NCBI RefSeq assembly: GCF_965276935.1
Contig: NZ_CBDIBS010000004.1
Coordinates: 481,306-545,305, forward strand
Direction of reading: 5' to 3'
DNA from: Rhodopila sp.
GTDB taxonomy: Bacteria; Pseudomonadota; Alphaproteobacteria; Acetobacterales; Acetobacteraceae
Length of the DNA stretch: 64,000 nucleotides
Part shown: piece after piece, positions 1 to 64,000 of the stretch
Layout of the letters: each line of letters opens with the position of its first letter
How positions within the stretch are numbered: the first letter of the stretch is position 1
The notes under the pieces: model-generated
Told to the model about the DNA's origin: nothing
What the model saw: only the letters and a program-made list of their open reading frames with translations
Database searches by the model: none
Made by a program: the position numbers and the translations under genes

Positions 1-1321
1 CCGCGCGCTGCGGGATGATAGCCGCCGAGCGCTGATCACGCTACAACTCGACTACGCGCAGCGCTATGGAGTTGCGAGCCTCAAGATCAAGCATCATGCG
101 CAGCTTGGCTATGTCATCGAAGCTGCTGGCGCGGCGGTGGAGAAGTTGCGGGGCTTTCCTGAATTAACCTTGCGACAAGGTATGGCGAGCGGCGCTCGCT
201 TCACTGAGCCGGAACTTTCGAATCTCGACCAGCGCATCCGGGAAGCCGGGGAACGGGCCGCGGTGCGTGAGCGGACGGTGTTTGCTCATCTGGTCCGTCA
301 AGTGCTGGAGCAATGTGACGCTTTAGCGGCGTGTGCAGAGGCCCTTTCCTTCCTGGACGTAACACAATCCACTGCGCGTCTTGCGGAAGGGGGATCCTGG
401 GTTCGTCCTTTGATCACCGACGCGGACGACTTCCTGATAAAGTCCGGGCGTCATCCCGTCGTGGAGACCGCGCTTGCCGGCCAGGGCGGCTTCGTTCCAA
501 ACCATTGTGATCTATCGACCGATCGGCGAATGATGCTGCTGACCGGCCCAAATATGGCGGGGAAGTCGACATTTCTACGGCAAAGTGCGTTATTCGTTGT
601 TCTGGCACAGGCGGGCTTGCCGTTGCCGGCAGAATCAGCCGCCGTTGGCATTGTCGATCGATTGTTCAGTCGTGTGGGTGCCGCGGATGATCTCGCGCGT
701 GGGCGGTCCACCTTCATGGTCGAAATGACGGAGACAGCCGCGATACTGCATCAAGCGGGACCAAAGTCCCTGGTGGTCGTCGATGAGATTGGCCGTGGCA
801 CCTCCACCCTGGATGGCCTTGCGATTGCCTGGGCTGTACTCGAAGCTCTGCATTCAGCGATACGCTGCCGCACTATTTTTGCGACGCATTTTCATGAGCT
901 TACTGGTCTCGCAGATAGATTGCCCAGGTTACGGCCGCATACCATGCGGGTGAAGGAATGGAAGGGCAGTGTGGTGTTCCTGCATGAAGTCGCCGAGGGC
1001 GCGGCGCGGCGGTCCTGGGGTGTGCATGTCGCGGAACTGGCCGGAGTACCGGCACCGGTGGTGCGGCGCGCTGCCTCATTGATGGTCGCCATGGAAAAGC
1101 ATGGGGGAGCACTTGGTCAATCGACTTCGATTCAAGCGTTGCCTCTGTTCGCTATGGCGACAAGCCAAAATGACCCGGCCTCCGGCATGGAGGATTCAGG
1201 CCTTCTGTGCCAGGCACTGAGCGACATACACCCTGATACATTGTCGCCGAAACAGGCTTTGGACGCTTTGTATCACCTGAAGTCCATTGCCGCCGCTTGT
1301 ATGCATAAGTCCACGGTATAG
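1..1321 (+). CDS. mutS: DNA mismatch repair protein MutS, C-terminal part (5' end outside window)
   Basis: Frame is open from position 2. Contains GRHPVVE, Walker A TGPNMAGKSTFLRQ, SRVGAADDLARGRSTFMVEM, DEIGRGT, FATHFHEL and the C-terminal PDTLSPKQALDALY. Confidence 0.97.
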   Translation, partial: RALRDDSRRALITLQLDYAQRYGVASLKIKHHAQLGYVIEAAGAAVEKLRGFPELTLRQGMASGARFTEPELSNLDQRIREAGERAAVRERTVFAHLVRQVLEQCDALAACAEALSFLDVTQSTARLAEGGSWVRPLITDADDFLIKSGRHPVVETALAGQGGFVPNHCDLSTDRRMMLLTGPNMAGKSTFLRQSALFVVLAQAGLPLPAESAAVGIVDRLFSRVGAADDLARGRSTFMVEMTETAAILHQAGPKSLVVVDEIGRGTSTLDGLAIAWAVLEALHSAIRCRTIFATHFHELTGLADRLPRLRPHTMRVKEWKGSVVFLHEVAEGAARRSWGVHVAELAGVPAPVVRRAASLMVAMEKHGGALGQSTSIQALPLFAMATSQNDPASGMEDSGLLCQALSDIHPDTLSPKQALDALYHLKSIAAACMHKSTV

Positions 1322-1331
1322 GGTTGATCGG

Positions 1332-4148
1332 ATGCTAACTCCCATCCCACTACCGCGTGCCCCTGAGGCGGCCACGAACTTGTTGTCCGACACGCTGGCC
1401 GGCTTGGTCCAGGAGAGCGGCGGCATTCGCCGAGATGCCGCGGTGGGAGCGTTTCGGCGTCATTTGGCACGAATTCAGTCATATGTTCAGCATGCGTTTG
1501 AGCATGAGCAGATAACTGGATTGCAGGCGGCGCGACTTCTGGGTGCGCTAATCGACGGAGTTGTGTCGGCTCTCTTCGATCATGCGACGCGTCATGCGGA
1601 CCTCGGACCAGTCGAAAGCTTAAGTATTGCCGCGACCGGCGGATATGGACGTGGTGTCCTCGCGCCGTTCAGCGACATTGATCTGCTATTTCTGACTGCC
1701 CCTCACCCGTCGCCGGAGACGCTTCGGGTCGTCGAGTACATGTTGTATTTTCTTTGGGACCTTGGGTTGAAGGTTGGACATGCCACCAGAGCCATTGATG
1801 ATTGCCTGGTTGAGGGATCGAAGGACACGACAATCCGGACAGCGTTGTTGGATGCTCGGTTCCTGACCGGTGACAAATTGTTATTCGCAGACTTCCATCG
1901 ACGGTTCAGGATGGCATGCAAGGAGGCTGGCGCCGCCGATTACATCGCGGCCAAGCAAGCTGAGCGTGCAGTGCGCCATCGGCGTTATGGTGACAGCCCA
2001 TTTGTGGTTGAACCAAACGTTAAGGAAGGTCGTGGAGGACTTCGTGACCTGCAAACGCTTTACTGGATCGCGCGCTACGTTTTCGACACCCAGACGATGG
2101 GCGAACTGGCCGACCTGGGCGGCATTCTTACGCAAATGGAGGCGCGGCATGGCAGGCGGGCGTGGGAATTTCTGTGGACCGTCCGGTTTCATCTGCATTA
2201 CGTAGCTGGCCGCGCCGAGGAGCGTCTAACCTTCGATTTGCAACCCGTCGTGGGTGCGCGGATGGGTTACACGCGACATGGTCGGCAGGATGGCGTCGAG
2301 CGGTTCATGCGCCATTACTTTCTTACAGCGCGTGAGATTGCCAGGCTAACCCGGATTTTGGAACCAGCGATATTGCGATCCGCGCTCGGACCCCCAGCCA
2401 TCGAGGCCGAGACCGATAATGCATTGCTTTTAGCCGGTTTTGTGCTGGCGGAGGGTAAGTTGCTTCCCGTAGGCGGACGGGATTTTGATGCCGAGCCAAT
2501 CCAAATGCTGCGCATCCTGCAAATTGCACGCGACCGAGGACTAGAATTGCATCCTCTTGCCCTACGGTCCTTCATACAAAACGCGCGACGAGCGATATCG
2601 CTCCGCACGGATCCGAAGGCGGCGAACATTTTTATGGATCTTCTATGTGGCAAAGAGCCGGATCGTCACTGCCCTGGAGGGCCAAATCCAGATGGGGCGC
2701 AATGGCTAAGCATTTTGAATGAGACCGGGTTTTTGGGCCGCTACATGCGGGACTGGGCGCGGATCGTCGGCCAGATGCAATTTGATACCTATCATATATT
2801 TACCGTCGATGAGCACACAATCGAGGCGATCCGCATCTTGAATACGCTTGAGCGGGGAGAACTCGCTGACATCGCCCCCGTTGCGTCGGAGCTAGTGGAT
2901 CATGTTCAGTCGCGCCGCTCCCTTTACCTTGCAACGTTGTTGCATGATATCGCCAAAGGTCGCGGCGGCGATCATTCCGAGTTGGGTGCTGAAGTGGCCT
3001 TAGAAATTGGGCCACTGCTTGGCCTGACGGACGAGGAGACTGAGACGGTATCCTGGCTAGTGCTGCACCATTTACTATTGAGTGCCACGGCATTTAAGCG
3101 AGACATTGATGATCCAAAAACCATTCTTGATTTGGCTGACACCATCCAATCACCCGAACGATTACGCCTGCTGCTCATTCTGACCGTCGCCGATATGCGC
3201 GCGGTATCGAGCAAGGTCTGGAACGGTTGGAAAGCAACGCTTTTACGTGAACTTTACACGCGCGTAGCCGAGGTTCTGGCCGGCGGTCTGGCTACAACCG
3301 AACGCGATGTTCGGGTTGCTCAGGCTAAGCAGGCCGTTGAAGCGCTTCTACTGGAGTGGACAGAAGCCGAAAGAGAGCACTTTACACACCTTGGCTATGG
3401 TGGGTACTGGCTGTCTTTTGATCCGGAAACTCATGCGCGCCATGCTCGTCTGATTCGTGACGCGGAAAATCGGCAATCGCCTCTCACAGTCGACACTCAA
3501 CCACTGCCAGCTCGCGCCGTAACCGAGGTGACTGTTTATTGTGCTGACCATGCAGGCTTGTTCAGCAAGATATCAGGAGCGCTCGCTATCGCGGGCGCCT
3601 CGATTGTTGACGCACGAATTCACACCATGACCAATGGCATGGCACTGGATACATTTTGGGTTCAGGACGCCGCTGGAGGTACCTTTGACGCACCGCACAG
3701 GCTTGCTCGGCTATCAGTCCTGATCGAGCAATCACTGTCAGGTCATTTGCGTATCGCAACAGAAATCAGGAAGTTATCAAAAATTCTGCTGGGACGACGT
3801 ATGCAGGCTATCCATGCGCCGCCCCGAGTGGTGATTGATAACCGGGCCTCGAACACGCATACGGTCCTTGAGGTCAATGGTCGCGATCGTCCAGGCCTAT
3901 TGCACGATGTCACGGCGGCAATAAGTGACGAAGGTCTGCAAATTGCATCGGCTCATGTGACCACATACGGTGTCCGAGCCGTAGACGTATTCTATGTAAA
4001 GGACGTGTTTGGCCTCAAAATTGAAAACGAGCGGAAGCTTAATCAATTGAGAGCCTCGCTCCTGCAAGCACTTATGAATAATGACGAAATATTGCCTCCG
4101 CCTACAATTGTAGCAAAACGTAAGCAGAAACAAGCAGCAGTCAGCTAA
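1332..4148 (+). CDS. glnD: [protein-PII] uridylyltransferase/uridylyl-removing enzyme
   Basis: GGYGRG..LAPFSDIDLL nucleotidyltransferase motif, NVKEGRGGLRDL, HD domain (TVDEH, LLHDIAKG) and two C-terminal ACT domains (DHAGLF, DRPGLL). ATG 1332 chosen as start. Confidence 0.96.
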   Translation: MLTPIPLPRAPEAATNLLSDTLAGLVQESGGIRRDAAVGAFRRHLARIQSYVQHAFEHEQITGLQAARLLGALIDGVVSALFDHATRHADLGPVESLSIAATGGYGRGVLAPFSDIDLLFLTAPHPSPETLRVVEYMLYFLWDLGLKVGHATRAIDDCLVEGSKDTTIRTALLDARFLTGDKLLFADFHRRFRMACKEAGAADYIAAKQAERAVRHRRYGDSPFVVEPNVKEGRGGLRDLQTLYWIARYVFDTQTMGELADLGGILTQMEARHGRRAWEFLWTVRFHLHYVAGRAEERLTFDLQPVVGARMGYTRHGRQDGVERFMRHYFLTAREIARLTRILEPAILRSALGPPAIEAETDNALLLAGFVLAEGKLLPVGGRDFDAEPIQMLRILQIARDRGLELHPLALRSFIQNARRAISLRTDPKAANIFMDLLCGKEPDRHCPGGPNPDGAQWLSILNETGFLGRYMRDWARIVGQMQFDTYHIFTVDEHTIEAIRILNTLERGELADIAPVASELVDHVQSRRSLYLATLLHDIAKGRGGDHSELGAEVALEIGPLLGLTDEETETVSWLVLHHLLLSATAFKRDIDDPKTILDLADTIQSPERLRLLLILTVADMRAVSSKVWNGWKATLLRELYTRVAEVLAGGLATTERDVRVAQAKQAVEALLLEWTEAEREHFTHLGYGGYWLSFDPETHARHARLIRDAENRQSPLTVDTQPLPARAVTEVTVYCADHAGLFSKISGALAIAGASIVDARIHTMTNGMALDTFWVQDAAGGTFDAPHRLARLSVLIEQSLSGHLRIATEIRKLSKILLGRRMQAIHAPPRVVIDNRASNTHTVLEVNGRDRPGLLHDVTAAISDEGLQIASAHVTTYGVRAVDVFYVKDVFGLKIENERKLNQLRASLLQALMNNDEILPPPTIVAKRKQKQAAVS

Positions 4149-4188
4149 TGGTAGACATTGGCGCTTTAGGTCACCACCAAGAGCCGAT

Positions 4189-4869
4189 TTGCTTCGGTCG
4201 TTCTGTCAACTTGATTTCATAATGATTATGGTTCCGGAAATGCCTGCAAGCCTTCATCACACATGTTGCGTAGCCAGATTTGCTCTTTCAGCCACTTTAG
4301 GATTGGCCGCATCATTACCGCTTCATGCTACAGCGCGTCCCGCGCCAGGTTTCCCAATTATGGCTCCAGTGACCTCGCCTTGCATTTCCTCGCCGTTCGG
4401 ACCTCGCATTCTTCCCAATCGACCACTTGCGGGGACTTTCCACAATGGTATTGATTTACCGGCACCCGACCGCACCCCAGTTGTGGCAGTCGCACCGGGC
4501 GTGGTCATCAGGATCCAAAAGCATGGTGTCGGGGGCTTAGAAGTTCTCATTCAGCATGATGGCTCCATTGGCGTTTATAGCCACCTAGGATTGATTGCAC
4601 CTGAGATCGCAGAAGGACGGCAAACGATTTACGGAGGAGAACGACTTGCGACTGTCGGCCGCACAGGGGTTAGTTATGGTCCGCATCTATACTTTGGGAT
4701 GATTATCAACGGACGCCCAGTCAATCCAGCTCCCTATTTTGCTGTGAAACCGTGTGGCAGTCCGGCGCCCACAGCGTCAGACTCACGAATTGCACCGACG
4801 CGGTTGTTTGCTCAACGCCCGTTTTGGTCAAACGACACTAAATTTGCGAACTTAGGCAACAACAGGTAA
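4189..4869 (+). CDS. M23 family metallopeptidase, probably secreted
   Basis: HNGIDL (HxxxD) and GPHLYF (HxH-like) motifs with an N-terminal hydrophobic segment. Start codon uncertain. Confidence 0.8.
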   Translation: MLRSFCQLDFIMIMVPEMPASLHHTCCVARFALSATLGLAASLPLHATARPAPGFPIMAPVTSPCISSPFGPRILPNRPLAGTFHNGIDLPAPDRTPVVAVAPGVVIRIQKHGVGGLEVLIQHDGSIGVYSHLGLIAPEIAEGRQTIYGGERLATVGRTGVSYGPHLYFGMIINGRPVNPAPYFAVKPCGSPAPTASDSRIAPTRLFAQRPFWSNDTKFANLGNNR

Positions 4870-6129
4870 CGCTGCCGGCTGTGCTTCCGCTTGCCACCGC
4901 AACGTGCCAACCGCACCGCATGATGTACATTTGGCCGACCAGATGACATATTCCGCACGACAGTTCGTGCAACGCCAAGTGGGATCTGGATCGGCGGCCG
5001 CGGCACGGCGGAGTGCATCACGCTGAGCTTTTCTGCCTTCCTCGGTATCGCCGCGTTCCTGTTCCTCGATATCCGCGATCAAGAGCCAAAGGCGTCGCTC
5101 GTTTAGCCCATCAGCTTGCGCTGCATCAGCCTGATGCCGCGCTTCCTCGGGCAATCCGGCCTCGATCGCCACTTTGCCTAAGAGAAGTCGACTCTCCGGG
5201 TGCGAAGGATTGTTTGCAGCCAAGCGTTTGGCCGACTGAAAACGCGCAAGGCCATCGCTATCACGCGCTAGAGCAAAGTCCGCTAAATCGGGATGAGGCG
5301 CTAGTTTCCACGCATTGGCAATGGCGGATTGGGCCCGCCTTTCATGTCCCGAAGCACGCTGCCGACGAGCAAAGGATAATACGGCTGGGGCGAAAGCAGG
5401 CTCAGCCTTCCATGCTTGTCTCGCAAACCTGAGTGAGCGAGCCGGGTCAGCTTCAGCATCGGCAGCAGCAATGTAATAGGCAGCGCGAGGGCCACTAGGA
5501 TTGCTTAGTTCTGCTGCCTCCGCCCAATTATCGGTCTGAATTGCAAGCTCAGCCCTTTGTTGCCGCAACCAAGTCGTTCCAGGATAAGCTGCTTCGGCTT
5601 CACGAGCAATCGCCTCGGCTTTACCCCAGTCATGACGATCAACAGCCTGTCGCAGCAGGCCGCGAAAGCCGAGGAACTTTCCGTCTTCATGGGTCGTCAG
5701 TGCCCGAAAGGCTTCTTCGGCTTCATCTTCTCTGCCGGACAATCGACCAGCTTCCGCGATGAGTAGCAGCGTTTGCGGCGACTCGCCTATCAGTTGACGA
5801 GCACGGCGGGCTTCCTTTCGGGCAACCGTTTGCTCACCGGCTGCCAGTGCAACAAGTACGCGCGTGATCGCTCTCTCACCCAGCCTGAGGCGGTGCCGAC
5901 GCCGCCAGCCTGCTCCGGCCTTTGGCAGAGCGGCAATGCCGCCGAGCAGACGCAGTAGAATGACGATAACGACGAGGAGCAAAACTATCACCAAAATTGC
6001 AAGCGAGGCAGAGGTTTCGATCGTAATCGAACCAATCGATGCACTGACATGTCCGGGCAGGTTGCCCAAGCTCCACGCCGCAGCAACAACAGTTGTGCCG
6101 ATAATTAAAAAGAGAACAACCGTCCGCAT
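4852..6129 (-). CDS. HemY-like membrane-anchored TPR protein (heme biosynthesis-associated)
   Basis: Two N-terminal TM segments (HemY_N-like), Ala-rich helical repeats and a C-terminal CxxC...CxxC. Sits downstream of hemD and COG4223 as usual in Alphaproteobacteria. Confidence 0.8.
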   Translation of the reverse strand: MRTVVLFLIIGTTVVAAAWSLGNLPGHVSASIGSITIETSASLAILVIVLLLVVIVILLRLLGGIAALPKAGAGWRRRHRLRLGERAITRVLVALAAGEQTVARKEARRARQLIGESPQTLLLIAEAGRLSGREDEAEEAFRALTTHEDGKFLGFRGLLRQAVDRHDWGKAEAIAREAEAAYPGTTWLRQQRAELAIQTDNWAEAAELSNPSGPRAAYYIAAADAEADPARSLRFARQAWKAEPAFAPAVLSFARRQRASGHERRAQSAIANAWKLAPHPDLADFALARDSDGLARFQSAKRLAANNPSHPESRLLLGKVAIEAGLPEEARHQADAAQADGLNERRLWLLIADIEEQERGDTEEGRKAQRDALRRAAAADPDPTWRCTNCRAEYVIWSAKCTSCGAVGTLRWQAEAQPAALPVVA

Positions 6130-7091
6130 CAGGCGTGCGCCGCGATGTCTGCGAGCGCTGATCGGGCCTCAATTAGCGCTTTGGCCTGTGCCAGCCATTC
6201 GCCCGCGGCTCTTACAACCATTGGATTTCCGCTGGATATCGCATTGACGGCAGCGGTTAAATCGCCCGCCTCGAGCGCAGTTCTGGCGCGAGTGATCGCA
6301 ATCACCGGTGCATTACCGACAACAACGTCATTGCCGCGGCGAATGGTCACGAGATCCTCCGCCCGTTCCCAGGTTCGCTCAATGAACGGCGCGCTGCTGT
6401 TGCTGGGCTGGTTCGCAGCCAGCGCGGCACGCTCCACCTGCGGAAAGGCAAGGCGAAGCTGAGCCTCCGTTGGTGGCGCAGCTTCAGCATATCGAGACAG
6501 TGCCGGCGGCGCATCGGGCAAATTCCCTAGAGGCTGTCCCGCTGCCAGGGCTAATGTTGCCGCCTGTAGGCGGGCAATACGGCCAACCCGCGCAGAAACG
6601 GCATCAATCCTGTCCGCAGCTTTTTCCAAAGTGGAGACTTCACCAACCGTCTTCTCGAGTTGTTGCTTAGTCGCATCAAGGCTGGACTGGTCGCGGGCAG
6701 ACAATGATTCTATCCGGCTTGACAGAAGGTCAACATGAGTCGCTAGCTGCGCTTGAGAGGATATGCGCGCTTCAAGCGCATCGAGCCGAGCTGAAAGTTT
6801 CCCAAGATCCGCTGCGGATGGTGGATTCGGTTGCTGCTCGAGACGACCAAGTCGCGAGTCGACAGCTGCCAGTTTTTGCTGGACAGCAAGAACTTCAGGC
6901 TGCCAGCCGGGCGTTTCAGGTGGCATATTCGGGTACCGCCACACATACAAGATTGCCATGGTTAAAAACAGAAAGCCTAAGCCGTACAACCATGGAAACA
7001 GGTGCGGTTGGTTCGGCCGTTCGGCGATCGGTGGCATATCTGCCTGCACGGTCGGCTCGTCAGATGACGGAAAACTCGTTTGTTTGGTCAT
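6129..7091 (-). CDS. COG4223/mitofilin-like membrane-anchored coiled-coil protein
   Basis: One TM helix followed by a coiled coil, with C-terminal ARTALEAGDLTAAV...W. ATG 7091 overlaps the hemD stop (ATGA). Confidence 0.75.
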   Translation of the reverse strand: MTKQTSFPSSDEPTVQADMPPIAERPNQPHLFPWLYGLGFLFLTMAILYVWRYPNMPPETPGWQPEVLAVQQKLAAVDSRLGRLEQQPNPPSAADLGKLSARLDALEARISSQAQLATHVDLLSSRIESLSARDQSSLDATKQQLEKTVGEVSTLEKAADRIDAVSARVGRIARLQAATLALAAGQPLGNLPDAPPALSRYAEAAPPTEAQLRLAFPQVERAALAANQPSNSSAPFIERTWERAEDLVTIRRGNDVVVGNAPVIAITRARTALEAGDLTAAVNAISSGNPMVVRAAGEWLAQAKALIEARSALADIAAHA

Positions 7092-7831
7092 TTCAGCAAG
7101 GCCAGCATCGCATCCTGGTTTGGCTTCGAGGCGACACTTATACGGCGCCACGTAAGGTCTCCTAATGCCACGGTTGATCGCCTGCTGATAGTCACTGCTT
7201 CGACATCATGTACGGCCTCATCGAGGCTAGCTGCCCGCAAAAGGCGAACGAAATGGCGTGCTGTCTCCGCCGAAAAAAACATGATCACTCTCACATGGCA
7301 GAGTTTTAGGTTGATTTCAGCCTCGGTCGGCAAGATTGAGACGCCTCTTGCCCGATATACGACATGTCGAACGACCCGAAATCCGCGATTTCGGAGGTTG
7401 GTGGCCAGATCAAGCCCTTGGCGAAATCCAGTCGGCAGAAACAGGCTGCCTTTGGTGGTGGCAATCGTCTTGGAGACAAGGTCGGCAAGAGCAGTCGCGT
7501 CTCCACCAGCCGTCATGACGTGCTTGAACCCGGCCCCTCTAGCTAACGCTGCCGTCACATCTCCGACTGCAAACATGAGGAGATCATGGCATGCGGCCGG
7601 AATTGCTGCCAAGGCACTCCGACTCGTGAGTATGGTAGCCTGGATTCCATGCGGAACTTGAGCCGTCTTACCCACCTGTTGGATAGACATCACGGGAGCA
7701 ACCACCGGCGTAAAGCCAAGCGCGGCTACTCGAGCCGCAGTCTTGCTCGCGCCTGGCTCTGGTCTTGTTATCAGCACAACGGCCAACGCACCGCTCTTGT
7801 CAAACGACTTGGGATCGATGATGTGACACAT
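7088..7831 (-). CDS. hemD: Uroporphyrinogen-III synthase
   Basis: VLITRPEPGA, FAVGDVTA, VVYRA, FFSAETAR and terminal PNQDAMLALL. Start codon uncertain. Confidence 0.85.
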   Translation of the reverse strand: MCHIIDPKSFDKSGALAVVLITRPEPGASKTAARVAALGFTPVVAPVMSIQQVGKTAQVPHGIQATILTSRSALAAIPAACHDLLMFAVGDVTAALARGAGFKHVMTAGGDATALADLVSKTIATTKGSLFLPTGFRQGLDLATNLRNRGFRVVRHVVYRARGVSILPTEAEINLKLCHVRVIMFFSAETARHFVRLLRAASLDEAVHDVEAVTISRRSTVALGDLTWRRISVASKPNQDAMLALLK

Positions 7832-7886
7832 ATTCTGATATGAGCAATAACTTGACCATCTAGAGTTTGCCAGCGGGAAGGCAACC

Positions 7887-8948
7887 ATGAAGCCGGTGCT
7901 AGGCATTGAAACTTCCTGCGACGAGACGGCTGCCGCGGTTATGGGAGCCGATGGGCGGGTGTTGGCAGAGGCAGTCCTTAGCCAACTGTCCGAACATAGA
8001 CCCTTTGGAGGTGTGGTGCCTGAAGTCGCGGCTCGGGCCCACTTGCACTACCTTCCTGAACTCGTTCGGCAGGTTCTCACGCATGCCGGCGTCGACTCGG
8101 CCGGCTTAGGCGGAATTGCAGCGACGGCCGGCCCTGGGTTGATTGGCGGCCTAATTATTGGGACGCAGTTTGGAAAGGGCATCGCAATAGCTCATCGATT
8201 ACCCTTCATAGCAATTAATCACCTGGAGGCTCATGCCCTTAGTGCCCGAATTCCTGGTTTGGCTGACGGTGGAGCAGCCTTTCCCTACCTGCTGTTGTTG
8301 CTGTCCGGTGGCCATTCCCAATGCATCGCAGTAACCGGTGTTGGACGCCATGTGCGGTTGGGAGGGACGATCGACGATGCGGCTGGGGAAGCGTTCGATA
8401 AAGTTGCTAAACTTTTGGGACTAGGGTGGCCGGGTGGCCCAGCCCTTGAAGTGCTAGCTGAGGAAGGTGATCCCGCCAGGTTTCCGTTTCCCCGGCCAAT
8501 GCTCAGACGTCCTGGATGCGACTTCAGTTTTTCTGGGTTAAAGACTGCGGTGGCTCAAGCAGTTGCACGCCTGGGAAAAAATGCGCTTGGCAGGGAACAG
8601 GCCGCTGACATAGCCGCAAGTTTTCAACGAGCCATGGTCGACGTGCTTGCGGATCGAGCTGCCAACGCGGCAAGAATGATGCAGAATGCCTATCCAAACG
8701 CGCATTTAATGGTGGTTGCCGGGGGCGTCGCCGCAAACGCACGGCTAAGATCAACGTTGGCTCGCGCGGCCAAGGATTCGGGCTTCCAGATGTTAGCGCC
8801 TCCTGTCAGGCTATGCTCGGATAACGCGGTGATGGTTGCCTGGGCCGGGATAGAGCGGTTGCGGGCTGGCTTGATTGATGACTTGTCCCTGGACGCGCAG
8901 CCGAGATGGCCGCTGGAAACGCTGAACGACCAATCCATTTTGGCATGA
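7887..8948 (+). CDS. tsaD: tRNA N6-threonylcarbamoyltransferase TsaD
   Basis: VLGIETSCDETAAA, GGVVPEVAARAH, NHLEAH, DDAAGEAFDK, FSFSGLKTA and CSDNAVMVA. Confidence 0.97.
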   Translation: MKPVLGIETSCDETAAAVMGADGRVLAEAVLSQLSEHRPFGGVVPEVAARAHLHYLPELVRQVLTHAGVDSAGLGGIAATAGPGLIGGLIIGTQFGKGIAIAHRLPFIAINHLEAHALSARIPGLADGGAAFPYLLLLLSGGHSQCIAVTGVGRHVRLGGTIDDAAGEAFDKVAKLLGLGWPGGPALEVLAEEGDPARFPFPRPMLRRPGCDFSFSGLKTAVAQAVARLGKNALGREQAADIAASFQRAMVDVLADRAANAARMMQNAYPNAHLMVVAGGVAANARLRSTLARAAKDSGFQMLAPPVRLCSDNAVMVAWAGIERLRAGLIDDLSLDAQPRWPLETLNDQSILA

Positions 8949-9763
8949 ACTACCGTCACGTTTATCACGCGGGTAACTTCGCTGACTGCTTCAAACATGC
9001 GCTGTTGGTCGCGCTGATCGAAGCTTTGGCTCGCAAGCCAGCGCCGTTCTATGTACTCGATACGCATGCTGGAGCTGGTAGATATGACCTAAATTCTAAA
9101 CAGGCACGACAAACCGGTGAAGCTGACAAGGGAATCTACGTTTTGCTGCAGAGACAGTCACCTGAGCTTCGCCGATACCTAGGATTGGTCGAATCGCTGG
9201 GTCTCTACCCGGGATCTCCGCTGCTGTTACGAGCCTTGCTGCGCCCTGTTGACCATATCAGCTGCTGTGATGTGGGGGCAGAAGAAGTCGAGCTTCTCCG
9301 GCAGGCGTTTCACAATGATGCGCAGGTCACCGTGCATCAGCGATCCGGCTGGGAAGCGCTTGGAGCGCTACTCCCCCCAAAAGAGAAGCGTGGGCTGGTT
9401 TTTATTGATCCTCCGTTTGAGAGTCGAGATGAGTTCTCTAGTCTTGCGGATGGTTTGTTCCGAGGGTATCGCCGCTTCGCCCGAGGCATTTTCGCTGCTT
9501 GGTATCCAATTAAGCAGCTTTCCGCCGTTCGAAGCTTCATGGCTAATATGCAGGCTCTTCCCATAAGAGATATCATCGCTATTGAAATTCGTATTAGCAA
9601 ACCGTTTGACCGGAGCCGGTTAAACGGGTGTGGTCTTCTGGTGGTAAACCCACCGTTTCAGTTTGATGATCGGGCTCGCTTAATTGGAAATGCTGTCCTT
9701 GACGATCTTAGCTCAACCGAAAACGAGTCCAGGACGAATGTTTATCGGATAGCTGATGAGTGA
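8945..9763 (+). CDS. rlmJ: 23S rRNA (adenine(2030)-N6)-methyltransferase
   Basis: MNYRHVYHAGNFADCFKH, DTHAGAG, YPGSP, FIDPPFE and WYPIK. ATG overlaps the tsaD stop. Confidence 0.95.
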   Translation: MNYRHVYHAGNFADCFKHALLVALIEALARKPAPFYVLDTHAGAGRYDLNSKQARQTGEADKGIYVLLQRQSPELRRYLGLVESLGLYPGSPLLLRALLRPVDHISCCDVGAEEVELLRQAFHNDAQVTVHQRSGWEALGALLPPKEKRGLVFIDPPFESRDEFSSLADGLFRGYRRFARGIFAAWYPIKQLSAVRSFMANMQALPIRDIIAIEIRISKPFDRSRLNGCGLLVVNPPFQFDDRARLIGNAVLDDLSSTENESRTNVYRIADE

Positions 9764-10004
9764 CGTGCAGGTGCCTGGCGTAGTTCCTCACGGTCTGAGG
9801 TGTATCGTCGGATTAGCGGGACATGCAAATATGTCAAGGCTATCTCCTCTCGGCGGAAAATTCGCATCGTGTGACCTAATCATGCAGCTTCTGTTGCGAC
9901 CTTGACGTGATGATCAGTAACACCAGTGCGTGGCATGACGGCTTATGGCGGCCTCGCTTGCTACAATCTCACTCCGATCTTGATATCTGGTTAGAGAAGA
10001 GATC

Positions 10005-11594
10005 ATGCTGAGGGGTATGCTGACTGTCGGTGGCTGGACGCTTGTCAGCCGCATGCTGGGCTTTGGACGAGATATGTTGATTGCGGCATTGATCGGAACA
10101 GGGCCGATAGCGGATGCATTTTTTGTTGCGCTAAAGTTGCCAAATCTGTTTCGTCGTTTATTTGGTGAAGGTGCGTTCAACGCAGCATTCATTCCGGCCT
10201 TTTCAGGTTTACTACAAACCGAAGGTTTGGCGTCGGCCAAGCGATTCGCTGAGGAAGCGCTTGCGGTGATGACCTTCTGGTTAGGAATCATGACAATCGG
10301 TGGCGAAATTTTTATGCCGCAATTAATGCTTGTTTTGGCACCAGGCTTCGCAGCCGATCCGGCGAAGTTTGAGCTTGCCATAGATTTGTCGCGTATAACA
10401 TTTCCGTATTTGATTCTAATCTGTCTGGCGGCTCTGGTGTCTGGCGTTTTGAATGGCTTTGATCGCTTTACGGCTGCCTCAGCCTCATATGTCCTGTTCA
10501 ATATCATTTCCATTGGGTGCATGATCTGGCTTACACCCTATGTTCCGACCATCGGTCACGCGTTGTCCTGGGGAGTCACGCTTTCGGGTGTGGCGCAACT
10601 CGGGCTTCTCATGTTGGCGGTGCGCCGAAGTGGAATGGCACTAGCCATTCCTTGGCCACGGCTTACGCCGCAAATGCGGCTGTTGATGCGCCGTATGGCC
10701 CCAGGCATTTTGGGAGCTGGCGTTACACAGCTCAACCTGGCTGTTGATGTCATCATCTCCAGTTTACTTCCTGCTGGGACAGTATCGGTACTTTATTTCG
10801 CTGATCGAGTTCAACAGCTTCCGCTTGGTGTCATCGGAACCGCTGTCGGAACCGCACTCCTTCCCCTGCTGTCGCGCCAAGTACGTGCAGGCGAGGCTTT
10901 AGCCGCGATCAGCACGTTAAACCGTGCCATGGAATACGCGCTTTTTCTGACACTGCCGGCTGCCCTGGCTCTTATGATCTGCTGCTATCCCATTGTCTTG
11001 GTCTTGTTTGGTCGTGGCGAATTTACCCCAGAAAGCGTGCTATTTTCATCGCAGTGCCTTGCGGCCTATGCATTTGGATTGCCGGCTTTCGTGCTTATAA
11101 AAGTACTTGCACCTGCCTTTTTCGCACGAGGCGATACGAGCGGCCCGGTCAAAATAGGGTCTGCCTGCGTGGTGCTAAACCTTTGTCTCAATGTTGCGTT
11201 CATGGTTCCGCTTGCACATGTGGGCCCAGCACTGGCGACAAGTATTGCCGCCATCTGCAACGTCACTGGGCTGGCGGCTGTTCTGATGCGGCGTGGCCAT
11301 CTCCGCCCCGACCAACAACTCCAGCGAAGGGTCGGCGGGATGATCGCGGCCTCAGTGACTATGGGATTAGTTCTTTTGGTAATGCGTCACATGCTCTTTG
11401 GTATGGAATCGCACGGCATATTCAGGATGATATCGCTTGTCGGCCTCATTATCGGGGGAATGGTTACATACGCCGCGGCTGCGCAAGCCTTTGGCGCATA
11501 TAGGCTTCGGGATGTCACCAGCATGATGTTCCGGCGTCGCTTGCGCAGAACCGATGGATCGGCCATTACTTCCGTTCCAACAATTGAGACCTAG
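10005..11594 (+). CDS. murJ: Lipid II flippase MurJ
   Basis: SRMLGFGRD, LPNLFRRLFGEGAFNAAFIP, LYFADRVQQLPLGVIG and many TM helices. Confidence 0.96.
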   Translation: MLRGMLTVGGWTLVSRMLGFGRDMLIAALIGTGPIADAFFVALKLPNLFRRLFGEGAFNAAFIPAFSGLLQTEGLASAKRFAEEALAVMTFWLGIMTIGGEIFMPQLMLVLAPGFAADPAKFELAIDLSRITFPYLILICLAALVSGVLNGFDRFTAASASYVLFNIISIGCMIWLTPYVPTIGHALSWGVTLSGVAQLGLLMLAVRRSGMALAIPWPRLTPQMRLLMRRMAPGILGAGVTQLNLAVDVIISSLLPAGTVSVLYFADRVQQLPLGVIGTAVGTALLPLLSRQVRAGEALAAISTLNRAMEYALFLTLPAALALMICCYPIVLVLFGRGEFTPESVLFSSQCLAAYAFGLPAFVLIKVLAPAFFARGDTSGPVKIGSACVVLNLCLNVAFMVPLAHVGPALATSIAAICNVTGLAAVLMRRGHLRPDQQLQRRVGGMIAASVTMGLVLLVMRHMLFGMESHGIFRMISLVGLIIGGMVTYAAAAQAFGAYRLRDVTSMMFRRRLRRTDGSAITSVPTIET

Positions 11595-11597
11595 TGC

Positions 11598-12590
11598 ATG
11601 CAGCGCGTCTTTTCCGGCATCGCACCCTCTGGAATTCCGACCCTTGGCAACTACCTCGGAGCAATTCGCAACTGGGTCAGGCTGCAGGCGGATCATGAGT
11701 GCCTGTGGTGTGTTGTCGATCTTCACGCCATCACGGTGTGGCAGGATCCAGTGGCGCTGCGGCAGCAGACGCTTGAAATGACGGCTGCCCTGCTGGCGTG
11801 CGGCGTGAATCCATCTGAGCATATTCTTTTTCCGCAATCTGCCGTTCGGGCCCACGTTCAGCTTGGTTGGATCTTTAACTGTATAGCTCGTGTTGGCTGG
11901 CTTAACCGAATGACACAGTTCAAGGATAAGGCCGGAAAGGACAGGGAGAATGCATCCTCCGGCCTGTATGTTTATCCAAATCTAATGGCTGCCGATATCC
12001 ACGCCTACCACGCTACCCGTGTTCCAGTGGGCGACGATCAAAGACAGCACCTTGAGCTGGCAAACGATATAGCCAAGAAATTCAACCATGACTATGGAAT
12101 GAATTTTTTCCCGAATATTGAGCCTCTCGTGCTTGGACCAGCCGCACGCGTGATGAGCCTGCGAGATGGAACACGAAAAATGTCCAAATCTGATACTTCT
12201 GATCAAAGTCGCATTAATCTGACTGATGATCCCGACATGATCGCCTTAAAGATTAGGCGGGCGAAGACGGATTCACTTCCGATACCAAGTAACCTGGCCG
12301 ACTTAGAAGAGCGACCTGAGGCGCGAAATCTAATTGGCATATTTGCCGCTTTGCTAGACGCCGATCATGCTACCGTTCTGACCAATTATGGAGGTATGGG
12401 CTTTGGGCCATTTAAGGCTGCACTTATCGAACTGCTTGTCGAAAAACTATCTCCAATCGCCTCCGAGACGCGTCGGCATCTAAATGATAAAGGGTTGATC
12501 ATCCGCGTTCTTAAGACTGGTGCTGAACGGGCAGCCGCAATTGCTGACCCCATTGTCGCCGAAGTTGAGCGGATTGTAGGTTTCATGTAA
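11598..12590 (+). CDS. trpS: Tryptophan--tRNA ligase
   Basis: HIGH-like [29 protein letters not shown] and KMSKS. Confidence 0.97.
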
Positions 12591-12633
12591 AGACCTCGCT
12601 AAAAAGTGCGAGCATCAGCCATGCTGACGGGTA

Positions 12634-13896
12634 CTACAATCCGGGCGTACCAGAAGATTGAGGAGCAGGCTCAATCATGGTCGAACCAGCACTTTCCACG
12701 CGAAAGACAGCCAGCCCACGCCTGACTTGGCCATCAGGCAAGAAGGCAAGCCAGCCGTCGGCGCCCACAAACCCGGCCGGTTGCGTTAGCGCGACAAGGT
12801 CAACGCCCTGTGGCGCGACAATTACTCGAGCAATTGAAGCTGCATCGAAGGCAAGGTCAGCAAGAGGTGGCGGCGGAACACCATATTTTACCGCATAATC
12901 CTGTTCAAAATTCGCCCGCGCATTGCTATCCGGTGCTGCGTACCATGCGCCTAAAATTGAACTCGACCCGCTCGCGGCAGATGACCATAGCGCGGGTCCT
13001 ACAACCTGAACGGCGGAGCGATCGACATCATAGTATGGTAGAACTGCCGCTATCTCCCGGAGATCGTCACCCGTATCGGCCAGAAGAAGGACGTTGAATT
13101 TCGGTGGAGGGATGGGCGTCTTGAGAAGTTCCTGCGCTTCGCGCCTTCCTTCGGCAGTCCCCATAGCACGGGCGGCCTTAACCTTCGCATCAATTGGACC
13201 CCGGCGATTAGCGTAATCGGATAGATCTCGCGCCGCTGAGGTGATGGATCCCATGCCAGGTGCATGCATGTGCACAGTGGGTGGCGATAGGCCGTTAGCA
13301 CCCGTGGCTTTTTTCAACGCGTTAGCCATGGCTCGGCCAAAATCCGTGTCTGGCAGCAGAGCGGCAAATTGGGTCTTTCCTTGCCCCAGGGCAGCGGCAA
13401 CCAATCGTCGAATTTGCTGGTCAGGCGTCACCCCAATCGTCCAGATTCCGGATTGCGATTGAGAAGTATCGTTTGTGAACGCGAGAACGTTAACTCCGGC
13501 TGATCGCGCTATGGGGGCAACGGCTGCCGTTTCCACCGATGTAAGGGGACCCAATATGACCTTGTCACCGTTCCTCAACGCTGCTTGAGCCGCCAAGACC
13601 GCCCCGCCAGCAGTCCCAGCAGTGTCAATAATATCCAGATTGGAGTTACTACCCGCTGGAAGGGCAAGTTGTGCTGCCTGCTCCAGAACCACACCCAAAT
13701 CCGCGCGCGCACCTGTCAATGGAAGCAGAATCGCGACTTTCCGCGCTGACACTTGTGGACCGGCGCCCGCCAAATCTAGCTGCTGCGGGTTACCAGTGCC
13801 AAATTGAGAGCCAGATCCGTATCGTCCAGAATACTGATCCGCACAGCCTGTGACGGTGAGGGTGCAGACAAGGAGTAGGAATGCCCGTTGCAGCAT
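12634..13896 (-). CDS. Penicillin-binding protein activator (LpoA-like) lipoprotein
   Basis: Lipobox-like LTVTGC, VAILLPLTG, ILGPL and a periplasmic binding protein type I pattern. Divergent from rsmI, the usual arrangement. Confidence 0.8.
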   Translation of the reverse strand: MLQRAFLLLVCTLTVTGCADQYSGRYGSGSQFGTGNPQQLDLAGAGPQVSARKVAILLPLTGARADLGVVLEQAAQLALPAGSNSNLDIIDTAGTAGGAVLAAQAALRNGDKVILGPLTSVETAAVAPIARSAGVNVLAFTNDTSQSQSGIWTIGVTPDQQIRRLVAAALGQGKTQFAALLPDTDFGRAMANALKKATGANGLSPPTVHMHAPGMGSITSAARDLSDYANRRGPIDAKVKAARAMGTAEGRREAQELLKTPIPPPKFNVLLLADTGDDLREIAAVLPYYDVDRSAVQVVGPALWSSAASGSSSILGAWYAAPDSNARANFEQDYAVKYGVPPPPLADLAFDAASIARVIVAPQGVDLVALTQPAGFVGADGWLAFLPDGQVRRGLAVFRVESAGSTMIEPAPQSSGTPGL

Positions 13897-14792
13897 CGGC
13901 CGCGTCTCCAGCAGACCTTCGAGACGGCCAGTCCGACTCGTTATCTGGCCTTGTGCTTGTTTCCACCCCGATCGGCAACCTTGGAGATGTCACAGAGCGA
14001 GCACGAACCACTCTTCAATTGTGCGACCTCGTTCTCTGTGAGGACACGCGCCGGACCGGCATGCTGCTGTCGGCGCTTGGCATCCGCGCGCGGACAGAGG
14101 CTCTGCATGATCACAACGAGGACGTCCGAATTCCTGAAATTTTAGATAGGCTGCGGCGTGGGCAAACGGTTGGTCTGGTATCCGACGCTGGCACGCCGCT
14201 TGTATCTGATCCCGGGTACAGGTTGGTTCGCGCCGTAATAGAAAGCCGAATTGCGGTGACAGCTGTCCCTGGACCGAACGCGGCGGTGACAGCACTGACG
14301 CTGTCTGGACTGCCGCCCCTACCCTTCATGTTCCTTGGTTTTCCACCCCCCAAAAAAGCCGCGCGCCGAGCGATGTTTAGCGGGCTACGCGCCGCAGAGC
14401 GTGCCGGACTAGACGCAACACTCATTTGGCATGAGGCGCCGCACCGGCTGCTTGAGACGTTGACCGACTTACGCGACATCTTTGGGAACCGATCCAGTGC
14501 CGTGGCTCGAGAACTGACAAAGCGCTTCGAAACGGTTGAGCGGGGTCGATTAGACAAACTTTCTGCTTGCTTCGAGCGCCAGGCTCCCAAGGGTGAGCTG
14601 ACCGTGGTTCTTGGGCCTCCCGAGGATAAAGATCCTGAGAATCTCGACGAACGGCTACGCGATGCTCTGGCCTCTCAAACGGTTAAGGATGCTGCTGCTA
14701 TGGTGAGTACCGCCACTGGACTACCCAAGCGGCTCGTTTACAGCCGGGCGTTGGAGTTGATGAATGAGGTATCCAAAACTTCAGAGTGGTAA
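13881..14792 (+). CDS. rsmI: 16S rRNA (cytidine(1402)-2'-O)-methyltransferase
   Basis: LVSTPIGNLGD, CEDTR, VSDAGTPLVSDPG, VPGPNA, ARELTKRFE and KGE. Confidence 0.95.
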   Translation: MPVAASAASPADLRDGQSDSLSGLVLVSTPIGNLGDVTERARTTLQLCDLVLCEDTRRTGMLLSALGIRARTEALHDHNEDVRIPEILDRLRRGQTVGLVSDAGTPLVSDPGYRLVRAVIESRIAVTAVPGPNAAVTALTLSGLPPLPFMFLGFPPPKKAARRAMFSGLRAAERAGLDATLIWHEAPHRLLETLTDLRDIFGNRSSAVARELTKRFETVERGRLDKLSACFERQAPKGELTVVLGPPEDKDPENLDERLRDALASQTVKDAAAMVSTATGLPKRLVYSRALELMNEVSKTSEW

Positions 14793-14829
14793 TTCACTTC
14801 TTAATCGTGGCAGTTCTATCGGATCAGCC

Positions 14830-15876
14830 TTACGGCAATGCATCAAGTTGGTCACACGCCCACTGTGCAGCATCGGCTACGACCAAATTGGGATCAGATC
14901 GGAGTGAAGCCGCCTGCACTCGGAGTGTTCGATCCCGTGAGTTACCGATTGCTATGAGAACGTTTCGAATGAATCGATCTCGTCCGATTCGTTTGATGGG
15001 CGAGCCAGTAAAGGTTGTTCGGAACGTTTCTTCAGTCAACGCCGACAGGCGAGCCAGATGTGGCGCGGTAAGGTCCGCACGCGCTATGATCTGTTCGTGG
15101 GAAGTGGCCGAGGCGAATCGGTTCCATGGACAGACAGCCAAGCAGTCGTCACAGCCGTAAATACGATTGCCTATCAGAGGTCGGAGTTCGTGGGGTATTG
15201 AGCCATGATGTTCGATTGTCAGATACGAGATGCACCGTGTCGCTTCAAGTTGGTATGGTGCTGGAAAGGCGTGGGTGGGACAGATGTCAAGGCAGCGTGA
15301 GCAAGAGCCGCAATGGTTTGAGGCGGCTTGATCTGGCTCAATTTCCAGATTCGTATAAACTTCGCCAAGAAAAAGCCATGAGCCATATGATCGTGATACA
15401 AGGTTAGTATGCTTCCCTTGCCAGCCGAGACCGGCGCTCTGCGCTAAAGGCTTTTCCATAACAGGCGCCGTATCGACAAAGACCTTAAACTCACATGAAA
15501 ACCGTGAAGCAATAAACTGCCCGAGATGCTTCAACTTTCCTTTGATAAGAGCATGATAATCTCGATGTCTTGCATAAACCGAGATTGCACCCTGGCTGGG
15601 TTTGGACAAGACTTCAAGCGGATCAGTCGCAGGCGCATAGGAAAATCCAACAACGATCACACTACGAGCGGCAGGCCAAAGGATTTGTGGGTCGCTTCTT
15701 TCGTCGATCCTGGATGCAAGCCAACCCATGTCCCCATGGTAGCCGGCTTGTACGAACGCTACGAGTCGGTCTCGTGCTTCCGACCCAAGGCGTGCAGGCG
15801 CAAAGCCGACGGCGTCGAATCCGATTGCGAATGCATGAGTGCGTATCATCGCCCGTGGATCAGCTTGTCCTGTCAC
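14830..15876 (-). CDS. queG: Epoxyqueuosine reductase
   Basis: [40 protein letters not shown] and CISYLT..IYGCDDC ferredoxin motifs. Confidence 0.95.
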
Positions 15877-15949
15877 GGGTGCTTCTTTTCAAGCCAAGCT
15901 GGCTGTCTAATGTCTTTTGGTCGGTATCGCCAGGGTGCAGCATTGAAGG

Positions 15950-16414
15950 TTAGCCTCTGCCACGGTAATTAGGAACATCCTGCGGCGGCACCCATACCTC
16001 TGACGGTGGTAAACCCGTTTGCCAAAAAATATCGATGGGTATTCCCCCTCTTGGATACCAGTATGCCCCTAGCCTTAGCCAGACAGGATTCAGAACTCCT
16101 ACCAGCCTGCCAGAGATTTCCATTGCGCAGGCTTCATGAAAGGCACCATGATTTCGATACGAGTTTAAAAACAGCTTGAGAGATTTACTTTCAACAATCC
16201 AGTTGTCTGGTATGTAATCAACGACAAGATGTGCGAAATCAGGTTGGCCAGTAATCGGGCAGAGGGAGGTAAACTCAGGACAAGTGAAGCGGACAATGTA
16301 ACGCAATCCGCTTGCGGGGTTCACAATGCGCTCAAGTTCAGATTGATCTGGAGTAGTTGGTTGTGGCGTGGACTTCCCAAGTTGCTTTAAACGGGGGGCA
16401 TCTTGTTCTTTCAT
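15950..16414 (-). CDS. queF: NADPH-dependent 7-cyano-7-deazaguanine reductase (type I)
   Basis: [24 protein letters not shown] and PRGGIPID. True start ATG 16414 lies 5 bp after the tgt stop. Confidence 0.95.
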
Positions 16415-16419
16415 ATGAA

Positions 16420-17556
16420 TTACTCCGACATTCTCCACGCGGTTCGGACACGCGCCGTATATGCTGTTAAGGTTCCTTCCTGGATCGACAGACGGAGGCC
16501 TTGCATAAGAGATTGGTAGTAGGTCAGATTGTGCCAAGTCAGCAGCATTGGCCCCAACATTTCTTGTGCCCGAAAAAGGTGATGTAGATAGGCTCGGCCG
16601 TGGCGAACACAAGCCGGGCACTGGCAATCTGGATCTAGTGGCTGAGGATCGGCAGCATAACGCGCGTTGCGCATGTTCCTAATTCCGGAGGATGTATAAG
16701 CTCTTGCCGTCCGCCCCGCTCTCGTTGGAATAACACAATCAAACATATCAATGCCGCGCTCGACGGCACCGACAATATCATCGGGTGTACCGACGCCCAT
16801 AAGATAGCGAGGTGCATCCACCGGGAGATTGGGCAATGTCACGTCGAGCACTGAGAGCATCGTCTTCTGTCCCTCGCCTACTGCCAGTCCCCCTATAGCG
16901 TATCCATCGAATCCAATGTCCTTCAGCACGTCGGCGGAACGGCGTCGCAGGTCGGGATAGGTGCTCCCCTGGACAATACCAAACAAGCTGTAACCCAACC
17001 GTACACGAAAAGCCCCTTTCGATAGACGTGCCCAACGCATTGATAACTCCATCGATGCTCGGGCTGTCTCATAATTCGCTGGGAATGCCGTGCACTCATC
17101 AAGCACCATGCTTATTGTTGCATCAAACATGTCCTGAAGTTGGATTGAACCCGCCGGCGTCAGACAATGTCGACTGCCGTCGATGTGAGATTGGAAATCC
17201 ACACCATTTTGATGAAGCTTCCGCAATCCGGCAAGGGACATGACTTGAAACCCACCGGAGTCTGTAAGAATAGGAGCCGGCCAATCCATGAACCGGTGAA
17301 GGCCGCCTTGAGAAGCGATACGGTCGGCACCGGGCCGTAGCATTAGGTGGTATGTGTTGCCGAGGATACATGTGGTTCCGGTATCTCGCACCGCGTCAGC
17401 CGTCATGGCCTTGACGGTGCCGGCAGTGGCAACTGCCATGAAGGCGGGGGTCTGAAGGCGTCCATGGGCTGTATGAAAAACGCCGGCGCGGGCACAACCG
17501 TCGGTGGCGAGCAACTGCAGGCGGGGCCCAGGCCGCAGATCAAGCGCAGATATCAT
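16420..17556 (-). CDS. tgt: tRNA-guanine(34) transglycosylase
   Basis: [43 protein letters not shown] and the CxCxxC...H zinc site. Confidence 0.96.
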
Positions 17557-17761
17557 GCGACGTGCGTATGACCATTGGCACAGTTTTGACAAGGGGCGCT
17601 AACGGTCTGGAGCTACAATATCAACTTAAATCCCGCAGCAGCACCGGTTGCATAACCCAGAATGACACCAGCGTCTGCCCTTGATCCACGACCGTCGGCC
17701 GGAGCCACATCGGCATTTGTCTACTCCTAGTGAAGATTTTTAGGTAGCTAGGAAGATTGGC

Positions 17762-17790
17762 TTGACTAATGCCCCAAACCGGTGTATATT
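17762..17790 (+). promoter_or_regulatory. sigma70-like promoter upstream of the phage-like structural operon
   Basis: TTGACT (17762-17767), 17 bp spacer, TATATT (17785-17790), about 125 bp before the terminase ORF. Confidence 0.6.
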
Positions 17791-17915
17791 CCTACGTAGC
17801 ATAGCGGTTACAAATAGCCGGGCCGTTTGTCGCGGCGGCTGCGGTGAAGAAGGACCCACTTAAGCCGCTACTTTTGCAAACCTGATCACGTCGATCAGTA
17901 TTTCTCAGCATCAAA

Positions 17916-19325
17916 TTGATTGAGTGCGAAATTTTTGACCACATCCTGTATTCGCGCGGAAAAATTCGGGGAAGTCTCCGAACGTGGGCGGAAGAAGTAC
18001 TGTGTGAAGCTGGTCAACGCCCAGCAGCGCACCATCTTTTTCTACTTGCTGAACTGGAACAACTAGCGGGCGGTTCCTCCGACCGGCTAATGGTTTTGAT
18101 GCCACCTGGATCGGCAAAATCCACGTATACATCTGTTCTATTTCCGGCATGGTGGTTCACGCAGCATCCGCAATCTGCAATCATCACTGCTTCCCACTCA
18201 GCAGGCCTCGCGTCGCACTTCAGTCGCCGCGTGCGTGCTCTAATTCTCGCGAAGGAGGCCTACCTCGGATACAGTGTAGCAGCAGGCCAGCGCTCGGCTC
18301 AAACATGGGCCACGACGACAGGTGGCGAATACTTCTCAACTGGTGTTCGGGGCGCAATCGCGGGCCGAAGAGCTGACCTGATTATTGTGGACGACCCTAT
18401 CAAATCCCTGGCCGATGCAGAAAGTTCGCATCAGCGTGACTACATTTGGGACTGGTTCAAGACCGACCTCACCACCCGCTTACGTCCGGGTGGAAAAATA
18501 GTCTTAATCATGACGCGATGGCATCCTGAGGACTTGGGCGGACAACTGCTCGCTCGAACACAGGCTGAATGGCGGGTCATTAGGCTACCAGCGCTTGCTG
18601 AAGCCAATGATCCATTGGGTCGACCGACAGGTGCTGCACTATGGCCTGCGTGGGAGGATCGTGAGGCGCTGATGCGCAAACGTAATCTTCTTGGGGAACG
18701 AGCGTGGGCTGCGCTGTTTCAACAGGATCCGCGTCCAGCCGGCGGAAAGTTATTTCTAGTTGATCGCCTTGGCGTTATTGATCGTCACGATTGGAATCTT
18801 TCACAGGCAACCACAAGAGCATGGGACCTGGCCGCAACCGGAGCAACCAGCCAAAACGATCCTGACTGGACAGTCGGCATCAAGTTAGCGCTACAGCCCG
18901 ACGGTCGCTGTGTTATCGTTGATGTGGTTCGTATCCGCGGCACACCTCGGCAAGTCGAAGAGCTCGTCGTCAGTACGGCACACAGTGATGGAACAAAAGT
19001 AATAGTAGCTATACCGGAAGATCCTGGTCAAGCCGGAAAAAGTCAAATGGCGTACTTGACGAGGCAACTCGCCGGCTTCCATGTCACTGCGGCACGAGAG
19101 ACGGGCTCAAAGGCGACCCGAGCAATGCCTGTTGCGTCGCAGATCGAAGCAGGAAACATATCAATGTTGCGCGCCGATTGGAACCGGGTGTTTGTCGAAG
19201 AGCTTCGTGATTTTCCCTTTGGTCGAAAGGATGACCAAGTGGACGCTCTAGTTCGGGCCTTCACAACTTTGTCTACTCGACTTCGTTCCGCTAAAGCGAT
19301 TAATATTCCGATGTTTAACCGATAG
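17916..19325 (+). CDS. Phage terminase large subunit
   Basis: Walker A MPPGSAKS, Walker B LIIVDDP, coupling IMTRWH, and nuclease RAWDLAA ... KDDQVDAL. Start codon uncertain. Confidence 0.93.
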   Translation: MIECEIFDHILYSRGKIRGSLRTWAEEVLCEAGQRPAAHHLFLLAELEQLAGGSSDRLMVLMPPGSAKSTYTSVLFPAWWFTQHPQSAIITASHSAGLASHFSRRVRALILAKEAYLGYSVAAGQRSAQTWATTTGGEYFSTGVRGAIAGRRADLIIVDDPIKSLADAESSHQRDYIWDWFKTDLTTRLRPGGKIVLIMTRWHPEDLGGQLLARTQAEWRVIRLPALAEANDPLGRPTGAALWPAWEDREALMRKRNLLGERAWAALFQQDPRPAGGKLFLVDRLGVIDRHDWNLSQATTRAWDLAATGATSQNDPDWTVGIKLALQPDGRCVIVDVVRIRGTPRQVEELVVSTAHSDGTKVIVAIPEDPGQAGKSQMAYLTRQLAGFHVTAARETGSKATRAMPVASQIEAGNISMLRADWNRVFVEELRDFPFGRKDDQVDALVRAFTTLSTRLRSAKAINIPMFNR

Positions 19326-19354
19326 AAGTCAGGAATGCCAGCTTTTGGATATGT

Positions 19355-20773
19355 ATGTTTGACACTCTATGCGAGCTGATCCCAACAGACCGCGACTATC
19401 CGGACAGAGTGCGCCAGCTCAACATTTTGAATCGTGTACTTGCCGGCACGTTGTATGATATTCTACCGTACCATTTTCATGAGGAGAGGAGCGAGAGCGG
19501 CGAATACATTCCACTAAGGAAGCGCCGGCCAAGCGTACGATATCCGCTGTGTAGAATCGTTGTCGAGGACAGTGTCTCTCTACTCTTTAGCGAGGGTCAC
19601 TTTCCGACCATTGACAGCACGGAAAGCGGTGTTCGACAAGTATTCGCTGACATCGTAAAAGAAAGTCATATCAATACAATAATGATAGACGCTGCAGTGA
19701 AAGGCGCAGTCGGCTCAGTTGCTTTATTGATGCGCGTGCTAAAAGGCCGGATCTTTATTGACGTGCTTGCGACCACTTATCTTACGCCAAGCTGGAATTT
19801 ATACGCGCTGGATACTCTATCGCAGGTTGACGAGCAATATAAAACGTCGGGAGCCGATCTAGTTCGGAACGGCTATACGATAGAAGACCCGAGCCAAGAG
19901 TTCTGGTTTGCTAGAAGGTGGGATACCGAAAGAGAAATTTGGTTTGAACCGTCGCCGGTTGGTGAGCCGAATCCCTTTCTCGTTGATAATGCCAGGACAG
20001 TCGTCCACAAGCTCGGGATCGTCCCAATCGTGTGGATTAAAAACCTTCCGGGAATGTCAGCGACCGGTAATTCCTGCGATGGGGGCTCCACTTTCGCGGC
20101 CGCTATGCATACGCAGGTTGAAATCGATTACCAGCTAAGCCAGGTAGGCCGTGGCTTGAAGTATAGCAGCGATCCAACCCTGCTGTTGAAGGACCCTGCA
20201 TTACACGACACGGATATTATAAAGGGTGCCGGAAACGCGTTAATCGTGTCAGAGAAAGGTGATGCCCGCCTTCTCGAGATCGGCGGGACTGCTTGCAACG
20301 CCGTTATTGACTATGTGCGTAATCTACGCGAACTGGCGCTAGAGAGCATTCACGGTAGTCGAGCCAGCCCTGAGCGAATGGCAACGGCGCAGTCGGGACG
20401 GGCGTTGGAGTTGCTTAACCAGGGGCTGATCTGGTTGGCTGACAATCTGCGGGTTAGCTACGGAGAGGTTGCTCTCATACAGCTTGCGCGCCTCATTGCT
20501 CGGGCGTCCCAAACATACACTCTTGTCGTGCTTGGCAAAGAAGTCGAGGCAATTGATCCTGGTGTGAACCTAAGTCTCAAATGGCCGCGGTGGTACCCAT
20601 TATCAGCTGACGATCGTCAGAAGGACGCGCAGTCTCTGACATCGCTTGTCGCCGCCGGCTGTATCAGTCGGGAGACGGTGCTGAAAGCTATCGCGAGCTC
20701 CTACGACATTGAATTTATTGAAGACGAGACTCAGTCAGTCATCAACAACAATCTTGGAGATCCAGATGGTTGA
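19355..20773 (+). CDS. Phage portal protein (SPP1 gp6-like)
   Basis: 472 aa directly after the terminase. IVPIVWIKNL, EIDYQLSQVGRGLKYSSDP and SGRAL motifs typical of portals. Confidence 0.8.
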   Translation: MFDTLCELIPTDRDYPDRVRQLNILNRVLAGTLYDILPYHFHEERSESGEYIPLRKRRPSVRYPLCRIVVEDSVSLLFSEGHFPTIDSTESGVRQVFADIVKESHINTIMIDAAVKGAVGSVALLMRVLKGRIFIDVLATTYLTPSWNLYALDTLSQVDEQYKTSGADLVRNGYTIEDPSQEFWFARRWDTEREIWFEPSPVGEPNPFLVDNARTVVHKLGIVPIVWIKNLPGMSATGNSCDGGSTFAAAMHTQVEIDYQLSQVGRGLKYSSDPTLLLKDPALHDTDIIKGAGNALIVSEKGDARLLEIGGTACNAVIDYVRNLRELALESIHGSRASPERMATAQSGRALELLNQGLIWLADNLRVSYGEVALIQLARLIARASQTYTLVVLGKEVEAIDPGVNLSLKWPRWYPLSADDRQKDAQSLTSLVAAGCISRETVLKAIASSYDIEFIEDETQSVINNNLGDPDG

Positions 20774-21176
20774 TCTTTCGGCGGACGAGATGATCCCCTC
20801 CAACCAAAGCGCTTCATCCCCAACTGCGCCTGAGGATGTGACTGCGGAGATGGCGAAGTTGCGTGCCGATTTCCAATCACGCTTGATTGCAGCAAACCTT
20901 CGTACAGAGGCCGTTCGCGCGGGAATGATAGATCTGGATGGGTTGAAGTTAATTAACTTGTCGGATGCTCAACTTGGCCCTGATGATAAAGTTGTTGGGA
21001 GCCGGCAAATCATGGACGATTTGCGACGTCAAAAACCATGGCTGTTTGGTGCAACGTCTTCGTCAAGCGCCGCTTTGGCACCAGCATCGCAACCAGTGCG
21101 TCGGAAATCAGCGCTGGAAATGACGAACGAAGAATATGTGGCAGCGCGAGCAGCTTTGACTAAAAGACGTTACTAA
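20766..21176 (+). CDS. Capsid scaffolding protein
   Basis: Small helical protein between portal and capsid. DDLRRQKPWLFG followed by a Ser/Pro tail, typical of scaffolds. Confidence 0.65.
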   Translation: MVDLSADEMIPSNQSASSPTAPEDVTAEMAKLRADFQSRLIAANLRTEAVRAGMIDLDGLKLINLSDAQLGPDDKVVGSRQIMDDLRRQKPWLFGATSSSSAALAPASQPVRRKSALEMTNEEYVAARAALTKRRY

Positions 21177-21219
21177 CTCTGTTGCTGATTTATAGTCGAA
21201 TTACCTAATAGGATTATTT

Positions 21220-22542
21220 ATGGGTATCCAAAACTTTCCGATCTCGCTTCAGCCAATCATTCAGCAGGGCTTTCTTGAGAGAGAATTTCAGCAGGCACTT
21301 ATCTCGAAGCTGGGCTATAGGGCATGCGCGGATCGGGTGGACATTGCCGCAGGTATCGGCGAGACATTGATTAAAACACGTGCCGGTCTAAAGCCATCCG
21401 TCACAACGCCTATGGTCCCGTCCGCCAACACTAATCTTGAGAATGGTCTGACTCCAACAACCTGGGGCGTCGAACAGTATACGATCCAAATGAACCTTTA
21501 TGCTGCCACGACGGACCTAAACATGGTTACGGATCGTGTCGGTATTGCGTCTCAGTTTCTTCAAAACGCTTATGTCAATGGGGAACAGGCAGCACGTAGC
21601 CTCGACGAACTCGGGCGAAACGCGCTGTTTGGGGCATATTTAGGTGGCAATACGCGGGTGAAGGCGACTCTGACAAGCGCCAATCCCACGATCGCGGTCG
21701 ACGACATCCGCGGCTTTCAATTCGTGTTCTCGAACGGTGTGCAGTATCCGGTCAGTTCGACATACTCGATGAACGTATTTGTCAACGGTAATCCCTATCT
21801 CCTGGTCGGGGTCAATCAAGACCCAGTATCTTTATCGACCGCGCCAAACGGCCTATCAGGCACACTAACGACGTCAGCACCCGTCGCAGTCGCAGACGGA
21901 ACTGCCGCCAACACCGTCTTGGCTTCAACCGGGTCAACGATCGTGCGGCCTTCTCAGCGCACCAACACGTCGCAGATCTTGGCTTCCGACACTCTAACGA
22001 TGTCTTGCCTTCTGGACGCGGTCGCCAAGTTGCGTCTGAACGCGGTTCCCGAAATTGATGGTGCTTATAATTGTTATCTTGATCCGGTTTCGTCGCGTCA
22101 ACTTTTCGCCGATCCCGACTTCAAGCAGCTTTTTCAGGGAGCCACGTCCGCTAACCAGGTTTTCAAAAATGGCATGACCAACGACTTCCTCGGACTTCGG
22201 TTTGTGCCCACGACTGAGGCTTTTGTCCAGACGCACCCGACGCTATCCGGGCTGATGATTCGCCGACCTGTGATCTGTGGTCGCGGAGCGCTGATTGAAG
22301 GTGACTTCGCTGGAATGGCGGCGCAGGACATGGCGCCGGAAGACTCTATTGTGTCTATGGTGGATGGTATCGCGATGGTGACTCGTGAAGCTATCGACCG
22401 GCTGCAACAGATCATCGCGCAGTCTTGGTATTGGATCGGCGGCTTTTGTGCTCCTTCCGACACCACAACTAATCCCACCACCGTACCGACGGCGACCAAC
22501 GCTGCTTATAAGCGTGCGGTGGTTGTTGAACATGTCGGCTAG
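21220..22542 (+). CDS. Major capsid protein (probable HK97 fold)
   Basis: 440 aa after the scaffold, with a good RBS. LLDAVAKLRLNAVPEIDGAYNCYLDP..QL..DPDF resembles N4-gp56-like capsid proteins. Confidence 0.75.
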   Translation: MGIQNFPISLQPIIQQGFLEREFQQALISKLGYRACADRVDIAAGIGETLIKTRAGLKPSVTTPMVPSANTNLENGLTPTTWGVEQYTIQMNLYAATTDLNMVTDRVGIASQFLQNAYVNGEQAARSLDELGRNALFGAYLGGNTRVKATLTSANPTIAVDDIRGFQFVFSNGVQYPVSSTYSMNVFVNGNPYLLVGVNQDPVSLSTAPNGLSGTLTTSAPVAVADGTAANTVLASTGSTIVRPSQRTNTSQILASDTLTMSCLLDAVAKLRLNAVPEIDGAYNCYLDPVSSRQLFADPDFKQLFQGATSANQVFKNGMTNDFLGLRFVPTTEAFVQTHPTLSGLMIRRPVICGRGALIEGDFAGMAAQDMAPEDSIVSMVDGIAMVTREAIDRLQQIIAQSWYWIGGFCAPSDTTTNPTTVPTATNAAYKRAVVVEHVG

Positions 22543-22565
22543 CAGAAGTCAAAGGACAGACCCGC

Positions 22566-22880
22566 ATGCCTATCGGTTCGGTTAGTCCATTTCGTCCCAC
22601 CGGCACCGCCAGCCTTTCTCTCTCGACCGCGAATGCCTCAGCCAACGTGCCGTTGGCGGGCGGCGGGGATACGGTTGTCGTCACGAACCCTTCCAATGTC
22701 CTTGCCTATGTCAGGTTTGGCGCTGATCAAACAGTCGCGGCCTCAACCTCTGACATGCCGATATTACCAGGTAGCCGGCTTATCTTGTCCGTCAACAGCC
22801 TGATTACGTATACGGCAGCGATCATGCCGTTGGGAACCGGGATCATCTTGTTTAGCCGCGGCGACGGGTCAGTCGTTTGA
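22566..22880 (+). CDS. Small beta-rich virion protein (capsid decoration candidate)
   Basis: 104 aa, beta-strand rich, immediately after the capsid gene. Function inferred from position. Confidence 0.4.
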   Translation: MPIGSVSPFRPTGTASLSLSTANASANVPLAGGGDTVVVTNPSNVLAYVRFGADQTVAASTSDMPILPGSRLILSVNSLITYTAAIMPLGTGIILFSRGDGSVV

Positions 22881-23257
22881 ACCCACTCTGTGATCATGAA
22901 AAGGTCGACATCCGCCGCTTCTGCGGTTATCCGGCCTATGGCGCAACACCAAGTGGAATGACGTCCTGGCGCTTTTTCACAGTATACGGATTACTCGAAT
23001 TCAGGATGACTAATCTCGCGCCGACAGAGATCAGCGTGGTCCGCCGCTACCTTGGGACGCTTAGCGCTCTAGAAATTGCTGTTCCTGCATCGGGCGATAA
23101 CCTTGACACGGATGAGGCGTCTGTATGGACGAGGAACCGAAGCGAACCGGATGACAGGTTGCGCTTGCTCGACGAGTGGAGGCGACGGCTATGCGGGTTC
23201 ATTGGCGTCCCGTCGGGCCCGTCACTATCCAGCGGCATCGGCAGGCTGATTGTTTGA
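22877..23257 (+). CDS. Head-tail adaptor/connector candidate
   Basis: 126 aa helical protein starting EKVDIRRFCGYP, in the neck position. Confidence 0.5.
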   Translation: MNPLCDHEKVDIRRFCGYPAYGATPSGMTSWRFFTVYGLLEFRMTNLAPTEISVVRRYLGTLSALEIAVPASGDNLDTDEASVWTRNRSEPDDRLRLLDEWRRRLCGFIGVPSGPSLSSGIGRLIV

Positions 23258-23260
23258 ACG

Positions 23261-23905
23261 ATGGACAGCCTGAAATTACAGGACCGCCACTACCGCGCCC
23301 TTGGCGCAGCAGCTCGGCGCGTTGGGGAGACAACGGATGCTTTTCGGCCGATCGACGCTGTTGACCCGCTGAACAAGAATAACCGGTTTCTTCGTCTGCA
23401 CGCATCGTTCTTTCCGGTGGAGGGCGGATCCAATCATCCGAGTGGCTACGGCATGGTACAATGGCAGGGTATCTTCGACGCCTCTTATACAAGACCTGGC
23501 GATTATCTCGTCCAGAAGCTGCGGACTTTCTTCATTGCCGCGCAGCAGCCGCTGTTGCCTGTTCTCTGCGTTGAGACAAACCGCATTATCTCAGTAACGC
23601 GGCCACACGTTCAAACGACGACAGCCAGCAATCCATATGGAGGTTACACAGACACCGGAACATCGGTTTTAATGGAAGGATGGCCGGCAAGTGTTCTCGG
23701 ACTTACTGGCCGGGGCGAGCCGGCCGCTGGATTACCAACCGACCAAACCATCCCATACCTGGTAATTCTAGTGCCGGCGCTACATCGGATCTTCCTATCA
23801 CCGGGCGATCTCGTGAGCGATGATATAGGGCGCAGCGCAGTCATCACCGGCTCTGAATTGACTGCTTTGGGATGGCGGTTGAGTGCAAAAATGGCAACCA
23901 CTTGA
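23261..23905 (+). CDS. Head closure/neck protein candidate
   Basis: 214 aa with FDASYTRPGDYLV and GW..SA at the C-terminus. Neck position, with overlapping stop/start. Confidence 0.45.
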   Translation: MDSLKLQDRHYRALGAAARRVGETTDAFRPIDAVDPLNKNNRFLRLHASFFPVEGGSNHPSGYGMVQWQGIFDASYTRPGDYLVQKLRTFFIAAQQPLLPVLCVETNRIISVTRPHVQTTTASNPYGGYTDTGTSVLMEGWPASVLGLTGRGEPAAGLPTDQTIPYLVILVPALHRIFLSPGDLVSDDIGRSAVITGSELTALGWRLSAKMATT

Positions 23906-24714
23906 TGGCAGACATATCTGACGTCGAACAAGCCCTGACGAACAGCGTAACGGCTATGCTTTATCCCGAGGGATCGTCACAAGCTAGCATCGCTGGCATA
24001 ACGTGTCGCATTTATAGGGGATGGCCTAATACAGCCACATTAAGTTCGGATTTAAGCGCTGGCATTGTCAACGTTACCATCACTTCGAACAATGACTCGG
24101 GCAAGACGACAACTCGATATCTGGTGGAATGGCAATATGACGACATCGTACCAGATTTGACGGCAAGTGTGACAGGCCAAACTATTTTTATCGCCGGCAC
24201 TGCCGCTGTTGGCAATGTTGTCGGAGCTTTAATAGATGGCCGAGCGTTTGCATACCGCATATCTTTGGGTGATACACCAGACCTGATCGCGGCCAATCTA
24301 TGCGCTGCCGTGCAGCCCACGTTCATCGCCGAACTGAGCGGGCCACGAATAAATATGCCTGGCGCCACATCAGTCGTAGCACGCGTCGTCAACGATAATC
24401 TTGCATGCTACGAGGGGCGGCGCCAGGAGAAGGACGTCCGTGTTGTACTATGGTGTCCGAACCCGACCGTGCGAGACTCTCTTGCGGCCGCGATAGATCT
24501 GTCCGTGGCTCAGTCGCCCTTTCTATTGTTGTCTGATAGGACGAATGCGCGCATGACCTACCGGAGTAGCGCAACCTTCGACCAATCTCAGAACGCGCTT
24601 CTTTACAGGCGAGATCTAGTATACACCGTCGAGTATGCAACTGTCATATCCGCGAGCTTACCCTCGATGCTGTTCGGTGCTTCCGTAATTAACGGCCAAA
24701 TCACCTATGGTTAG
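23905..24714 (+). CDS. Tail terminator/neck protein candidate
   Basis: MADISDVEQAL start, RIYRGWP and YRRDLVYTVEY. Lies upstream of the sheath gene. Confidence 0.5.
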   Translation: MADISDVEQALTNSVTAMLYPEGSSQASIAGITCRIYRGWPNTATLSSDLSAGIVNVTITSNNDSGKTTTRYLVEWQYDDIVPDLTASVTGQTIFIAGTAAVGNVVGALIDGRAFAYRISLGDTPDLIAANLCAAVQPTFIAELSGPRINMPGATSVVARVVNDNLACYEGRRQEKDVRVVLWCPNPTVRDSLAAAIDLSVAQSPFLLLSDRTNARMTYRSSATFDQSQNALLYRRDLVYTVEYATVISASLPSMLFGASVINGQITYG

Positions 24715-24724
24715 GTAAATCACT

Positions 24725-24874
24725 ATGATACATAAGCTAATCGTGACAAAGACCTTCGAAGACTTTGTGCGCGGCGATATCATTACAGATCCCGCTGAAA
24801 TCCTTCGAATCATAGAAAGCGACCATATTCAGTTCGTGAGGCCAGTCGTTATGCCGGCTTTGGCAAAGGATTGA
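24725..24874 (+). CDS. 49-aa hypothetical protein, not in the ORF track
   Basis: MIHKLIVTKTFEDFVRGDIITDPAEILRIIESDHIQFVRPVVMPALAKD fills the gap between the neck and sheath genes exactly. Confidence 0.6.
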   Translation: MIHKLIVTKTFEDFVRGDIITDPAEILRIIESDHIQFVRPVVMPALAKD

Positions 24875-24877
24875 TTT

Positions 24878-26440
24878 ATGCCCATTACTCAGCAAGGCAG
24901 CGTTAATACAACGTCACTGATTGTCCCGGATCTATACGTTCAAATCGTATCTCCCCAAAATCTTGTCCTGAACGGCGTACCGACGAACGTTCTGGGAATT
25001 GTGGGAACTGCCGCTTGGGGTCCGACAAATGAGCCAATTACCGTGGCGACAATGTCTGATTACGCCCAGAAGTTCGGGCCAATCAGTGCTCGCAAACATG
25101 ACATGGGTACTCAGGTTGCCGTTGCAGTTCAGCAAGGCGCTCAAAACTTTCGCTGTGTGAGAGTTACGGACGGAACTGACTCGGCAGCAAGTATGTCTGT
25201 CCCAGGCACCAATGCCGGCTTCACCGCACTATATACCGGTTCCCTAGGTAACAACATAAGTGTTGCCCTTAGCACAGGAAGTAAGACAAGCACTTGGCTG
25301 CTGTCAGTAACTGTTCCGGGCCTGCCGGCAGAACTATACGACGGTTTAACGGGTGATGGTGCAGCCTTCTGGATTGGACTAGCTGCAGCAGTGAATTCGG
25401 GTACAGGGTCACAACGTGGTCCGTCACAACTGATTATTGCTAGCTCTGGAGGGACTACCGCGTCACCCGCGCCATTTGCACTTAGTTTGGGTGCGGGATC
25501 ACCAGGATCTGACGGGGCCGCGATCACAACCAGTGCGCAAGAGGTCGGGGTCGACGGAACTTCCCGTACTGGCATGTATGCTTTAAGAGGCCAGGGCTGC
25601 GGCCTTGCTTTGCTCGCAGATTGCGACGACGCGGCGACGTGGACAACGCAGGCTGCCTTCGGTCTTCAGGAAGGCATCTATATGATCCTGACCACGCCTG
25701 CAGGTGATACGATAGCAAATGCTGTCGCCGCCATGAACCAAGCCGGTCTGAGCAGCTACTCCGCCAAATTAATGTTTGGAGACTGGCTTTGGTGGTCAGA
25801 TCAGGTGAACGCCACAACTCGGCTGGTATCACCGCAGGGCTTCGCTGCCGGTCGATTGGCAAACCTTTCACCCGAGCAGTCAAGCCTGAATAAGCCAATT
25901 TATGGCATTATTGGTAGCCAACGCTCGGGTGCTCCCGGCTCAGGCTGGAACACAGCCTATGCATCCGCTGACCTTAGTGTCCTGCTCGGGACTGGCATAG
26001 ACGTGATCTGTAGTCCCCAGCCGGGTGGATCGTTCTGGGGGGTACGCGGTGGCATTAATACGTCGTCCAACGCGGCTATCAATGGCGACAACTACACACG
26101 CCTAACGAACTATATAGCGGCAACGCTCGCATCCGGGATGGGACATTACGTTGGTCAGGTCATCAACCAAAGCTTGTTTCAGCAGGTTCGATCAACGCAG
26201 CTTTCATTTCTAAATAATATGCTAAGTCAGGGACTACTTGGGAGTACAAACGGCTCACTGCCGTTTAGCGTGATCTGCGACACATCGAACAATCCTGCCT
26301 CTCGAACTAGTCTTGGCTATGTTCAATCTGATGCGCAGGTGCAATATCAATCCATCAACGAGCGATTTATAGTCAATGTTGAAGGCGGCCAAACTGTCCA
26401 GGTATCTGTCCAGACTCTACCTGCCGGGCAGATTAACTAG
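24878..26440 (+). CDS. Contractile tail sheath protein
   Basis: PDLYVQIVSP, LGIVGTAAWGPTNEP, RCVRV, PQGFAAGRLA and NYTRLTNYIA. 520 aa, followed by a tube-sized gene. Confidence 0.85.
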   Translation: MPITQQGSVNTTSLIVPDLYVQIVSPQNLVLNGVPTNVLGIVGTAAWGPTNEPITVATMSDYAQKFGPISARKHDMGTQVAVAVQQGAQNFRCVRVTDGTDSAASMSVPGTNAGFTALYTGSLGNNISVALSTGSKTSTWLLSVTVPGLPAELYDGLTGDGAAFWIGLAAAVNSGTGSQRGPSQLIIASSGGTTASPAPFALSLGAGSPGSDGAAITTSAQEVGVDGTSRTGMYALRGQGCGLALLADCDDAATWTTQAAFGLQEGIYMILTTPAGDTIANAVAAMNQAGLSSYSAKLMFGDWLWWSDQVNATTRLVSPQGFAAGRLANLSPEQSSLNKPIYGIIGSQRSGAPGSGWNTAYASADLSVLLGTGIDVICSPQPGGSFWGVRGGINTSSNAAINGDNYTRLTNYIAATLASGMGHYVGQVINQSLFQQVRSTQLSFLNNMLSQGLLGSTNGSLPFSVICDTSNNPASRTSLGYVQSDAQVQYQSINERFIVNVEGGQTVQVSVQTLPAGQIN

Positions 26441-26448
26441 GAGAACGT

Positions 26449-26880
26449 ATGATGGCACTGACCACCTTTTCAATTGGACGCGACACCCAATTGGTTATCA
26501 TGGGACCGACGGGACGCATTGACATCAGCCACGTTACAGAGTTTGAAAGCCGTCAACTCACAGCAGCGGTTCGTGTAGCCCGGATTGATGGAACACAGCT
26601 CGCAGCGGAACTTCCAAAGGGTTGGGAGGGCACCTTTGAAGTGGAGCGAGGCACGTCAACGCTTGACGATTTTATAGCAACGCTGGAGCAGAATTACTAT
26701 AACGGCACTACCTCACAGTCCGGTACTATGTACCAGTATATTACCGAAAGTGATGGGTCGGTATCGACGTATCAGTTCATTGGCGTTGTCTTCAAGCTAG
26801 CCAGCGCGGGTGTTTGGAAGGGTGATGCAAGCGTCAAGCAGAAGCTTGATTTCTACGCAACTCAGAAGCAGAGGATTTGA
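26449..26880 (+). CDS. Tail tube protein
   Basis: 143 aa beta-rich protein (GWEGTFEVERG) directly after the sheath. Confidence 0.7.
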   Translation: MMALTTFSIGRDTQLVIMGPTGRIDISHVTEFESRQLTAAVRVARIDGTQLAAELPKGWEGTFEVERGTSTLDDFIATLEQNYYNGTTSQSGTMYQYITESDGSVSTYQFIGVVFKLASAGVWKGDASVKQKLDFYATQKQRI

Positions 26881-27239
26881 TGGAACCCACCAAGACAGTG
26901 CTAGCCGCCGCCGGTGCTCCGATTTCGACAACGGATAAGCAGGGTCGACACTTTCTGATCCGCCGGCCAACCGCGCTAGACACATTACGTCTCTTCAAGG
27001 TCGCGGGTCCTACGTTAGCCCAGAATGAGCCGTGGTTGGCGATGGCTAGTTTAGCATTTGCTGTCCAAGAGATTGATGGCATTCCAATTCCATCTCCTGT
27101 GTCTGAGAACCAGATTGAGCTTCTTGTCGATCGCCTGGGTGAGAATGCTCTAACAGTCATTGCTGAAGCGATTAACATCGCGGACGACGAGACTGATATG
27201 AAAGCTCAAGTGGGAAACTTGCCCGGCACCCCGTCCTGA
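26877..27239 (+). CDS. Tail assembly chaperone (gpG-like, short form)
   Basis: 120 aa after the tube gene, ending just past the slippery site G GGA AAC. Confidence 0.8.
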   Translation: MMEPTKTVLAAAGAPISTTDKQGRHFLIRRPTALDTLRLFKVAGPTLAQNEPWLAMASLAFAVQEIDGIPIPSPVSENQIELLVDRLGENALTVIAEAINIADDETDMKAQVGNLPGTPS

Positions 27240-27382
27240 TTGATTGCCTATACCTTGTGCGGCACGGGGTGCCATTTGATGTTGCCTTTTCTCTCTCAAG
27301 CGTAGAGAGAATGGCCTACGTAATTTCGCTCGGGACTCTACAAGGACATACCTTTGACTGGTCGACGTTCAACTGGGAGTAG
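27212..27382 (+). CDS. -1 frameshift extension of the tail chaperone (gpGT-like)
   Basis: GGGAAAC at 27212-27218. The -1 frame reads LARHPVLIDCLYLVRHGVPFDVAFSLSSVERMAYVISLGTLQGHTFDWSTFNWE to TAG 27380-27382. A perfect 10-bp stem 27225-27234/27264-27273 follows a 6-nt spacer. Confidence 0.8.
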   Translation, partial: GKLARHPVLIDCLYLVRHGVPFDVAFSLSSVERMAYVISLGTLQGHTFDWSTFNWE

Positions 27383-27426
27383 ACGCTCCAGCTGGTCTTT
27401 TCGAACATGGTCGCATAGCTGCCTTA

Positions 27427-29213
27427 GTGGCCGTTTACAAGCTCAGGCTAAACGAGCCAGTAGCCCGAAAGCCTGTTTGAATCGGTTTAACTTGCGGCGT
27501 CATGGATTGGCATTGGGTTGATCACAGCCTCGACGCCGGAGAGGATAACGGCGAACGTAAGGCGCGCGGCGGAAACGTCCAGGCGTCCGGCCCGGTCGCG
27601 CAGCAGCCCACCCCAGTGCACCAGCCAGCCGAAACTGCGCTCAATGACCCAGCGGCGCTTGAGCACGACGAAGCCCTGTTGGCCAGGATCGCGCGCGACC
27701 ACATGGTGGCGCATGCCATGCAGGTTGCACCATGCCCGGCAGCGTCCGGCGATAAAGGCGCCGTCAAGGATCACCGCGCGCAGGCTGGGCCGCTCTGCCG
27801 TGCCCGTAACGAGCGCCGGCAGCGTGTCGCGCGCCTGCGTCGAGGCTGGCACAACTGCGCTGGCGAGCCAGGTGCCGTCGGCATCGACCAGGGCCACGCG
27901 CTTGCGCCGCAGCACCTTCTTGCCGGCATCATAGCCGCGCGGGCCACGGGGACCGGGATGCACTTGACCGACTGGGTGTCGACGATGCCCAGGCGGAGCT
28001 CGGGCCGGCGACCCGCCGCACGGCGGCGCAGCCGGGCCACGTCGCACACCAGACGATCGAACAGGCCCAGCGCCAGCCAGCGGCGAAACCAGCTATACAC
28101 CGTCCACCAGGGCGGAAAGCCTCGCGGCAGCGCGCGCCAACTGCCGCCCACGCGCAAGTGCCAGGTAATCGCGTCAACCACCAGCGAAGCCGGCGTCGCG
28201 CGTTCACTGCGCGGCGGGTCGACCCGCTTCAGCCACCGCGCCACCTCTACGACCGTGCCGGCTGATACCCTTCGTTTCAGACCCGCCTCATGGCGTGCCC
28301 GATGCGCCTTGGTCCACGTCTTTGCTCCAACCCGCCTCCTGTCAGGCGGAGGCTCCCATCTTCAAGCCGTAGGGATGGGATCAAGGCGCATACAAATCAC
28401 TCAAGCAGGCTCTTAGTTTGCAACATGACACAGGCTTCATAAAAGAAGGCGGTGGCGGAGGTTACTATCCTTGAAGTGCTTGGCGAGGTGTTGGTTGCGG
28501 CTGATTCAGGCGAAGAAATATTTCACACTCAGCAGCGAGGCAGCACCTGGAAGCCTACCTGATCAGGCAACTTGCGCACGATCTCCATCACGATACCGAT
28601 AGCGGCCGCAACCTCCTGGCCGGCAAAAACACTGTCGGCAAATACCATCTTAACAGAGGAGAAGCGGGCCTGACGCGCCTCCAGCAACGCAAGTGCGCCA
28701 TCGCGGCCCTGAACCGAGGCCTCGCCTTCCACACCTCAAGGCATCAGCCATTGATATCCACTATGGCATGACGTTTGCGACCCTTGATCTTCTTGGCGGC
28801 GTCGTAGCCGTCCGGACCGTCGACCTAGGTTGTCTCAGCGCTCCGCATCTCGATGACTACTGGCTTGGACTTGCCAGCCGACCAGGTTGTTCCCGATCAT
28901 ACATGACCAAGTGACGATTCAGCCTCTTCTACAGTCCGTCGTCGCGACAGCGCTCGAACCGGCGGTATATCGTCTGGTGTTGCGGCAGCGTGCGCTATGG
29001 GATGCCGCTGTGCAGAACATAGAAGATCGCGTTGAACAATTCGCCCATTGCCTATGATCGATACCGGCCGGTTTTAGCGGGTGGCGGGAGGAGGGCGGAC
29101 AAAGCGCCTGCCGCACCACCTCGGCTTCAGGACTGGAAGGGTGTCTCGGCCTCTGAATTCGCGGTCCGATTCGAACTTCAACTACCCTTTCAGGGGGGTT
29201 CCGAGACAGACAC
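27427..29213 (-). mobile_element. Heavily decayed IS5-family element (outer, older); ends approximate
   Basis: Minus-strand fragments PPPAKTGR, ELFNAIFYVLHSG, GYDAAKKIKGRKRHAIVD, QGRDGA..VFADS and GFQVLPR, broken by several stops and frameshifts (about 28413-29150). Confidence 0.7.
27469..28412 (-). mobile_element. IS5-family element (inner, GC-rich) with frameshifted transposase
   Basis: Imperfect inverted ends AAGCCTGTTTGA (27469) and TCAAGCAGGCTC (28401-28412). The transposase is split over two frames: WRALPRGFPPW, IVDTQSVK, then GYDAGKK, ILDGAF, RRWVIERSFGWL. Shift near 27950. Confidence 0.85.
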
Positions 29214-29219
29214 TGAAGC

Positions 29220-30110
29220 ATGAACGAGGAGAAAGCCGCTTTGGAACATCCCTTAAACTCAAACCAAAGCCATATTAGGTGGGCTCTGACGCTACCAAGA
29301 GGCGGCTGGTCCTCACAACGCTCGTTTGCTCCTGTTCGCAAGTTGTCCCCAAGACTCTTTGCCACCGTCGTAGACCATTATCCGACATCCCGAAGTGCAA
29401 CCCTTTTTCATGACCACTTCTCTCGTCCAGGACGGACACGGACTGCACAATCCACGGCCTCGGCCAAGCTGAGAGACACCCGCATGGCTCACTCTGTTAG
29501 TCAAAGCGGCGATAGAGCACCATTTGTGGCATTCGCCGGCAGAACCGGCTGGATAAGTAACTGGACGTCATTGTCATCAGGGTCCAGAATAAAGCGGCAA
29601 CCGCAGCAAAGAAGTCCTTCTAAACAACCTTCCCATTTCTTTGCAGGATTACAGCAGATCCCATCTCAAAGACAATCGTCCCGGTTACAATCCCAGGTTC
29701 GGAGCCATATTGCGAAAGTCAGTAAAGCTACTCCAGTCGCGTCTGTAGCGCCAGCTTTTCGCGACGGGCCGGTCGACAAAGTAACAAAAGCAACCGCCAC
29801 TGGTAAAGATAAAGAGACCTCCGAGGCCGAAACATATCTTGCGGGACAAGACGGCCTGCACGTCCAACATCAATGGCAACAACGCGTCGTAGCAAGTCGA
29901 TTGGGGGCCACTCTCGACAGAGATCCTAAAAATGCGACAGACTGCCAGTTGGCTACAAATCCGCAGCAACCTACGCTACATCTTGACGGGGCTGCCTTAG
30001 GAAGATGGGCTGTTCAGCATTTAGAACGTGCCTTGTCTAAGCCAATAAATGGTATTACCGGCATTGATCCGCGAGCCACAGTTCCTCGAGGTTTTGTGTC
30101 GCCATTCTAA
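29220..30110 (+). CDS. Low-complexity protein in the tape-measure position, possibly 5'-truncated
   Basis: 296 aa, Ser/Gln/Arg/Pro-rich, with an ordered C-terminus LHLDGAALGRWAVQHLERAL..GITGIDPR. No clear RBS. Confidence 0.4.
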   Translation: MNEEKAALEHPLNSNQSHIRWALTLPRGGWSSQRSFAPVRKLSPRLFATVVDHYPTSRSATLFHDHFSRPGRTRTAQSTASAKLRDTRMAHSVSQSGDRAPFVAFAGRTGWISNWTSLSSGSRIKRQPQQRSPSKQPSHFFAGLQQIPSQRQSSRLQSQVRSHIAKVSKATPVASVAPAFRDGPVDKVTKATATGKDKETSEAETYLAGQDGLHVQHQWQQRVVASRLGATLDRDPKNATDCQLATNPQQPTLHLDGAALGRWAVQHLERALSKPINGITGIDPRATVPRGFVSPF

Positions 30111-30168
30111 CGCATTAAAACGAATAAACCAAAATAAGCCTTTTCTCTACTTGAGTAGGAGAGTTTCT

Positions 30169-30903
30169 ATGTCAAGTCAGTCCGTCACATTAGGACAAGT
30201 CGTTCTACAAGACTTTGAAGTCCCAAACTCTATTCAATTTGGCGGACAACAGAAGTTGGTTGTCCACCGGCTGTCCGGCGGAGCACGGGCGATCGAGTTG
30301 CTTGGGCCGGACGATAGCGAAATTCGTTTCCACGGAATATTCTCCGGTCCGAGTGCAGAGAGCCGAGCAAGATCACTTGACAGTTTAAGATTATCAGGTG
30401 CCACCGTCTCGCTAAGCTGGCAGTCGTATGAGTATCAGGTTATCGTTCGAAGCTTTTCCGCAGATTATCGAAATCGCTGGTGGATTGGTTATCAAATTGG
30501 TTGTGTGGTGGTCAATCAAGCTGGGCTCACAAGTTCCGGCACAGGTTCTCTGCAGGCGCTGATTACCGCCGATCTTTCTGTCGCGCTTAGCGCTCTTAAT
30601 GACCAACCGGTCGCGCTAAGCGATCTTTCCGCGGCGGTCGGCGCTGCTGGTGCTTTAACTGTCGGAACTACGGCTAACGCCCAAGCCTACGTCACAGCAG
30701 CAAACACGTTGAATCTGATAGACAGCCAGACCACCACGCAGAGTCAGGTGCTGACTTCTCCAAATCAATCCTATACTAGCGTCGCGGACGCCACTTCGCT
30801 GTATAATGACCAAGTCGCCAACGCAGCATCATTAGCATTCTTGGCTAATGCAAGAGCTTACGTCGGACGCATATGCACTAGCCTCGGCTCACTGGCTTCA
30901 TAG
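30169..30903 (+). CDS. Tail tube initiator-like protein (P2 gpU position)
   Basis: RBS AGGAGA before ATG 30169. Motif FEVPNSIQFGGQQKLVVHRLSGG..LGPDD..F.G.F. Confidence 0.55.
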   Translation: MSSQSVTLGQVVLQDFEVPNSIQFGGQQKLVVHRLSGGARAIELLGPDDSEIRFHGIFSGPSAESRARSLDSLRLSGATVSLSWQSYEYQVIVRSFSADYRNRWWIGYQIGCVVVNQAGLTSSGTGSLQALITADLSVALSALNDQPVALSDLSAAVGAAGALTVGTTANAQAYVTAANTLNLIDSQTTTQSQVLTSPNQSYTSVADATSLYNDQVANAASLAFLANARAYVGRICTSLGSLAS

Positions 30904-31089
30904 ATGAGAGTCGTAACAGCTATATCAGGTAATCTCTTTCAACTGGCCGCCGCTGAACTAGGTGATCCAATGCAATGGATAAACCTAGCCCGCGTCAATG
31001 GACTAAGTGATCCTATGATATCTGCCCCCACCGCAATTATCATTCCGACATCATCTTCGATATTTTCAGATGGCATTGGACCCCAGTAA
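30904..31089 (+). CDS. Tail protein X/LysM-like small baseplate protein
   Basis: GNLFQLAAAELGDPMQWINLARVNGLSDP is a gpX/LysM-like pattern. Coupled by TAG-ATG. Confidence 0.65.
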   Translation: MRVVTAISGNLFQLAAAELGDPMQWINLARVNGLSDPMISAPTAIIIPTSSSIFSDGIGPQ

Positions 31090-32130
31090 ATGAGCCTGCA
31101 GGTCTCAATCGACGGGACAACTATTGCCGGAGTACTGCAAGCGGCTATCACCACGAACAACTATTACTCGTCGGGCTCTTTTTCATTAACCCTGGCTATC
31201 GGACCGTCCCCATTAAAAAGCACTGCCTGGTGGTCAGAACTGGGGGCCGCGTTAGTCAACATTAGCTACATCGACGAGAAGCTTGACGATTTGTCCGAAG
31301 TTATCACCGGCAGAATTGATACCGTCGTTCTAAACCCAGTTTACCGCACTGTATCTGTAGAAGGTAGAGACCTCTCAGCTGGGTTGATCGATTCCTATGT
31401 TCAGCAGGACTTTGTGAACCAAACTGCATCTGAGATTTTGTCCACCTTAGCAGGCCGTTGCGGTCTGGCGGTTGAAGTTTCTCCGACACCAGGGAACGTT
31501 GGTCGGTTCTTTGGAGATGGCTACACTAAGTTATCGCTCGGACAATTCTCGGACCTCAGGTCTAATTGGGACCTTGTAGTGCAGCTTGCACGCGCCAAGA
31601 ATTACGACGTATTTGTCGAAGGAACAACGCTGAACTTTCAACCTGCAGGCGAGGCATCTTTAATGGCAATCCCCATTAGTGCCGGCGACGTGACGGCGAT
31701 GCGTCTCGAGCGGAATTTAACGGTTGATTCCTCGAACCGGGTGACTGTGCAATCCTGGAACTCTCAACAGATGTCCGCCTATAACTCTGGCGGCTCTACT
31801 CCTAGCGCTGTTCTACCAGACAGTTACGGCACTTGGGGAACTGGATATCTCTTTTCGAAATCAAACCTGACGTCCTTACAGACCGACATGTATGCTAATC
31901 AGTATGCTAGTGAGGTCAGCCGACTGCAAACCGTTCTCCATATGAACATGCCTTGGAGTCTCGAGATCTCGCCCCGATCGGTTGTCCTGCTGCAAGACAC
32001 TGATTCTTCGTTTGATGGACTATACCAGGTTGATTGTGTCGAACGACATTACAGCTCAAGTTCGGGATCTAGCCAGACCATACGTGCAGTATCATGGCGT
32101 TACCAGGATAATAGTTTGGCTGGCATATAA
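31090..32130 (+). CDS. Baseplate hub (late control gpD/Mu gp44-like)
   Basis: 346 aa with VEGRDLS.GLID, NQTASEI, SNWDLVVQLA and GLYQVDCVERHY. Lies before the spike. Confidence 0.7.
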   Translation: MSLQVSIDGTTIAGVLQAAITTNNYYSSGSFSLTLAIGPSPLKSTAWWSELGAALVNISYIDEKLDDLSEVITGRIDTVVLNPVYRTVSVEGRDLSAGLIDSYVQQDFVNQTASEILSTLAGRCGLAVEVSPTPGNVGRFFGDGYTKLSLGQFSDLRSNWDLVVQLARAKNYDVFVEGTTLNFQPAGEASLMAIPISAGDVTAMRLERNLTVDSSNRVTVQSWNSQQMSAYNSGGSTPSAVLPDSYGTWGTGYLFSKSNLTSLQTDMYANQYASEVSRLQTVLHMNMPWSLEISPRSVVLLQDTDSSFDGLYQVDCVERHYSSSSGSSQTIRAVSWRYQDNSLAGI

Positions 32131-32144
32131 AAGGGTTGTTCCAA

Positions 32145-32663
32145 ATGCTTGATCGATTAAATAATATTGTAAAGGCACATGCCGGAAGCCAGAGCAAATC
32201 GTCGGGGCAGGCGAAATTTGGTACAGTGACTTCCGTTAATTATGAGAGCGGAAACGCGCGAATTCTTGTCCAGCCAGAAGGCGTTCTTTCGGGATGGCTG
32301 CCAATACTATCGCAGTGGGTCGGACCAGGATGGGGTATGGTATGCCCTCCGAGTCCTGGGGATCAAGTACTATTTGTGCCTCAAGACGGCGACGTGGAAC
32401 AGGGCGTCATTGTTGGAAGAACGTACTCCAGCAGCCATATGCCTCCGGTTGCTCCCGATGGCGAGTTCTGGCTCGTACACCGCAGCGGAAGCTTTCTAAA
32501 GCTCTGTAACGACGGAACCATCCAGATATCAGGTGAACTTCACGTTCAAGGTAATATTTACGATCAGCATGGTTCATTGTCTGGCCTCCGCCAGTCTTAC
32601 AACAGCCATACTCACGCTGTGCCAGCAGGCGGAACAACCTCCGCTCCCACACCAACAAACTAA
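32145..32663 (+). CDS. Baseplate central spike (gpV-like)
   Basis: OB-fold FGTVTSV..SGWLP..PPSPGDQV, a short beta-helix and apex NSHTH (HxH). Confidence 0.85.
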   Translation: MLDRLNNIVKAHAGSQSKSSGQAKFGTVTSVNYESGNARILVQPEGVLSGWLPILSQWVGPGWGMVCPPSPGDQVLFVPQDGDVEQGVIVGRTYSSSHMPPVAPDGEFWLVHRSGSFLKLCNDGTIQISGELHVQGNIYDQHGSLSGLRQSYNSHTHAVPAGGTTSAPTPTN

Positions 32664-32669
32664 AACGCG

Positions 32670-33041
32670 ATGTTCGATCTAGACCTTGAGTGGACCGGGG
32701 ACCTATCTGCCGGAAGCGACGGCGATCTTGCATTAGTGAGCGCACCAAGTCTTACAAATCAGCGTGTTTTGCGGCGCCTCCTCACCAACTTGGGGGGCTA
32801 CATATGGAACCTTAACTATGGCGGTGGCCTGGCGCGATTCATTGGCAGCCCGACAAGCCCGACCGAAATTGAGGCAGTAGTTAGAGCGCAATTGGCACTT
32901 GAGGCCGCGCTTCCATTGTCGCCAGCGCCAACTGTCGACATTAAATCTATGAGCAGCGGGACCGGCTATGTCGTAGCGAATATAACATATGCTGATCCTT
33001 CATCAGGCAACTTGGTCAGCTTAAACTTTCCGGTAAGCTAG
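32670..33041 (+). CDS. Baseplate wedge gpW/gp25-like protein
   Basis: 123 aa with QRVLRRLLTN.GGYIWNLNYGGGL, between the spike and baseplate J. Confidence 0.65.
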   Translation: MFDLDLEWTGDLSAGSDGDLALVSAPSLTNQRVLRRLLTNLGGYIWNLNYGGGLARFIGSPTSPTEIEAVVRAQLALEAALPLSPAPTVDIKSMSSGTGYVVANITYADPSSGNLVSLNFPVS

Positions 33042-33046
33042 GCGAT

Positions 33047-34180
33047 ATGCAACTCAATCTCAAGTCCTTTAGTCAGTTGGTAAGTGACATGGGAGCCGCT
33101 CTCCAGGGATCGGCGACCCGTCTAGTGGACGTATCTGTCGGGTCGGTGATCCGTGCAATTTTCGAGGCAAATGCTTCGGTCGTACTGTGGATGCAGTGGC
33201 TTGTCTTGCAGGTCCTCGGTATGACGAGAGCCGCGACGTCGACGGGCTCCGACCTCGACTCGTGGATGGCCGACTTTGGAGTAAAGCGGCTGAGTGCTAA
33301 CCCCTCTACAGGGACACTTACGTTCTCACGGTTTGCCGCCAACCTTCCCGCACTCATACCGGTAGGTACTGTCGTCAAAACCTCTGATGGATTGCTCAGC
33401 TTTACAGTTACGGAAGACACTTCGCTCCCGAGTTGGCAGCCCAGTTCTTCGGGCTACGGAGTACCAAGTGGGATTGCCTCGGCTGATGTACCTGCGGCCT
33501 GCCTTCTATCCGGCTCGTCAGGAAACGTCCTACCTAATACTATAACGATGATCGCCTCATCGTTGCCGGGTGTGGATCAAGTCAGTAATAATACGGCATT
33601 TACTGATGGATACGATTCGGAAACGGACCAGGTTTTTCGGGCGCGTTTTCAGAATTATCTGTCAAGCTTGGCTCGAGCAACGCTGACAGCAGTCAAGGTA
33701 GCGATCGCAAATGTACGACAGGGTCTAGTATTCTCCGTGAAGGAAAATGTTAACTCTGATGGAACTGTGACAGTAGGGTCATTCCTTGTCGTTATCGACG
33801 ACGGTTCCGGGTACCCGTCGTCGGACCTTCTGTCATTAATCGCTACGGCAGTAGACGCAGTCCGGCCTATCGGGACTACGTTTGTTGTCATCCCACCTTC
33901 TATATTAACCGTCAATGTATCTTTGACTGTTTATGTGCCAGCTTCGGCAGCGAGCAGTTGTAGCTCGACAGTACAGATGCAGGTTGTCGGATACCTTAAT
34001 AGTCTGCCTATCGAACGTCAGGCCTCGGTGACACGCATCGCACAAAGCGCGTATGCCGCAAACCCGGCGATTTACAATGTTACGAACGTGACCCTTAACG
34101 GGCTTTCTACGGATGTGGTTCCAGCAATGAGCACAGTGGTGAAAGCCGGCCAGATAACGGTGGTTGTAAATGCGGGGTGA
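33047..34180 (+). CDS. Baseplate J-like wedge protein
   Basis: ATSTGSDLDSW..DFG.KR, GSSGNV, GYDSETDQVFRARF and VDAVRPIGT. Confidence 0.88.
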   Translation: MQLNLKSFSQLVSDMGAALQGSATRLVDVSVGSVIRAIFEANASVVLWMQWLVLQVLGMTRAATSTGSDLDSWMADFGVKRLSANPSTGTLTFSRFAANLPALIPVGTVVKTSDGLLSFTVTEDTSLPSWQPSSSGYGVPSGIASADVPAACLLSGSSGNVLPNTITMIASSLPGVDQVSNNTAFTDGYDSETDQVFRARFQNYLSSLARATLTAVKVAIANVRQGLVFSVKENVNSDGTVTVGSFLVVIDDGSGYPSSDLLSLIATAVDAVRPIGTTFVVIPPSILTVNVSLTVYVPASAASSCSSTVQMQVVGYLNSLPIERQASVTRIAQSAYAANPAIYNVTNVTLNGLSTDVVPAMSTVVKAGQITVVVNAG

Positions 34181-34853
34181 CGTTGATGACATAAGCGGGC
34201 GTATACGAGCGGTCCTCCCCAGCGGGTGGTTTGCGGACCTCACTCCAAACCTGAATGCTGTACTCAAGTGCCTTGCCACCCCGTGGTCCTGGCTTTATTC
34301 GCTTGTTCAATATGTCATCCAGCAGACTCGGATTGCCACCGCGGACGGTGGATGGCTTGACCTCATAGCCTTCGATTTTTCCGGCGACGCTCTTCGGCGC
34401 CATGACGGCGAGGTAGATTCAGCCTATCGCGGTCGGATTAGATGGACGCTCATGCAAGGCGCCGCTACGCGCATTGCTATTGTGACCAATGTTCAGCGGC
34501 TTACTGGCTTCGTGCCAGTAGTCTTCGAGCCGGCAAATTGCGGTGACACCGGTGCGTATGGAGGCGCGGCGTCCGGGTCGTTCACGAGCTACGCGGGCCT
34601 GGCGTACGGCATGACGGGAGGGTGGGGAAATCTTGGGCTTCCGTATCAGTTCTTCATCACCGCGAAGCGTCCAGTAAATCAGGGCGTTGCGTCACTAGCG
34701 GGCTACGGAACGTCTCCCGGAGGATATGGAGTAGGTATGATCGCTTATGTGGATCTGGCGTTGCTCGTAGGCAGTGTGTCGGATAACGATATTGCTGCGT
34801 TCGTTAGTAACATTGTTCCCTTGAACACCACTGCTTGGCTTCGCCTCAATTAA
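34170..34853 (+). CDS. Baseplate wedge gpI-like protein
   Basis: RIATADGGWLDLIAFDF..R..GE.DSAYRGRI, directly after baseplate J. Confidence 0.65.
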   Translation: MRGDVDDISGRIRAVLPSGWFADLTPNLNAVLKCLATPWSWLYSLVQYVIQQTRIATADGGWLDLIAFDFSGDALRRHDGEVDSAYRGRIRWTLMQGAATRIAIVTNVQRLTGFVPVVFEPANCGDTGAYGGAASGSFTSYAGLAYGMTGGWGNLGLPYQFFITAKRPVNQGVASLAGYGTSPGGYGVGMIAYVDLALLVGSVSDNDIAAFVSNIVPLNTTAWLRLN

Positions 34854-34887
34854 CGCTTAGTCCTTCAACTACAGCAGAGATATCGGC

Positions 34888-36147
34888 ATGGATCGTAATA
34901 TCGTGTACCCTGGCAGCATTCCACTCGATACGGATCTGCTAGCGCTCAATCGCAATACAATGGTCGGTCTTGGATTTCTAGCGCAGGCAGTGCTTGGCGG
35001 AGCCACCGTTGTAGATGGGCTGGCGTGTCAACCAACGACGCCGGCTTCGTTGAGCATTGTCATCGGGCCTGGTAGTATGACTCAGTTCGCAGCGATCGAC
35101 CTAAGTGCTTATGGATCCCTTCCGGCGGATTCGAATGATTTCATGTTAAAGCTTGGTGTAAATATTGGATCAAGCGTGTTCAGCTTACTTGGTCCCAGCA
35201 GCGTCGGCCAGTCGATAACTTACCTTGTTGAGGCAGCGTTTCTGGAGTCGGATGTAAATCCAGTTGTTCTGCCGTACTATAATGCGAGCAATCCGGCACA
35301 AACGTTTAACGGACCTGCTAACTCGGGTACTGCGCAAAATACAATCCGCAAGCAGAGTGTACAGATTCAGGTTAAACCTGGTGCACCAGCTAACACTGGA
35401 AGTCAATTGGCACCTGCGGTGGATTCAGAATGGACCGGCTTGTATGTTGTAACAGTTGACTACGGACAGTTGGCCATAACGGCAGCGAATATCGTTGTCT
35501 TGCCCACCGCACCTTTTCTAAATTGGAAGTTACCCATGCTGCGTCCCGGGTTTGGATCCGGTGTACGGAGCTTCACCAGCAGCGGAATTTTCTTTATTCC
35601 GGCAGGTGTAGCTCAGGTGGAGGTAGAAGTGTGGGGCGGGGGCGCTGGCAGCTATGCTTCGATATCAGGCTTACCAAGTGGAGGAGGGGCCGCGGGCGGG
35701 TATGCTCGGAAGTGTATCGTCGGGCTGACGCCGGGCCAGCCTGTTGTGATTACTGTTGGTGCTGGGGGTATGGGTGGAACAACCGGCGGATCGGGAGCTG
35801 GACCCGGCGGCACCTCCAGCTTTGGATCCTTCGTAAGCGCCACAGGCGGACAGTTGAATAGCCAGGCGACATTCCTACTGCCGCAGAACGGTGGAACGCC
35901 AGCCGGTTATGGCTGGAATGGCGATGTTAACTTCTACGGTTCCGACGGCCAGGCTGGAATGGGACCTGTTTTTCAAGGAGGGATGGGTGGAGCAGCTCCC
36001 ATGGGAGGAGCACGAAATAGCGGAACCTATGGCAATACTGGATATTTACCTGGCGGGGGAGCATCCGGCGCAGGTACAGGGGCCAATGGCACTACGGGTT
36101 ACAATGGCGCAGCGGGAGGCGGCGGACTGGTTGTAATTCGGTGGTAG
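34888..36147 (+). CDS. Tail fibre protein with glycine-rich C-terminal domain
   Basis: Baseplate-attachment N-terminus, then VEVWGGGAG..GGGAAGGYARK..TPGQPVVITVGAGG and multiple GG repeats. Confidence 0.75.
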   Translation: MDRNIVYPGSIPLDTDLLALNRNTMVGLGFLAQAVLGGATVVDGLACQPTTPASLSIVIGPGSMTQFAAIDLSAYGSLPADSNDFMLKLGVNIGSSVFSLLGPSSVGQSITYLVEAAFLESDVNPVVLPYYNASNPAQTFNGPANSGTAQNTIRKQSVQIQVKPGAPANTGSQLAPAVDSEWTGLYVVTVDYGQLAITAANIVVLPTAPFLNWKLPMLRPGFGSGVRSFTSSGIFFIPAGVAQVEVEVWGGGAGSYASISGLPSGGGAAGGYARKCIVGLTPGQPVVITVGAGGMGGTTGGSGAGPGGTSSFGSFVSATGGQLNSQATFLLPQNGGTPAGYGWNGDVNFYGSDGQAGMGPVFQGGMGGAAPMGGARNSGTYGNTGYLPGGGASGAGTGANGTTGYNGAAGGGGLVVIRW

Positions 36148-36323
36148 CAAATCTGCGAACCATCGACATTCGGTAAAAGCCTTGAAGGTCTATGAAACCT
36201 TTGGCTTAAGATCCTGAAGTTCACCGCCGAACACATTCTGCAAGGCATGGATTGCAGCTTACTACCTGTCAATCGCCTTTCGCAGCCCACAACTTACCTT
36301 GATGGGCATGTTACGGAATCACA

Positions 36324-36809
36324 ATGTCAACGCTCGCCACCCATATATGGAAACCAAGCCACGCTCGCTTGGTTATTATTGACTCATTCATACCAGTTCC
36401 CCGCGGCTCTGCTGCTGTGGCTTTGCCGCCCCTGAACTGGCCCACCAAGGATCCGGGTGACGTTCTCGATTACATATTCGATATAGCGCCGGCGATTGTC
36501 GGAAACGACGGCGATGGCATTGCCACATTGGACGTCAGCCTGGCGCCTTCTGCTCCCGGAGATCTAATGCTCCAGAGTATGACTGCCGACGGCAGCCGTG
36601 TCATTATCTGGCTTTCCGAGGGACAAGCGGGTACGATCTACACGGTTACGTTCATGATTAAGACGATCAACGGCCGATCCATACAACGAAGTGTTCTTCT
36701 TCCTGTTTTGATGTTGTCCTCACCCCCAATTCCAGCCAATGCCATTCTAGCTGCATCAGGCATCGTTCTAACCGATCAGAACGGCAATCCCATCGTAGCA
36801 AACGACTAA
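36324..36809 (+). CDS. Fibre-tail adaptor-like protein
   Basis: WPTKDPGDVLDYIFD motif and a beta-sandwich pattern, upstream of the large fibre genes. Confidence 0.55.
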   Translation: MSTLATHIWKPSHARLVIIDSFIPVPRGSAAVALPPLNWPTKDPGDVLDYIFDIAPAIVGNDGDGIATLDVSLAPSAPGDLMLQSMTADGSRVIIWLSEGQAGTIYTVTFMIKTINGRSIQRSVLLPVLMLSSPPIPANAILAASGIVLTDQNGNPIVAND

Positions 36810-36827
36810 GAGGTCGGCCTAAAGCCG

Positions 36828-36847
36828 GCCGTTTGCCTGCAAACGGC
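36828..36847 (+). other. Intergenic stem-loop between the adaptor and large fibre genes
   Basis: GCCGTTTG-CCTG-CAAACGGC perfect 8-bp stem, with no U-tract. Confidence 0.45.
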
Positions 36848-36903
36848 GAAAGTTTGGATCAAGCGCAACAGCATAATTAGGTCGCGCCGGAGAAAGATAA
36901 TCC

Positions 36904-39900
36904 ATGCCTACTATTGACGAGCTGGCCCCCGCGACATCAGCTTCAGATACAGACGAATTCATCGTCAGCCAGGCCGGTACCGCTAGGTCCATTTCCCGTT
37001 CACAGGTTTTGAACGGCGTGCAGACACAATTGGCGGTTCCGACGGGATCCTTGCTTGGTCGCATCAGTTCCGGCACTGGCTCGCCCGAAGTTATTTCTAT
37101 CGGACCAAACCTTAGCTTTAATGGTAGTACGTTGTCTGCTACGGCAACACCGTTTTTAATTGATGCGCTACAGAGTGGCTTGGTCCCGGCTTCTGGCGAT
37201 CTGCTGTCGATGTCGCAAGCCGGCACAAATGTAGCTGTAACCTACGGACAATTTTTGAACGGGTTTTCCGGCCTGTCTAATGTTAACATCTCACAAGCAC
37301 TTGTCACGCCAACTGGCTCAATGGGTAGTCAGACACTTGCCAGCCTGACGGCGAAGATCCTGCCAACTTCCGGAGGTAGCCTCACTGGTGCGCTTTCGCT
37401 TGCTGCTAATCCGACGCTGCCGACCCAAGCTGCCAACAAAGCATACGTGGATCTGCAAAATTCAAACGTACTTTCATTAACGGGCGGCTCATTATCCGGA
37501 ACCCTCTCTCTTTCCTCCACGCCGCAACAACCATTGCAAGCCGCGACGAAAGGATATGTTGACGCGGCGATTGCGATCACTCTACCCGCCACTGGAGGAT
37601 CGCTGTCAGGAGCACTTCTTCTGAATGCCGATCCTGTCACTACGTTACAGGCTTCAACAAAACATTACGCCGATCTTAAGCTTTCTCGAACCGGCGATAC
37701 ATTGGCCGGCGTACTAACACTTGCCGCTGATCCGATGCTGGCCTTGCAGGCGGCTACGAAAAATTACGTTGATACACAATTTGCAGCAGCTTTACCGAAA
37801 GCGGGGGGCACCCTGCTGGGCAGTCTGGCGCTGGCATTCGACCCAACCCTCAATGCGCAGGCGGCGACAAAACAGTATGTCGATCAGAGACTTCTTCGGA
37901 CCGGAGACACTCTTGCCGGCGCATTAGTACTCGCGTCCGATCCGGTCACAAGCAGCCAAGCGGCTACAAAAAATTACGTTGATACACAAAGTCTTGCCAG
38001 TGTATCGCGGGCTGGATCGTCAATGACAGGCTACCTACTGCTCGCCTCTGATCCCGCGCTCGCGCTTCAAGCATCGACGAAGCAATATGTCGACTTACGT
38101 GTCGCCCGCAATGGCGATACATTGACGGGAGCGCTGTATCTGGCTGCAAACCCGACTGCTCCCCTCCAAGCGGCTACAAAGCAGTACGTCGATGGACAGA
38201 CGGCGAATGCCCTGACAAGTGCGGGAGGAACATTTACCGGCTCGGTCTTACTGGCAAGCGATCCGCTGACTGCGCTTCAGGCTACTACAAAACAATATAC
38301 CGATGCTCGCGTTTTACGGGCCGGAGATACATTAACCGGCGCATTGGTTTTGGCGTCGGATCCCATCTCACCGGGCCAAGCGGCGACAAAGAATTATGTC
38401 GATATCCAACTGAGCAGCACGTTGCCGAGGACGGGCGGAACATTGAGCGGCAGCCTAACTCTTAATGCCGACCCCATCGCCGCCAGCCAAGCGGCAACCA
38501 AGCATTACGTCGACGCGCAGACATCAACCACATTATCCTTGCTGGGCGGGACCTTAACGGGTGCATTGTCACTGCTTACAGTTCCGACCCTTCCTACTCA
38601 GGCAGCGACCAAACAGTATGTTGATACACAAGTCGCTACCGCTTTGCCGGTTGCTGGCGGCTCGCTCAGCGGCATATTAAGCCTCGCCGGCGTGCCGACG
38701 TCACCCCTGCACGCAGCAAGTAAAGCATATGTCGATGCAAACCCTTCGTCAAATGGTGTCATTAACGTTGCGTTGGCGCCATATGGCGCCCTACTGAACG
38801 GAGTTGCGGATGATACCGCTGCCTTTAAAGCGGCGTACTTAGCAGCGCCCGCAGGATCGGCAATCTACGTTCCACATGGAACCACAGTGCTGCAGCAACC
38901 AGGCAGTTGGGGAATATCGCTGACAAAGCGGGTCAAATGGTTTGTGGACGGCACTACTCTGGCGGACGGAACACCTTTGGCATCTGCGGTCCCGTCTGGC
39001 GGTAACTTGGCCGAATTGGTCCTACCAGGTTTTGTTGTAGGCAACACGTCGACCAGCTTTTCGGTCTCGCAGGGAAGTTCCCAAGCGACTGATCTCGCTG
39101 TTCAACAGTCCGCCTATATCGTTAGCCACAATGGTGGAACAAATGGCGCGGTAGTGGCGAATGCCCGCGTCGACACCATTATCTACAATAGCCCTGCCAC
39201 CTATATATGGGGCGGCATCGATCGGCTCATTTGGGCGGGCATCCAAACTCCTGTAGCCGCTACTCCAGCCCAACATGTCGGGCGCTACATTCAGACGGTT
39301 CGCCAAGTCGTGGCAAATGGCACAAACGGACTGCCGCTCCCGCAACCTCAACTTTGGGCAGCATGTCTTGAATACCGCGATGCAACCGGCCTGCCCTCGA
39401 GTTCGGCAAATGCAGCATTAACAGTAGAGATGGACTGGTTTGGAAACGGTCTGGATGATGCAAACAGCCGAGCAATACAGAGTCTGGTCATTGGTCAGAG
39501 TAACACCGCTGGTGCGCCCGTTCAGGTTTCCACCATTATTGGGGTATCGCTAAGTGCCGGATCGTCCGGAAGTGCCATAACAGTCTTCAAGGTAGACGTT
39601 CCCTTCTCGAACGCTGTTTTGGACACCACAAATGCAGCGCAAGTAGGTTCTGCACCCGTCATCAAGATGTCTGCTGGTCAAGCAATTGCGTTCGAGGGAT
39701 CCAACTCCTGTAGGCTTTTTTACGACAATACGACCAACACGAATGGTTCGCTGAAATGGACTACTGGATCTACAACATGTGTCGTTGGGAAGGGAATTTC
39801 AGTTGGTTGGGAAAATGTTTTTGCCACATCAAATTCCATACCAGCTTCTATCGCAGGTAATATTCTATTTCTTGTAGGCGCAAGTGCTTACACTTTAACT

Positions 39901-40296
39901 TTGCCTGCGGCTTCAGCGGTAGCCGCGGGTACTGGATTTACCTTTTCTGCCCTTGGAGCTGGAGCAGTAAGTATAACACCGGCGGGCACCGACGGAATTG
40001 ACTGTGGCCCAGTAGTCCTGAGAACCAACGACAGGTACCATCTTGTCTCCGATGGATCATCAAGCTGGCGTGAAGTCTTTAGGACCAATGCTGTTGGTCC
40101 GAAGTGGACCGCTCCTCCTGTTTTACCGTCATACACGGTTGCGACACTTCCGACAGGTCAAACGGCGGCGGGTCAAGCTTTTGCTACGAATGGCAGGAAG
40201 CCTACCGAAGCAGCCGGCACGGGAACTGGCGTGCAGGTATTTTTCGACGGTCAACACTGGATCTCCTGTTGTAGCGGAGCCGTGGTGGCTGCCTAG
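36904..40296 (+). CDS. Large repeat-containing tail fibre/spike protein (1130 aa)
   Basis: 13 fibre repeats, then a pectate-lyase-3-like entry motif VINV..YGA..NGVADDTAAF..IYVPHG. Confidence 0.75.
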   Translation: MPTIDELAPATSASDTDEFIVSQAGTARSISRSQVLNGVQTQLAVPTGSLLGRISSGTGSPEVISIGPNLSFNGSTLSATATPFLIDALQSGLVPASGDLLSMSQAGTNVAVTYGQFLNGFSGLSNVNISQALVTPTGSMGSQTLASLTAKILPTSGGSLTGALSLAANPTLPTQAANKAYVDLQNSNVLSLTGGSLSGTLSLSSTPQQPLQAATKGYVDAAIAITLPATGGSLSGALLLNADPVTTLQASTKHYADLKLSRTGDTLAGVLTLAADPMLALQAATKNYVDTQFAAALPKAGGTLLGSLALAFDPTLNAQAATKQYVDQRLLRTGDTLAGALVLASDPVTSSQAATKNYVDTQSLASVSRAGSSMTGYLLLASDPALALQASTKQYVDLRVARNGDTLTGALYLAANPTAPLQAATKQYVDGQTANALTSAGGTFTGSVLLASDPLTALQATTKQYTDARVLRAGDTLTGALVLASDPISPGQAATKNYVDIQLSSTLPRTGGTLSGSLTLNADPIAASQAATKHYVDAQTSTTLSLLGGTLTGALSLLTVPTLPTQAATKQYVDTQVATALPVAGGSLSGILSLAGVPTSPLHAASKAYVDANPSSNGVINVALAPYGALLNGVADDTAAFKAAYLAAPAGSAIYVPHGTTVLQQPGSWGISLTKRVKWFVDGTTLADGTPLASAVPSGGNLAELVLPGFVVGNTSTSFSVSQGSSQATDLAVQQSAYIVSHNGGTNGAVVANARVDTIIYNSPATYIWGGIDRLIWAGIQTPVAATPAQHVGRYIQTVRQVVANGTNGLPLPQPQLWAACLEYRDATGLPSSSANAALTVEMDWFGNGLDDANSRAIQSLVIGQSNTAGAPVQVSTIIGVSLSAGSSGSAITVFKVDVPFSNAVLDTTNAAQVGSAPVIKMSAGQAIAFEGSNSCRLFYDNTTNTNGSLKWTTGSTTCVVGKGISVGWENVFATSNSIPASIAGNILFLVGASAYTLTLPAASAVAAGTGFTFSALGAGAVSITPAGTDGIDCGPVVLRTNDRYHLVSDGSSSWREVFRTNAVGPKWTAPPVLPSYTVATLPTGQTAAGQAFATNGRKPTEAAGTGTGVQVFFDGQHWISCCSGAVVAA
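37372..38742 (+). repeat. 13 tandem 33-37 aa repeats G(G/D)TLTG.L.L..DP...QAATK.YVD
   Basis: Counted directly in the translation. Includes a 29/30-nt identical pair at 37750-37779 and 37960-37989. Confidence 0.9.
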
Positions 40297-40338
40297 GGTT
40301 CTCCTCAAAGCCGAAAACAAGTATCAGAAAGTAGTTTG

Positions 40339-42513
40339 ATGCCTACAATTTCGCAGCTTCCAGCCGCTGCTTCAGTTGCACCTGCGGACGAGATGCCGAT
40401 AAGTCAAGGTGGCAGCCTCTGCGCCGTATCTGTTGGGGCACTGCTGGCTTCCGCGCAACCGGCAATTTCGATTCAATCATCTGCGCTACTTGGGCGAACC
40501 AGTTTGGGTTCCGGCGGACCCGAGCAGATTGATGTTGGCATTGGACTTACGTTGTCCGGGGGAACGGTCGTCGCCACTGGGGCCGATCATGCAGCTTATC
40601 CTTCGACCTCAAGTTTCGTGCTTAAATCTGATTTGGTGATATCCAGTCAGGGAAGTCAGATGCTCATGCCGACCGAGTTCCTCCGTGAGCTCTTTTCGGC
40701 GGGGCAGAATGTGACCATTGATGGTAACGGTGTAATCTCAAGCGTTACAGGCGGCGCCTCCATCTCGCCCGTTTTGCTTGGTAGCGCCATCGGTGCGCTG
40801 GAAGTTATTTCGTCCTTGGCCGTCGGTGATCTCATTCCGATAAGCCAATCCGGGGCTGATCATGCTATCAAATATGCGGACTTTTTGAACGGTCTTACTA
40901 TTGATCAGGCTCCGTCGGCCCTGCCTGCGTCTAATTCGGATAGGTTGTGGGTTGCGCAAGACGCCAACACCATGGGAAGCCAGAGTTTCGGCGCCATATG
41001 GGCATGGATTTCCAGCCAAATGCCCGGCTACACGATACCTGTAGCTGAGATCACCGTAAGCGTTGGCCTGAATGCCATCGGACATAACGGGCGCATTCTG
41101 GTCTGTAGTCAGCCGGTGACACTAACGCCTCTTCCCGCACAGATGGGAGACGGATTTCAGTGTCAAGTCATTAATGTCAGCAGTGGGAACGTGACGCTTG
41201 GCTCCGGCGTTCTTACCTCGAGCGGAGGCAACATAATTGGGCCACAGCAGTCGGCCGTTGTTCAATGCTTCACGTATTCAGCGGGTACAGTTGTATATGC
41301 TTTAATGTCTCAGGCCTCTGTAGCGGTTGCCATACCGGGTCAGGTAACTGGATTGGTTGCTTCAAGCGTGTCCGCTACAGCCGTAACTTTGTCATGGCAG
41401 ACGCCATTAATCGGTGGCTACCCCTCAAACTACTTGGTGTTCTACAGGCAAACTGGGTCTTCTGGCTGGATCGATAGCCCTAGTGCGATAACAGGAACGA
41501 GCTCTCAGCTAGCCAATCTTCAAGCTGGAACGAGCTACGACTTTCAGGTGCAGGCGGTCAACGGGAGCGGTACGGGAATTGCGTCGCAAAGCTTGACTGC
41601 GTCAACGACAACGGTGTCCGCATTACCGCTCCAAGTACCAGCCCAAGTTACTGGCCTTGCGGCATTGACAGCATCGAGCACAAGCGTACAGCTTTCTTGG
41701 TCTGGGCAAACAGGAAGTAATGCGGCTGCTACTTATTCTATTCAGTACAGGATTACAGGATCTACATCGTGGACGTCGTCTGTATCTGGAATTGCTGGAA
41801 GCAGCTACGGCGTTACTGGCTTACAAGCTTCTACCGGCTACGACTTTTCAATTTTTGGAGTAAATACGGGTGGGGCGGGCTTGGCCTCAGTCGTGGTATC
41901 GGTTACGACTCCGGCTGCTCAACTTTTGGTACCAGGGCAAGTGAGCAATTTTGTAGCGTCGGTCACATCTAGTATTGCCATTCTGCTTTCCTGGTCCACC
42001 CAAACTGGGCCAAATGCCTCAACAAGTTATACAGTTCAATATCGGATGACCGGATCCGCTGCCTGGACATCATCCATCGCCGGGATCGTCGCAGTCAACT
42101 ACAATGTCACAGGTTTACAGCCCTCAACCAGCTATGACTTCTTGGTGTTCGGCGTTAACACGATTGGCGTGGGACCAAGTTCCTCTGTGACCTCAGCTGC
42201 CACGGAGGCAATTGGAACTCCCGTTTCATCAGTAACTTGGAATTTGGGGCCGAGCGGACCTTATACACGCGGCAATGGCACAGTTGCGCTCAATGCTTTT
42301 ATCTCGCCAGCCTCTGCGCCAGTGCAATTTGGTCTGTCTACATCAACTACGATTGAGCCTACTTCCTGGACCGTTGGCCAGTCTATTAATAATACCGCCC
42401 TTTGGGGCGCCTACGTGCCAACCCCGGCTATAGCCGGACGCTGGTATGCCTGGGTAGAGGGCACTGATGGTAGTAGTCCGGCTGTATTCGCGGCGTCATT
42501 CATAGTCCAGTAG
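40339..42513 (+). CDS. Fibronectin type III repeat fibre/adhesin protein
   Basis: Three FN3 repeats (PGQVTGL..LSW..Y.V.YR.TG..W..GL...T.YDF.V..VN) at about 41332-42200. The N-terminus is homologous to the 36904 protein. Confidence 0.8.
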   Translation: MPTISQLPAAASVAPADEMPISQGGSLCAVSVGALLASAQPAISIQSSALLGRTSLGSGGPEQIDVGIGLTLSGGTVVATGADHAAYPSTSSFVLKSDLVISSQGSQMLMPTEFLRELFSAGQNVTIDGNGVISSVTGGASISPVLLGSAIGALEVISSLAVGDLIPISQSGADHAIKYADFLNGLTIDQAPSALPASNSDRLWVAQDANTMGSQSFGAIWAWISSQMPGYTIPVAEITVSVGLNAIGHNGRILVCSQPVTLTPLPAQMGDGFQCQVINVSSGNVTLGSGVLTSSGGNIIGPQQSAVVQCFTYSAGTVVYALMSQASVAVAIPGQVTGLVASSVSATAVTLSWQTPLIGGYPSNYLVFYRQTGSSGWIDSPSAITGTSSQLANLQAGTSYDFQVQAVNGSGTGIASQSLTASTTTVSALPLQVPAQVTGLAALTASSTSVQLSWSGQTGSNAAATYSIQYRITGSTSWTSSVSGIAGSSYGVTGLQASTGYDFSIFGVNTGGAGLASVVVSVTTPAAQLLVPGQVSNFVASVTSSIAILLSWSTQTGPNASTSYTVQYRMTGSAAWTSSIAGIVAVNYNVTGLQPSTSYDFLVFGVNTIGVGPSSSVTSAATEAIGTPVSSVTWNLGPSGPYTRGNGTVALNAFISPASAPVQFGLSTSTTIEPTSWTVGQSINNTALWGAYVPTPAIAGRWYAWVEGTDGSSPAVFAASFIVQ

Positions 42514-42731
42514 GATGAGTGGTAGCGGCTATCGATGGTTCAGCAATTTTTCGCTTGATGTCGTTTGGCGTAGTAGGACGATCGCAGGGAAAGGACTTGA
42601 TGTAAGTGGCAGCGAGGCGAGTGGGGTTTGGGTACCGCAACTTTCACGCCTCAGCAAAAAGAACCTTGGTGGGAGTCGGCTGTTGGCACACGCTTAGCTT
42701 GCATTCCTCACACGAATCAAATTCATTGATG

Positions 42732-43702
42732 CCCTGAGTAGGCGAAGTTCTTCTGCAACAAAGCTTTACCGCTGAGCTGAGACGTTCCCGACACTAATAC
42801 AATGTAATCCAAACCGCTTGGATTTATACCCGTCGGAATCTGTGTGGTTGTTGCGTCTTTTGATGGCGGGCGCATCACGACAGATGCCGGTGTGCCGCTG
42901 CTGGGCGTGGCCAATCGTGTGCTCGGCCTGACCCGCCGCTTTACCGCCTGTTTCGGACATAGCCGTGATTCTGTCTTCGTCGAGCACAGCGTGCAGACGT
43001 TGATTACACAGCGGATTATCGGCATTGCGCTCGGCTACGAGATCTCAACGATCACGACGCACGGCGCCACGATCCGGTGCTGGCGGTGCTGGCCGACAAG
43101 CTCACTGCCACGCGCAGCGATTGCGCCCCGTTGGCCGGCAAGAGCACGTTGAACCGCCTGGAATTCAGCCGCCCGGGCTGCCGGCGCCTCGGGTTGCCCA
43201 GCTTAGCACAGCGGCCGGCCACAGAAGGCTTCCAGCCAATCCGCCGCGCCAGCAAAGCGGTTCAGCAGCGCCACGTCGGAAACGTCGGCAACGCCTGGTT
43301 GCGCGGCAATGGCAGCGAAGGTGCGTAACGTTAATCCGCCGGGGCCGTATACAACTGCAATCTACGCAAATCGCTGACCGACCTGATGTCGCGCGGACGC
43401 CGGAAGCCTTGTGCTCACCGACCGAGCCGGATAACGCGGCGGCGTCGCCAAGCTTGTCAATGAGCTGCTGTAGGTCTAGCGAATCGCTCAGTTGCGTCTC
43501 CAGCCCGAGCATGAAGCACAGAACCAGGCCCAAAGGGAGCCTTTATGTTAGCGCCTATGGGCACAGGCCGGCCATCCACGCCTACGTTGAGACCGGACCT
43601 GCAGGTCATTGGCACCGAACCTGCACCCGCATGACATTGCGGCATAGCGCGAACCGGTGCAAATGCGGCGTTGATAAGCAAGCAAATCCTTGATGATCCG
43701 GG
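42732..43702 (+). pseudogene. IS1380-family transposase remnant; ends approximate
   Basis: ASFDGGRITTDAG, QRIIGIALGYE then frameshift DLNDHD, DCAPLAGKSTLNRLE. The rest is missing or decayed. TGATGATCCGGG at 43691-43702 resembles an IS1380 right end. Confidence 0.8.
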
Positions 43703-43728
43703 GCGGCCGCCCGATCCGCTCCGATGGC

Positions 43729-45192
43729 CTACAAATAACCGGCGCCCGCTTCCTCCGCGAACCGCGCGGGATCGCCTTCCCAGACGACCCGGGAATGCTC
43801 GATCACGTAGACCCGATCGGCGTGCGGCAGAGCAAAGGTCACGTTTTGCTCGCCGAGTAAAACCGTTATGTCGGTCGTCTGCCGCAGGGTTTCCATGGCC
43901 TTTGACAGTTGCTCCAGGATCACCGGCGCAAGCCCGAGTGTCGGCTCGTCCAGCACCAGCAGCTTTGGCTTCATCATCAGCGCGCGGGCGATCGCGAGCA
44001 TCTGCTGCTCACCACCGGACAGGGTACGCGCGACCTGGCCTTGGCGTGCCATAAGAATGGGAAACAGGCTGAACAGCCACTCAAGCTGCGTGGCCGCTTC
44101 CTGCTTGACCAACTGCTGCCCGCCGAGGTCGAGGTTTTCGCGCACGGACATGTCGCCGAACAATTCTCGCGTTTCCGGACATTGCACGATGCCGCCGCGC
44201 GCGATGGCGCCGGCGGTCCGGCCGGCCAGCGCCTCACCCCGCCAGTTAATCATGCCGCTGTGCGGCACCAAGCCAGAGATCGCATTAAACAAGGTCGTCT
44301 TGCCGGCGCCATTCAGCCCGACCACGGAGACGAATTCGCCCTCGCCGACATGCATTGAGACGTCGTCCAGGGCGATCGCCTTACCGTACAGCACGCCAAG
44401 ATTTCGCACATCCAGCAGCGGTGTGCGGTTCTTGCCTTCGCGCTCCGGCCGGGCCGCGGTTTCGATCTTGCCGCCGAGGTAGACCCTGCGCACGGTCTCG
44501 TTGCGCATTACCTCCTCCGCGGTGCCTTCGGCGACACGTTCGCCGAGGTACATCGCTAGTACGCGGTCAACCAGCGCCGCGACGCCCTTGACGTTGTGAT
44601 CGACCAACAGCACCGCGTGCCCCTCGGCACGGAAGCTGTCGATCAGGGTGGAGAAATCCGCCACCTCGGCCGAGGTCAGGCCGGCGAATGGCTCATCGAC
44701 CAGCACGACCTTGGGATTGCGCGCGATTGCCTTGGCCAGTTCCAGCCGTCGCAGGTCAGCGAACGGCAAAGTGCGCGGCAGCCGGTCCACGACCGGCGAC
44801 AGTCCGACCCGGGCGGCGATTTCCTCCGCCCGCCGCGTCACGCCATGGTCGGTTGCCAGCATCAGCAGGTTATCGGGCAGCAGCGCGAGCTTGATGTGCT
44901 CCAGGATCGTCTGCCGGTGCAGCGGGCGGGCATGCTGAAAAACGATGCCGACGCCCTGGCGGGCGATGCGATGGGTTGGCCAGCCGGCGACGTCGAGGCC
45001 GCCAATCTTCACCGTCCCGGCGTTCGGCCGCTCGATCCCCATGATGCACTTCATTACGGTGGATTTGCCGGACCCGTTCGGTCCGATTAGGCCGAGGATT
45101 TCGCCGGCGTTGATCGACAAATCGATATCCTTCACCGCGACCAAACCGCCGAAGCGTTTGGTCAGACCGATAACTTCCAGCAGTGCTGTCAC
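43729..45192 (-). CDS. Branched-chain amino acid-type ABC transporter, fused double ATPase (LivG+LivF)
   Basis: Two Walker A motifs (GPNGSGKS, GLNGAGKT), two Walker B motifs (LVDEP, VLDEP) and LSGGEQQM. Confidence 0.9.
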   Translation of the reverse strand: MTALLEVIGLTKRFGGLVAVKDIDLSINAGEILGLIGPNGSGKSTVMKCIMGIERPNAGTVKIGGLDVAGWPTHRIARQGVGIVFQHARPLHRQTILEHIKLALLPDNLLMLATDHGVTRRAEEIAARVGLSPVVDRLPRTLPFADLRRLELAKAIARNPKVVLVDEPFAGLTSAEVADFSTLIDSFRAEGHAVLLVDHNVKGVAALVDRVLAMYLGERVAEGTAEEVMRNETVRRVYLGGKIETAARPEREGKNRTPLLDVRNLGVLYGKAIALDDVSMHVGEGEFVSVVGLNGAGKTTLFNAISGLVPHSGMINWRGEALAGRTAGAIARGGIVQCPETRELFGDMSVRENLDLGGQQLVKQEAATQLEWLFSLFPILMARQGQVARTLSGGEQQMLAIARALMMKPKLLVLDEPTLGLAPVILEQLSKAMETLRQTTDITVLLGEQNVTFALPHADRVYVIEHSRVVWEGDPARFAEEAGAGYL

Positions 45193-46106
45193 TCGCGGCC
45201 TCCCGCCTGCAGAAGTCGACCCATGAAGCCGCCGGGAAAGAACAGGATCACCACCAACGCGATGGCGGACACCACGAAGGTGGCAAGCTGGCCGAGCGGA
45301 CGTAGGATCTCGCCAGCGCCGATCAGGAAGATTGAGCCCACGGCTGCGCCTACGATCGTCCGGCGCCCGCCCAACACCGCGGCGATGATCACGTTCACGC
45401 CGACGGCAATGTCGACGACGGTGCCGACGGACGCAGTGCCAAGATAGAAGATCAGCATCGCCCCCGCCAAGCCGGAGAAGAAGGCACTGATGCAGAACGC
45501 GGCCAGCTTGTGCTTGGCGACGTTGAAGCCAAGTGCCGCGGCCTCGATCGCATCCTGGCCGCTGGCCTGCAGAATGAGGCCGACTGGAGACTGGGCCAGA
45601 CCATACAGGATGCCGCCGCTGACGGCCATGAAGCCCAGCGCGTAGTAGTAGTTGGTGCTGGCATCAATCGCGAGCACGTCGGGCAGGTCCAGCCCGATCT
45701 CACCTCCGGTAATGCCGGCAAACAGCACCAGCACGTTCTGCAGCAGCAGCACCGCGACCAGCGTGATCAGACCGAAATAAGGTCCGGTTAGACGTAGTGC
45801 CGGCACTGCCAGGACAGCGCCGGCGATCACCGCGGCAACAGCACCGGCCGCGAGGCAGGCGGGGATCGGCCACAGCCAGTAATGGTTGAGCAAAGCCGCG
45901 GTATAGGCGCCGACGCCGATCAGGAAGCTAGGACCAAAGTTGACTTCACCAGCAAAGCCGAACAGCAGGTCCCAGGACATCGCGAACACGGCGTAGTAAT
46001 AGCCGAGCGTCAGCAGGCCGAGGATGTAGCCGTTCACCCCAAGCGGCAGCAGCGCCAACACCAGCAAAGCTGGCACCACCACCTGGAACGTGCGGGATCG
46101 CAGCAT
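45189..46106 (-). CDS. Branched-chain amino acid ABC permease (LivM-like)
   Basis: SWDLLFGFAGEVNFG, LRLTGPYFGLITL, TGGEIG and VLGG. Confidence 0.88.
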   Translation of the reverse strand: MLRSRTFQVVVPALLVLALLPLGVNGYILGLLTLGYYYAVFAMSWDLLFGFAGEVNFGPSFLIGVGAYTAALLNHYWLWPIPACLAAGAVAAVIAGAVLAVPALRLTGPYFGLITLVAVLLLQNVLVLFAGITGGEIGLDLPDVLAIDASTNYYYALGFMAVSGGILYGLAQSPVGLILQASGQDAIEAAALGFNVAKHKLAAFCISAFFSGLAGAMLIFYLGTASVGTVVDIAVGVNVIIAAVLGGRRTIVGAAVGSIFLIGAGEILRPLGQLATFVVSAIALVVILFFPGGFMGRLLQAGGRE

Positions 46107-46109
46107 TGG

Positions 46110-47036
46110 TTACCTCCGCCCCAGCAGGCCCTGCGGCCGCACATAAACCACCGCAATCAGCAGGAGCAGCCCCGGCACCGTGCGAATGGACGGCGAAATC
46201 AGGTAGGCGGTCACGGTTTCCAAATAGCCGACGACATAGGCCGCCATCAATGAGCCGGAGACGCTGCCAAGGCCGCCCAGCACCACGATCGAGAAAGCGC
46301 TGGCGGTCAGCGTGCCGGCGTTGTCGGAGCTCACGCCGAGGAAGGCACCCAGCAGCACCCCGGCAATCCCGGCCAGAACGCCATAGATCGCCCAGACCAG
46401 AACATAGATGCTGGACAGCTCGACGCCCAGCAGCGTCAGGCCGCGCGGGTTCATCGAGGCGGCCAGAAGGGTTTTGCCGGTACGGGTGCGATTGACAAGA
46501 AGATACAGCAGACCGATCGCCGCCCAGGACAGCGCCGCGGTCAAGATTTCGTTCAGTGGCGTGCGCACGCCGAGGATCATGACGACGCCCTCGATCAGCG
46601 GGCGAACGGTCTTCGGGTTGTTGGTGAATTGATATGCCACTGCTTCCTGCAGCATGATGCCCCATAGCAAGGTCGCGGTCAGCACGAAGATCTCCTTTTC
46701 TTCGCGCGGGATCGACGGCGAATTCTGGATCGGCCGCACAATCACTTGGTAGGTAAAGAAGGCGCAGGCCAGGCTCGCGACCACTCCTGCCAGTGCACCT
46801 AGATACGGCCCCGTGCTGAACGTGCCGGCAACCCACCAGGCGATGACCGCGGCCACCACCATGATCGCGCCGTGTGACAGGTTCAACACGCCGGAGACGC
46901 CGAAGATCAGGGTGAAACCGATGGCGCCCAGAGCATAGAGACTGCTGATCGCGAAGCCATCAATCAATATCTGCAGAGCGAGCATGAGCCTCCGTCCGGC
47001 TCGGCCGGTTCCGACGAAACCGCAGGCTTGCACCAT
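46110..47036 (-). CDS. Branched-chain amino acid ABC permease (LivH-like)
   Basis: YALGAIGFTLIFGVSGVLNLSHG, VVLGGLGS and VRPQGLLG. True start is probably near 46985. Confidence 0.88.
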   Translation of the reverse strand: MVQACGFVGTGRAGRRLMLALQILIDGFAISSLYALGAIGFTLIFGVSGVLNLSHGAIMVVAAVIAWWVAGTFSTGPYLGALAGVVASLACAFFTYQVIVRPIQNSPSIPREEKEIFVLTATLLWGIMLQEAVAYQFTNNPKTVRPLIEGVVMILGVRTPLNEILTAALSWAAIGLLYLLVNRTRTGKTLLAASMNPRGLTLLGVELSSIYVLVWAIYGVLAGIAGVLLGAFLGVSSDNAGTLTASAFSIVVLGGLGSVSGSLMAAYVVGYLETVTAYLISPSIRTVPGLLLLIAVVYVRPQGLLGRR

Positions 47037-47218
47037 GATCGCTTGAGGTTACATCTTCGGCAGTGTGCGATCATGGTCTAACTCTTTGTTTGATCGTGAA
47101 TCAGCTATCTGATCTTACTACTGGGCCTTGACGCTGACGCAGCGCCCTGCCTCCGCGAAGGCTCGGCCTAGCATTGCCCACCTGAACCAGCACGGTGCCG
47201 CGGCAGGTCAACCTGACC

Positions 47219-47240
47219 GCCTCCCGCTATGACGGGAGGC
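47219..47240 (-). other. Stem-loop downstream of the substrate-binding protein gene
   Basis: GCCTCCCG-CTATGA-CGGGAGGC perfect 8-bp stem. No U-tract, so an mRNA-stabilising role is more likely than termination. Confidence 0.45.
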
Positions 47241-47282
47241 AAAGTGTCAGCACCAACAGCGGCTGCGAATAATCCGTAAAGG

Positions 47283-48542
47283 TTATTGCGCAAAATGGAT
47301 AAAGGACGGGAAAGTCATCTTGCCAGTGGCGACATTGGCGGGCCATACGGTGACCGGGTTGCCGTTCTGCCATTGAACCATTAGTCCAGTGATGTAGCCG
47401 TCACCAATCCTCATGCCGTGAGCGAAAATGCTGGTTTTTGGCAGGAACTCGACGCGCCCGATCGTGCCGACGTAGTCGGTCTGCTCCATCGCCGTGACAA
47501 TTTTATCGGGATCGGTACTGCCGGCTTTGCGGATGGCGTCCGTCCACATATAGACATCGTCATAAGAGGTGTAGGCGGCATATCCGGGCAGGTTGCCGTA
47601 TTTCGCCTGGTAGTTTTTGGCGAAGGGAATCGTTTTTGGCGTCACCGCCACATCAGGTGCCGAAGCCATGTTGAAGATTACGCCGTTGGTCGCGCCATTG
47701 GTGTCTTTCCAGAAGGTGCTGTTGGTGGCCTGGCTGGAAACACCATACATTGGTATTGGCACCTGCTGCTGCTGCCACTGCACCGTCGGCTGAACGCCGA
47801 CATGGCTGATGCCGGTGACGATCACGTCGGGCTTCTCACCTTCGATCTTGTTGAAGATCGGTGTGAAGTCGGTGGTGTCGGGGGACAGACGGATATGGTC
47901 CAGCACCTTCAGGCCATTGGCCGGCAGGCACTTCAGGTATTCCTCATCCAGCGGGATTGTCCAGGCGGCATCCTCGCTCATGACGACCGAGGTCTTCATA
48001 TGCAGGTCGCTGACCAGCAGCGTCTTGGACGCTTCGCAAACGATGTCGGCGATCTGGGTTGAGGCGAGATAGCCGTGGAAGACGTATTTCATGTGATCGT
48101 AGTCGTCGTGCACACGCTTGGTGATGTCGTTACTTGCCGCGCCGGGCGTGATCATCGGCATGTGCAGCCGGCCAGCCCAAGGCTCTAGCGCCAGCACCAC
48201 TTCGCTGATGTAACTGGCGATGACAGCGCTGACCTTGTCCTCCTGTGCGGCGCGCTGGAATGCCCGTACCGCATCGGTGGCGGAGTTATGGTCGTCGTAG
48301 GAAACGATCTCGATCATGCGGCCATTGATGCCGCCCTTGGCGTTGATCTCGTCGGCGGCCATTTTGGCGGCGTTGGGAATGCCCACGCCGCTGATCGCCG
48401 AGGTTTCGGCGATGACGCCGATCTTGATCGGATCGGCCGCCCAGGCGGCCGGGGACGCGATCGCGCAGCCAAGTAACTCGCCGAGCAAGGCGATCCTGTG
48501 TGAAATCCGCATGGTCCGCTTCCTGTCTTCATTGCCATCCAT
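47283..48542 (-). CDS. ABC transporter substrate-binding protein (Leu/Ile/Val-binding family)
   Basis: Signal peptide, IKIGVIAE, AADEINAKGGINGR.IE..YDD. True start is probably near 48512. Confidence 0.88.
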   Translation of the reverse strand: MDGNEDRKRTMRISHRIALLGELLGCAIASPAAWAADPIKIGVIAETSAISGVGIPNAAKMAADEINAKGGINGRMIEIVSYDDHNSATDAVRAFQRAAQEDKVSAVIASYISEVVLALEPWAGRLHMPMITPGAASNDITKRVHDDYDHMKYVFHGYLASTQIADIVCEASKTLLVSDLHMKTSVVMSEDAAWTIPLDEEYLKCLPANGLKVLDHIRLSPDTTDFTPIFNKIEGEKPDVIVTGISHVGVQPTVQWQQQQVPIPMYGVSSQATNSTFWKDTNGATNGVIFNMASAPDVAVTPKTIPFAKNYQAKYGNLPGYAAYTSYDDVYMWTDAIRKAGSTDPDKIVTAMEQTDYVGTIGRVEFLPKTSIFAHGMRIGDGYITGLMVQWQNGNPVTVWPANVATGKMTFPSFIHFAQ

Positions 48543-48757
48543 CGCCGTCTTGCCGGCGAGCAGACGCTAAATGCTGGATTGCGCTCAGAGTTGCAACAAC
48601 CAATCGTGTCAAAACGACCACTACGCATTGACCTAGAATTGATCACGGAGAGACACGTCTTGTTGCGGGTACTTTCCAAACCGGCTGCGCTGAAAGCCAA
48701 ACCGCCCGGCGTCAGCCGGATGACCGCGCCAGCCTTGCGGCGTCATGGCGGGATTTG

Positions 48758-48785
48758 CTGACCGTCCCTGATTCGCGACGGTCAG
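48758..48785 (-). terminator. Stem-loop after the cbbR stop
   Basis: CTGACCGTC-N10-GACGGTCAG immediately downstream of cbbR. Confidence 0.4.
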
Positions 48786-48789
48786 TTGC

Positions 48790-49767
48790 CTAGAGGGCTT
48801 GAGCATCTCCTGCCCCCCATCCAGCCTTCGGCAGAAACTGTGCGCCGGACCACGCGAAATGGTTCCACAGCGCCTGTGCCGCGGGAAGCAGGCGCCGCTC
48901 CGCGCGTCGCACGACGAACCACTGGCGGACGATCGGCAAGCCCGCCACATCCAGCACCGCCAGCCGACCGTCCGCCGCCTCCGCCGCGATCGTGTGGGCG
49001 GAGAGCAACGCCACCCCCATGCCAGCCATCACCGCCTGCTTGATCGTCTCATTGCCGCCGATTTCCATTCGCGGTCCGGCCGGCATCCCCGATGCGGCAA
49101 ACAGCCCAAGCATCAGATTGCGCGTGCCGGATCCCAGTTCGCGCAGCAGGAAAAGTTCCTGCGCGACCTCCTCCAGCGGAATGTTCGCTCGCTTGGTAAG
49201 CCGGTGACCGGGGGGTGCTATGATGACATGCGGATGGTCGCCGATGATCGCCCGCTCGACCGGAAGGTGTTCCGGCGGGTAACCCATCACCGCGACATCC
49301 AAATCAAACCGCTCCAGCGCGGCGATCATCTCCGCCCGGTTGCCCACCAGCACCCGCATTTCGACATTTGGATATGTACGCTGGTATGCCGCGAGCGCGA
49401 AAGGGACAAAATATTCCGCCGTGCTGATAACCCCAACGGCGACCCGTCCCCCCTCCATGCCACGCAGCGCGTCGATCGCCGTGACACAATTCGCCAGCGC
49501 CGCTTCAATACGCTCTAGCGCGGCAAGCACCTCGCGTCCGGCTTCGGTGGGCCGAGCGCCGGTGGCAGTGCGTTCAAACAGCGGGACGCCGCCGAGCGCA
49601 TCCTCCAGCAGATGGAGTTGTTGCGTCACCGCCGGCGGGGTCACGGATAACAGTTGCGCCGCGGCCGAAAGGCTTTTGGTGCTGGTCACGGCACCCAATG
49701 CGCGTAACTGGCGCAGCGACGTTCGTCGTGGAAAATTTACAAGATTTTCTTTCATTGACACCAACAT
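48790..49767 (-). CDS. cbbR: LysR-type regulator of the Calvin cycle operon
   Basis: SLRQLRAL..SLSAAAQLLSVTPPAVTQQL HTH, GVISTAEYFVP, RELGSGTR and GNETIKQAVMAGMG. Divergent from cbbF. Start at 49767 or 49755. Confidence 0.9.
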   Translation of the reverse strand: MLVSMKENLVNFPRRTSLRQLRALGAVTSTKSLSAAAQLLSVTPPAVTQQLHLLEDALGGVPLFERTATGARPTEAGREVLAALERIEAALANCVTAIDALRGMEGGRVAVGVISTAEYFVPFALAAYQRTYPNVEMRVLVGNRAEMIAALERFDLDVAVMGYPPEHLPVERAIIGDHPHVIIAPPGHRLTKRANIPLEEVAQELFLLRELGSGTRNLMLGLFAASGMPAGPRMEIGGNETIKQAVMAGMGVALLSAHTIAAEAADGRLAVLDVAGLPIVRQWFVVRRAERRLLPAAQALWNHFAWSGAQFLPKAGWGAGDAQAL

Positions 49768-49783
49768 AAAAATATTTTCTTTC
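49744..49783. promoter_or_regulatory. Putative CbbR operator
   Basis: ATTTTCTTTC at 49744 and 49774 (30-bp period) in an AT-rich island between the divergent cbbR and cbbF. Confidence 0.5.
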
Positions 49784-49859
49784 GTTTGATAAACCCGATA
49801 GGTTTCACCTGCAAGACGAAGGCAATCGGTCGACGGATCTGCCTGGGGAGAAAGCCGGT

Positions 49860-50891
49860 TTGACAACGCTGCATGAGCATCTTGCTAACTGGTCTGTCGC
49901 AATGATTGACCGGCAGGCGGTGGTTCAGACGATCGCCGCGATCGCATCCGGCGCCGCCGAACTGGCGACAGTAATCGCGCGGGGACCTCTGGCGGGCGAT
50001 GTCGGCCGCATCCTGGGCGCCAGCGCCGACGGCGATGGTCAGAAGGCACTCGACCTATATGCCAACGATGTGTTCACCAACCACCTACGGATTGCCGGCG
50101 TCGCCGCGGTCGCGTCGGAAGAGATGGCGGACGTCGTTGAACTAACCTCGGGCGGTCTGATCGCTGTGGCAATCGACCCGCTGGACGGCTCGAACAACGT
50201 CGACGTCAACGCCCCCATGGGTACGGTGTTCTCCCTGCTGCCGGCGACCGCCTCGGATCAGCCGGAAAACAGCTTCCTAGCGCCTGGTTTCCAACAGCTC
50301 GCCGCCGGCTTCGTTTTATACGGTCCGCACACCGCGTTGGTTTTGACGCTGGGGGATGGGGTGGACATCTTCACCCTCGATCCACGGACACGCGCATTCA
50401 CCCGCACGTGCACCACGCTATGTGTTCCAGCGGGGCGACGAGAATACGCCATCAATGCCTCGAACGGCCGGCACTGGCCGCTGCCAATCCGCTGCTTTGT
50501 GGAGGAATGCGTCGCCGGCGCCGAAGGTCCACGCGGCGTCGACTACAACACCCGCTGGCTTGGCGCCGTCGTCTCCGAAGCCTATCGCATCCTGCTGCAC
50601 GGCGGCATCTACCTGTATCCCGGCGATACTCGCCCTGGCTACCGTCGCGGCCGGTTGCGGCTGCTTTATGAAGCCAACCCGATCGCGCTGCTGCTGGAGC
50701 AGGCGGGCGGCGCGGCCACCGACGGCTTCGGCCGCATCCTGGATCTGGTGCCGGCTGATATCCACGAGCACGTGCCGCTGATCTTCGGTTCGCGGGACAA
50801 GGTGGAGCGGGTGATGGAACTGTATGCCGCCAGTGTCCCGCAGGCCGGGCAGCGCCCGCTGTTCGCCGTGCGCGGCCTGTTCCGGTCCTGA
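49860..50891 (+). CDS. cbbF: Class 1 fructose-1,6-/sedoheptulose-1,7-bisphosphatase
   Basis: GDGQKALD, ASEE, IDPLDGSNN, YAINASN, GGIYLYPGD and LRLLYEANP. Confidence 0.93.
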   Translation: MTTLHEHLANWSVAMIDRQAVVQTIAAIASGAAELATVIARGPLAGDVGRILGASADGDGQKALDLYANDVFTNHLRIAGVAAVASEEMADVVELTSGGLIAVAIDPLDGSNNVDVNAPMGTVFSLLPATASDQPENSFLAPGFQQLAAGFVLYGPHTALVLTLGDGVDIFTLDPRTRAFTRTCTTLCVPAGRREYAINASNGRHWPLPIRCFVEECVAGAEGPRGVDYNTRWLGAVVSEAYRILLHGGIYLYPGDTRPGYRRGRLRLLYEANPIALLLEQAGGAATDGFGRILDLVPADIHEHVPLIFGSRDKVERVMELYAASVPQAGQRPLFAVRGLFRS

Positions 50892-50908
50892 TCGCGAACT
50901 TCGCGCCG

Positions 50909-51784
50909 ATGTCCGTGAAGCATCCCATCATCTCCGTCACCGGCTCGTCTGGCGCCGGCACCACCACGGTAAAATCGACCTTCGAGCGGATCTTCGCGCG
51001 CGAGAAGATCCAGGCCGCCTGGATCGAGGGCGACGCGTTTCATCGCTACGACCGCATCGACATGCGTAACGCCATGGCCGAGGCCGCCGCGACCGGCAAC
51101 AACCACTTCAGCCATTTCGGCCCGGCGGCGAATTTGTTGACCGACCTGGAGAAGGTATTCGCCGAGTATGGCCGTAACGGCACCGGCCAGACCCGCCACT
51201 ACGTCCACGACGATGCAGAGGCACTGCGCTACAGCGCACCACCCGGCACCTTCACCGACTGGAAACCTTTTGCCTCCGGCTCAAACCTGTTGTTCTACGA
51301 AGGCCTGCATGGAGCCGTGGTGACTGAACAGGTGAACGTGGCGCGGTATGCCGACCTGAAGATTGGCGTCGTGCCGGTCATCAATCTTGAATGGATCCAG
51401 AAGATCAACCGCGACAAGGCAACCCGGGGCTACTCGACCGAGGCCGTCACCGACACGATCCTGCGGCGAATGCCGGACTACATCCAGTATATCTGTCCGC
51501 AGTTCACCGAAACCGACGTGAACTTCCAGCGCGTGCCGACAGTCGATACCTCCAACCCGTTCATCGCGCGTTGGATTCCGACCGCCGATGAATCGCTGGT
51601 GGTGATCCGCTTTCGAAGCCCGCGCGGCATCGACTTCGCCTACCTCGTGTCGATGCTGCAAGGCAGCTTCATGTCGCGGGCGAATTCCATCGTTATTCCT
51701 GGCGGAAAGCTCGATCTCGCCATGCAGCTCATTCTGACACCGATGATCCTGCAGCTTATCGAACGTGCGCGGCGGGCGAGCTGA
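50909..51784 (+). CDS. cbbP: Phosphoribulokinase (proteobacterial type)
   Basis: HPIISVTGSSGAGTTT, EGDAFHRYDR, LLFYEGLHG and NFQRVPTVDTSNPF. Confidence 0.96.
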   Translation: MSVKHPIISVTGSSGAGTTTVKSTFERIFAREKIQAAWIEGDAFHRYDRIDMRNAMAEAAATGNNHFSHFGPAANLLTDLEKVFAEYGRNGTGQTRHYVHDDAEALRYSAPPGTFTDWKPFASGSNLLFYEGLHGAVVTEQVNVARYADLKIGVVPVINLEWIQKINRDKATRGYSTEAVTDTILRRMPDYIQYICPQFTETDVNFQRVPTVDTSNPFIARWIPTADESLVVIRFRSPRGIDFAYLVSMLQGSFMSRANSIVIPGGKLDLAMQLILTPMILQLIERARRAS

Positions 51785-51857
51785 ACCGTTGCGTTGGAAC
51801 ACCCACGGCGATCGCGATCCGATCATCGGCAATACGAAACAGACCCGGTCAGCCTGA

Positions 51858-53354
<1,497 letters not shown>

Positions 53355-53501
53355 TGTCCTGCCCCCGAAGTTCGTCATACCTCATGATGGACAGAGGGAT
53401 AACCAGTCCACTGCAAACGGTCCGGCTCTTTTGTTTGACTGCATGGTTCACGCGCTCTGAACGTTCCGCTCAATGCGATCATGCTTTGGAAGGTTTTTGT
53501 C

Positions 53502-53921
53502 ATGCGCATCACTCAAGGCACATTCAGTTTCCTGCCCGACCTGACTGACGAGCAGATCACCCGCCAGGTTGCCTACTGCCAGCGCAATGGCTGGGCGGTG
53601 AACATCGAGTTCACCGATGACCCGCATCCCCGCAACACGTACTGGGAGATGTGGGGCCAGCCGATGTTCGATCTGAAAGATCCGGCCGCGGTCATGTATG
53701 AACTCGACGCGTGTCGCAAGGTCTACAAGGGACGCGGGTATATACGGTTGTCGGCATTCGATGCGACAGCGGGATGGGAGAGTGTACGGCTGTCCTTCCT
53801 GACCGACCGGCCGGAGGAAGAACCTGGCTTCATGCTGGAAAGGCAAGAGGCGGACGGAAGGTCGGTTCGCTACACCACCCGGGCTTATGCCGCGAACAAG
53901 CCGGCGGGGGCGCGGTATTAG
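53502..53921 (+). CDS. cbbS: RuBisCO small subunit, red type
   Basis: MRITQGTFSFLPDLTDEQI, TDDPHPRNTYWEMWG and a C-terminal beta-hairpin extension. RBS GGAAGG before ATG 53502. Confidence 0.97.
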   Translation: MRITQGTFSFLPDLTDEQITRQVAYCQRNGWAVNIEFTDDPHPRNTYWEMWGQPMFDLKDPAAVMYELDACRKVYKGRGYIRLSAFDATAGWESVRLSFLTDRPEEEPGFMLERQEADGRSVRYTTRAYAANKPAGARY

Positions 53922-53988
53922 CCTTATAAACCAACGCATGATGCACGGTTAGCGCTTTCCCGCTTTTAACCGCCAGGACACCCACGTT

Positions 53989-54906
53989 ATGGCCGACGCC
54001 ACCGCCACGCCGGTCATCGACCTTCGCGCCAGCTTCGACGCCTCCGGTGTAGGACCAGTCCTGGAACAACTGGACCGCGAACTGGTCGGCCTGAAGCCGG
54101 TGAAACGCCGCATCCGAGAGATCGCGGCGCTGCTGCTGGTGGACAAGCTGCGGCGCGATGTCGGACTGATCGCGCAGCCGCCGACCCTGCACATGTCGTT
54201 CACCGGCAATCCCGGCACCGGCAAAACCACCGTCGCCGCGCGCATGGCCGACATCCTGCACCGGCTGGGCTATATCCGCTCCAACCACCTGGTATCAGTC
54301 ACCCGCGATGACCTTGTCGGGCAATATATCGGCCATACCGCGCCCAAGACCAAGGAAATCCTGAAGAAGGCGATGGGCGGCGTGCTGTTCATCGACGAGG
54401 CCTACTATCTCTACCGGCCGGAGAACGAGCGCGACTACGGCCAGGAAGCCATTGAGATCCTGCTGCAGGTGATGGAAAGTCGGCGCGACGACCTGGTGGT
54501 GATCCTGGCGGGCTACGCCGACCGGATGGACCGCTTCTTCACCTCCAATCCTGGCTTCCGGTCACGCATCGCGCATCACGTCGATTTCCCGGACTACCAC
54601 CCGACCGAGTTGATGGCGATCGCGGAGCTGATGCTGCAGGCGCAGAATTACCGCTTCAGCCCGGAGGCCCGCAAAGCCTTTACGCAATACCTGGACGCAA
54701 GGATGCAGCAACCCCACTTTTCCAATGCCCGGTCCGTCCGCAACGCTTTGGATCGTGTTCGGCTGCGCCATGCGGTGCGGCTGTTCGAGACACGCGACCA
54801 CCCCTTGACCGTCGAGGACCTGATGACCTTGCGCCCGGATGAAATCCTCGCCAGCCGCGTCTTTAGCGCCGCATCGGAGCCGGTGCCAGGAGCGCCCGCA
54901 GCATGA
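53989..54906 (+). CDS. cbbX: Red-type RuBisCO activase CbbX (AAA+)
   Basis: [36 protein letters not shown] and FSNARSVRN. Confidence 0.96.
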
Positions 54907-55562
54907 AAACCGCGCTCATTGCTCCGTCGATCCTGTCGGCGGATTTCTCCAGGCTGGGGGATGAAGTGCGCGCCATCGACGCGGCCGGCGCCGATTGGAT
55001 CCACCTGGACGTGATGGATGGGCATTACGTGCCCAACATTACCTTCGGCCCAGACATTATCCGTGCCATCCGCAAGTCGTCGGACAAGTGCTTCGACGCC
55101 CATTTGATGATCAGCCCGGTGGACGACTATCTGGAAGCCTTCGGCGCCGCCGGCGTGGACCGGATCACCGTGCACGCCGAGGCGACACGCCACCTCGACC
55201 GTACGTTGCAGGCGATTGGCGCAATGGGCAAGAAGGCCGGTGTCGCGCTGAACCCGGCAACGCCGGAAAGCGTGATTGAATACGTCCTTGATCGGCTGGA
55301 CCTCGTGCTGATCATGACCGTGAACCCGGGCTTTGGCGGCCAGCGGTTCATTGAGGCTCAGGTGGACAAGATCCGCCGCGTGCGAAGGATGATCGGCGAT
55401 CGACCAATCATTATTGAGGTGGATGGTGGTATCACGCCGGAAACGGCGCCTCGGGTCATCGAGGCCGGCGCATCGGCTTTGGTCGCCGGGTCGGCAATAT
55501 TCGGCCGTCCGCCTTACGCCCGCGCCATCGCTGCGCTGCGGGGTGTTCCATCGACCGCGTGA
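54903..55562 (+). CDS. cbbE: Ribulose-phosphate 3-epimerase
   Basis: [37 protein letters not shown] and VAGSA. Confidence 0.95.
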
Positions 55563-55639
55563 CCTCGGCGAAAGCGTGCAGCCATTTGCATTCCAGCACT
55601 TCCGTGATCGATAGCGTCACGCGTTTCGAGGCACCGAGT

Positions 55640-56329
55640 ATGGCATCTTTTGACCTTACCTCCGTGACGACCCTCACCTTCGATTGCTATGGCACCCTGA
55701 TCGACTGGGAAGCCGGTACGATCGAAGCGCTGCGACCCTTGCTGATCCGGCACGGGATCGTGCTTTCGGACGACGAGATCATCGCGACATGCCAAGAACT
55801 TGAAGACGAGCTGCGCGAACCGCCCTACAAGTCCTACAAGGCGGTGCTAAGTGGCGTCGTGGCGGGATTTGGGCGCCGATTCAGTTTTCCGGTCGAGCCC
55901 ACGGAACAAAACCTGTTGGCTGGCTCGGTTGCGTCATGGCGACCATTTCCCGATACGGTCGAGACGTTGCGTGCGCTAAGGCGCCGCTATCGGCTGGCGA
56001 TCATTTCGAACATCGACGATGACATGTTCGCAGTCTCCGTGCCCAAGCTTGGCACCTGGTTTGATCAAATCGTAACGAGCGAGCAGGCCAGATGCTACAA
56101 GCCTGATCTGCCGATTTTCGAGGAGGCTCTTCGCCGCCTCACAGCGGCACCAGCAACGGTTGCGCATGTCGCCGAGGGCGCTACGGAAGTTCAACCTGCC
56201 AGGCGGCTTGGCTGTGCCACGGTCTGGATTCGCCGCAATGGCCGCTCAGCTAAGCTGCTCACCGAAGTTCCGGACGTTCAGGTGCCTGACATGCGATCCC
56301 TGCTCACCACTCTGGGTGTCAACGGCTGA
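55640..56329 (+). CDS. HAD-superfamily hydrolase (haloacid dehalogenase type II-like)
   Basis: FDCYGTLIDWE, PFPDT, ISNID and YKPD. ATG 55640 preferred as start. Confidence 0.82.
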   Translation: MASFDLTSVTTLTFDCYGTLIDWEAGTIEALRPLLIRHGIVLSDDEIIATCQELEDELREPPYKSYKAVLSGVVAGFGRRFSFPVEPTEQNLLAGSVASWRPFPDTVETLRALRRRYRLAIISNIDDDMFAVSVPKLGTWFDQIVTSEQARCYKPDLPIFEEALRRLTAAPATVAHVAEGATEVQPARRLGCATVWIRRNGRSAKLLTEVPDVQVPDMRSLLTTLGVNG

Positions 56330-56390
56330 ACACGGCGGTAGCCGGTGGCTGGTTCTGTCATGGCGATCACAGGCGTCATGAGGTAGTGGA

Positions 56391-56418
56391 TTCCTGGCCT
56401 CACAAAATAGGCCGGGAA
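56391..56418. terminator. Stem-loop between the convergent HAD and MFS genes
   Basis: TTCCTGGCCT-CACAAAAT-AGGCCGGGAA, a 10-bp stem with one G-U pair. Confidence 0.5.
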
Positions 56419-56426
56419 GCTCTGAA

Positions 56427-58109
56427 CTACGCCGGCGACGTCTCTTCGATCTCGCTTCGCAACGTCCGCTCTGGCAGGCCGAGCACCAGAATGAAGGCGG
56501 CTGTCATCATGACACCACTCAGCAGGAAGCAACCCATCAGCGCCGTTCGGTAAGCCACGCTCACCGCCGCCTGCTGAACGGAGCTTAGGCGGGACAAAGC
56601 CTGCATTCCATGCGCGTTCAATGCGGCCAGGTTCAACGTCCCGTGCGCGCCTGCGGTGGCAAGGCGGGCGGACATGATCGTTCCCGACGTCGCGACGCCG
56701 AGTGCACCGCCAAGCGATCGGGCGAAGCTCATCGCGCCTGTTGCCGCGCCGAGTTCCCGATGCGCCACCGCGTTCTGCACGGCGGTCGTTAGGTTTGGCA
56801 TCCCCATGCCCATGCCGAGGCCCAGCGCGCCCATCGAAACCAGGAATGCCACGGGTGAGGCGCCAATAAAAGCAAACGCAGCAAGGCTGGCCAGCGCAAT
56901 CGCCTCCAATCCCAGGCCGGTCAGCAGGAAGGGCTTGTTGCGTCCAAGCCGCGTGACGATGCGGCCGCCGACGATGGAGGAAAGCAGCATGCCCGCCACC
57001 TGCGGCAGCAGCATCATTCCCGCCACCGCCGGGTCCATGCCGAGTACCAACTGGAAATAGAGCGGAAGGAAGACGGTAGACCCCAACATCGCAAAAGCCA
57101 TCATTCCGCCAACCGCCACGCCGCGCGCGAAAACCGGGTTGCGGAACAGCGGCAGGCGGATCAGCGGTTCCGGCGCACGTCCCTCCTGCCAAATGAACAG
57201 GCCGAAGAGTACCGCCGTCATGATCAGAAGACCGGCGCTATCGACTGAGATCCAGCCGAACTCCGTGCCACCCCACGCCAGCAACAGCAGCAGCGCTGCC
57301 GTCGCGCCGGTCAGCAACAATGCCCCGGCGTAATCGATCGACCGCCTTTGCCCGGATGGCGGCTTGCGCAGCCCGATCGCAATCATCACCAGCGCCAGCA
57401 GACCCACAGGCAGATTGACGTAGAACACCCAGCGCCAGGACAGCGCCGAGGTGATGAAACCGCCGAGCAACGGTCCGGCGACGCTGGAAAGCGCGAAGGT
57501 GCCGGTGAACAATCCCTGATAGCGGGGCCGCTCCCGCGGCGAAACCACGTCTCCGATCGCCGCCTGTGCCAGCACTAGCAGCCCACCCGCACCCAGACCT
57601 TGCAGCGCCCGGAAGGCAATGATCTGCTCCATGGACCGCGCCGCGCCGCAAAGCAGCGAACCCACCAGGAACACCAGGATTGCGACGAAGAAGAGTGTCC
57701 GCCGGCCATAGATATCGGACAGCTTGCCATAGAGCGGCGTCGTGGTCGTCGAGGTCAGCATGAACGCCGTCACCACCCATGACAGGTGCGACATGCCGCC
57801 GAGGTCACCCGCCATCCGAGGCAAGGCGGTGTTGACGATGTTCTGGTCCAGTGCCGCGAGCACCATTGCCAGCAGCGCCCCGGCCAACACGGTTCGCAAC
57901 TGGGCTGCCGGTGCCGTCGCGTTACGCGGCGCCGGAAGCGGGGACGAGGACGCGAAGGACGTTGCGACCGGAGCGCCGGCGGGGCGCGCAACGTCAGGAT
58001 GGGCCGGAATGTTCACGGTCGCTCCGTTTGATCTGGACTGGGGTGCATATAGGCTTCTGCCGCATCTGGCGCGATTTTCTCGCCGTGGCGTGGCGAGGGG
58101 CGGATGCAC
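56427..58109 (-). CDS. MFS multidrug efflux transporter (EmrB/QacA-like, 14 TMS)
   Basis: LAALDQNIVNTALP, YGKLSDIYGRR, RALQGLGAGG and GPLLGG. True start is probably further downstream (near 58016). Confidence 0.9.
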   Translation of the reverse strand: MHPPLATPRRENRARCGRSLYAPQSRSNGATVNIPAHPDVARPAGAPVATSFASSSPLPAPRNATAPAAQLRTVLAGALLAMVLAALDQNIVNTALPRMAGDLGGMSHLSWVVTAFMLTSTTTTPLYGKLSDIYGRRTLFFVAILVFLVGSLLCGAARSMEQIIAFRALQGLGAGGLLVLAQAAIGDVVSPRERPRYQGLFTGTFALSSVAGPLLGGFITSALSWRWVFYVNLPVGLLALVMIAIGLRKPPSGQRRSIDYAGALLLTGATAALLLLLAWGGTEFGWISVDSAGLLIMTAVLFGLFIWQEGRAPEPLIRLPLFRNPVFARGVAVGGMMAFAMLGSTVFLPLYFQLVLGMDPAVAGMMLLPQVAGMLLSSIVGGRIVTRLGRNKPFLLTGLGLEAIALASLAAFAFIGASPVAFLVSMGALGLGMGMGMPNLTTAVQNAVAHRELGAATGAMSFARSLGGALGVATSGTIMSARLATAGAHGTLNLAALNAHGMQALSRLSSVQQAAVSVAYRTALMGCFLLSGVMMTAAFILVLGLPERTLRSEIEETSPA

Positions 58110-58121
58110 CTTTGCGGCTCC

Positions 58122-58172
58122 AGGGGTTCCAAGGGCATCCGCCCTTGGCGGGGTCGAGGGGCGGAGCTCCCA
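58122..58172. repeat. REP-like palindromic intergenic element
   Basis: CCAAGGGC-ATCC-GCCCTTGG perfect hairpin followed by GGGGTCGAGGGGCGGAGCTCCC. Confidence 0.5.
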
Positions 58173-58274
58173 CCTTCGTCACGCAACTGCCATGCACTGC
58201 GGGCGTGACACGGACCGGAACGCGGGCTAACAGGTCGGCTGCCGCAATCCTCCGGACAATCTCCCTTTCGCGCC

Positions 58275-59999
58275 ATGTCAGCCACGCTTCATCCCCCGAT
58301 GGCCGCCGGAAGGCGGCTGCCAAACGTCTGGGACGCCGTCGCCATTTTGTGCGTTTTCGGCGCGCTGATCGCGGTCGGCCATGTGGCCGAGGGCACGATG
58401 GTCCCGATCAACGCGCCGGGCGCCACCGACGTCAGCCTCGATCCAGTGAACCTGCCCAACTATGCAATTCGTACCACACTGCGAATGTTCGCGGCACTTG
58501 CCGCCTCGTTACTGTTCACCTTCACCTACGGCACCGCGGCGGCGAAAAGCCGGCGCGCCGCGCTGGTGCTGGTGCCGATCCTGGACGTGCTGCAATCGGT
58601 GCCGATCCTGGGGTTCCTGACTTTCACCGTGGTCTTCTTCATGAGCTTGTTCCCCGGCCAGGTGCTGGGCCTGGAGCTGGCGGCGATCTTCGCCATCTTC
58701 ACCAGCCAGGCCTGGAACATGGCGTTCAGCCTGTACCAGTCGCTGAAGACCGTGCCCGCCGATCTGACCGAGGCCTCCGACAGCTTCCACCTCACCGCCT
58801 GGCAGCGATTCTGGAAGCTGGAAGTGCCGTTCGCCGTTCCCGGCCTGGTCTGGAACACGATGGTGTCGATGTCCGGCGGCTGGTTCTTTGTCGTGGCGTC
58901 GGAGGCCGTCTCGGTCGGCGACAACAACTGGAAGCTGCCCGGCATTGGCTCCTATGTCGCGCTGGCGCTGGAGCGAAAGGATATCGCCGCCGTGCTTTGG
59001 GCGATCCTGGCAATGCTGCTGGTGATCCTGGCCTACGACCAGTTGCTGTTCCGCCCGCTGGTTGCCTGGTCGGCGAAATTTCGCTTCGAAACCACCGCCG
59101 GCGCCACCGCCTCTGATCCCTGGATGCTGCGCCTGATGCGGCGTACGCGGCTGCTCAAGATTGCCGGTGAGGCAGTCGGCGATGCCCTCGCCTTCCTGGG
59201 TGGGTTGCGCCTCTCCATTGGCACCCGCCCGCGCGACAACTTTACCCGGCCGTCACGTGCCCTGGACGCGACCTGGATTGGGATTCTGGTCATTCTGGTC
59301 GGGCTGGCGATCTGGCGCGTGGCCGTCTTCGCGTCCTCGGCCCTGACATGGCCCGATGTGGCTGAAGCGGTGGGCCTCGGGCTGATCACCCTGCTGCGCG
59401 TCGTCGTGCTGATGATCCTGGCGACGCTGCTATGGGTCCCCATCGGCGTCTGGCTGGGTCTGCGCCCGGTGTGGGCGAGGCGGGCGCAGCCGCTCGCACA
59501 GTTCCTGGCGGCGTTTCCGGCCAATCTGCTGTTTCCGCCGGTGGTGCTGTTCATCGTCCACTTCCGGTTGAGCCCGGATATATGGCTGACGCCGCTGATG
59601 ATCCTCGGCACGCAGTGGTATATTCTGTTCAATGTGGTCGCCGGCGCCGCTGCGTTCCCGGGCGATTTGAAGGAGACGGCCGCCAATTTTCGTATCGGCG
59701 GCCTGCTGTGGTGGCGCAAGGTGATCGTCCCGGGGATTTTTCCCTATTATGTCACCGGGGCGATTACCGCATCGGGCGGTTGCTGGAATGCCGCGATCGT
59801 GGCCGAGGTGGCGTCCTGGGGCAATACCAGGCTGCAAGCGCATGGACTGGGCGCCTACATCGCTGATGCGACCGACAAGGGCGACATGGCTCGCGTTGTC
59901 TTAGGGGTCGTGGTGATGTCGGCCTTCGTCGTGCTGTTCAACCGTGTGCTGTGGCGGCCGTTGTATGGCTATGCGCAGCGGCGTCTCACTTTGACCTGA
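58275..59999 (+). CDS. NitT/TauT-family ABC permease with duplicated TM domains
   Basis: LDVLQSVPILGF, SQAWNM, two ABC TM repeats, and ITASGGCWNAAIVAE. Confidence 0.88.
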   Translation: MSATLHPPMAAGRRLPNVWDAVAILCVFGALIAVGHVAEGTMVPINAPGATDVSLDPVNLPNYAIRTTLRMFAALAASLLFTFTYGTAAAKSRRAALVLVPILDVLQSVPILGFLTFTVVFFMSLFPGQVLGLELAAIFAIFTSQAWNMAFSLYQSLKTVPADLTEASDSFHLTAWQRFWKLEVPFAVPGLVWNTMVSMSGGWFFVVASEAVSVGDNNWKLPGIGSYVALALERKDIAAVLWAILAMLLVILAYDQLLFRPLVAWSAKFRFETTAGATASDPWMLRLMRRTRLLKIAGEAVGDALAFLGGLRLSIGTRPRDNFTRPSRALDATWIGILVILVGLAIWRVAVFASSALTWPDVAEAVGLGLITLLRVVVLMILATLLWVPIGVWLGLRPVWARRAQPLAQFLAAFPANLLFPPVVLFIVHFRLSPDIWLTPLMILGTQWYILFNVVAGAAAFPGDLKETAANFRIGGLLWWRKVIVPGIFPYYVTGAITASGGCWNAAIVAEVASWGNTRLQAHGLGAYIADATDKGDMARVVLGVVVMSAFVVLFNRVLWRPLYGYAQRRLTLT

Positions 60000-60011
60000 G
60001 GATGAAACGCC

Positions 60012-61325
60012 ATGGACAGCACGGTCGAAGTCCGCCCCAGCCTGATCGAGGTCAAGGACTGCCGGCAGGCTTACCACAAGGACGCCAACGCCGACCTGGT
60101 GGTGCTGGACAACGTCAATCTGACCTTGCGCGAGGGCGAGATCGTCGCGCTGCTGGGCCGCTCCGGCTCCGGCAAGTCCACCCTGCTGCGCATCGTCTCG
60201 GGCCTGCTGCGGCCGACCTCCGGCACCGTGCTGTGGCGCGGCGCTCCGGTCATGGGGCCGACTGACGGCGTCGCGATGGTGTTCCAGAGCTTCGCGCTGT
60301 TTCCCTGGCTGACGGTGCAGGAAAACGTCGAGATCGGCCTGGAAGCGCGCGGCGTGCACCGGGCGGAGCGCGAAATCCGTGCCGAAGCGGCGATCGACAT
60401 GATCGGCCTCGGCGGCTTCGAAAACGCCTATCCGAAGGAGCTGTCCGGCGGCATGCGCCAGCGCGTCGGCCTGGCCCGCGCCCTGGTGGTGCATCCCGAT
60501 CTGTTGCTGATGGACGAGCCGTTCAGCGCACTCGACGTGCTGACGGCGGAGACGCTGCGCACCGACCTGATCGACCTCTGGATGGACGGCAAGCTGCCGG
60601 TGAAGTCGGTGCTGATGGTTACCCACAACATCGAGGAGGCAGTGCTGATGTGCGACCGCATCCTGGTCTTCTCGTCCAGTCCAGGACGGGTCGCCAGCGA
60701 GTTGAAGGTGCCGTTCCCGCATCCGCGCAATCGGCTGGATGAGGATTTCCGGCAGATGGTGGACGATATCTATGCGCTGATGACCCGGCGCGTGCCGGTA
60801 GGGCCAAAGACCGCCGCCTCCGCGCCCGTTTCGCCGTTGGCCACGCCGCTGCCGAAGGTCGGCACCAACATCATGTCCGGCCTGATGGAGACCCTGGCGA
60901 CCGAGCCTTATGACGGCAGGGCCGACCTGCCGGCGCTGGCTGCGGCGTTGCAGTATGAGGTCGATGACATCCTGCCGTTGGGCGAGACCTTGCAGTTGCT
61001 GCGCTTCGCCCTATTCGAAGAAGGCGACATCACCCTGACCGCGCTCGGCCAGGCATTCGTCAATGCCGATGTGGACGAACGCAAACGTATCTTCGCCGAA
61101 ACACTGCGCCAGCACGTGCCGCTGGTGAGCATGATCCGGCAGGTGCTGGACGAACGCTGGAACCACCGCGCCTCGGCGGTGCGGTTCCGCGATGAGCTGG
61201 AAGACCACATGTCGCCGGACTACGCCGAAGACACGCTGCGGACGGTGATCGCATGGGGGCGCTATGCTGAGATATTCTCGTATGATGAGGAAGCCGAGCA
61301 GTTCGGTCTGGAGGATATTGAGTAA
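60012..61325 (+). CDS. NitT/TauT-family ABC ATPase with AAA-associated C-terminal domain
   Basis: GRSGSGKS, ELSGGMRQR, LLMDEPFSALD and C-terminal TVIAWGRYAEIF.YD. Confidence 0.9.
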   Translation: MDSTVEVRPSLIEVKDCRQAYHKDANADLVVLDNVNLTLREGEIVALLGRSGSGKSTLLRIVSGLLRPTSGTVLWRGAPVMGPTDGVAMVFQSFALFPWLTVQENVEIGLEARGVHRAEREIRAEAAIDMIGLGGFENAYPKELSGGMRQRVGLARALVVHPDLLLMDEPFSALDVLTAETLRTDLIDLWMDGKLPVKSVLMVTHNIEEAVLMCDRILVFSSSPGRVASELKVPFPHPRNRLDEDFRQMVDDIYALMTRRVPVGPKTAASAPVSPLATPLPKVGTNIMSGLMETLATEPYDGRADLPALAAALQYEVDDILPLGETLQLLRFALFEEGDITLTALGQAFVNADVDERKRIFAETLRQHVPLVSMIRQVLDERWNHRASAVRFRDELEDHMSPDYAEDTLRTVIAWGRYAEIFSYDEEAEQFGLEDIE

Positions 61326-61402
61326 GGGTTTGGCCTGGGGTTGGAGGTGCTAGAGATTTGCCGGTCCAGGACACGTCCGGGAGGTTCGCGGCGCTGAGTT
61401 GC

Positions 61403-61879
61403 TTAAGAAAGCAGCCGAAACCACCGCGGCACACGGCCGGCGTAGTCTTGCCAGGCCGCGCCGAATGATGCCGCCAAGTGCGACTCCTCCCGCTTGATGG
61501 CAAGACCCGTTACGGCCCGGGCGGCAACCGCGGCCATGCCTGCGAACCAGAGATTGTCGAACGCAAGCGCGGCGCCGGCGAGCATTAGGGTGTTGCCCAG
61601 ATAGATCGGGTTTCGAGAGACTGAGAATGGACCCGAGGTCACCAGGGCGGTCGCGGCGCGATGAGGCAGTATATTTGCGTGATGCCGGCGCATCGACAGC
61701 ATGGCTGATCCGTCGAACGCCAGCCCACTCAGCATGACAATGGCGCCGACAGGGCGGATACCGCCGGCAATGCAGCCGCTCAACGGTATCCGCCGATTCA
61801 GCGCGACCGCTGCCACCACCGCCGCACCATAGATCAGGGGTGGCCAAGGAACGGTGTTCGGAACAGTCTTGCGGTCCAT
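61403..61879 (-). CDS. Isoprenylcysteine carboxylmethyltransferase/PEMT-family membrane protein
   Basis: PWPPLIY, LVTSGPFSVSRNPIYLG, IKREE..L...FG..W.DY..RVPRW. Confidence 0.85.
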   Translation of the reverse strand: MDRKTVPNTVPWPPLIYGAAVVAAVALNRRIPLSGCIAGGIRPVGAIVMLSGLAFDGSAMLSMRRHHANILPHRAATALVTSGPFSVSRNPIYLGNTLMLAGAALAFDNLWFAGMAAVAARAVTGLAIKREESHLAASFGAAWQDYAGRVPRWFRLLS

Positions 61880-61944
61880 GAGATGTCTCGGTCGGTGACG
61901 CAGGAACTGGGTGAGGGTGTGTCCCGGTTCAGCAAGTCGGAGGT

Positions 61945-62098
61945 GATACTGCCGGCCCTTGATGTTGGCCGACAGGGGTCAACGGCCGTCGGTATCTAAT
62001 TTCCTTCGCGCGCGACCCCTCCCGCGCGTGCTTGGTCGCCCCACCAACCCCGCACGCATACCAGTCAGGCCCTTCGGGGCCTCTTGGGCCGCTGGTAT
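61945..62098. ncRNA. Candidate structured non-coding RNA/IS end (multi-hairpin)
   Basis: GATAC/GTATC stem enclosing GTTGGCC/GGTCAAC, GCGTGC-TTGGT/ACCAA-GCACGC hairpin, and ATACCAG/CTGGTAT stem enclosing AGGCCC-TTCG-GGGCCT. Confidence 0.45.
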
Positions 62099-62257
62099 AA
62101 CTTGGATGTGAGAGTCCGCACGCGGCCTGATCCGGACATCGCGGCTTCTGAACAGGCTCCGGTTCACTGGATTCCCAACCTGGTTGTCCGCTCCATGCGG
62201 TTTCCATCCGCGCATCGATAGCCTAATCTTACAGTCTCTTTTATGCAGGAGGATGTC

Positions 62258-62584
62258 GTGGGTCTCAATCGAATCGGTGTGTATGCTGCGCTGGCGGGTC
62301 TGTTGGCGCTTCCGGCGTTGGCGCAGACCACGCAGACTTCGGTCCCAACACCGCCCGCCGCGGCCACCACGACCGCAAAGCCCGCACCAGGCGCATCGCT
62401 GGTTGATATCAACACCGCATCGGCGGATGATCTCGACACGCTGCCTGGCATTGGCAAGCCCCGTGCCAGCGCGATTATCAAGGGACGCCCATACAAGGGC
62501 AAGGATGACCTGTTGAAGCGAAAGATCCTGCCGGCGAATGTCTATAACGGCATCAAGGACAAGATTATCGCAAAGCAGGGCTGA
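62258..62584 (+). CDS. Secreted ComEA-like helix-hairpin-helix DNA-binding protein
   Basis: RBS AGGAGG before GTG 62258, signal peptide, Pro/Thr linker, then [27 protein letters not shown]. Confidence 0.85.
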
Positions 62585-62734
62585 TTGCGGACTGCACAGA
62601 TACGACCGCCCGCGAGATGCTACGTCTGAGGTACTGCCGATGTGCAAGGTGATCGGATCACTCTCGTTCATCTTGCAAGAACCCTCACGCTTTCCGGGCG
62701 TTTCGTCCTTCGGCTTAAGCAGGAGATAACGCTT

Positions 62735-63091
62735 ATGACACTCAGACGCTTTGCCGTGGCCACCGCTCTGGCTATGATGCTGGCGCTCCCTGCGGCGGCG
62801 CAGACGATGCAGCTAAACCCGACAACGCCTGGTGATCCGTCGATCGGCGCGAATCCGCCCCCACCGATGTCCTCCCAGGCAAGCACGAAGGCTCGCCGGT
62901 CGAGTCCGGTGGATATCAACTCGGCATCCCCGGCAATGCTGGACGCGCTGCCAGGGATTAGTCAGGCCCGAGCCGACGCGATCGTCAAGAGTCGGCCGTT
63001 CAAGAGCAAGGACGAGCTGGTCAGCCGACATATCATCCCGCAAAACGTGTACAACAGACTTAAGGATAAAATCGTCGCGCGGCAGGGATAG
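62735..63091 (+). CDS. Secreted ComEA-like helix-hairpin-helix DNA-binding protein (second paralog)
   Basis: RBS AGGAGA before ATG 62735, signal peptide, then VDINSASPAMLDALPGIS.ARADAIV..RPF. Confidence 0.85.
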   Translation: MTLRRFAVATALAMMLALPAAAQTMQLNPTTPGDPSIGANPPPPMSSQASTKARRSSPVDINSASPAMLDALPGISQARADAIVKSRPFKSKDELVSRHIIPQNVYNRLKDKIVARQG

Positions 63092-63282
63092 CAAGGAGCG
63101 GCAGGCCAGGTTGCCGTTCTATCGCCGGAAGAGGCATCGGAGACTCGGTGTGGTTACTGTGTATCGTTCCTCCACGGCATCAGGATGACGGAGCCCTAAT
63201 CACTGGCTGACGACCAAACGCTGTTGCTGAAGCGTCCGCATCCTCCGCAAGAGTCTGGGACGGCCCAACCAGTCGAGATCGG

Positions 63283-64000
63283 TCAGGTCCAGGTGTCCCC
63301 GGTCCACCCAACCTCGTCATACTCCGCCATGCATTGATCCACCAGCGCCTCCATTTTCGCCATATCGCCGCCCTTCTCCGCCCCGGTTAGCGTCTGCGCA
63401 CGAATATCCTCCCATCCACCGGCGTAGTTGCGTTCGTACAGCTCGTGCCGGCCGCCGAATTCGGTGCCGACGCATTCCCACAGCAGTTTCATGATCTTGA
63501 TGCGGTCCTGGTAGCCGATCCCGTGCGATCCCCGCACATACTGCCGAAGATACGGCTCAATCGCCGGATTGGCGAAGTCCTTGACCGAGGACGGCAGGTA
63601 GATCAGCCCGGAGGTCACCGTCCGCTGGATGATGTCCTTGATCCGCGGATAGGCATCCGGCGCGAAAACCCGATACGCCTGTCCCGCCTTCAGATCCGGC
63701 AACACCGCATCGCCGTTCCAGGGGCTGGGATTGTGCGCCATGGCGTTGGACAGTGACCAGAACAGGTTGCGCCAAGCTACCGCCTCCCCCAGCAGCACCT
63801 GGTTGCCGCGTGCCTCATCACCGCCCGTGCAACGCAACGCCTTCGCCAGCAGGCCGACGATGAAATCCAGCTTCACCGCGAACCGCGTGCAGCCCTGGAA
63901 CTGGAAGCCATTGGTAAAGCCCGACCGAGGATAGAAACTGAGAACCCGCGCCGGGTCGCGATAGATAAAAATGTCCTCCCACGGAATGAACACCTTGTCC
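63283..64000 (-). CDS. 4-hydroxyphenylacetate 3-hydroxylase (HpaB)-family oxygenase, C-terminal part (5' end outside window)
   Basis: DKVFIPWEDIF, GCTRFAVKLDF, SGLIYLPSS and GGRHELYERNYAG. Confidence 0.85.
   Translation of the reverse strand, partial: DKVFIPWEDIFIYRDPARVLSFYPRSGFTNGFQFQGCTRFAVKLDFIVGLLAKALRCTGGDEARGNQVLLGEAVAWRNLFWSLSNAMAHNPSPWNGDAVLPDLKAGQAYRVFAPDAYPRIKDIIQRTVTSGLIYLPSSVKDFANPAIEPYLRQYVRGSHGIGYQDRIKIMKLLWECVGTEFGGRHELYERNYAGGWEDIRAQTLTGAEKGGDMAKMEALVDQCMAEYDEVGWTGDTWT

Follow-up and report, generated by a model that had tools for sequence, protein, structure and literature searches.

A vertically inherited head and contractile-tail gene cluster in Rhodopila as a candidate locus for a domesticated, gene transfer agent-like particle

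The window analyzed in this work, a 64-kb stretch of a Rhodopila genome, contains a 24.6-kb cluster of phage head, contractile-tail, and fibre genes at positions 17916-42513, with 22 collinear, intact virion genes running from the large terminase to the fibres, all on the plus strand. The cluster opens with the large terminase TerL, composed of an ATPase and an RNaseH-like nuclease (17916-19325; Pfam Terminase_6N/6C; phrog_38, E=1.7e-96), followed by the portal protein (19355-20773; phrog_145) and a scaffolding protein (20709-21176) that shows a weak match to Pfam Phage_scaffold and is a homologue of gp26 of Ralstonia phage Raharianne. The gene for the major capsid protein of 440 aa (21220-22542; phrog_1357) precedes 4 head-completion or neck genes (22566-22880, 22877-23257, 23261-23905, and 23872-24714; phrog_14539, phrog_14605, and phrog_13532) that are collinear with Raharianne gp31-33.

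Tail genes begin with a contractile sheath (24878-26440; phrog_23, E=1e-52, with weak matches to Pfam sheath domains), a tail tube homologous to Raharianne gp37 (26449-26880; phrog_12993), and a tail assembly chaperone (26877-27239; phrog_20383) with a -1 frame extension (27197-27382) whose peptide, GKLARHPVLIDCLYLVR..., is kept in 5 relatives. A short tape-measure-like protein of 296 aa (29220-30110) has no match in Pfam or PHROG. Its conservation is restricted to the C-terminus (LHLDGxxLGRW...GxTGxDPR), yet although identity is low, 20 of 21 Rhodopila loci have an open frame of 291-336 codons, and the homologous ORF measures 300-557 aa in other genera. The subsequent baseplate module (30049-34853; Pfam Phage_base_V and Baseplate_J; phrog_6, phrog_120, phrog_6142, and phrog_26379) is collinear with Raharianne gp42-47 and comprises a gp42-like protein (30049-30903), a hub-like protein (31090-32130), the gpV spike (32136-32663), gpW (32670-33041), gpJ (33047-34180), and a gpI-like protein (34170-34853). 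It is followed by a module of fibres and an adaptor (34888-42513; Pfam Gly_rich_2, Gp77, and fn3; phrog_863 and phrog_16641), which encodes a Gly-rich fibre (34888-36147), a Gp77-like adaptor (36324-36809), a repeat fibre of 1130 aa (36904-40296), and an FN3 fibre of 725 aa (40336-42513). Relatives keep this module at 40-74% identity, and no other cluster genes are as weakly conserved as the fibres.

The operon is broken, after the chaperone gene and before that of the tape-measure-like protein, by a nested IS5-family insertion of roughly 1.8 kb on the minus strand (27427-29213; Pfam DDE_Tnp_1 and DUF4096) with inner transposase ORFs at 27487-28092 and 27771-28361 of the same strand. This relic is specific to the genome under study, being absent at the same place in relatives, and has no other copy in the genome; clean IS ends, terminal repeats, or target duplications were sought for it and none were found. 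Transcription of the 13 downstream genes may be blocked by the insertion in this genome. Though the right end and flank of the cluster are also rearranged here compared to relatives, every cluster ORF is still open.

Before the terminase gene, a promoter scan revealed a near-consensus promoter of the sigma-70 type on the plus strand (17755-17790), consisting of an A-rich tract, the -35 element TTGACT (17762), a 17-nt spacer with the motif CCCCAAA, and the -10 element TATATT (to 17790). The promoter block TAGGAAAAAAGGCTTGACCAAACNCCCCAAAAT..TAnnnT is kept in 21 of 21 Rhodopila loci inside an otherwise unalignable spacer, and from scan and conservation together we infer that the cluster is transcribed from a conserved, strong promoter of this type. 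The idea of a regulon sharing this promoter was rejected because the motif occurs only once per genome in 11 relatives and the second copy that we found, beside an integrase-bearing island at C4:1094-1111 kb, is unique to this genome.

No integrase, repressor, replication gene, or tRNA was found in the 64-kb window, nor were direct (att) repeats detected that would bracket the cluster, which thus meets the viriform criterion of lacking autonomous replication, integration, and excision. The cluster also contains no lysis genes and no small terminase, and the gap between tgt and TerL is only 323 bp. A small ORF before TerL in other genera was considered as small terminase and matches only phrog_15261, whose function is unknown; it has no homologue in this genome. 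As a possible unlinked lysis cassette, we considered a GH108 endolysin and holin-like pair at C4:163.9-165.1 kb that is homologous to cluster-end genes in other genera; as no more than 5 of 16 Rhodopila genomes have an orthologue, its link to the cluster is unproven. Elsewhere in the genome, there are no homologues of early or replication genes of Raharianne or phage phiKX1 (unrelated early genes are not excluded), and a second copy of the cluster or a missing phage half was rejected after searches had returned only host DnaB and scattered unrelated matches. A preliminary description of the window, made without database searches, had laid out the gene content and coordinates of the cluster, which profile annotation confirmed, and had reported the absence of an integrase, repressor, replication gene, att repeat, or tRNA anchor, which held for the window; its unidirectional operon has an exception in the minus-strand IS5-family insertion, which had been overlooked.

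The left flank trpS-lppC-rsmI-queG-queF-tgt lies directly before the cluster in this genome and in 20 other Rhodopila species-level genomes, among them that of Rhodopila globiformis DSM 161, a cultured species with the cluster at the same site beside tgt. These upstream genes are genuine single-copy housekeeping genes, and ABC-transporter and cbb genes are found downstream. We rejected the possibility that tgt-queF-queG form a phage module for 7-deazaguanine modification of DNA, with which the element would reach further to the left, because the Tgt sequence is canonical and full-length (E=7e-145) and its gene is single-copy and lies in this same block in all relatives. Other Acetobacteraceae genera have the cluster at other fixed sites, with genera g43 and g35 as examples of own conserved host sites, so that the suggestion of the preliminary description that such clusters recur next to tgt in Acetobacteraceae was right only in part, i.e., for the core Rhodopila clade. 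Its impression of a core-like composition failed: The GC content of the cluster is 53.8% in a genome of 64%, the lowest of all 25-kb windows, and resembles only that of its unusually low-GC left neighbours. In all species, the cluster lies 3-5 points under its flanks, a difference not expected of a long-established resident.

Nearly every cluster gene is intact across the 21 Rhodopila loci, including TerL in 20 of them (dN/dS 0.08), the portal and the 440-aa capsid protein in all 21 (dN/dS of 0.05 for the capsid), and the head-completion and neck genes in 19-21; the sheath also shows a dN/dS of 0.05. Overall, dN/dS ranges from 0.045 to 0.21 in the cluster compared to 0.07-0.14 in flanking genes, with TerL, portal, and capsid as the most constrained cluster genes (0.05-0.08), while dS is saturated at ~2 in both cluster and flanks. 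All well-supported clades are common to the trees of cluster and flanks, which also have similar branch lengths, though AU tests reject strictly identical topologies (p about 0.01-0.02). Decayed copies of the cluster are present in Rhodopila G008, G012, and G020, and no copy was found in G014, G015, and G024, which are all fragmented MAGs. The shared site, low dN/dS, and congruent trees satisfy the viriform criterion of a chromosomal, vertically inherited locus under purifying selection. The checks on synteny, tree congruence, dN/dS, and cognate replication or integration genes that the preliminary description had proposed were thus run, and they yielded the cluster beside tgt in 20 further Rhodopila genomes, largely congruent trees, values far from 1, and no early-gene homologues of the closest phages in the genome, respectively.

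Across the family, the same type of cluster was found in 65 of 301 high-quality Acetobacteraceae genomes, nearly always as a single intact copy, including all 13 Rhodopila sampled in this survey. For 18 genera, the capsid tree and a GlnD tree have 12 of 27 splits in common (null maximum of 3), and 12 of the 16 strongly supported splits of the capsid tree recur in the GlnD tree. The IMG/VR database contains 506 related contigs, the closest of which are no longer than about 28 kb and start at TerL.

A regulator module, a three-gene switch of phage type in which an XRE/DicA-like repressor is divergent from the genes for a GcrA-like HTH protein and for DUF6362, is located in this genome at C4:1128489-1130180, between housekeeping genes and with host-level GC. 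It adjoins the cluster in 7 genera and is 12 kb to 2.7 Mb apart in others, with a distance of 0.6-1.8 Mb in Rhodopila. Of the 65 genomes with the cluster, 63 also have the module (Fisher p about 1e-50, uncorrected for phylogeny). All 16 of the Rhodopila genomes compared carry one intact copy of it, with a dN/dS of 0.11-0.29. No mention of DUF6362 was found in the literature that we searched, and homology of the DUF6362 and GcrA-like proteins to GafZ and GafY is unsupported (no NCBIfam match; PF19889 misses Caulobacter). Co-loss of the regulators with the cluster could not be established: DUF6362 is intact in 3 MAGs without a capsid match and in 1 genome with a decayed capsid gene and is lost or broken in 2 other genomes with decayed cluster copies, a mixed pattern with numbers that are too small and confounded by MAG gaps. 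Contig 16 of Rhodopila G011 carries a related complete prophage with a capsid gene of 54% identity and 2 DUF6362 copies.

Among known phages, the structural module is collinear and homologous with those of Raharianne (Rahariannevirus) and Komagataeibacter phages phiKX1/phiKX2, with identities to Raharianne/phiKX1 of 60%/52% for the major capsid protein, 54%/52% for the sheath (Raharianne gp36), 50%/40% for the portal (Raharianne gp25), and 40% for baseplate J. These are complete phages of 46-53 kb with integrase or transposase, repressors, replication genes, TerS, and lysis genes, and phiKX1/2 are inducible by mitomycin C (PMC8566455). Their tape measure proteins have 636-742 aa compared to 296 aa here, and the window’s TerL falls into a different family. 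The criterion for an intact prophage of this kind, flanking lysogeny, replication, TerS, and lysis modules, is not met. Similar to RcGTA and CcGTA (Rhodogtaviriformidae), the cluster is a structure-only chromosomal head-tail operon that is vertically inherited under purifying selection and has regulators encoded at a distance, and the layout of the regulator module resembles Caulobacter RogA/GafYZ with a repressor and 2 small DNA-binding proteins in one operon (PMC11150451). However, there is no homology to these systems: At 24.6 kb, the cluster is longer than the about 15 kb of these elements. It encodes a contractile tail and a P2/Mu-type baseplate instead of a siphovirus-like tail, has a capsid gene related to Raharianne/phiKX1, and lacks a TerS-like g1, and GTA_TIM (g15) is found nowhere in the genome. 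Furthermore, the DUF6362 Pfam model has no match in Caulobacter and no kinship to known GTA activators is detectable, while packaging and transfer are unproven for the Rhodopila cluster. The criterion for RcGTA-type elements (homologous g1-g15 and a non-contractile tail) is therefore not met, and the nearest relatives are myovirus-type phages.

PBSX of Bacillus subtilis and FpGTA of Faecalibacterium are domesticated loci for head and tail that package host DNA. The Rhodopila cluster shares with PBSX the contractile tail, an XRE-type repressor, and a locus for both head and tail, but PBSX (from Firmicutes) retains both terminase subunits and lysis genes in its cluster, whereas the Rhodopila switch is unlinked and lysis genes are missing from the cluster. 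Judged on gene content only, the cluster does not qualify as a PBSX-like element, for which a single locus should combine head and contractile tail with the repressor, the two terminase subunits, and lysis genes. The same is true for R-type tailocins, eCIS, or T6SS, which have no capsid, portal, or terminase, given that TerL, portal, scaffold, and capsid are all present. Acetobacteraceae phage-like regions with structural and packaging genes and without excision or replication modules have been described in a Sphagnum study that did not analyze their inheritance and function (PMC12142844); these “core virome” regions are likewise prophage-derived. Enterobacteria carry vertically inherited defective prophages, which resemble the cluster in that they derive from prophages, occupy orthologous sites, and show signs of selection. 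Compared to both, conservation is far deeper here (genus-wide at one site, family-wide by tree, and with saturated dS), and it extends to the whole set of virion genes and to a regulator module that is unlinked.

We interpret the cluster as the structural locus of a host-domesticated, myovirus-derived particle that is GTA-like or PBSX-like (a “viriform”). Its domestication appears very likely, and it is likely, as inferred from sequence, that a DNA-packaging particle is encoded; without particle data, actual gene transfer is an inference whose odds are even at best. Taken as a whole, a viriform working like a gene transfer agent is our best explanation, favored by a modest margin. The preliminary description had also inferred a domesticated myovirus-derived particle distinct from RcGTA, and this is supported: Observations that would have refuted it, such as a patchy distribution at variable sites with incongruent trees, did not materialize. 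In this view, a temperate Raharianne/phiKX1-like phage would have become an ordinary, vertically inherited chromosomal operon that the remote XRE/GcrA-like/DUF6362 switch would turn on in a subpopulation. TerL without a specificity subunit would then fill heads from host DNA by a headful mechanism, lysis genes encoded elsewhere would release the particles, and these would deliver DNA to, or kill, related cells. As regards the viriform criterion that one particle cannot carry all the genes for making particles, the close kinship of the capsid to capsids of 46-53 kb phages means that the head might, unlike those of classical GTAs, hold the whole 24.6-kb cluster; the regulator module, however, is 0.6-1.8 Mb away. 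The cluster is a strong candidate for a new, contractile-tailed GTA-like particle, but random packaging, transfer, and killing are functional claims that sequence cannot show.

A PBSX-like killer particle (phibacin), whose tail kills competitors and whose head contains host DNA as an undelivered by-product, fits the structure equally well. Support for this alternative comes from the contractile tail, full P2/Mu-type baseplate, and large, fast-diverging fibre set, from control by an XRE-type repressor as in PBSX, and from the low conservation of the fibres, which is expected for strain-specific targeting; moreover, PBSX works as a tailocin even though it packages host DNA in fragments of 13.4 kb (PMC12946183). 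However, a particle kept only for killing should be able to do without head genes, as R-type pyocins do, whereas constraint in this cluster is strongest on TerL, portal, and capsid. The cluster also has no lysis cassette, and we consider this alternative unlikely. Slow decay of an inert remnant, a Raharianne-like prophage truncated by loss of its left arm, could account for the low GC, for the IS insertion and the rearrangement at the right end of the cluster in this genome, and for decayed copies in a few species. It is all but excluded by nearly all 22 genes being full length in ~20 species with dN/dS of 0.05-0.2 in spite of saturated dS, by the conserved promoter, and by co-retention of the unlinked regulator module.

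It is also conceivable that the module is kept for something else, either trans complementation by a phage or satellite or a non-particle role such as superinfection exclusion. Complete related prophages with DUF6362 regulators in the genus (as on G011 contig 16), the second promoter-motif copy beside an integrase-bearing island, and the small phrog_15261 ORF that some other genera retain at the position of a small terminase would be compatible with trans complementation. Against it, the promoter motif has a single copy in the genome of each relative, no homologues to early genes of the closest phages exist in this genome, and the cluster persists species after species while prophages come and go; a defence role would not need ~22 intact virion genes. 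We therefore regard this possibility as very unlikely.

The well-studied proteobacterial GTAs (RcGTA and relatives as well as BaGTA) trace to few domestication events, and to our knowledge none of them has a contractile tail. If the interpretation as a domesticated viriform is true, an independent, myovirus-derived domestication that has lasted through the entire history of a large part of Acetobacteraceae would add a new GTA/viriform lineage. A bolder reading, toward which we remain more skeptical than convinced, posits an ancient, family-wide Acetobacteraceae GTA that would span 25 or more genera, Rhodopila among them, and abound in peat and soil, with a contractile tail, a phage-sized head moving tens of kb per particle, and an XRE/GcrA-like/DUF6362 switch that is independent of RogA/GafYZ but works like it; this would be a second, non-homologous GTA lineage of Alphaproteobacteria. 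Rhodopila globiformis DSM 161 is cultured and carries the locus, and the idea is therefore directly testable. With a switch that adjoins the cluster in some genera and lies megabases from it in others, the family would offer a natural comparison for the rewiring of phage regulation. The recurrence of such “viral” contigs in all samples of peat and soil habitats would be explained by their being host genes, and large-fragment gene exchange or strain killing may take place among acidophiles of peat and soil, the dominant bacteria of Sphagnum microbiomes.

Family scans of window 17916-42513 identified 22 co-directional open reading frames (ORFs) on the forward strand that form a complete virion gene set: a head module of large terminase, portal, scaffold, and major capsid protein; four head-completion and neck proteins; sheath, tube, and tail chaperone followed by a short tape-measure-like ORF; a P2/Mu-type baseplate (hub, V, W, J, and I-like proteins); and a fiber module with three large proteins and an adaptor. 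The left neighbors of this cluster are the host genes mutS, glnD, hemY, tsaD, rlmJ, murJ, trpS, rsmI, queG, queF, and tgt, and the gap between tgt and the terminase gene is just 323 bp without any coding remnant. No tRNA is encoded in the window, and no direct repeats bracketing the cluster were found. Among sequenced phages, Ralstonia phage Raharianne (capsid 60% identical) and Komagataeibacter phages phiKX1/2 (52%) come closest, the latter pair being mitomycin-inducible (PMC8566455). Their structural modules are collinear with the cluster gene for gene, but these phages of 46-53 kb also encode their own integrase or transposase, repressors, replication genes, small terminase, a tape measure of 636-742 aa, and lysis genes, all of which are absent from the window; we found neither a small terminase for the Rhodopila cluster nor lysis genes inside it. 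As side observations, the gene of a 1130-aa fiber contains a repeat array (window 37628-38625) with 42-46-nt blocks recurring at spacings of 99, 111, and 210 nt, and a second queF with 60% identity to the tgt-adjacent copy is found elsewhere in the genome (contig C2:819306-819755).

Two claims of the preliminary description did not hold. The view of the cluster as one unidirectional operon fails on continuity, since a nested IS5-family relic of ~1.8 kb on the minus strand (window 27427-29213; inner transposase with DUF4096 and DDE_Tnp_1 domains at 27487-28361) breaks it between the chaperone and tape-measure-like genes. This relic is single-copy in the genome, missing from relatives, and without clean ends. 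All ORFs downstream of it remain open and, compared with the sister lineage, look as diverged as the upstream genes, though dS is saturated and expression past the insertion is not established. The claim of a core-like composition fails as well: With 53.8% GC compared to 64% for the genome, the cluster lies below every other 25-kb window of this genome, and it seemed core-like by eye because ~50 kb of housekeeping genes on its left, which are genuine and single-copy, are likewise unusually AT-rich (55-59% GC). GC content declines gradually toward the cluster on this side and returns abruptly to 62-64% precisely at the right end (~43000). In every species, the cluster is 3-5 GC points under its flanks, which remains unexplained. 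The regional trough spans window 1-43000 (contig C4:448-524 kb) and, comprising flank and cluster, was also seen in genome G003 (locus L044) and at locus L041 but not in ~17 other Rhodopila species.

On the right, the neighbors of the cluster are a Liv-type ABC transporter and a Calvin cycle (cbb) operon. Five relatives differ here: Their cluster extends by one further gene, whose 687-aa product has an esterase-like GQSN motif, and beyond it lie a cytidine-deaminase-like gene, recA, and genes for flagellar export. Those flanking genes lie on other contigs in the window's genome, and the right junction has therefore been rearranged here; the esterase-like last gene is missing from this genome's own cluster. 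Of the six relatives checked for their right flank, only G003 also shows a rearrangement. A lone 735-aa homolog of the esterase-like protein (46%) is encoded beside sucCD/mdh at host-level GC (C2:267040-269247). Immediately right of the rearranged junction, the cbb operon (window 48790-55000) includes genes for a LysR/CbbR-type regulator, fructose-1,6-bisphosphatase, phosphoribulokinase, and a CbbX-like AAA protein.

Within Rhodopila, the capsid gene was present in 16 of 24 species of a first sample and in all 13 genomes of a high-quality sample, and in another 20 species-level genomes, among them R. globiformis DSM 161, the cluster directly follows trpS-lppC-rsmI-queG-queF-tgt. Its genes are full length almost throughout in all species (a single terminase frameshift comes from a nanopore MAG), and even the poorly conserved tape-measure-like frame is still open for ~300 codons in 20/21 loci, while a few species carry decayed copies of the cluster. 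Protein identities of the cluster (about 40-85%) are in line with those of its housekeeping flanks (54-81%), and pairwise Nei-Gojobori estimates of dN/dS are 0.045-0.21 for the cluster versus 0.07-0.14 for the flanks, with dS near saturation (about 2) in cluster and flanks alike. The most constrained genes are those of terminase, portal, capsid, sheath, and tube. Trees of concatenated flanks and of the cluster have all well-supported clades in common and similar branch lengths, but their exact topological identity was rejected by AU tests (p about 0.01-0.02), which leaves room for some between-species exchange or a model artifact. Separately, contig C16 of Rhodopila genome G011 carries at 151-187 kb an additional capsid gene that is more distantly related (54% identity) and has two DUF6362 genes 20-34 kb upstream, and this region is likely a complete related prophage.

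The intergenic spacer ahead of the terminase gene is unalignable across Rhodopila save for one block that we found in 21/21 loci, a promoter composed of an A-tract, TTGACC, an 18-nt spacer with CCCCAAAAT, and a TAnnnT -10 element. Eleven relatives each have just one genomic copy of this motif, ahead of the terminase gene. The window's genome has a second, near-consensus motif at C4:1094636 on the minus strand ahead of low-GC small ORFs including an HTH protein; the island beside it (region C4:1093500-1111000) contains an integrase (C4:1109597-1110886), a 637-aa terminase-like ORF, and a 622-aa tape-measure-like ORF.

Beyond the genus, a capsid protein profile matched 145 genomes of an order-level sample of 301 high-quality genomes, and these matches represent two kinds of element. 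Elements of the phiKX1 type in genera g42 and g61 are true prophages, with a terminase different from that of the window and, in some cases, a DnaB-like helicase or TerS gene upstream. The window-type cluster is found in 65 genomes of about 25 genera, nearly always as one intact copy, and in the genera g43 and g35 it occupies a host site that is conserved inside each genus. Across 30 genomes from 18 genera, the capsid and GlnD trees share 12 of 27 splits (maximum of 3 in 2000 label shuffles); the GlnD tree also contains 12 of the 16 capsid splits with strong support, and most of the conflicts lie inside genera. Identities to the window's genome run parallel (capsid 66-83%, GlnD 68-87%). IMG/VR contains 506 related "viral" contigs, the closest of which measure up to about 28 kb and begin at the terminase gene, i.e., as a structure-only unit.

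Upstream of the terminase gene, g43 and g35 carry three genes for regulators, namely a divergent XRE/DicA-like repressor, a small GcrA-like HTH protein, and DUF6362 (phrog_6836); g35 additionally has a small phrog_15261 ORF after them, occupying the small-terminase position. This three-gene module, identically arranged, stands alone between housekeeping genes of the window's genome at C4:1128489-1130180, 626 kb from the cluster and at host-level GC, with the XRE-like repressor facing the GcrA-like and DUF6362 genes. Each of the 16 examined Rhodopila genomes carries a single intact module, located 0.6-1.8 Mb from the cluster or on a separate contig, with DUF6362 proteins that are 72-91% identical and a dN/dS of 0.11-0.29 for the module. 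In the 301-genome sample, a strong DUF6362 homolog is encoded by 63/65 cluster-bearing genomes versus 11/236 others (Fisher p about 1e-50, without phylogenetic correction), and its distance to the capsid gene is 4-7 kb in seven genera, 12-33 kb in four, and 59 kb to 2.7 Mb in the rest. Because they have been co-retained despite this physical separation, we infer that switch and structural operon are still co-functional. The detachment is reminiscent of known GTAs with their dispersed "genomes", and the layout of the module is similar to that of the Caulobacter regulators RogA/GafYZ (PMC11150451), though no sequence relationship to these was found. A GH108 endolysin and membrane proteins come after the fibers in other genera; the window's genome has a homologous, stand-alone pair of endolysin and holin-like genes at C4:163.9-165.1 kb (163901-165060; locus L305:7811-9060), and an ortholog of this endolysin is found in just 5/16 Rhodopila genomes. 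The stand-alone endolysin has a PG_binding_3 domain, and the pair adjoins a gene for a 1129-aa adenylate-cyclase/STAND-NTPase protein.

We conclude that the cluster is very likely a domesticated, myovirus-derived particle locus. A neutral remnant was rejected, since retained frames, constraint, and promoter are incompatible with such an origin at saturated synonymous divergence. Membership in the RcGTA family, whose marker GTA_TIM is absent from the window's genome, as well as identity as a tailocin or as an intact prophage were rejected because a defining feature failed in each case. Selection seems to act on a DNA-filled tailed particle rather than a tail alone because terminase, portal, capsid, sheath, and tube are the most constrained. 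The main rival is a PBSX-like role: PBSX particles kill with their tail and carry DNA that is not delivered (PMC12946183), and sequence cannot separate such a role from GTA-like action. The latter is the mode we consider most likely, as an inference that has not been shown. As a GTA-like system, the remote switch would de-repress the operon in some cells, the terminase without a recognizable specificity subunit would package host DNA by headful, and lysing cells would set free particles that may inject this DNA into relatives.

No description of such an element was found in the literature that we searched, and a Sphagnum virome study reported ubiquitous "phage-like" regions of Acetobacteraceae without excision and replication modules, leaving their nature open (PMC12142844). 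What is new here is the conserved promoter, the congruence of capsid and GlnD trees at family level, the genus-specific fixed sites of the cluster, and a regulator module that is co-retained with it and frequently detached from it.

Follow-up and report, generated by a model that had tools for sequence, protein, structure and literature searches.

A short cassette in the 64,000-nucleotide stretch of DNA that we analysed (hereafter the window) very probably acts as a signal for programmed −1 ribosomal frameshifting of the kind seen in phage tail assembly chaperones (gpG/gpGT). A 0-frame ORF, G, is overlapped near its end by a −1 extension, T. The slippery heptamer G_GGA_AAC connects the two frames, and a G+C-rich hairpin lies downstream of it. 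The heptamer, the spacing, the hairpin and the −1 peptide are retained throughout a large family of relatives. We infer the slippage itself, the stimulatory role of the hairpin and the chaperone function.

Anatomy of the cassette

We read the codons around the heptamer directly from the DNA. The 0 frame runs GTG (27210), GGA (27213), AAC (27216) and TTG, and its stop lies 24 nt from the heptamer. The codon read at 27210-27218 bore out the X_XXY_YYZ phase that an earlier, sequence-only reading of this DNA had assigned to the heptamer; its 6-nt spacer, its perfect 10-bp stem and its open −1 frame of 54 codons, closed by the TAG at 27380-27382, were likewise recovered. The two arms of the stem, GGCACCCCGT and ACGGGGTGCC, are complementary over all 10 bp and enclose a loop of 29 nt. 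Counted from the heptamer to the TAG, with GGG and AAA included, the −1 frame is open for 56 codons, and the next codon read following a tandem slip would be CUU. The sequence-only reading had also predicted two products of about 120 and 168 aa. Two products are indeed predicted, with exact sizes of 119 aa for G and 167 aa (113 + 54) for the GT fusion. The coordinates are given in Table 1.

Table 1. Features of the cassette and of the neighbouring genes (window coordinates).
Feature	Position	Strand	Remarks
Tail sheath gene, 520 aa	24878..26440	+	phrog_23 tail sheath, E=1.1e-52; weak Pfam sheath domains
Tail tube-like gene (putative), 143 aa	26449..26880	+	phrog_12993 (function not annotated), E=4.7e-42
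Putative chaperone 0-frame ORF, G	26880..27239	+	ATG 26880 to TGA 27237-27239; 119 aa by translation
Slippery heptamer G_GGA_AAC	27212..27218	+	in X_XXY_YYZ phase
Spacer TTGCCC, 6 nt	27219..27224	+	direct read
Hairpin 5' arm GGCACCCCGT	27225..27234	+	conserved core 27225-27233
Hairpin 3' arm ACGGGGTGCC	27264..27273	+	conserved core 27265-27273
−1 frame extension, T	27218..27382	+	54 residues beyond the slip; ends in TAG 27380-27382
Probable 5' remnant of the tape-measure-like gene, 24 codons (tentative)	27354..27426	+	TTG start; overlaps the end of T
Nested IS5-family pair	27427..29213	-	outer element decayed (27427-27466 and 28440-29213); inner element 27467-28439 looks intact
Tape-measure-like gene body, 296-aa ORF	29220..30110	+	aligns to residues ~37-324 of homologues of 323-345 aa

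We wondered how often such an arrangement would arise by chance. The window holds 258 heptamers of the form XXXYYYZ on its two strands. Only one of the 258, the G_GGA_AAC at 27212-27218, has a perfect stem of at least 9 bp beginning 4-9 nt downstream, and first-order Markov random sequence yields 0.025 such cases with a 10-bp stem per 64-kb strand. Thus, the arrangement is not a chance occurrence. The centroid fold of the region (−23.1 kcal/mol) includes the 10-bp stem. The fold energy of the 89-nt segment is unremarkable on thermodynamics alone (z-score of −1.43), so the weight of the case falls on the comparative evidence. In this genome, arm 2 is also able to form a local hairpin (GGCAC-GGG-GTGCC, 27261-27273), an alternative that is not conserved. 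A terminator reading of this local hairpin and the T-rich tail behind it was rejected because neither the upstream GGCAC nor the tail is conserved. A search of positions 27100-27450 against Rfam gave no match at E ≤ 1.

Conservation of the heptamer, the −1 frame and the hairpin

We collected related loci from genomes, metagenomes and IMG/VR. Heptamers were counted in 134 evaluable loci, and retention of the cassette extends over 166 related loci; comparisons were made on 97 distinct sequences, or on 124 distinct cassettes when distant relatives were included. The sequence-only reading had staked its prediction on finding the heptamer and the −1 frame in homologues, and both are retained across the 166 loci. 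GGGAAAC was found in phase at 132 of the 134 evaluable loci and GGGAAAT at one, and the Gly GGG and Lys AAA codons of the heptamer were present in 97/97 distinct sequences. The −1 frame was open for 56-64 codons in all evaluable loci, and the peptide GKLARHPVLIDCLYLVRxGVPFDVAFSL...FDW..W was common to all relatives. We looked at 11 genomes belonging to further genera in the family of the host, and every one carried the cassette. Distant relatives, with a G identity of 27-35%, have A_AAA_AAC (once AAT) at the same place; they keep the hairpin, the spacing and the stem register and, apart from the one AAT, the AAC codon. The length of the spacer was invariant, without indels, in 124/124 distinct cassettes, and its sequence varied.

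The pattern of substitution points to translation of the −1 frame. Within the 24 nt shared by the two frames, substitutions replace residues of the 0 frame and leave those of the −1 frame as they are: the 0-frame peptides GNLPGTPS, GNLRGTPF and GNSPGTLS all correspond to the same invariant GKLARHP in the −1 frame. Between G of the window and that of a same-genus relative the identity is 57%, versus 82% for T. Some relatives have a −1-frame stop only 3 nt 5' of the heptamer, and 30/97 sequences have a 0-frame stop directly 3' of it. As judged from these stops, ribosomes would have to change frame within about 10 nt, with the heptamer in the middle. No start codon in the −1 frame was present between the upstream stop and the heptamer in 87/97 sequences. 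With its peptide conserved and its synonymous sites saturated, the −1 ORF appears to be protein-coding, with frameshifting as its sole access.

We scored third-position entropy at the conserved residues throughout T in the 97 sequences. Four-fold sites showed ~1.6-2.0 bits and two-fold sites ~0.9-1.0 bits. Entropy fell to 0-0.08 solely at the GGG and AAA of the heptamer, at the Arg xGG and His CAC codons of arm 1 and at the Gly GGG and Val GTG codons of arm 2. The arm 2 codons were frozen (Gly GGG in 95/95, Val GTG in 97/97), whereas Gly, Val, His and Arg elsewhere in the −1 frame used all of their synonymous codons. In all of the sequences the 0 frame ends before arm 2, and in a third it ends before arm 1 as well; a coding overlap thus cannot account for the frozen sites.

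The sequence-only reading had proposed covariation of the stem in homologues as a check, and we ran it. In the stem as named, 95.2% of the cells were paired, versus 39-52% when the partner was slid, and RNAalifold independently predicted the same stem of 9 bp. The stem is 10 bp long in the window, and 9 bp of it are conserved. Pairs 2-7 were paired in 124/124 distinct cassettes, and two further sequences, dropped by the peptide filter of the script, had a C.A mismatch at pair 7. Pair 9 was never unpaired in the 97 sequences (G:C in 80, G:U in 14, A:U in 3). Compensatory changes were found at three positions: a transversion from G:C to C:G at pair 2 in L160, a transversion from C:G to G:C at pair 3 in the L161 clade, and a transition from G:C to A:U at pair 9. 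At pair 3 of the L161 clade, the replacement of His CAC by Asp GAC in arm 1 is matched in arm 2 by a synonymous change of Val GTG to GTC. Single changes were nearly all from C to U opposite G. Such changes are tolerated only in sense-strand RNA, which argues for an RNA structure rather than a DNA palindrome. Thus, on comparative grounds, the hairpin is under selective constraint as sense-strand RNA, and its position and conservation suggest that it acts as a stimulator of frameshifting.

Two further kinds of stimulator were considered and rejected. A pseudoknot is not indicated because the loop and the downstream codons vary normally at synonymous sites, and only two extra pairs extend the stem, as judged from RNAalifold and codon variation. 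An upstream Shine-Dalgarno-like element is not indicated either, a 4-mer of this kind being present in only 19/97 sequences.

Tail module, surrounding block and proposed mechanism

The genes around the cassette follow the order of a contractile tail: sheath (phrog_23), tube-like gene, G/T, a protein of 296-345 aa with a conserved C-terminus, and then baseplate genes. The gene at 26449..26880 is probably tail tube-like, judging from its position between the sheath and chaperone genes; it is 79% identical in the same-genus relative. Position likewise suggests the tape-measure identity of the 296-345-aa gene. G itself matches phrog_20383 (E=6.5e-17), a family without annotated function. We built an AlphaFold model of G from 37 homologues (pLDDT 82.7). 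In a Foldseek search, its best match in the PDB, and the sole meaningful one, was 2OB9, the tail assembly chaperone of HK97 (probability 0.99, TM 0.51-0.55); the match covers 105 of the 119 residues at 16% identity and with a marginal E-value (0.036). The modelled G thus resembles the HK97 tail assembly chaperone. Pfam gave no match for G, T or the tape-measure-like ORF, a PDB sequence profile search gave nothing relevant for G, and G had no tblastn hit among 50,697 phage records of GenBank. G has at least 239 homologues in the databases, the closest at no more than 64% identity; nearly all are 119 aa long and all are listed as hypothetical proteins, in agreement with the earlier remark that annotation misses the long product. 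The lambda gpG/gpGT type that the sequence-only reading had assigned is supported by the conservation of the cassette and the position of the chaperone gene and, at the marginal E-value given above, by the resemblance of the model to 2OB9.

The tail-assembly-chaperone frameshift, to which lambda gpG/gpGT belongs, is reportedly conserved in long-tailed phages (Levin et al. 1993; Xu, Hendrix and Duda 2004). As in lambda, an overlapping ORF pair lies here between the tail tube and tape-measure genes, and a −1 slip on X_XXY_YYZ near the end of the first ORF would give a short and a C-terminally extended product. The lambda heptamer is G_GGA_AAG, so the first four bases are the same as here. Unlike lambda, the A-site codon is AAC (Asn) instead of AAG (Lys), the T part has only 54 residues, and G has no sequence similarity to lambda G. 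A strongly selected hairpin lies 6 nt downstream here, whereas frameshifting at lambda G/GT is reported to proceed without need of a downstream structure (Levin et al. 1993); the stem need not, therefore, act as a stimulator. P2 gpE/gpE+E' and the Mu-type systems have a contractile tail, a sheath/tube/chaperone order and a −1 extension of ~50 aa. The cassette shares with them the contractile-tail context and the short extension (54 residues). It differs in its heptamer and in having no detectable sequence relationship to them (no match to a Pfam chaperone family), and the tape-measure-like gene is unusually short (~300-345 aa) and of low complexity. HK97, the source of 2OB9, differs in being a siphovirus, and its chaperone is only 16% identical to G. 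The E. coli dnaX and IS911-type signals likewise combine a heptamer, a 5-8-nt spacer and a stable stem-loop, but their heptamer is A_AAA_AAG, and many of them also have a Shine-Dalgarno-like stimulator upstream, an element with no conserved counterpart here. G_GGA_AAC is the heptamer at which the g-t gene of the haloarchaeal virus HCTV-1 shifts, and on mammalian ribosomes it ranks with those most prone to shifting (PMC5009743). The heptamer of the window is identical to that of HCTV-1 and of eukaryotic RNA viruses, but here the host is bacterial and the hairpin is a simple one with no sign of a pseudoknot. The same review covers the conservation of the tail-assembly-chaperone frameshift in long-tailed phages and gives P2-like phages as frameshifting 2-3 times more efficiently than lambda (PMC5009743).

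We propose the following mechanism. Most ribosomes would translate 26880-27239 and release G. A minority would pause while the P site contains GGA with its tRNA-Gly and the A site AAC with its tRNA-Asn, held by the 9-10-bp G+C-rich hairpin that stands 6 nt downstream at the mRNA entrance. Both tRNAs would then slip back by one base, from GGA to GGG and from AAC to AAA, and translation in the −1 frame would continue to 27382, giving a GT protein of 167 aa made of the G domain and the 54-residue T domain. Tail assembly would thereby be supplied with G and GT at a constant ratio. If lambda and P2 are a guide, both proteins would coat the tape-measure protein and the T domain would recruit tube subunits.

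The choice of A-site codon may relate to the tRNAs of the host, which has tRNA-Lys(UUU), tRNA-Lys(CUU) and a single tRNA-Asn(GUU). In E. coli, the shiftiness of A_AAG has been linked to a single Lys tRNA, and X_XXA_AAC is a poor shifter (PMC5009743). In our view, the exclusive use of AAC fits a host with two Lys tRNAs.

The cassette belongs to a block of 24.6 kb (17916-42513) that contains only TerL, portal, scaffold-like, capsid, tail and fibre genes; we recognised no integrase, repressor, replication or lysis genes in it. The block is flanked by tgt, queF and queG on one side and by ABC-transporter genes on the other. A same-genus genome is collinear, and its host flanks (58-77% identical) and block genes (44-82% identical) have diverged to a comparable extent. 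Homologues of G, nearly always single, occur in 92 of the 201 genomes of the host's family (~45%) and in about half of its genera. The records in IMG/VR are "proviruses" or fragments of 22-33 kb, and 12 such records are without an integrase. We speculate, while regarding it as rather improbable, that the block is not an ordinary prophage but a vertically inherited, contractile-tailed particle cluster of structural genes only (GTA-like or domesticated), with the still more speculative rider that the efficiency of frameshifting could depend on Q34 status.

The locus of the block is not conserved across the wider family. In six genomes (the window, the same-genus genome, L001, L003, L004 and L005), tgt lies 9.2-9.5 kb upstream of G. 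Adjacency to tgt was rejected as a trait of the family because it is absent in L002 and in 19 other genomes of the family; by its distribution, it is a clade-specific synteny. As a side observation, AAC is read by queuosine-modified tRNA-Asn, and the conserved left-hand neighbours in this clade are tgt, queF and queG.

Alternative readings, the insertion and significance

The copy in the window has been invaded by a nested pair of insertion sequences. The IS pair starts 45 nt past the −1 stop, and the tape-measure-like gene has been severed from its 5' end by it. The inner element carries DUF4096 and DDE_Tnp_1 ORFs. The outer, older transposase has at least four in-frame stops and an extra frameshift in ~270 codons; its right end was placed by aligning it with another copy that the genome contains. 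A same-genus relative has no IS insertion at the locus. The tape-measure-like ORF of relatives overlaps the end of T, beginning 19-48 nt upstream of the T stop, and a peptide in the putative remnant of the window (..STGSRRSS..) resembles the ..SSGNRRAS.. of L003. Removal of the IS pair from the sequence did not restore a reading frame: with the boundaries TTA / IS / TGA, the remnant at 27354 and the ORF at 29220 are not joined in one frame. Beyond the insertion, the conserved C-terminus HLDGAALGRWAVQHLERALSKP..G.TG.DPRA of the tape-measure-like protein is present; its homologues of 323-345 aa are of low complexity. The IS pair separates the cassette from the tape-measure-like body, and the current function of this copy is therefore uncertain. 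The sequence-only reading had taken the retention of heptamer, stem and −1 frame as a sign of ongoing selection for tail assembly. This holds for the family, in which all three parts are under purifying selection at the nucleotide level, and is uncertain for the copy in the window.

The insertion suggests an alternative for this copy, namely that the cassette is intact in sequence but a relic, the IS split having disabled the tail module, so that both use of the signal and selection for it have ceased. The IS pair sits between the T stop and the next gene body, the tape-measure-like gene is short of ~25-40 N-terminal codons relative to its homologues, the same-genus relative does without an insertion, and the overlap of the T and tape-measure ORFs, a source of translational coupling in relatives, is lost here. 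Against this, the outer IS has itself decayed, with its stops and its frameshift, while ~7,500 codons of the phage-like block are undisrupted, collinear and full-length when compared with the same-genus relative. Selection would thus have continued after the insertion, provided that the IS was intact on arrival. Moreover, an ATG at 29220, a few nucleotides past the end of the IS, opens the 296-aa ORF with its conserved parts, and nothing terminator-like turned up on the + strand within the IS. On balance, we consider a relic rather unlikely.

There are two other alternatives. The heptamer may direct frameshifting while the inverted repeat serves as an RNA stability or processing element or as a protein-binding DNA palindrome, or is neutral to shifting. 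Lambda-type G/GT frameshifting is, after all, reported to work without downstream structure, the stem arms encode the conserved residues RHP and GVP, and a loop of 29 nt is long. However, constraint on the protein does not account for the frozen positions of the repeat, which are synonymous sites, and the 6-nt distance to the heptamer is constant even where the heptamer changes. Single changes are sense-strand G.U wobbles and double changes are compensatory, as expected of RNA pairing and not of independent half-sites; arm 2 is far from any gene start, and the terminator-like match at 27261-27273 rests on non-conserved bases. We therefore find another role for the repeat very improbable. There might also be no recoding at all, with G and T made separately through internal initiation of T, or with the long product arising from transcriptional slippage. 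Slippage of RNA polymerase needs homopolymer runs longer than three G or three A, and the GGG and AAA runs of the heptamer are too short. A GTG at 27257 does open a 41-aa ORF in the −1 frame, but the peptide is conserved from the heptamer on, 15 codons before this GTG, and in 87/97 relatives, as noted above, the −1 frame lacks a start codon from the upstream stop as far as the heptamer. The heptamer is, in addition, frozen in the exact X_XXY_YYZ phase, and we give the absence of recoding hardly any credence. Programmed −1 frameshifting at the heptamer, with the hairpin as its probable stimulator, is the reading that we prefer.

Frameshifting of the gpG/gpGT kind is textbook biology, and our results leave that picture unchanged. 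What is unusual here is the combination of a clearly constrained hairpin with an AAC codon in the A site of the heptamers. The cassette would be an unusually clean natural bacterial −1 signal, with a hairpin visibly under selection at the RNA level and a stem register that is kept even where the heptamer changes from A_AAA_AAC to G_GGA_AAC. An Asn AAC codon in the A site, in a host with two Lys tRNAs, may serve as a test case for how tRNA repertoire and queuosine modification bear on which slippery site is used. Separate study may be warranted for the cluster around the cassette, possibly a domesticated particle. For the family of "hypothetical" 119-aa proteins, which comprises at least 239 database clusters, our analysis would assign both a function and a second, unannotated product of 167 aa.

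The slip site in relatives and a local hairpin

In approximately one-third of the family of chaperone homologues, we found a 0-frame stop codon directly 3' of the slippery heptamer, as G_GGA_AAC_UGA or UAA, or, in distant relatives, as A_AAA_AAC_UGA. In these relatives (loci L038, L046-L058, L104, L112-L139 and L141-L150), the slippery codons are followed by an A-site stop codon, and the short product terminates at the slip site.

A local 5-bp hairpin could compete with the predicted long-range stem for the 3' arm of that stem (arm 2, 27264-27273). This hairpin is restricted to sequences in which Arg-His (CGG CAC) precedes Gly-Val and shows no conservation among the relatives.

Features of the window
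Feature	Coordinates	Strand	Remarks
queG, queF-like gene, tgt	14830-17592	minus	queuosine pathway; adjoin block on left
Structural-gene block	17916-42513		24.6 kb; packaging, head, contractile-tail and fibre genes
Local hairpin	27261-27273		GGCAC-GGG-GTGCC
Nested IS5-family pair	27427-29213	minus	
Inner IS5-family element	27467-28439	minus	DUF4096/DDE two-ORF layout
Gene in tape-measure position	29220-30110		homologues, e.g. locus L002, 4460-5455
Fibre region	36324-42513		

An interrupted gene in the tape-measure position

The gene after the chaperone gene, termed tape-measure-like from its position, is split by the nested IS pair. The inner element (67% G+C) is apparently intact and present in a single copy in the genome. 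The outer element (58% G+C) has decayed: it contains at least four stops and an extra frameshift, and part of it is similar (72-78%) to C2:427235-427590 of the same genome. Tape measure proteins are normally long and helical. In contrast, the protein here is unusually short (296-345 aa across the window and homologues) and rich in Arg, Ser and Pro. The proteins in this position are nearly unalignable among relatives, save for a short motif at the N terminus and a C-terminal block of ∼45 residues that is strongly conserved.

The structural-gene block and its neighbours

The tRNA that reads the A site of the heptamer is tRNA-Asn, which carries the Q34 modification, and queuosine genes adjoin the block; this juxtaposition may be a coincidence. 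In each of six genomes from the closest clade, tgt is located 9.2-9.5 kb upstream of the chaperone gene. Its position beside the cluster is not kept in the wider family; two tgt genes are present in a genome labelled Acidobacteriaceae, where one of the two adjoins the cluster.

In the fibre region, a 161-aa protein carries a Gp77 fibre-tail adaptor domain, a 725-aa protein contains three fibronectin type III domains, and a 1130-aa protein had no match in Pfam. We recognised no integrase, repressor, replication or lysis genes in the block, and host genes lie directly on both sides. A same-genus genome that lacks the IS insertion is collinear with the block, which has diverged about as much as the host flanks. 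The block may have been domesticated or may be a GTA-like element.

Follow-up and report, generated by a model that had tools for sequence, protein, structure and literature searches.

A probable old MITE copy beside a PEMT-family methyltransferase gene in Rhodopila sp., and insertion of an IS1111-type element into the termini of its family

We analyzed a stretch of 64,000 nucleotides (the window; C4:481306-545305) from the genome of Rhodopila sp., which is assembled into four contigs of 6.05 Mb in all, with 64% GC and an estimated completeness of 99.3%. Within the window, two divergent genes are separated by a gap of 363 nt that holds a hairpin-rich unit at positions 61944-62100. The features of this locus are as follows.

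61403 to 61879, minus strand: gene for a PEMT/ICMT-family membrane methyltransferase, 158 aa, from the ORF list (Pfam PF04191, E = 1.2e-13)
61944 to 61946, no strand: left flanking triplet TGA, at the position of the target duplication; its middle base no longer equals that of the right triplet
61947 to 62097, plus strand: body of the putative MITE, 151 bp, from TACTGCC to GCTGGTA (nhmmer profile match C4:543249-543405, E = 2e-28)
61947 to 61994, no strand: left palindromic module (hairpin 1), the terminal inverted repeat (TIR) TACTGCCGGCC paired with an internal inverted copy, GGCCGTCGGTA, and an inner GTTGGCC/GGTCAAC stem
61995 to 62057, no strand: core module TCTAATTTCC-TTCGCGCGCGAC...CGCCCCACCAACC-CCGCACGC, the part best conserved across species and genera, with many invariant alignment columns
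62017 to 62036, no strand: 20-nt subfamily insertion CCCTCCCGCGCGTGCTTGGT, missing from most copies in the alignments
62059 to 62097, no strand: right palindromic module (hairpin 3), TACCAG...CTGGTA, which is the right TIR
62098 to 62100, no strand: right flanking triplet TAA
62243 to 62584, plus strand: helix-hairpin-helix (HHH_3, ComEA-like) gene, 143 nt from the MITE (Pfam PF12836, E = 2.4e-10)

Open reading frames that overlap the unit were spurious, and none carried a Pfam domain. The HHH_3 gene is the first of two tandem paralogous genes (62243-62584 and 62642-63091) for small, secreted-looking ComEA-like proteins that lie directly downstream of the unit. In relatives, in which DNA identity here is approximately 70 to 75%, the PEMT and HHH genes are not adjacent.

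An earlier note on this DNA had described three stem modules, and the motifs that it quoted were all found at the positions given: GATAC (61945)/GTATC (61992) around GTTGGCC/GGTCAAC, GCGTGC-TTGGT/ACCAA-GCACGC at 62026-62057, and ATACCAG (62058)/CTGGTAT (62092) around AGGCCC-TTCG-GGGCCT. The multi-hairpin fold is real, as the 157-nt unit forms three hairpins and folds better than its shuffles on both strands (z = -2.1 for plus and -3.2 for minus); taken as a whole, the gap of 363 nt folds no better than shuffles (z = -0.4 and -0.5). In the minimum-energy fold, the stems of hairpin 1 are present, but the 14- and 8-nt unpaired flanks ascribed to it are not, since additional CGGCC/GGCCG pairs close most of them. 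The internal loops that had appeared bridge-RNA-like are therefore smaller than first described. The structured unit had also been thought to run directly into the ATG at 61879, whereas it stops at 61944, leaving 65 nt between it and the methyltransferase start codon.

A BLAST search of the genome with the intergenic gap gave 19 matches to its middle part, and an nhmmer profile detected 28 full or partial copies, distributed over all four contigs. We aligned the window copy with 13 other copies from the same genome and 37 copies from other species. In the consensus, a GC-rich core (TATTGATTTCGCGCGCGGCCGCCCCACCAACCCCGCGCGCA) lies between a left (TACCAACGGCC...GGCCGTCGGTA) and a right (TACCAGTCAGCCCTTCGGGCCGCTGGTA) palindrome, and the body of approximately 121 bp reaches approximately 127 bp when the TNA flanks are included. 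The window copy measures 157 bp because it has gained both the 20-nt insertion and a private internal duplication of 11 nt (approximately 62068-62078) that is found in no other copy. The insertion is otherwise common only to C4:1045496-1045643, C3:456150-456293 and two loci of another species (L080/L030). The middle hairpin of the earlier note, GCGTGC-TTGGT/ACCAA-GCACGC, exists because this insertion creates the pairing.

In a scan that took one genome per species, the core motif was matched at 65 loci, all of them in Acetobacteraceae MAGs (Rhodopila sp., UBA8620, and bins from bog and soil), and these loci yielded 81 further matches, of which 37 were full length. Among the copies in other Acetobacteraceae MAGs were many half elements, which retain the core plus the right hairpin, and some head-to-tail arrangements. 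Of 300 genomes drawn evenly from the family, six, belonging to three other genera, contained the motif, and the distribution of the repeat across genera is patchy. Pairwise identity between copies ranged from 72 to 97% in this genome (mean, 84.5%) versus 95 to 100% in two other species. These identities fit bursts of spread, with the window copy as an old member of the family.

Both ends of the repeat carry TIRs of the form TACCA[AG]C.G.C...[CT]TGAC, so that the outer ends read TACCA...TGGTA, and in the copies of this genome the two ends match at 16 to 18 of 25 bases. Identical TNA triplets flank 35 of the 48 full copies, and in 38 of the 48 the two sides have the same middle base (binomial P of approximately 3e-12 for chance equality at p = 0.3). 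All four bases are used at the middle position (T 14, C 8, A 7, G 6). This pattern is a 3-bp target duplication. In the window copy, the flanks are unequal by one mismatch (TGA versus TAA), which fits an old insertion.

The stems covary, and their pairing exceeds chance. Across 39 copies from several species, the alignment cells paired in 88.8% of cases, versus 26 to 40% when the partners were slid by one to three columns, and eight pairs had changed on both sides. The changes were from G-C to C-G or A-T and favored neither strand. Hairpin 1 shows covariation between species in its outer stem (columns 13/55, 15/53 and 17/51), and its loop sequence is completely different from species to species.

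The repeat thus has the features by which MITEs are recognized: it is small (less than approximately 300 bp) and without coding capacity, it has TIRs and a target duplication, it occurs in many dispersed copies, and a candidate autonomous partner with matching termini and the same duplication resides in the same genomes. We conclude, with a probability of roughly 0.85, that positions 61944-62100 are an old, diverged MITE copy. Against this reading stand the unequal flanks of the window copy, the limited sequence shared with the candidate partner (7 nt plus TGAC), the TA duplication that is the norm in the IS630 family, and the strong conservation of the core. The part of the earlier note that saw non-coding, hairpin-rich sequence of a non-autonomous mobile element is borne out. 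As far as our searches show, the family is undescribed, though it belongs to a well-known kind of element. As a neighbor of the MITE copy, the methyltransferase gene is neither its cargo nor part of the element.

To find a partner, we searched the genome for paired T-N-A-TACCA and its mirror with matching N, which revealed a unit of 1180 bp in four places; a looser terminus regex that tolerated mismatches gave approximately 1500 chance matches. The element delimited in this way, without its flanks, is as follows.

C1:474041-475214 (L087:504-1677), C1:6442-7615, C2:834794-835967 and C4:1988880-1990053: IS630-family element, 1174 bp

Its two overlapping frames carry HTH_29/HTH_33 and DDE_3 domains, and the NCBIfam model transpos_IS630 scores 91 bits on the 211-aa first frame alone, where the model cut-off is 100 bits. 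The four intact copies are 99.7 to 100% identical, and two more copies are interrupted. In all five copies with both ends, the TNA flanks match (TCA, TTA, TAA, TTA and TAA). The ends of the element, TACCAACCGACAAATGAGCTGACTC and TACCAAACGACTCATGAGGTGACCG, agree with the MITE ends of this genome only in TACCAAC, the terminal 7 nt, and in a block, TGAC, at positions 20 to 23. The MITE is not a deletion derivative of this element.

The relatives of the 1174-bp element for which paired ends could be recognized, in G181 and G041 of another genus, also have TACCA ends and matching TNA flanks. G181 contains 17 matches to the MITE core motif at one mismatch or fewer, and its IS630 relative (65% amino acid identity) has the ends TACCAGCCGGCT and TACCAGCCGACT between TTA flanks. 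The end of the resident MITE in G181, TACCAGCCGGCC, matches TACCAGCCGGCT of that relative at 11 of 12 bases; in the Rhodopila genome, the corresponding pair both start with TACCAA. These observations suggest that the termini of the insertion sequence and of the MITE change together between genomes. We infer that the transposase of the 1174-bp element may mobilize the MITE in trans, given the shared termini and duplication; it is possible that a different or extinct transposase does so.

An HTH plus DDE_3 transposase and a length of approximately 1.1 to 1.2 kb are features of the IS630 family. IS630-family elements normally duplicate TA, not TNA, and the 1174-bp element is therefore a variant within the family as to its target duplication. 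A literature search on TNA duplication in bacterial IS630 elements gave nothing specific; non-TA duplications (TAA and TAAA) have been reported for the eukaryotic pogo/Fot elements (PMC7386202). Genome-wide, we counted 77 DDE_Tnp_1, 28 DDE_3 and 11 IS110-family (DEDD_Tnp_IS110) domain matches, and other candidate partners among the insertion sequences were examined and rejected. The TNA duplication had suggested a partner of the IS5/IS1031 type, but the 871-bp IS5-family element of this genome (nine copies) has GAGCCTG ends and CTAG-type targets, and the Harbinger-like domain PF13359 is absent from the genome. Two other IS630 groups, of 1059 bp and 1499 bp, insert at ordinary TA targets and end in unrelated sequences. 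A second MITE family, approximately 110 bp long and unrelated to the first, was also seen, at C4:93569-93678 (L091) and C3:1757518-1757628 (L092); its two copies share the same TACCAACG termini and have matching flanks (TGA/TGA and TTA/TTA), and approximately 2 kb downstream of each lies a member of another IS630 group.

The earlier note had pointed to a resemblance to sequence upstream of IS110 transposases. This was correct, as near-identical sequence lies approximately 75 nt before the start codon of an IS110-family transposase gene at C1:371564-371686 and C3:456150-456293. We mapped the boundaries of the element to which these genes belong.

C3:456290-457619 (L003:1629-2958), with further copies at C1:371062, C2:168876, C2:887298, C3:197487 and C4:1277698: IS1111-type element, 1330 bp

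These six copies are among the DEDD_Tnp_IS110 matches of the genome. The gene for the 338-aa transposase, which carries DEDD and Transposase_20 (PF02371) domains, starts approximately 75 nt from the left end and is followed by a non-coding region of 239 nt. The element has subterminal inverted repeats of 12 bp (GTGGACGGCCCC and GGGGCCGTCCAC), within the 11 to 13 bp of the IS1111 subgroup, and it shares with that subgroup the downstream non-coding region and both transposase domains. The defining properties of IS1111-type elements, including a rule that the ends extend 7 bp beyond the left and 3 bp beyond the right repeat, are taken from PMC11187229.

In six of six copies, the junctions have the same form, in which ...[CT]TG is followed by TTGGGGTGGACGG... 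at the left end and ...CCGTCCACACATG is followed by GTATNA at the right end. When the 7-bp/3-bp rule is applied, the insertion point falls between GGGCCGT and TGGTATNA, without target duplication and in one orientation. Two copies have the MITE as their left flank (C1:371564-371686 and C3:456150-456293), a third has the right end of the IS630-family element there (C2:887207), and the remaining three adjoin another TACCA-type terminus on that side. Rejoining the flanks of the C3 copy gives TTA-TACCAACCGCCC, with a matching TTA at the opposite end of the MITE. The tip of the MITE is thus the insertion target of the IS1111-type element and not an IS110 end, and the resemblance described in the earlier note arises because the tip of the repeat serves as this target.

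The 239-nt non-coding region of the IS1111-type element folds very stably (z = -7.1). It contains ACCAACGG, which is complementary to the top strand across the junction, and GCCGTT-TATACC; the left half of the latter equals the top-strand left flank, and its right half is complementary to the right flank. Matches of this kind to both target strands have been described for IS1111 seekRNAs (PMC11187229). The matches, of 6 to 8 nt, are suggestive only of a scheme in which the downstream non-coding region would guide insertion into the MITE/IS630 terminus. IS1111-type relatives in G267, G041 and G272 occupy different targets, and a three-way alignment of their non-coding regions, partly spoiled by a misoriented reference, gave no clean guide covariation. 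In another Acetobacteraceae MAG (DAICYU01), the inner arm of hairpin 1 in the MITE copy at L057:6000-6136 reads GGCCGTCCACCCATGGTAT, which resembles the right end of the IS1111-type element (GGGGCCGTCCACACA followed by TGGTAT); it is possibly a footprint or a second insertion site.

With these boundaries in hand, the proposal that the region is an orphan left end of an IS110-family element, with a bridge-RNA-like guide that is now fused to the methyltransferase gene, making it a co-opted leader or a non-autonomous cargo element, becomes extremely improbable. It can draw on the multi-hairpin fold and on the two loci at which the repeat precedes an IS110-family transposase gene by approximately 75 nt, but the mapped ends of all six copies leave the repeat outside the insertion sequence, and it adjoins only two of them. 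That insertion sequence is moreover of the IS1111 type, with approximately 75 nt upstream of its transposase gene and its 239-nt non-coding region downstream. IS110-family elements have neither TIRs nor target duplications, whereas the repeat has both. Instead of two guide-bearing internal loops, the folds are three simple palindromes, and the second of these depends on an insertion that most copies lack. Nor does a passenger gene occupy the place of a recombinase: the window contains no IS110-family gene (no DEDD or Transposase_20 match), and the methyltransferase gene is a mere neighbor whose ATG lies 65 nt beyond the end of the unit. Spread as a REP/BIME-like repeat by a RAYT, a Y1 transposase of the IS200/IS605 type that acts on single-stranded hairpins, rather than as a DDE-mobilized MITE, might be suggested by the modular architecture with its palindromic units, half elements and head-to-tail arrangements, and REPs are likewise targets of IS110-family elements (PMC12288879 and PMC5896051). 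However, Y1_Tnp (PF01797) had no match in this 99.3% complete genome, in which positive controls were matched, and a clear 3-bp target duplication is not a product of Y1 transposases. As the termini match those of an IS630-family element and a conserved GTAG-type head was not seen, we consider this mode of spread very unlikely.

A further reading holds that the unit is primarily a structured RNA (a small RNA, a cis-acting leader or a 3'-UTR stabilizer) whose core is under host selection and which is carried on, or derived from, a mobile element. Its stems covary, its minus strand folds with a z score of -3.2, the 45-nt consensus core (TATTGATTTCGCGCGCGGCCGCCCCACCAACCCCGCGCGCATACCAG) hardly varies between genera, in contrast to the divergent loops, and MITE-derived small RNAs are known in Coxiella (PMC5896051). 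The covariation is strand neutral, however, as expected of paired transposase-binding sites, and the copies decay within this genome to a mean identity of 84.5%. Orientation relative to the flanking genes showed no significant bias (7 versus 14 and 5 versus 11; P of approximately 0.2, with crude GC3-based gene calls). Neither a sigma-70 promoter nor an intrinsic terminator consensus was found in 61700-62400. The Rfam search that the earlier note had proposed gave no family match in 61300-62800; permissive scans of this interval and of the insertion sequence locus L003 returned chance-level matches or none. Taken together, these data make a primarily RNA-based element unlikely.

For the MITE, the proposed mechanism is that a DDE transposase acting in trans binds both termini, excises the element and pastes it into a TNA site, with duplication of the three bases; the best candidate for this enzyme is encoded by the 1174-bp element of the IS630 family, whose TACCAAC termini and TNA duplication are the same as those of the MITE. 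The hairpins would then be a single-strand view of nested inverted repeats, and the covariation may reflect that both arms have to stay the same protein-binding sequence, a constraint that does not require an RNA function. The window copy presumably landed in the divergent promoter region between the PEMT-family and ComEA-like genes. One of its flanking triplets would later have changed at a single base, and the copy would have gained the 11-nt internal duplication that the rest of its subfamily lacks. The 1330-bp IS1111-type element uses the MITE/IS630 terminus as a site-specific target, probably by means of a guide RNA, and interrupted MITE copies are found just upstream of IS110-family transposase genes because the element targets this terminus. 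We infer that the MITE serves no host function.

One feature of the family sits less easily with a purely selfish element. Across species and genera, the 45-nt core is almost invariant, and the hairpin-1 loop is wholly replaced. In a purely selfish MITE, one would not usually find the core better conserved than the outer hairpin loops, and this pattern hints at some selected function. A more elaborate model can be built on this, in which the core is a selected module, be it a small structured RNA or a site bound by a protein, that has been spread to promoters and 3' ends; the IS1111-type element would act as a natural RNA-guided "anti-transposon" that splits IS630/MITE termini and so disables them, and together with a TNA-duplicating IS630 lineage these would form a three-layer transposon-on-transposon system. 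We regard this model as speculative and rather doubtful.

The family bears comparison with several known systems. RUP of Streptococcus pneumoniae is a MITE that shares only its termini with its partner insertion sequence, IS630-Spn1. Like the Correia (NEMIS) elements of Neisseria, the properties of which are summarized in PMC10969869, the repeat is a non-coding MITE of approximately 100 to 160 bp with TIRs and a short, fixed target duplication, and it likewise occurs as tens of dispersed, mostly intergenic copies with strong hairpin potential and with subfamilies that differ by internal indels. Unlike Correia and RUP, it duplicates TNA (3 bp) and not TA, and each of its ends is itself a palindrome, so that the terminus motif occurs four times per element. 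It also differs from both in that its internal core is more conserved than the sequence beside the termini and in that its hosts are uncultured, Rhodopila-like Acetobacteraceae. The 1174-bp candidate partner resembles the IS630 family of the IS630/Tc1/mariner group in its HTH and DDE_3 domains and in a target that contains T and A, but departs from the classical TA in duplicating TNA with any middle base.

Precedents for the IS1111-type element lie within its own subgroup: IS4321 and IS5075 insert into the inverted repeats of the Tn21 family, IS1111 into QMITE2/REP sequences of Coxiella, and ISPpu9 into REPs (PMC11187229 and PMC5896051). Like these, the 1330-bp element inserts without duplication, in one orientation and at a fixed position in the terminus of another element; what sets it apart is its target, the end shared by an IS630-family element and the MITEs associated with it. 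The likeness of the repeat to the bridge RNA of IS110/IS621 is superficial only, consisting in a multi-hairpin, non-coding segment beside some IS110-family transposase genes. Unlike that RNA, the repeat lies outside the boundaries of the insertion sequence, has inverted termini and a target duplication of its own, is without a linked recombinase in the window, and lacks the two-loop guide architecture.

These results remove a tempting but wrong lead, according to which a passenger gene accompanied an orphan bridge RNA, and put a tested explanation in its place. They document a hitherto undescribed MITE family from uncultured Acetobacteraceae of soil and bog, together with a likely IS630-family partner that makes an atypical TNA duplication, and they provide a clean natural case of an IS1111-type element that targets the terminus of another transposon. 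For those who mine genomes for IS110/IS1111 guide-target pairs, the repeat beside the recombinase gene is in this instance the target, a trap for automated bridge-RNA discovery. Two points remain mildly unusual: that an IS630-family element duplicates TNA, and that the core is so strongly conserved.

The survey of insertion sequences also bore on the assembly itself. The same DDE_Tnp_1 insertion sequence lies at C1:21-668, C1:667183-667830, C2:21-668, C3:10-654 and C4:2509096-2509743, so that all four contigs begin or end in it and the assembly breaks at a repeat.
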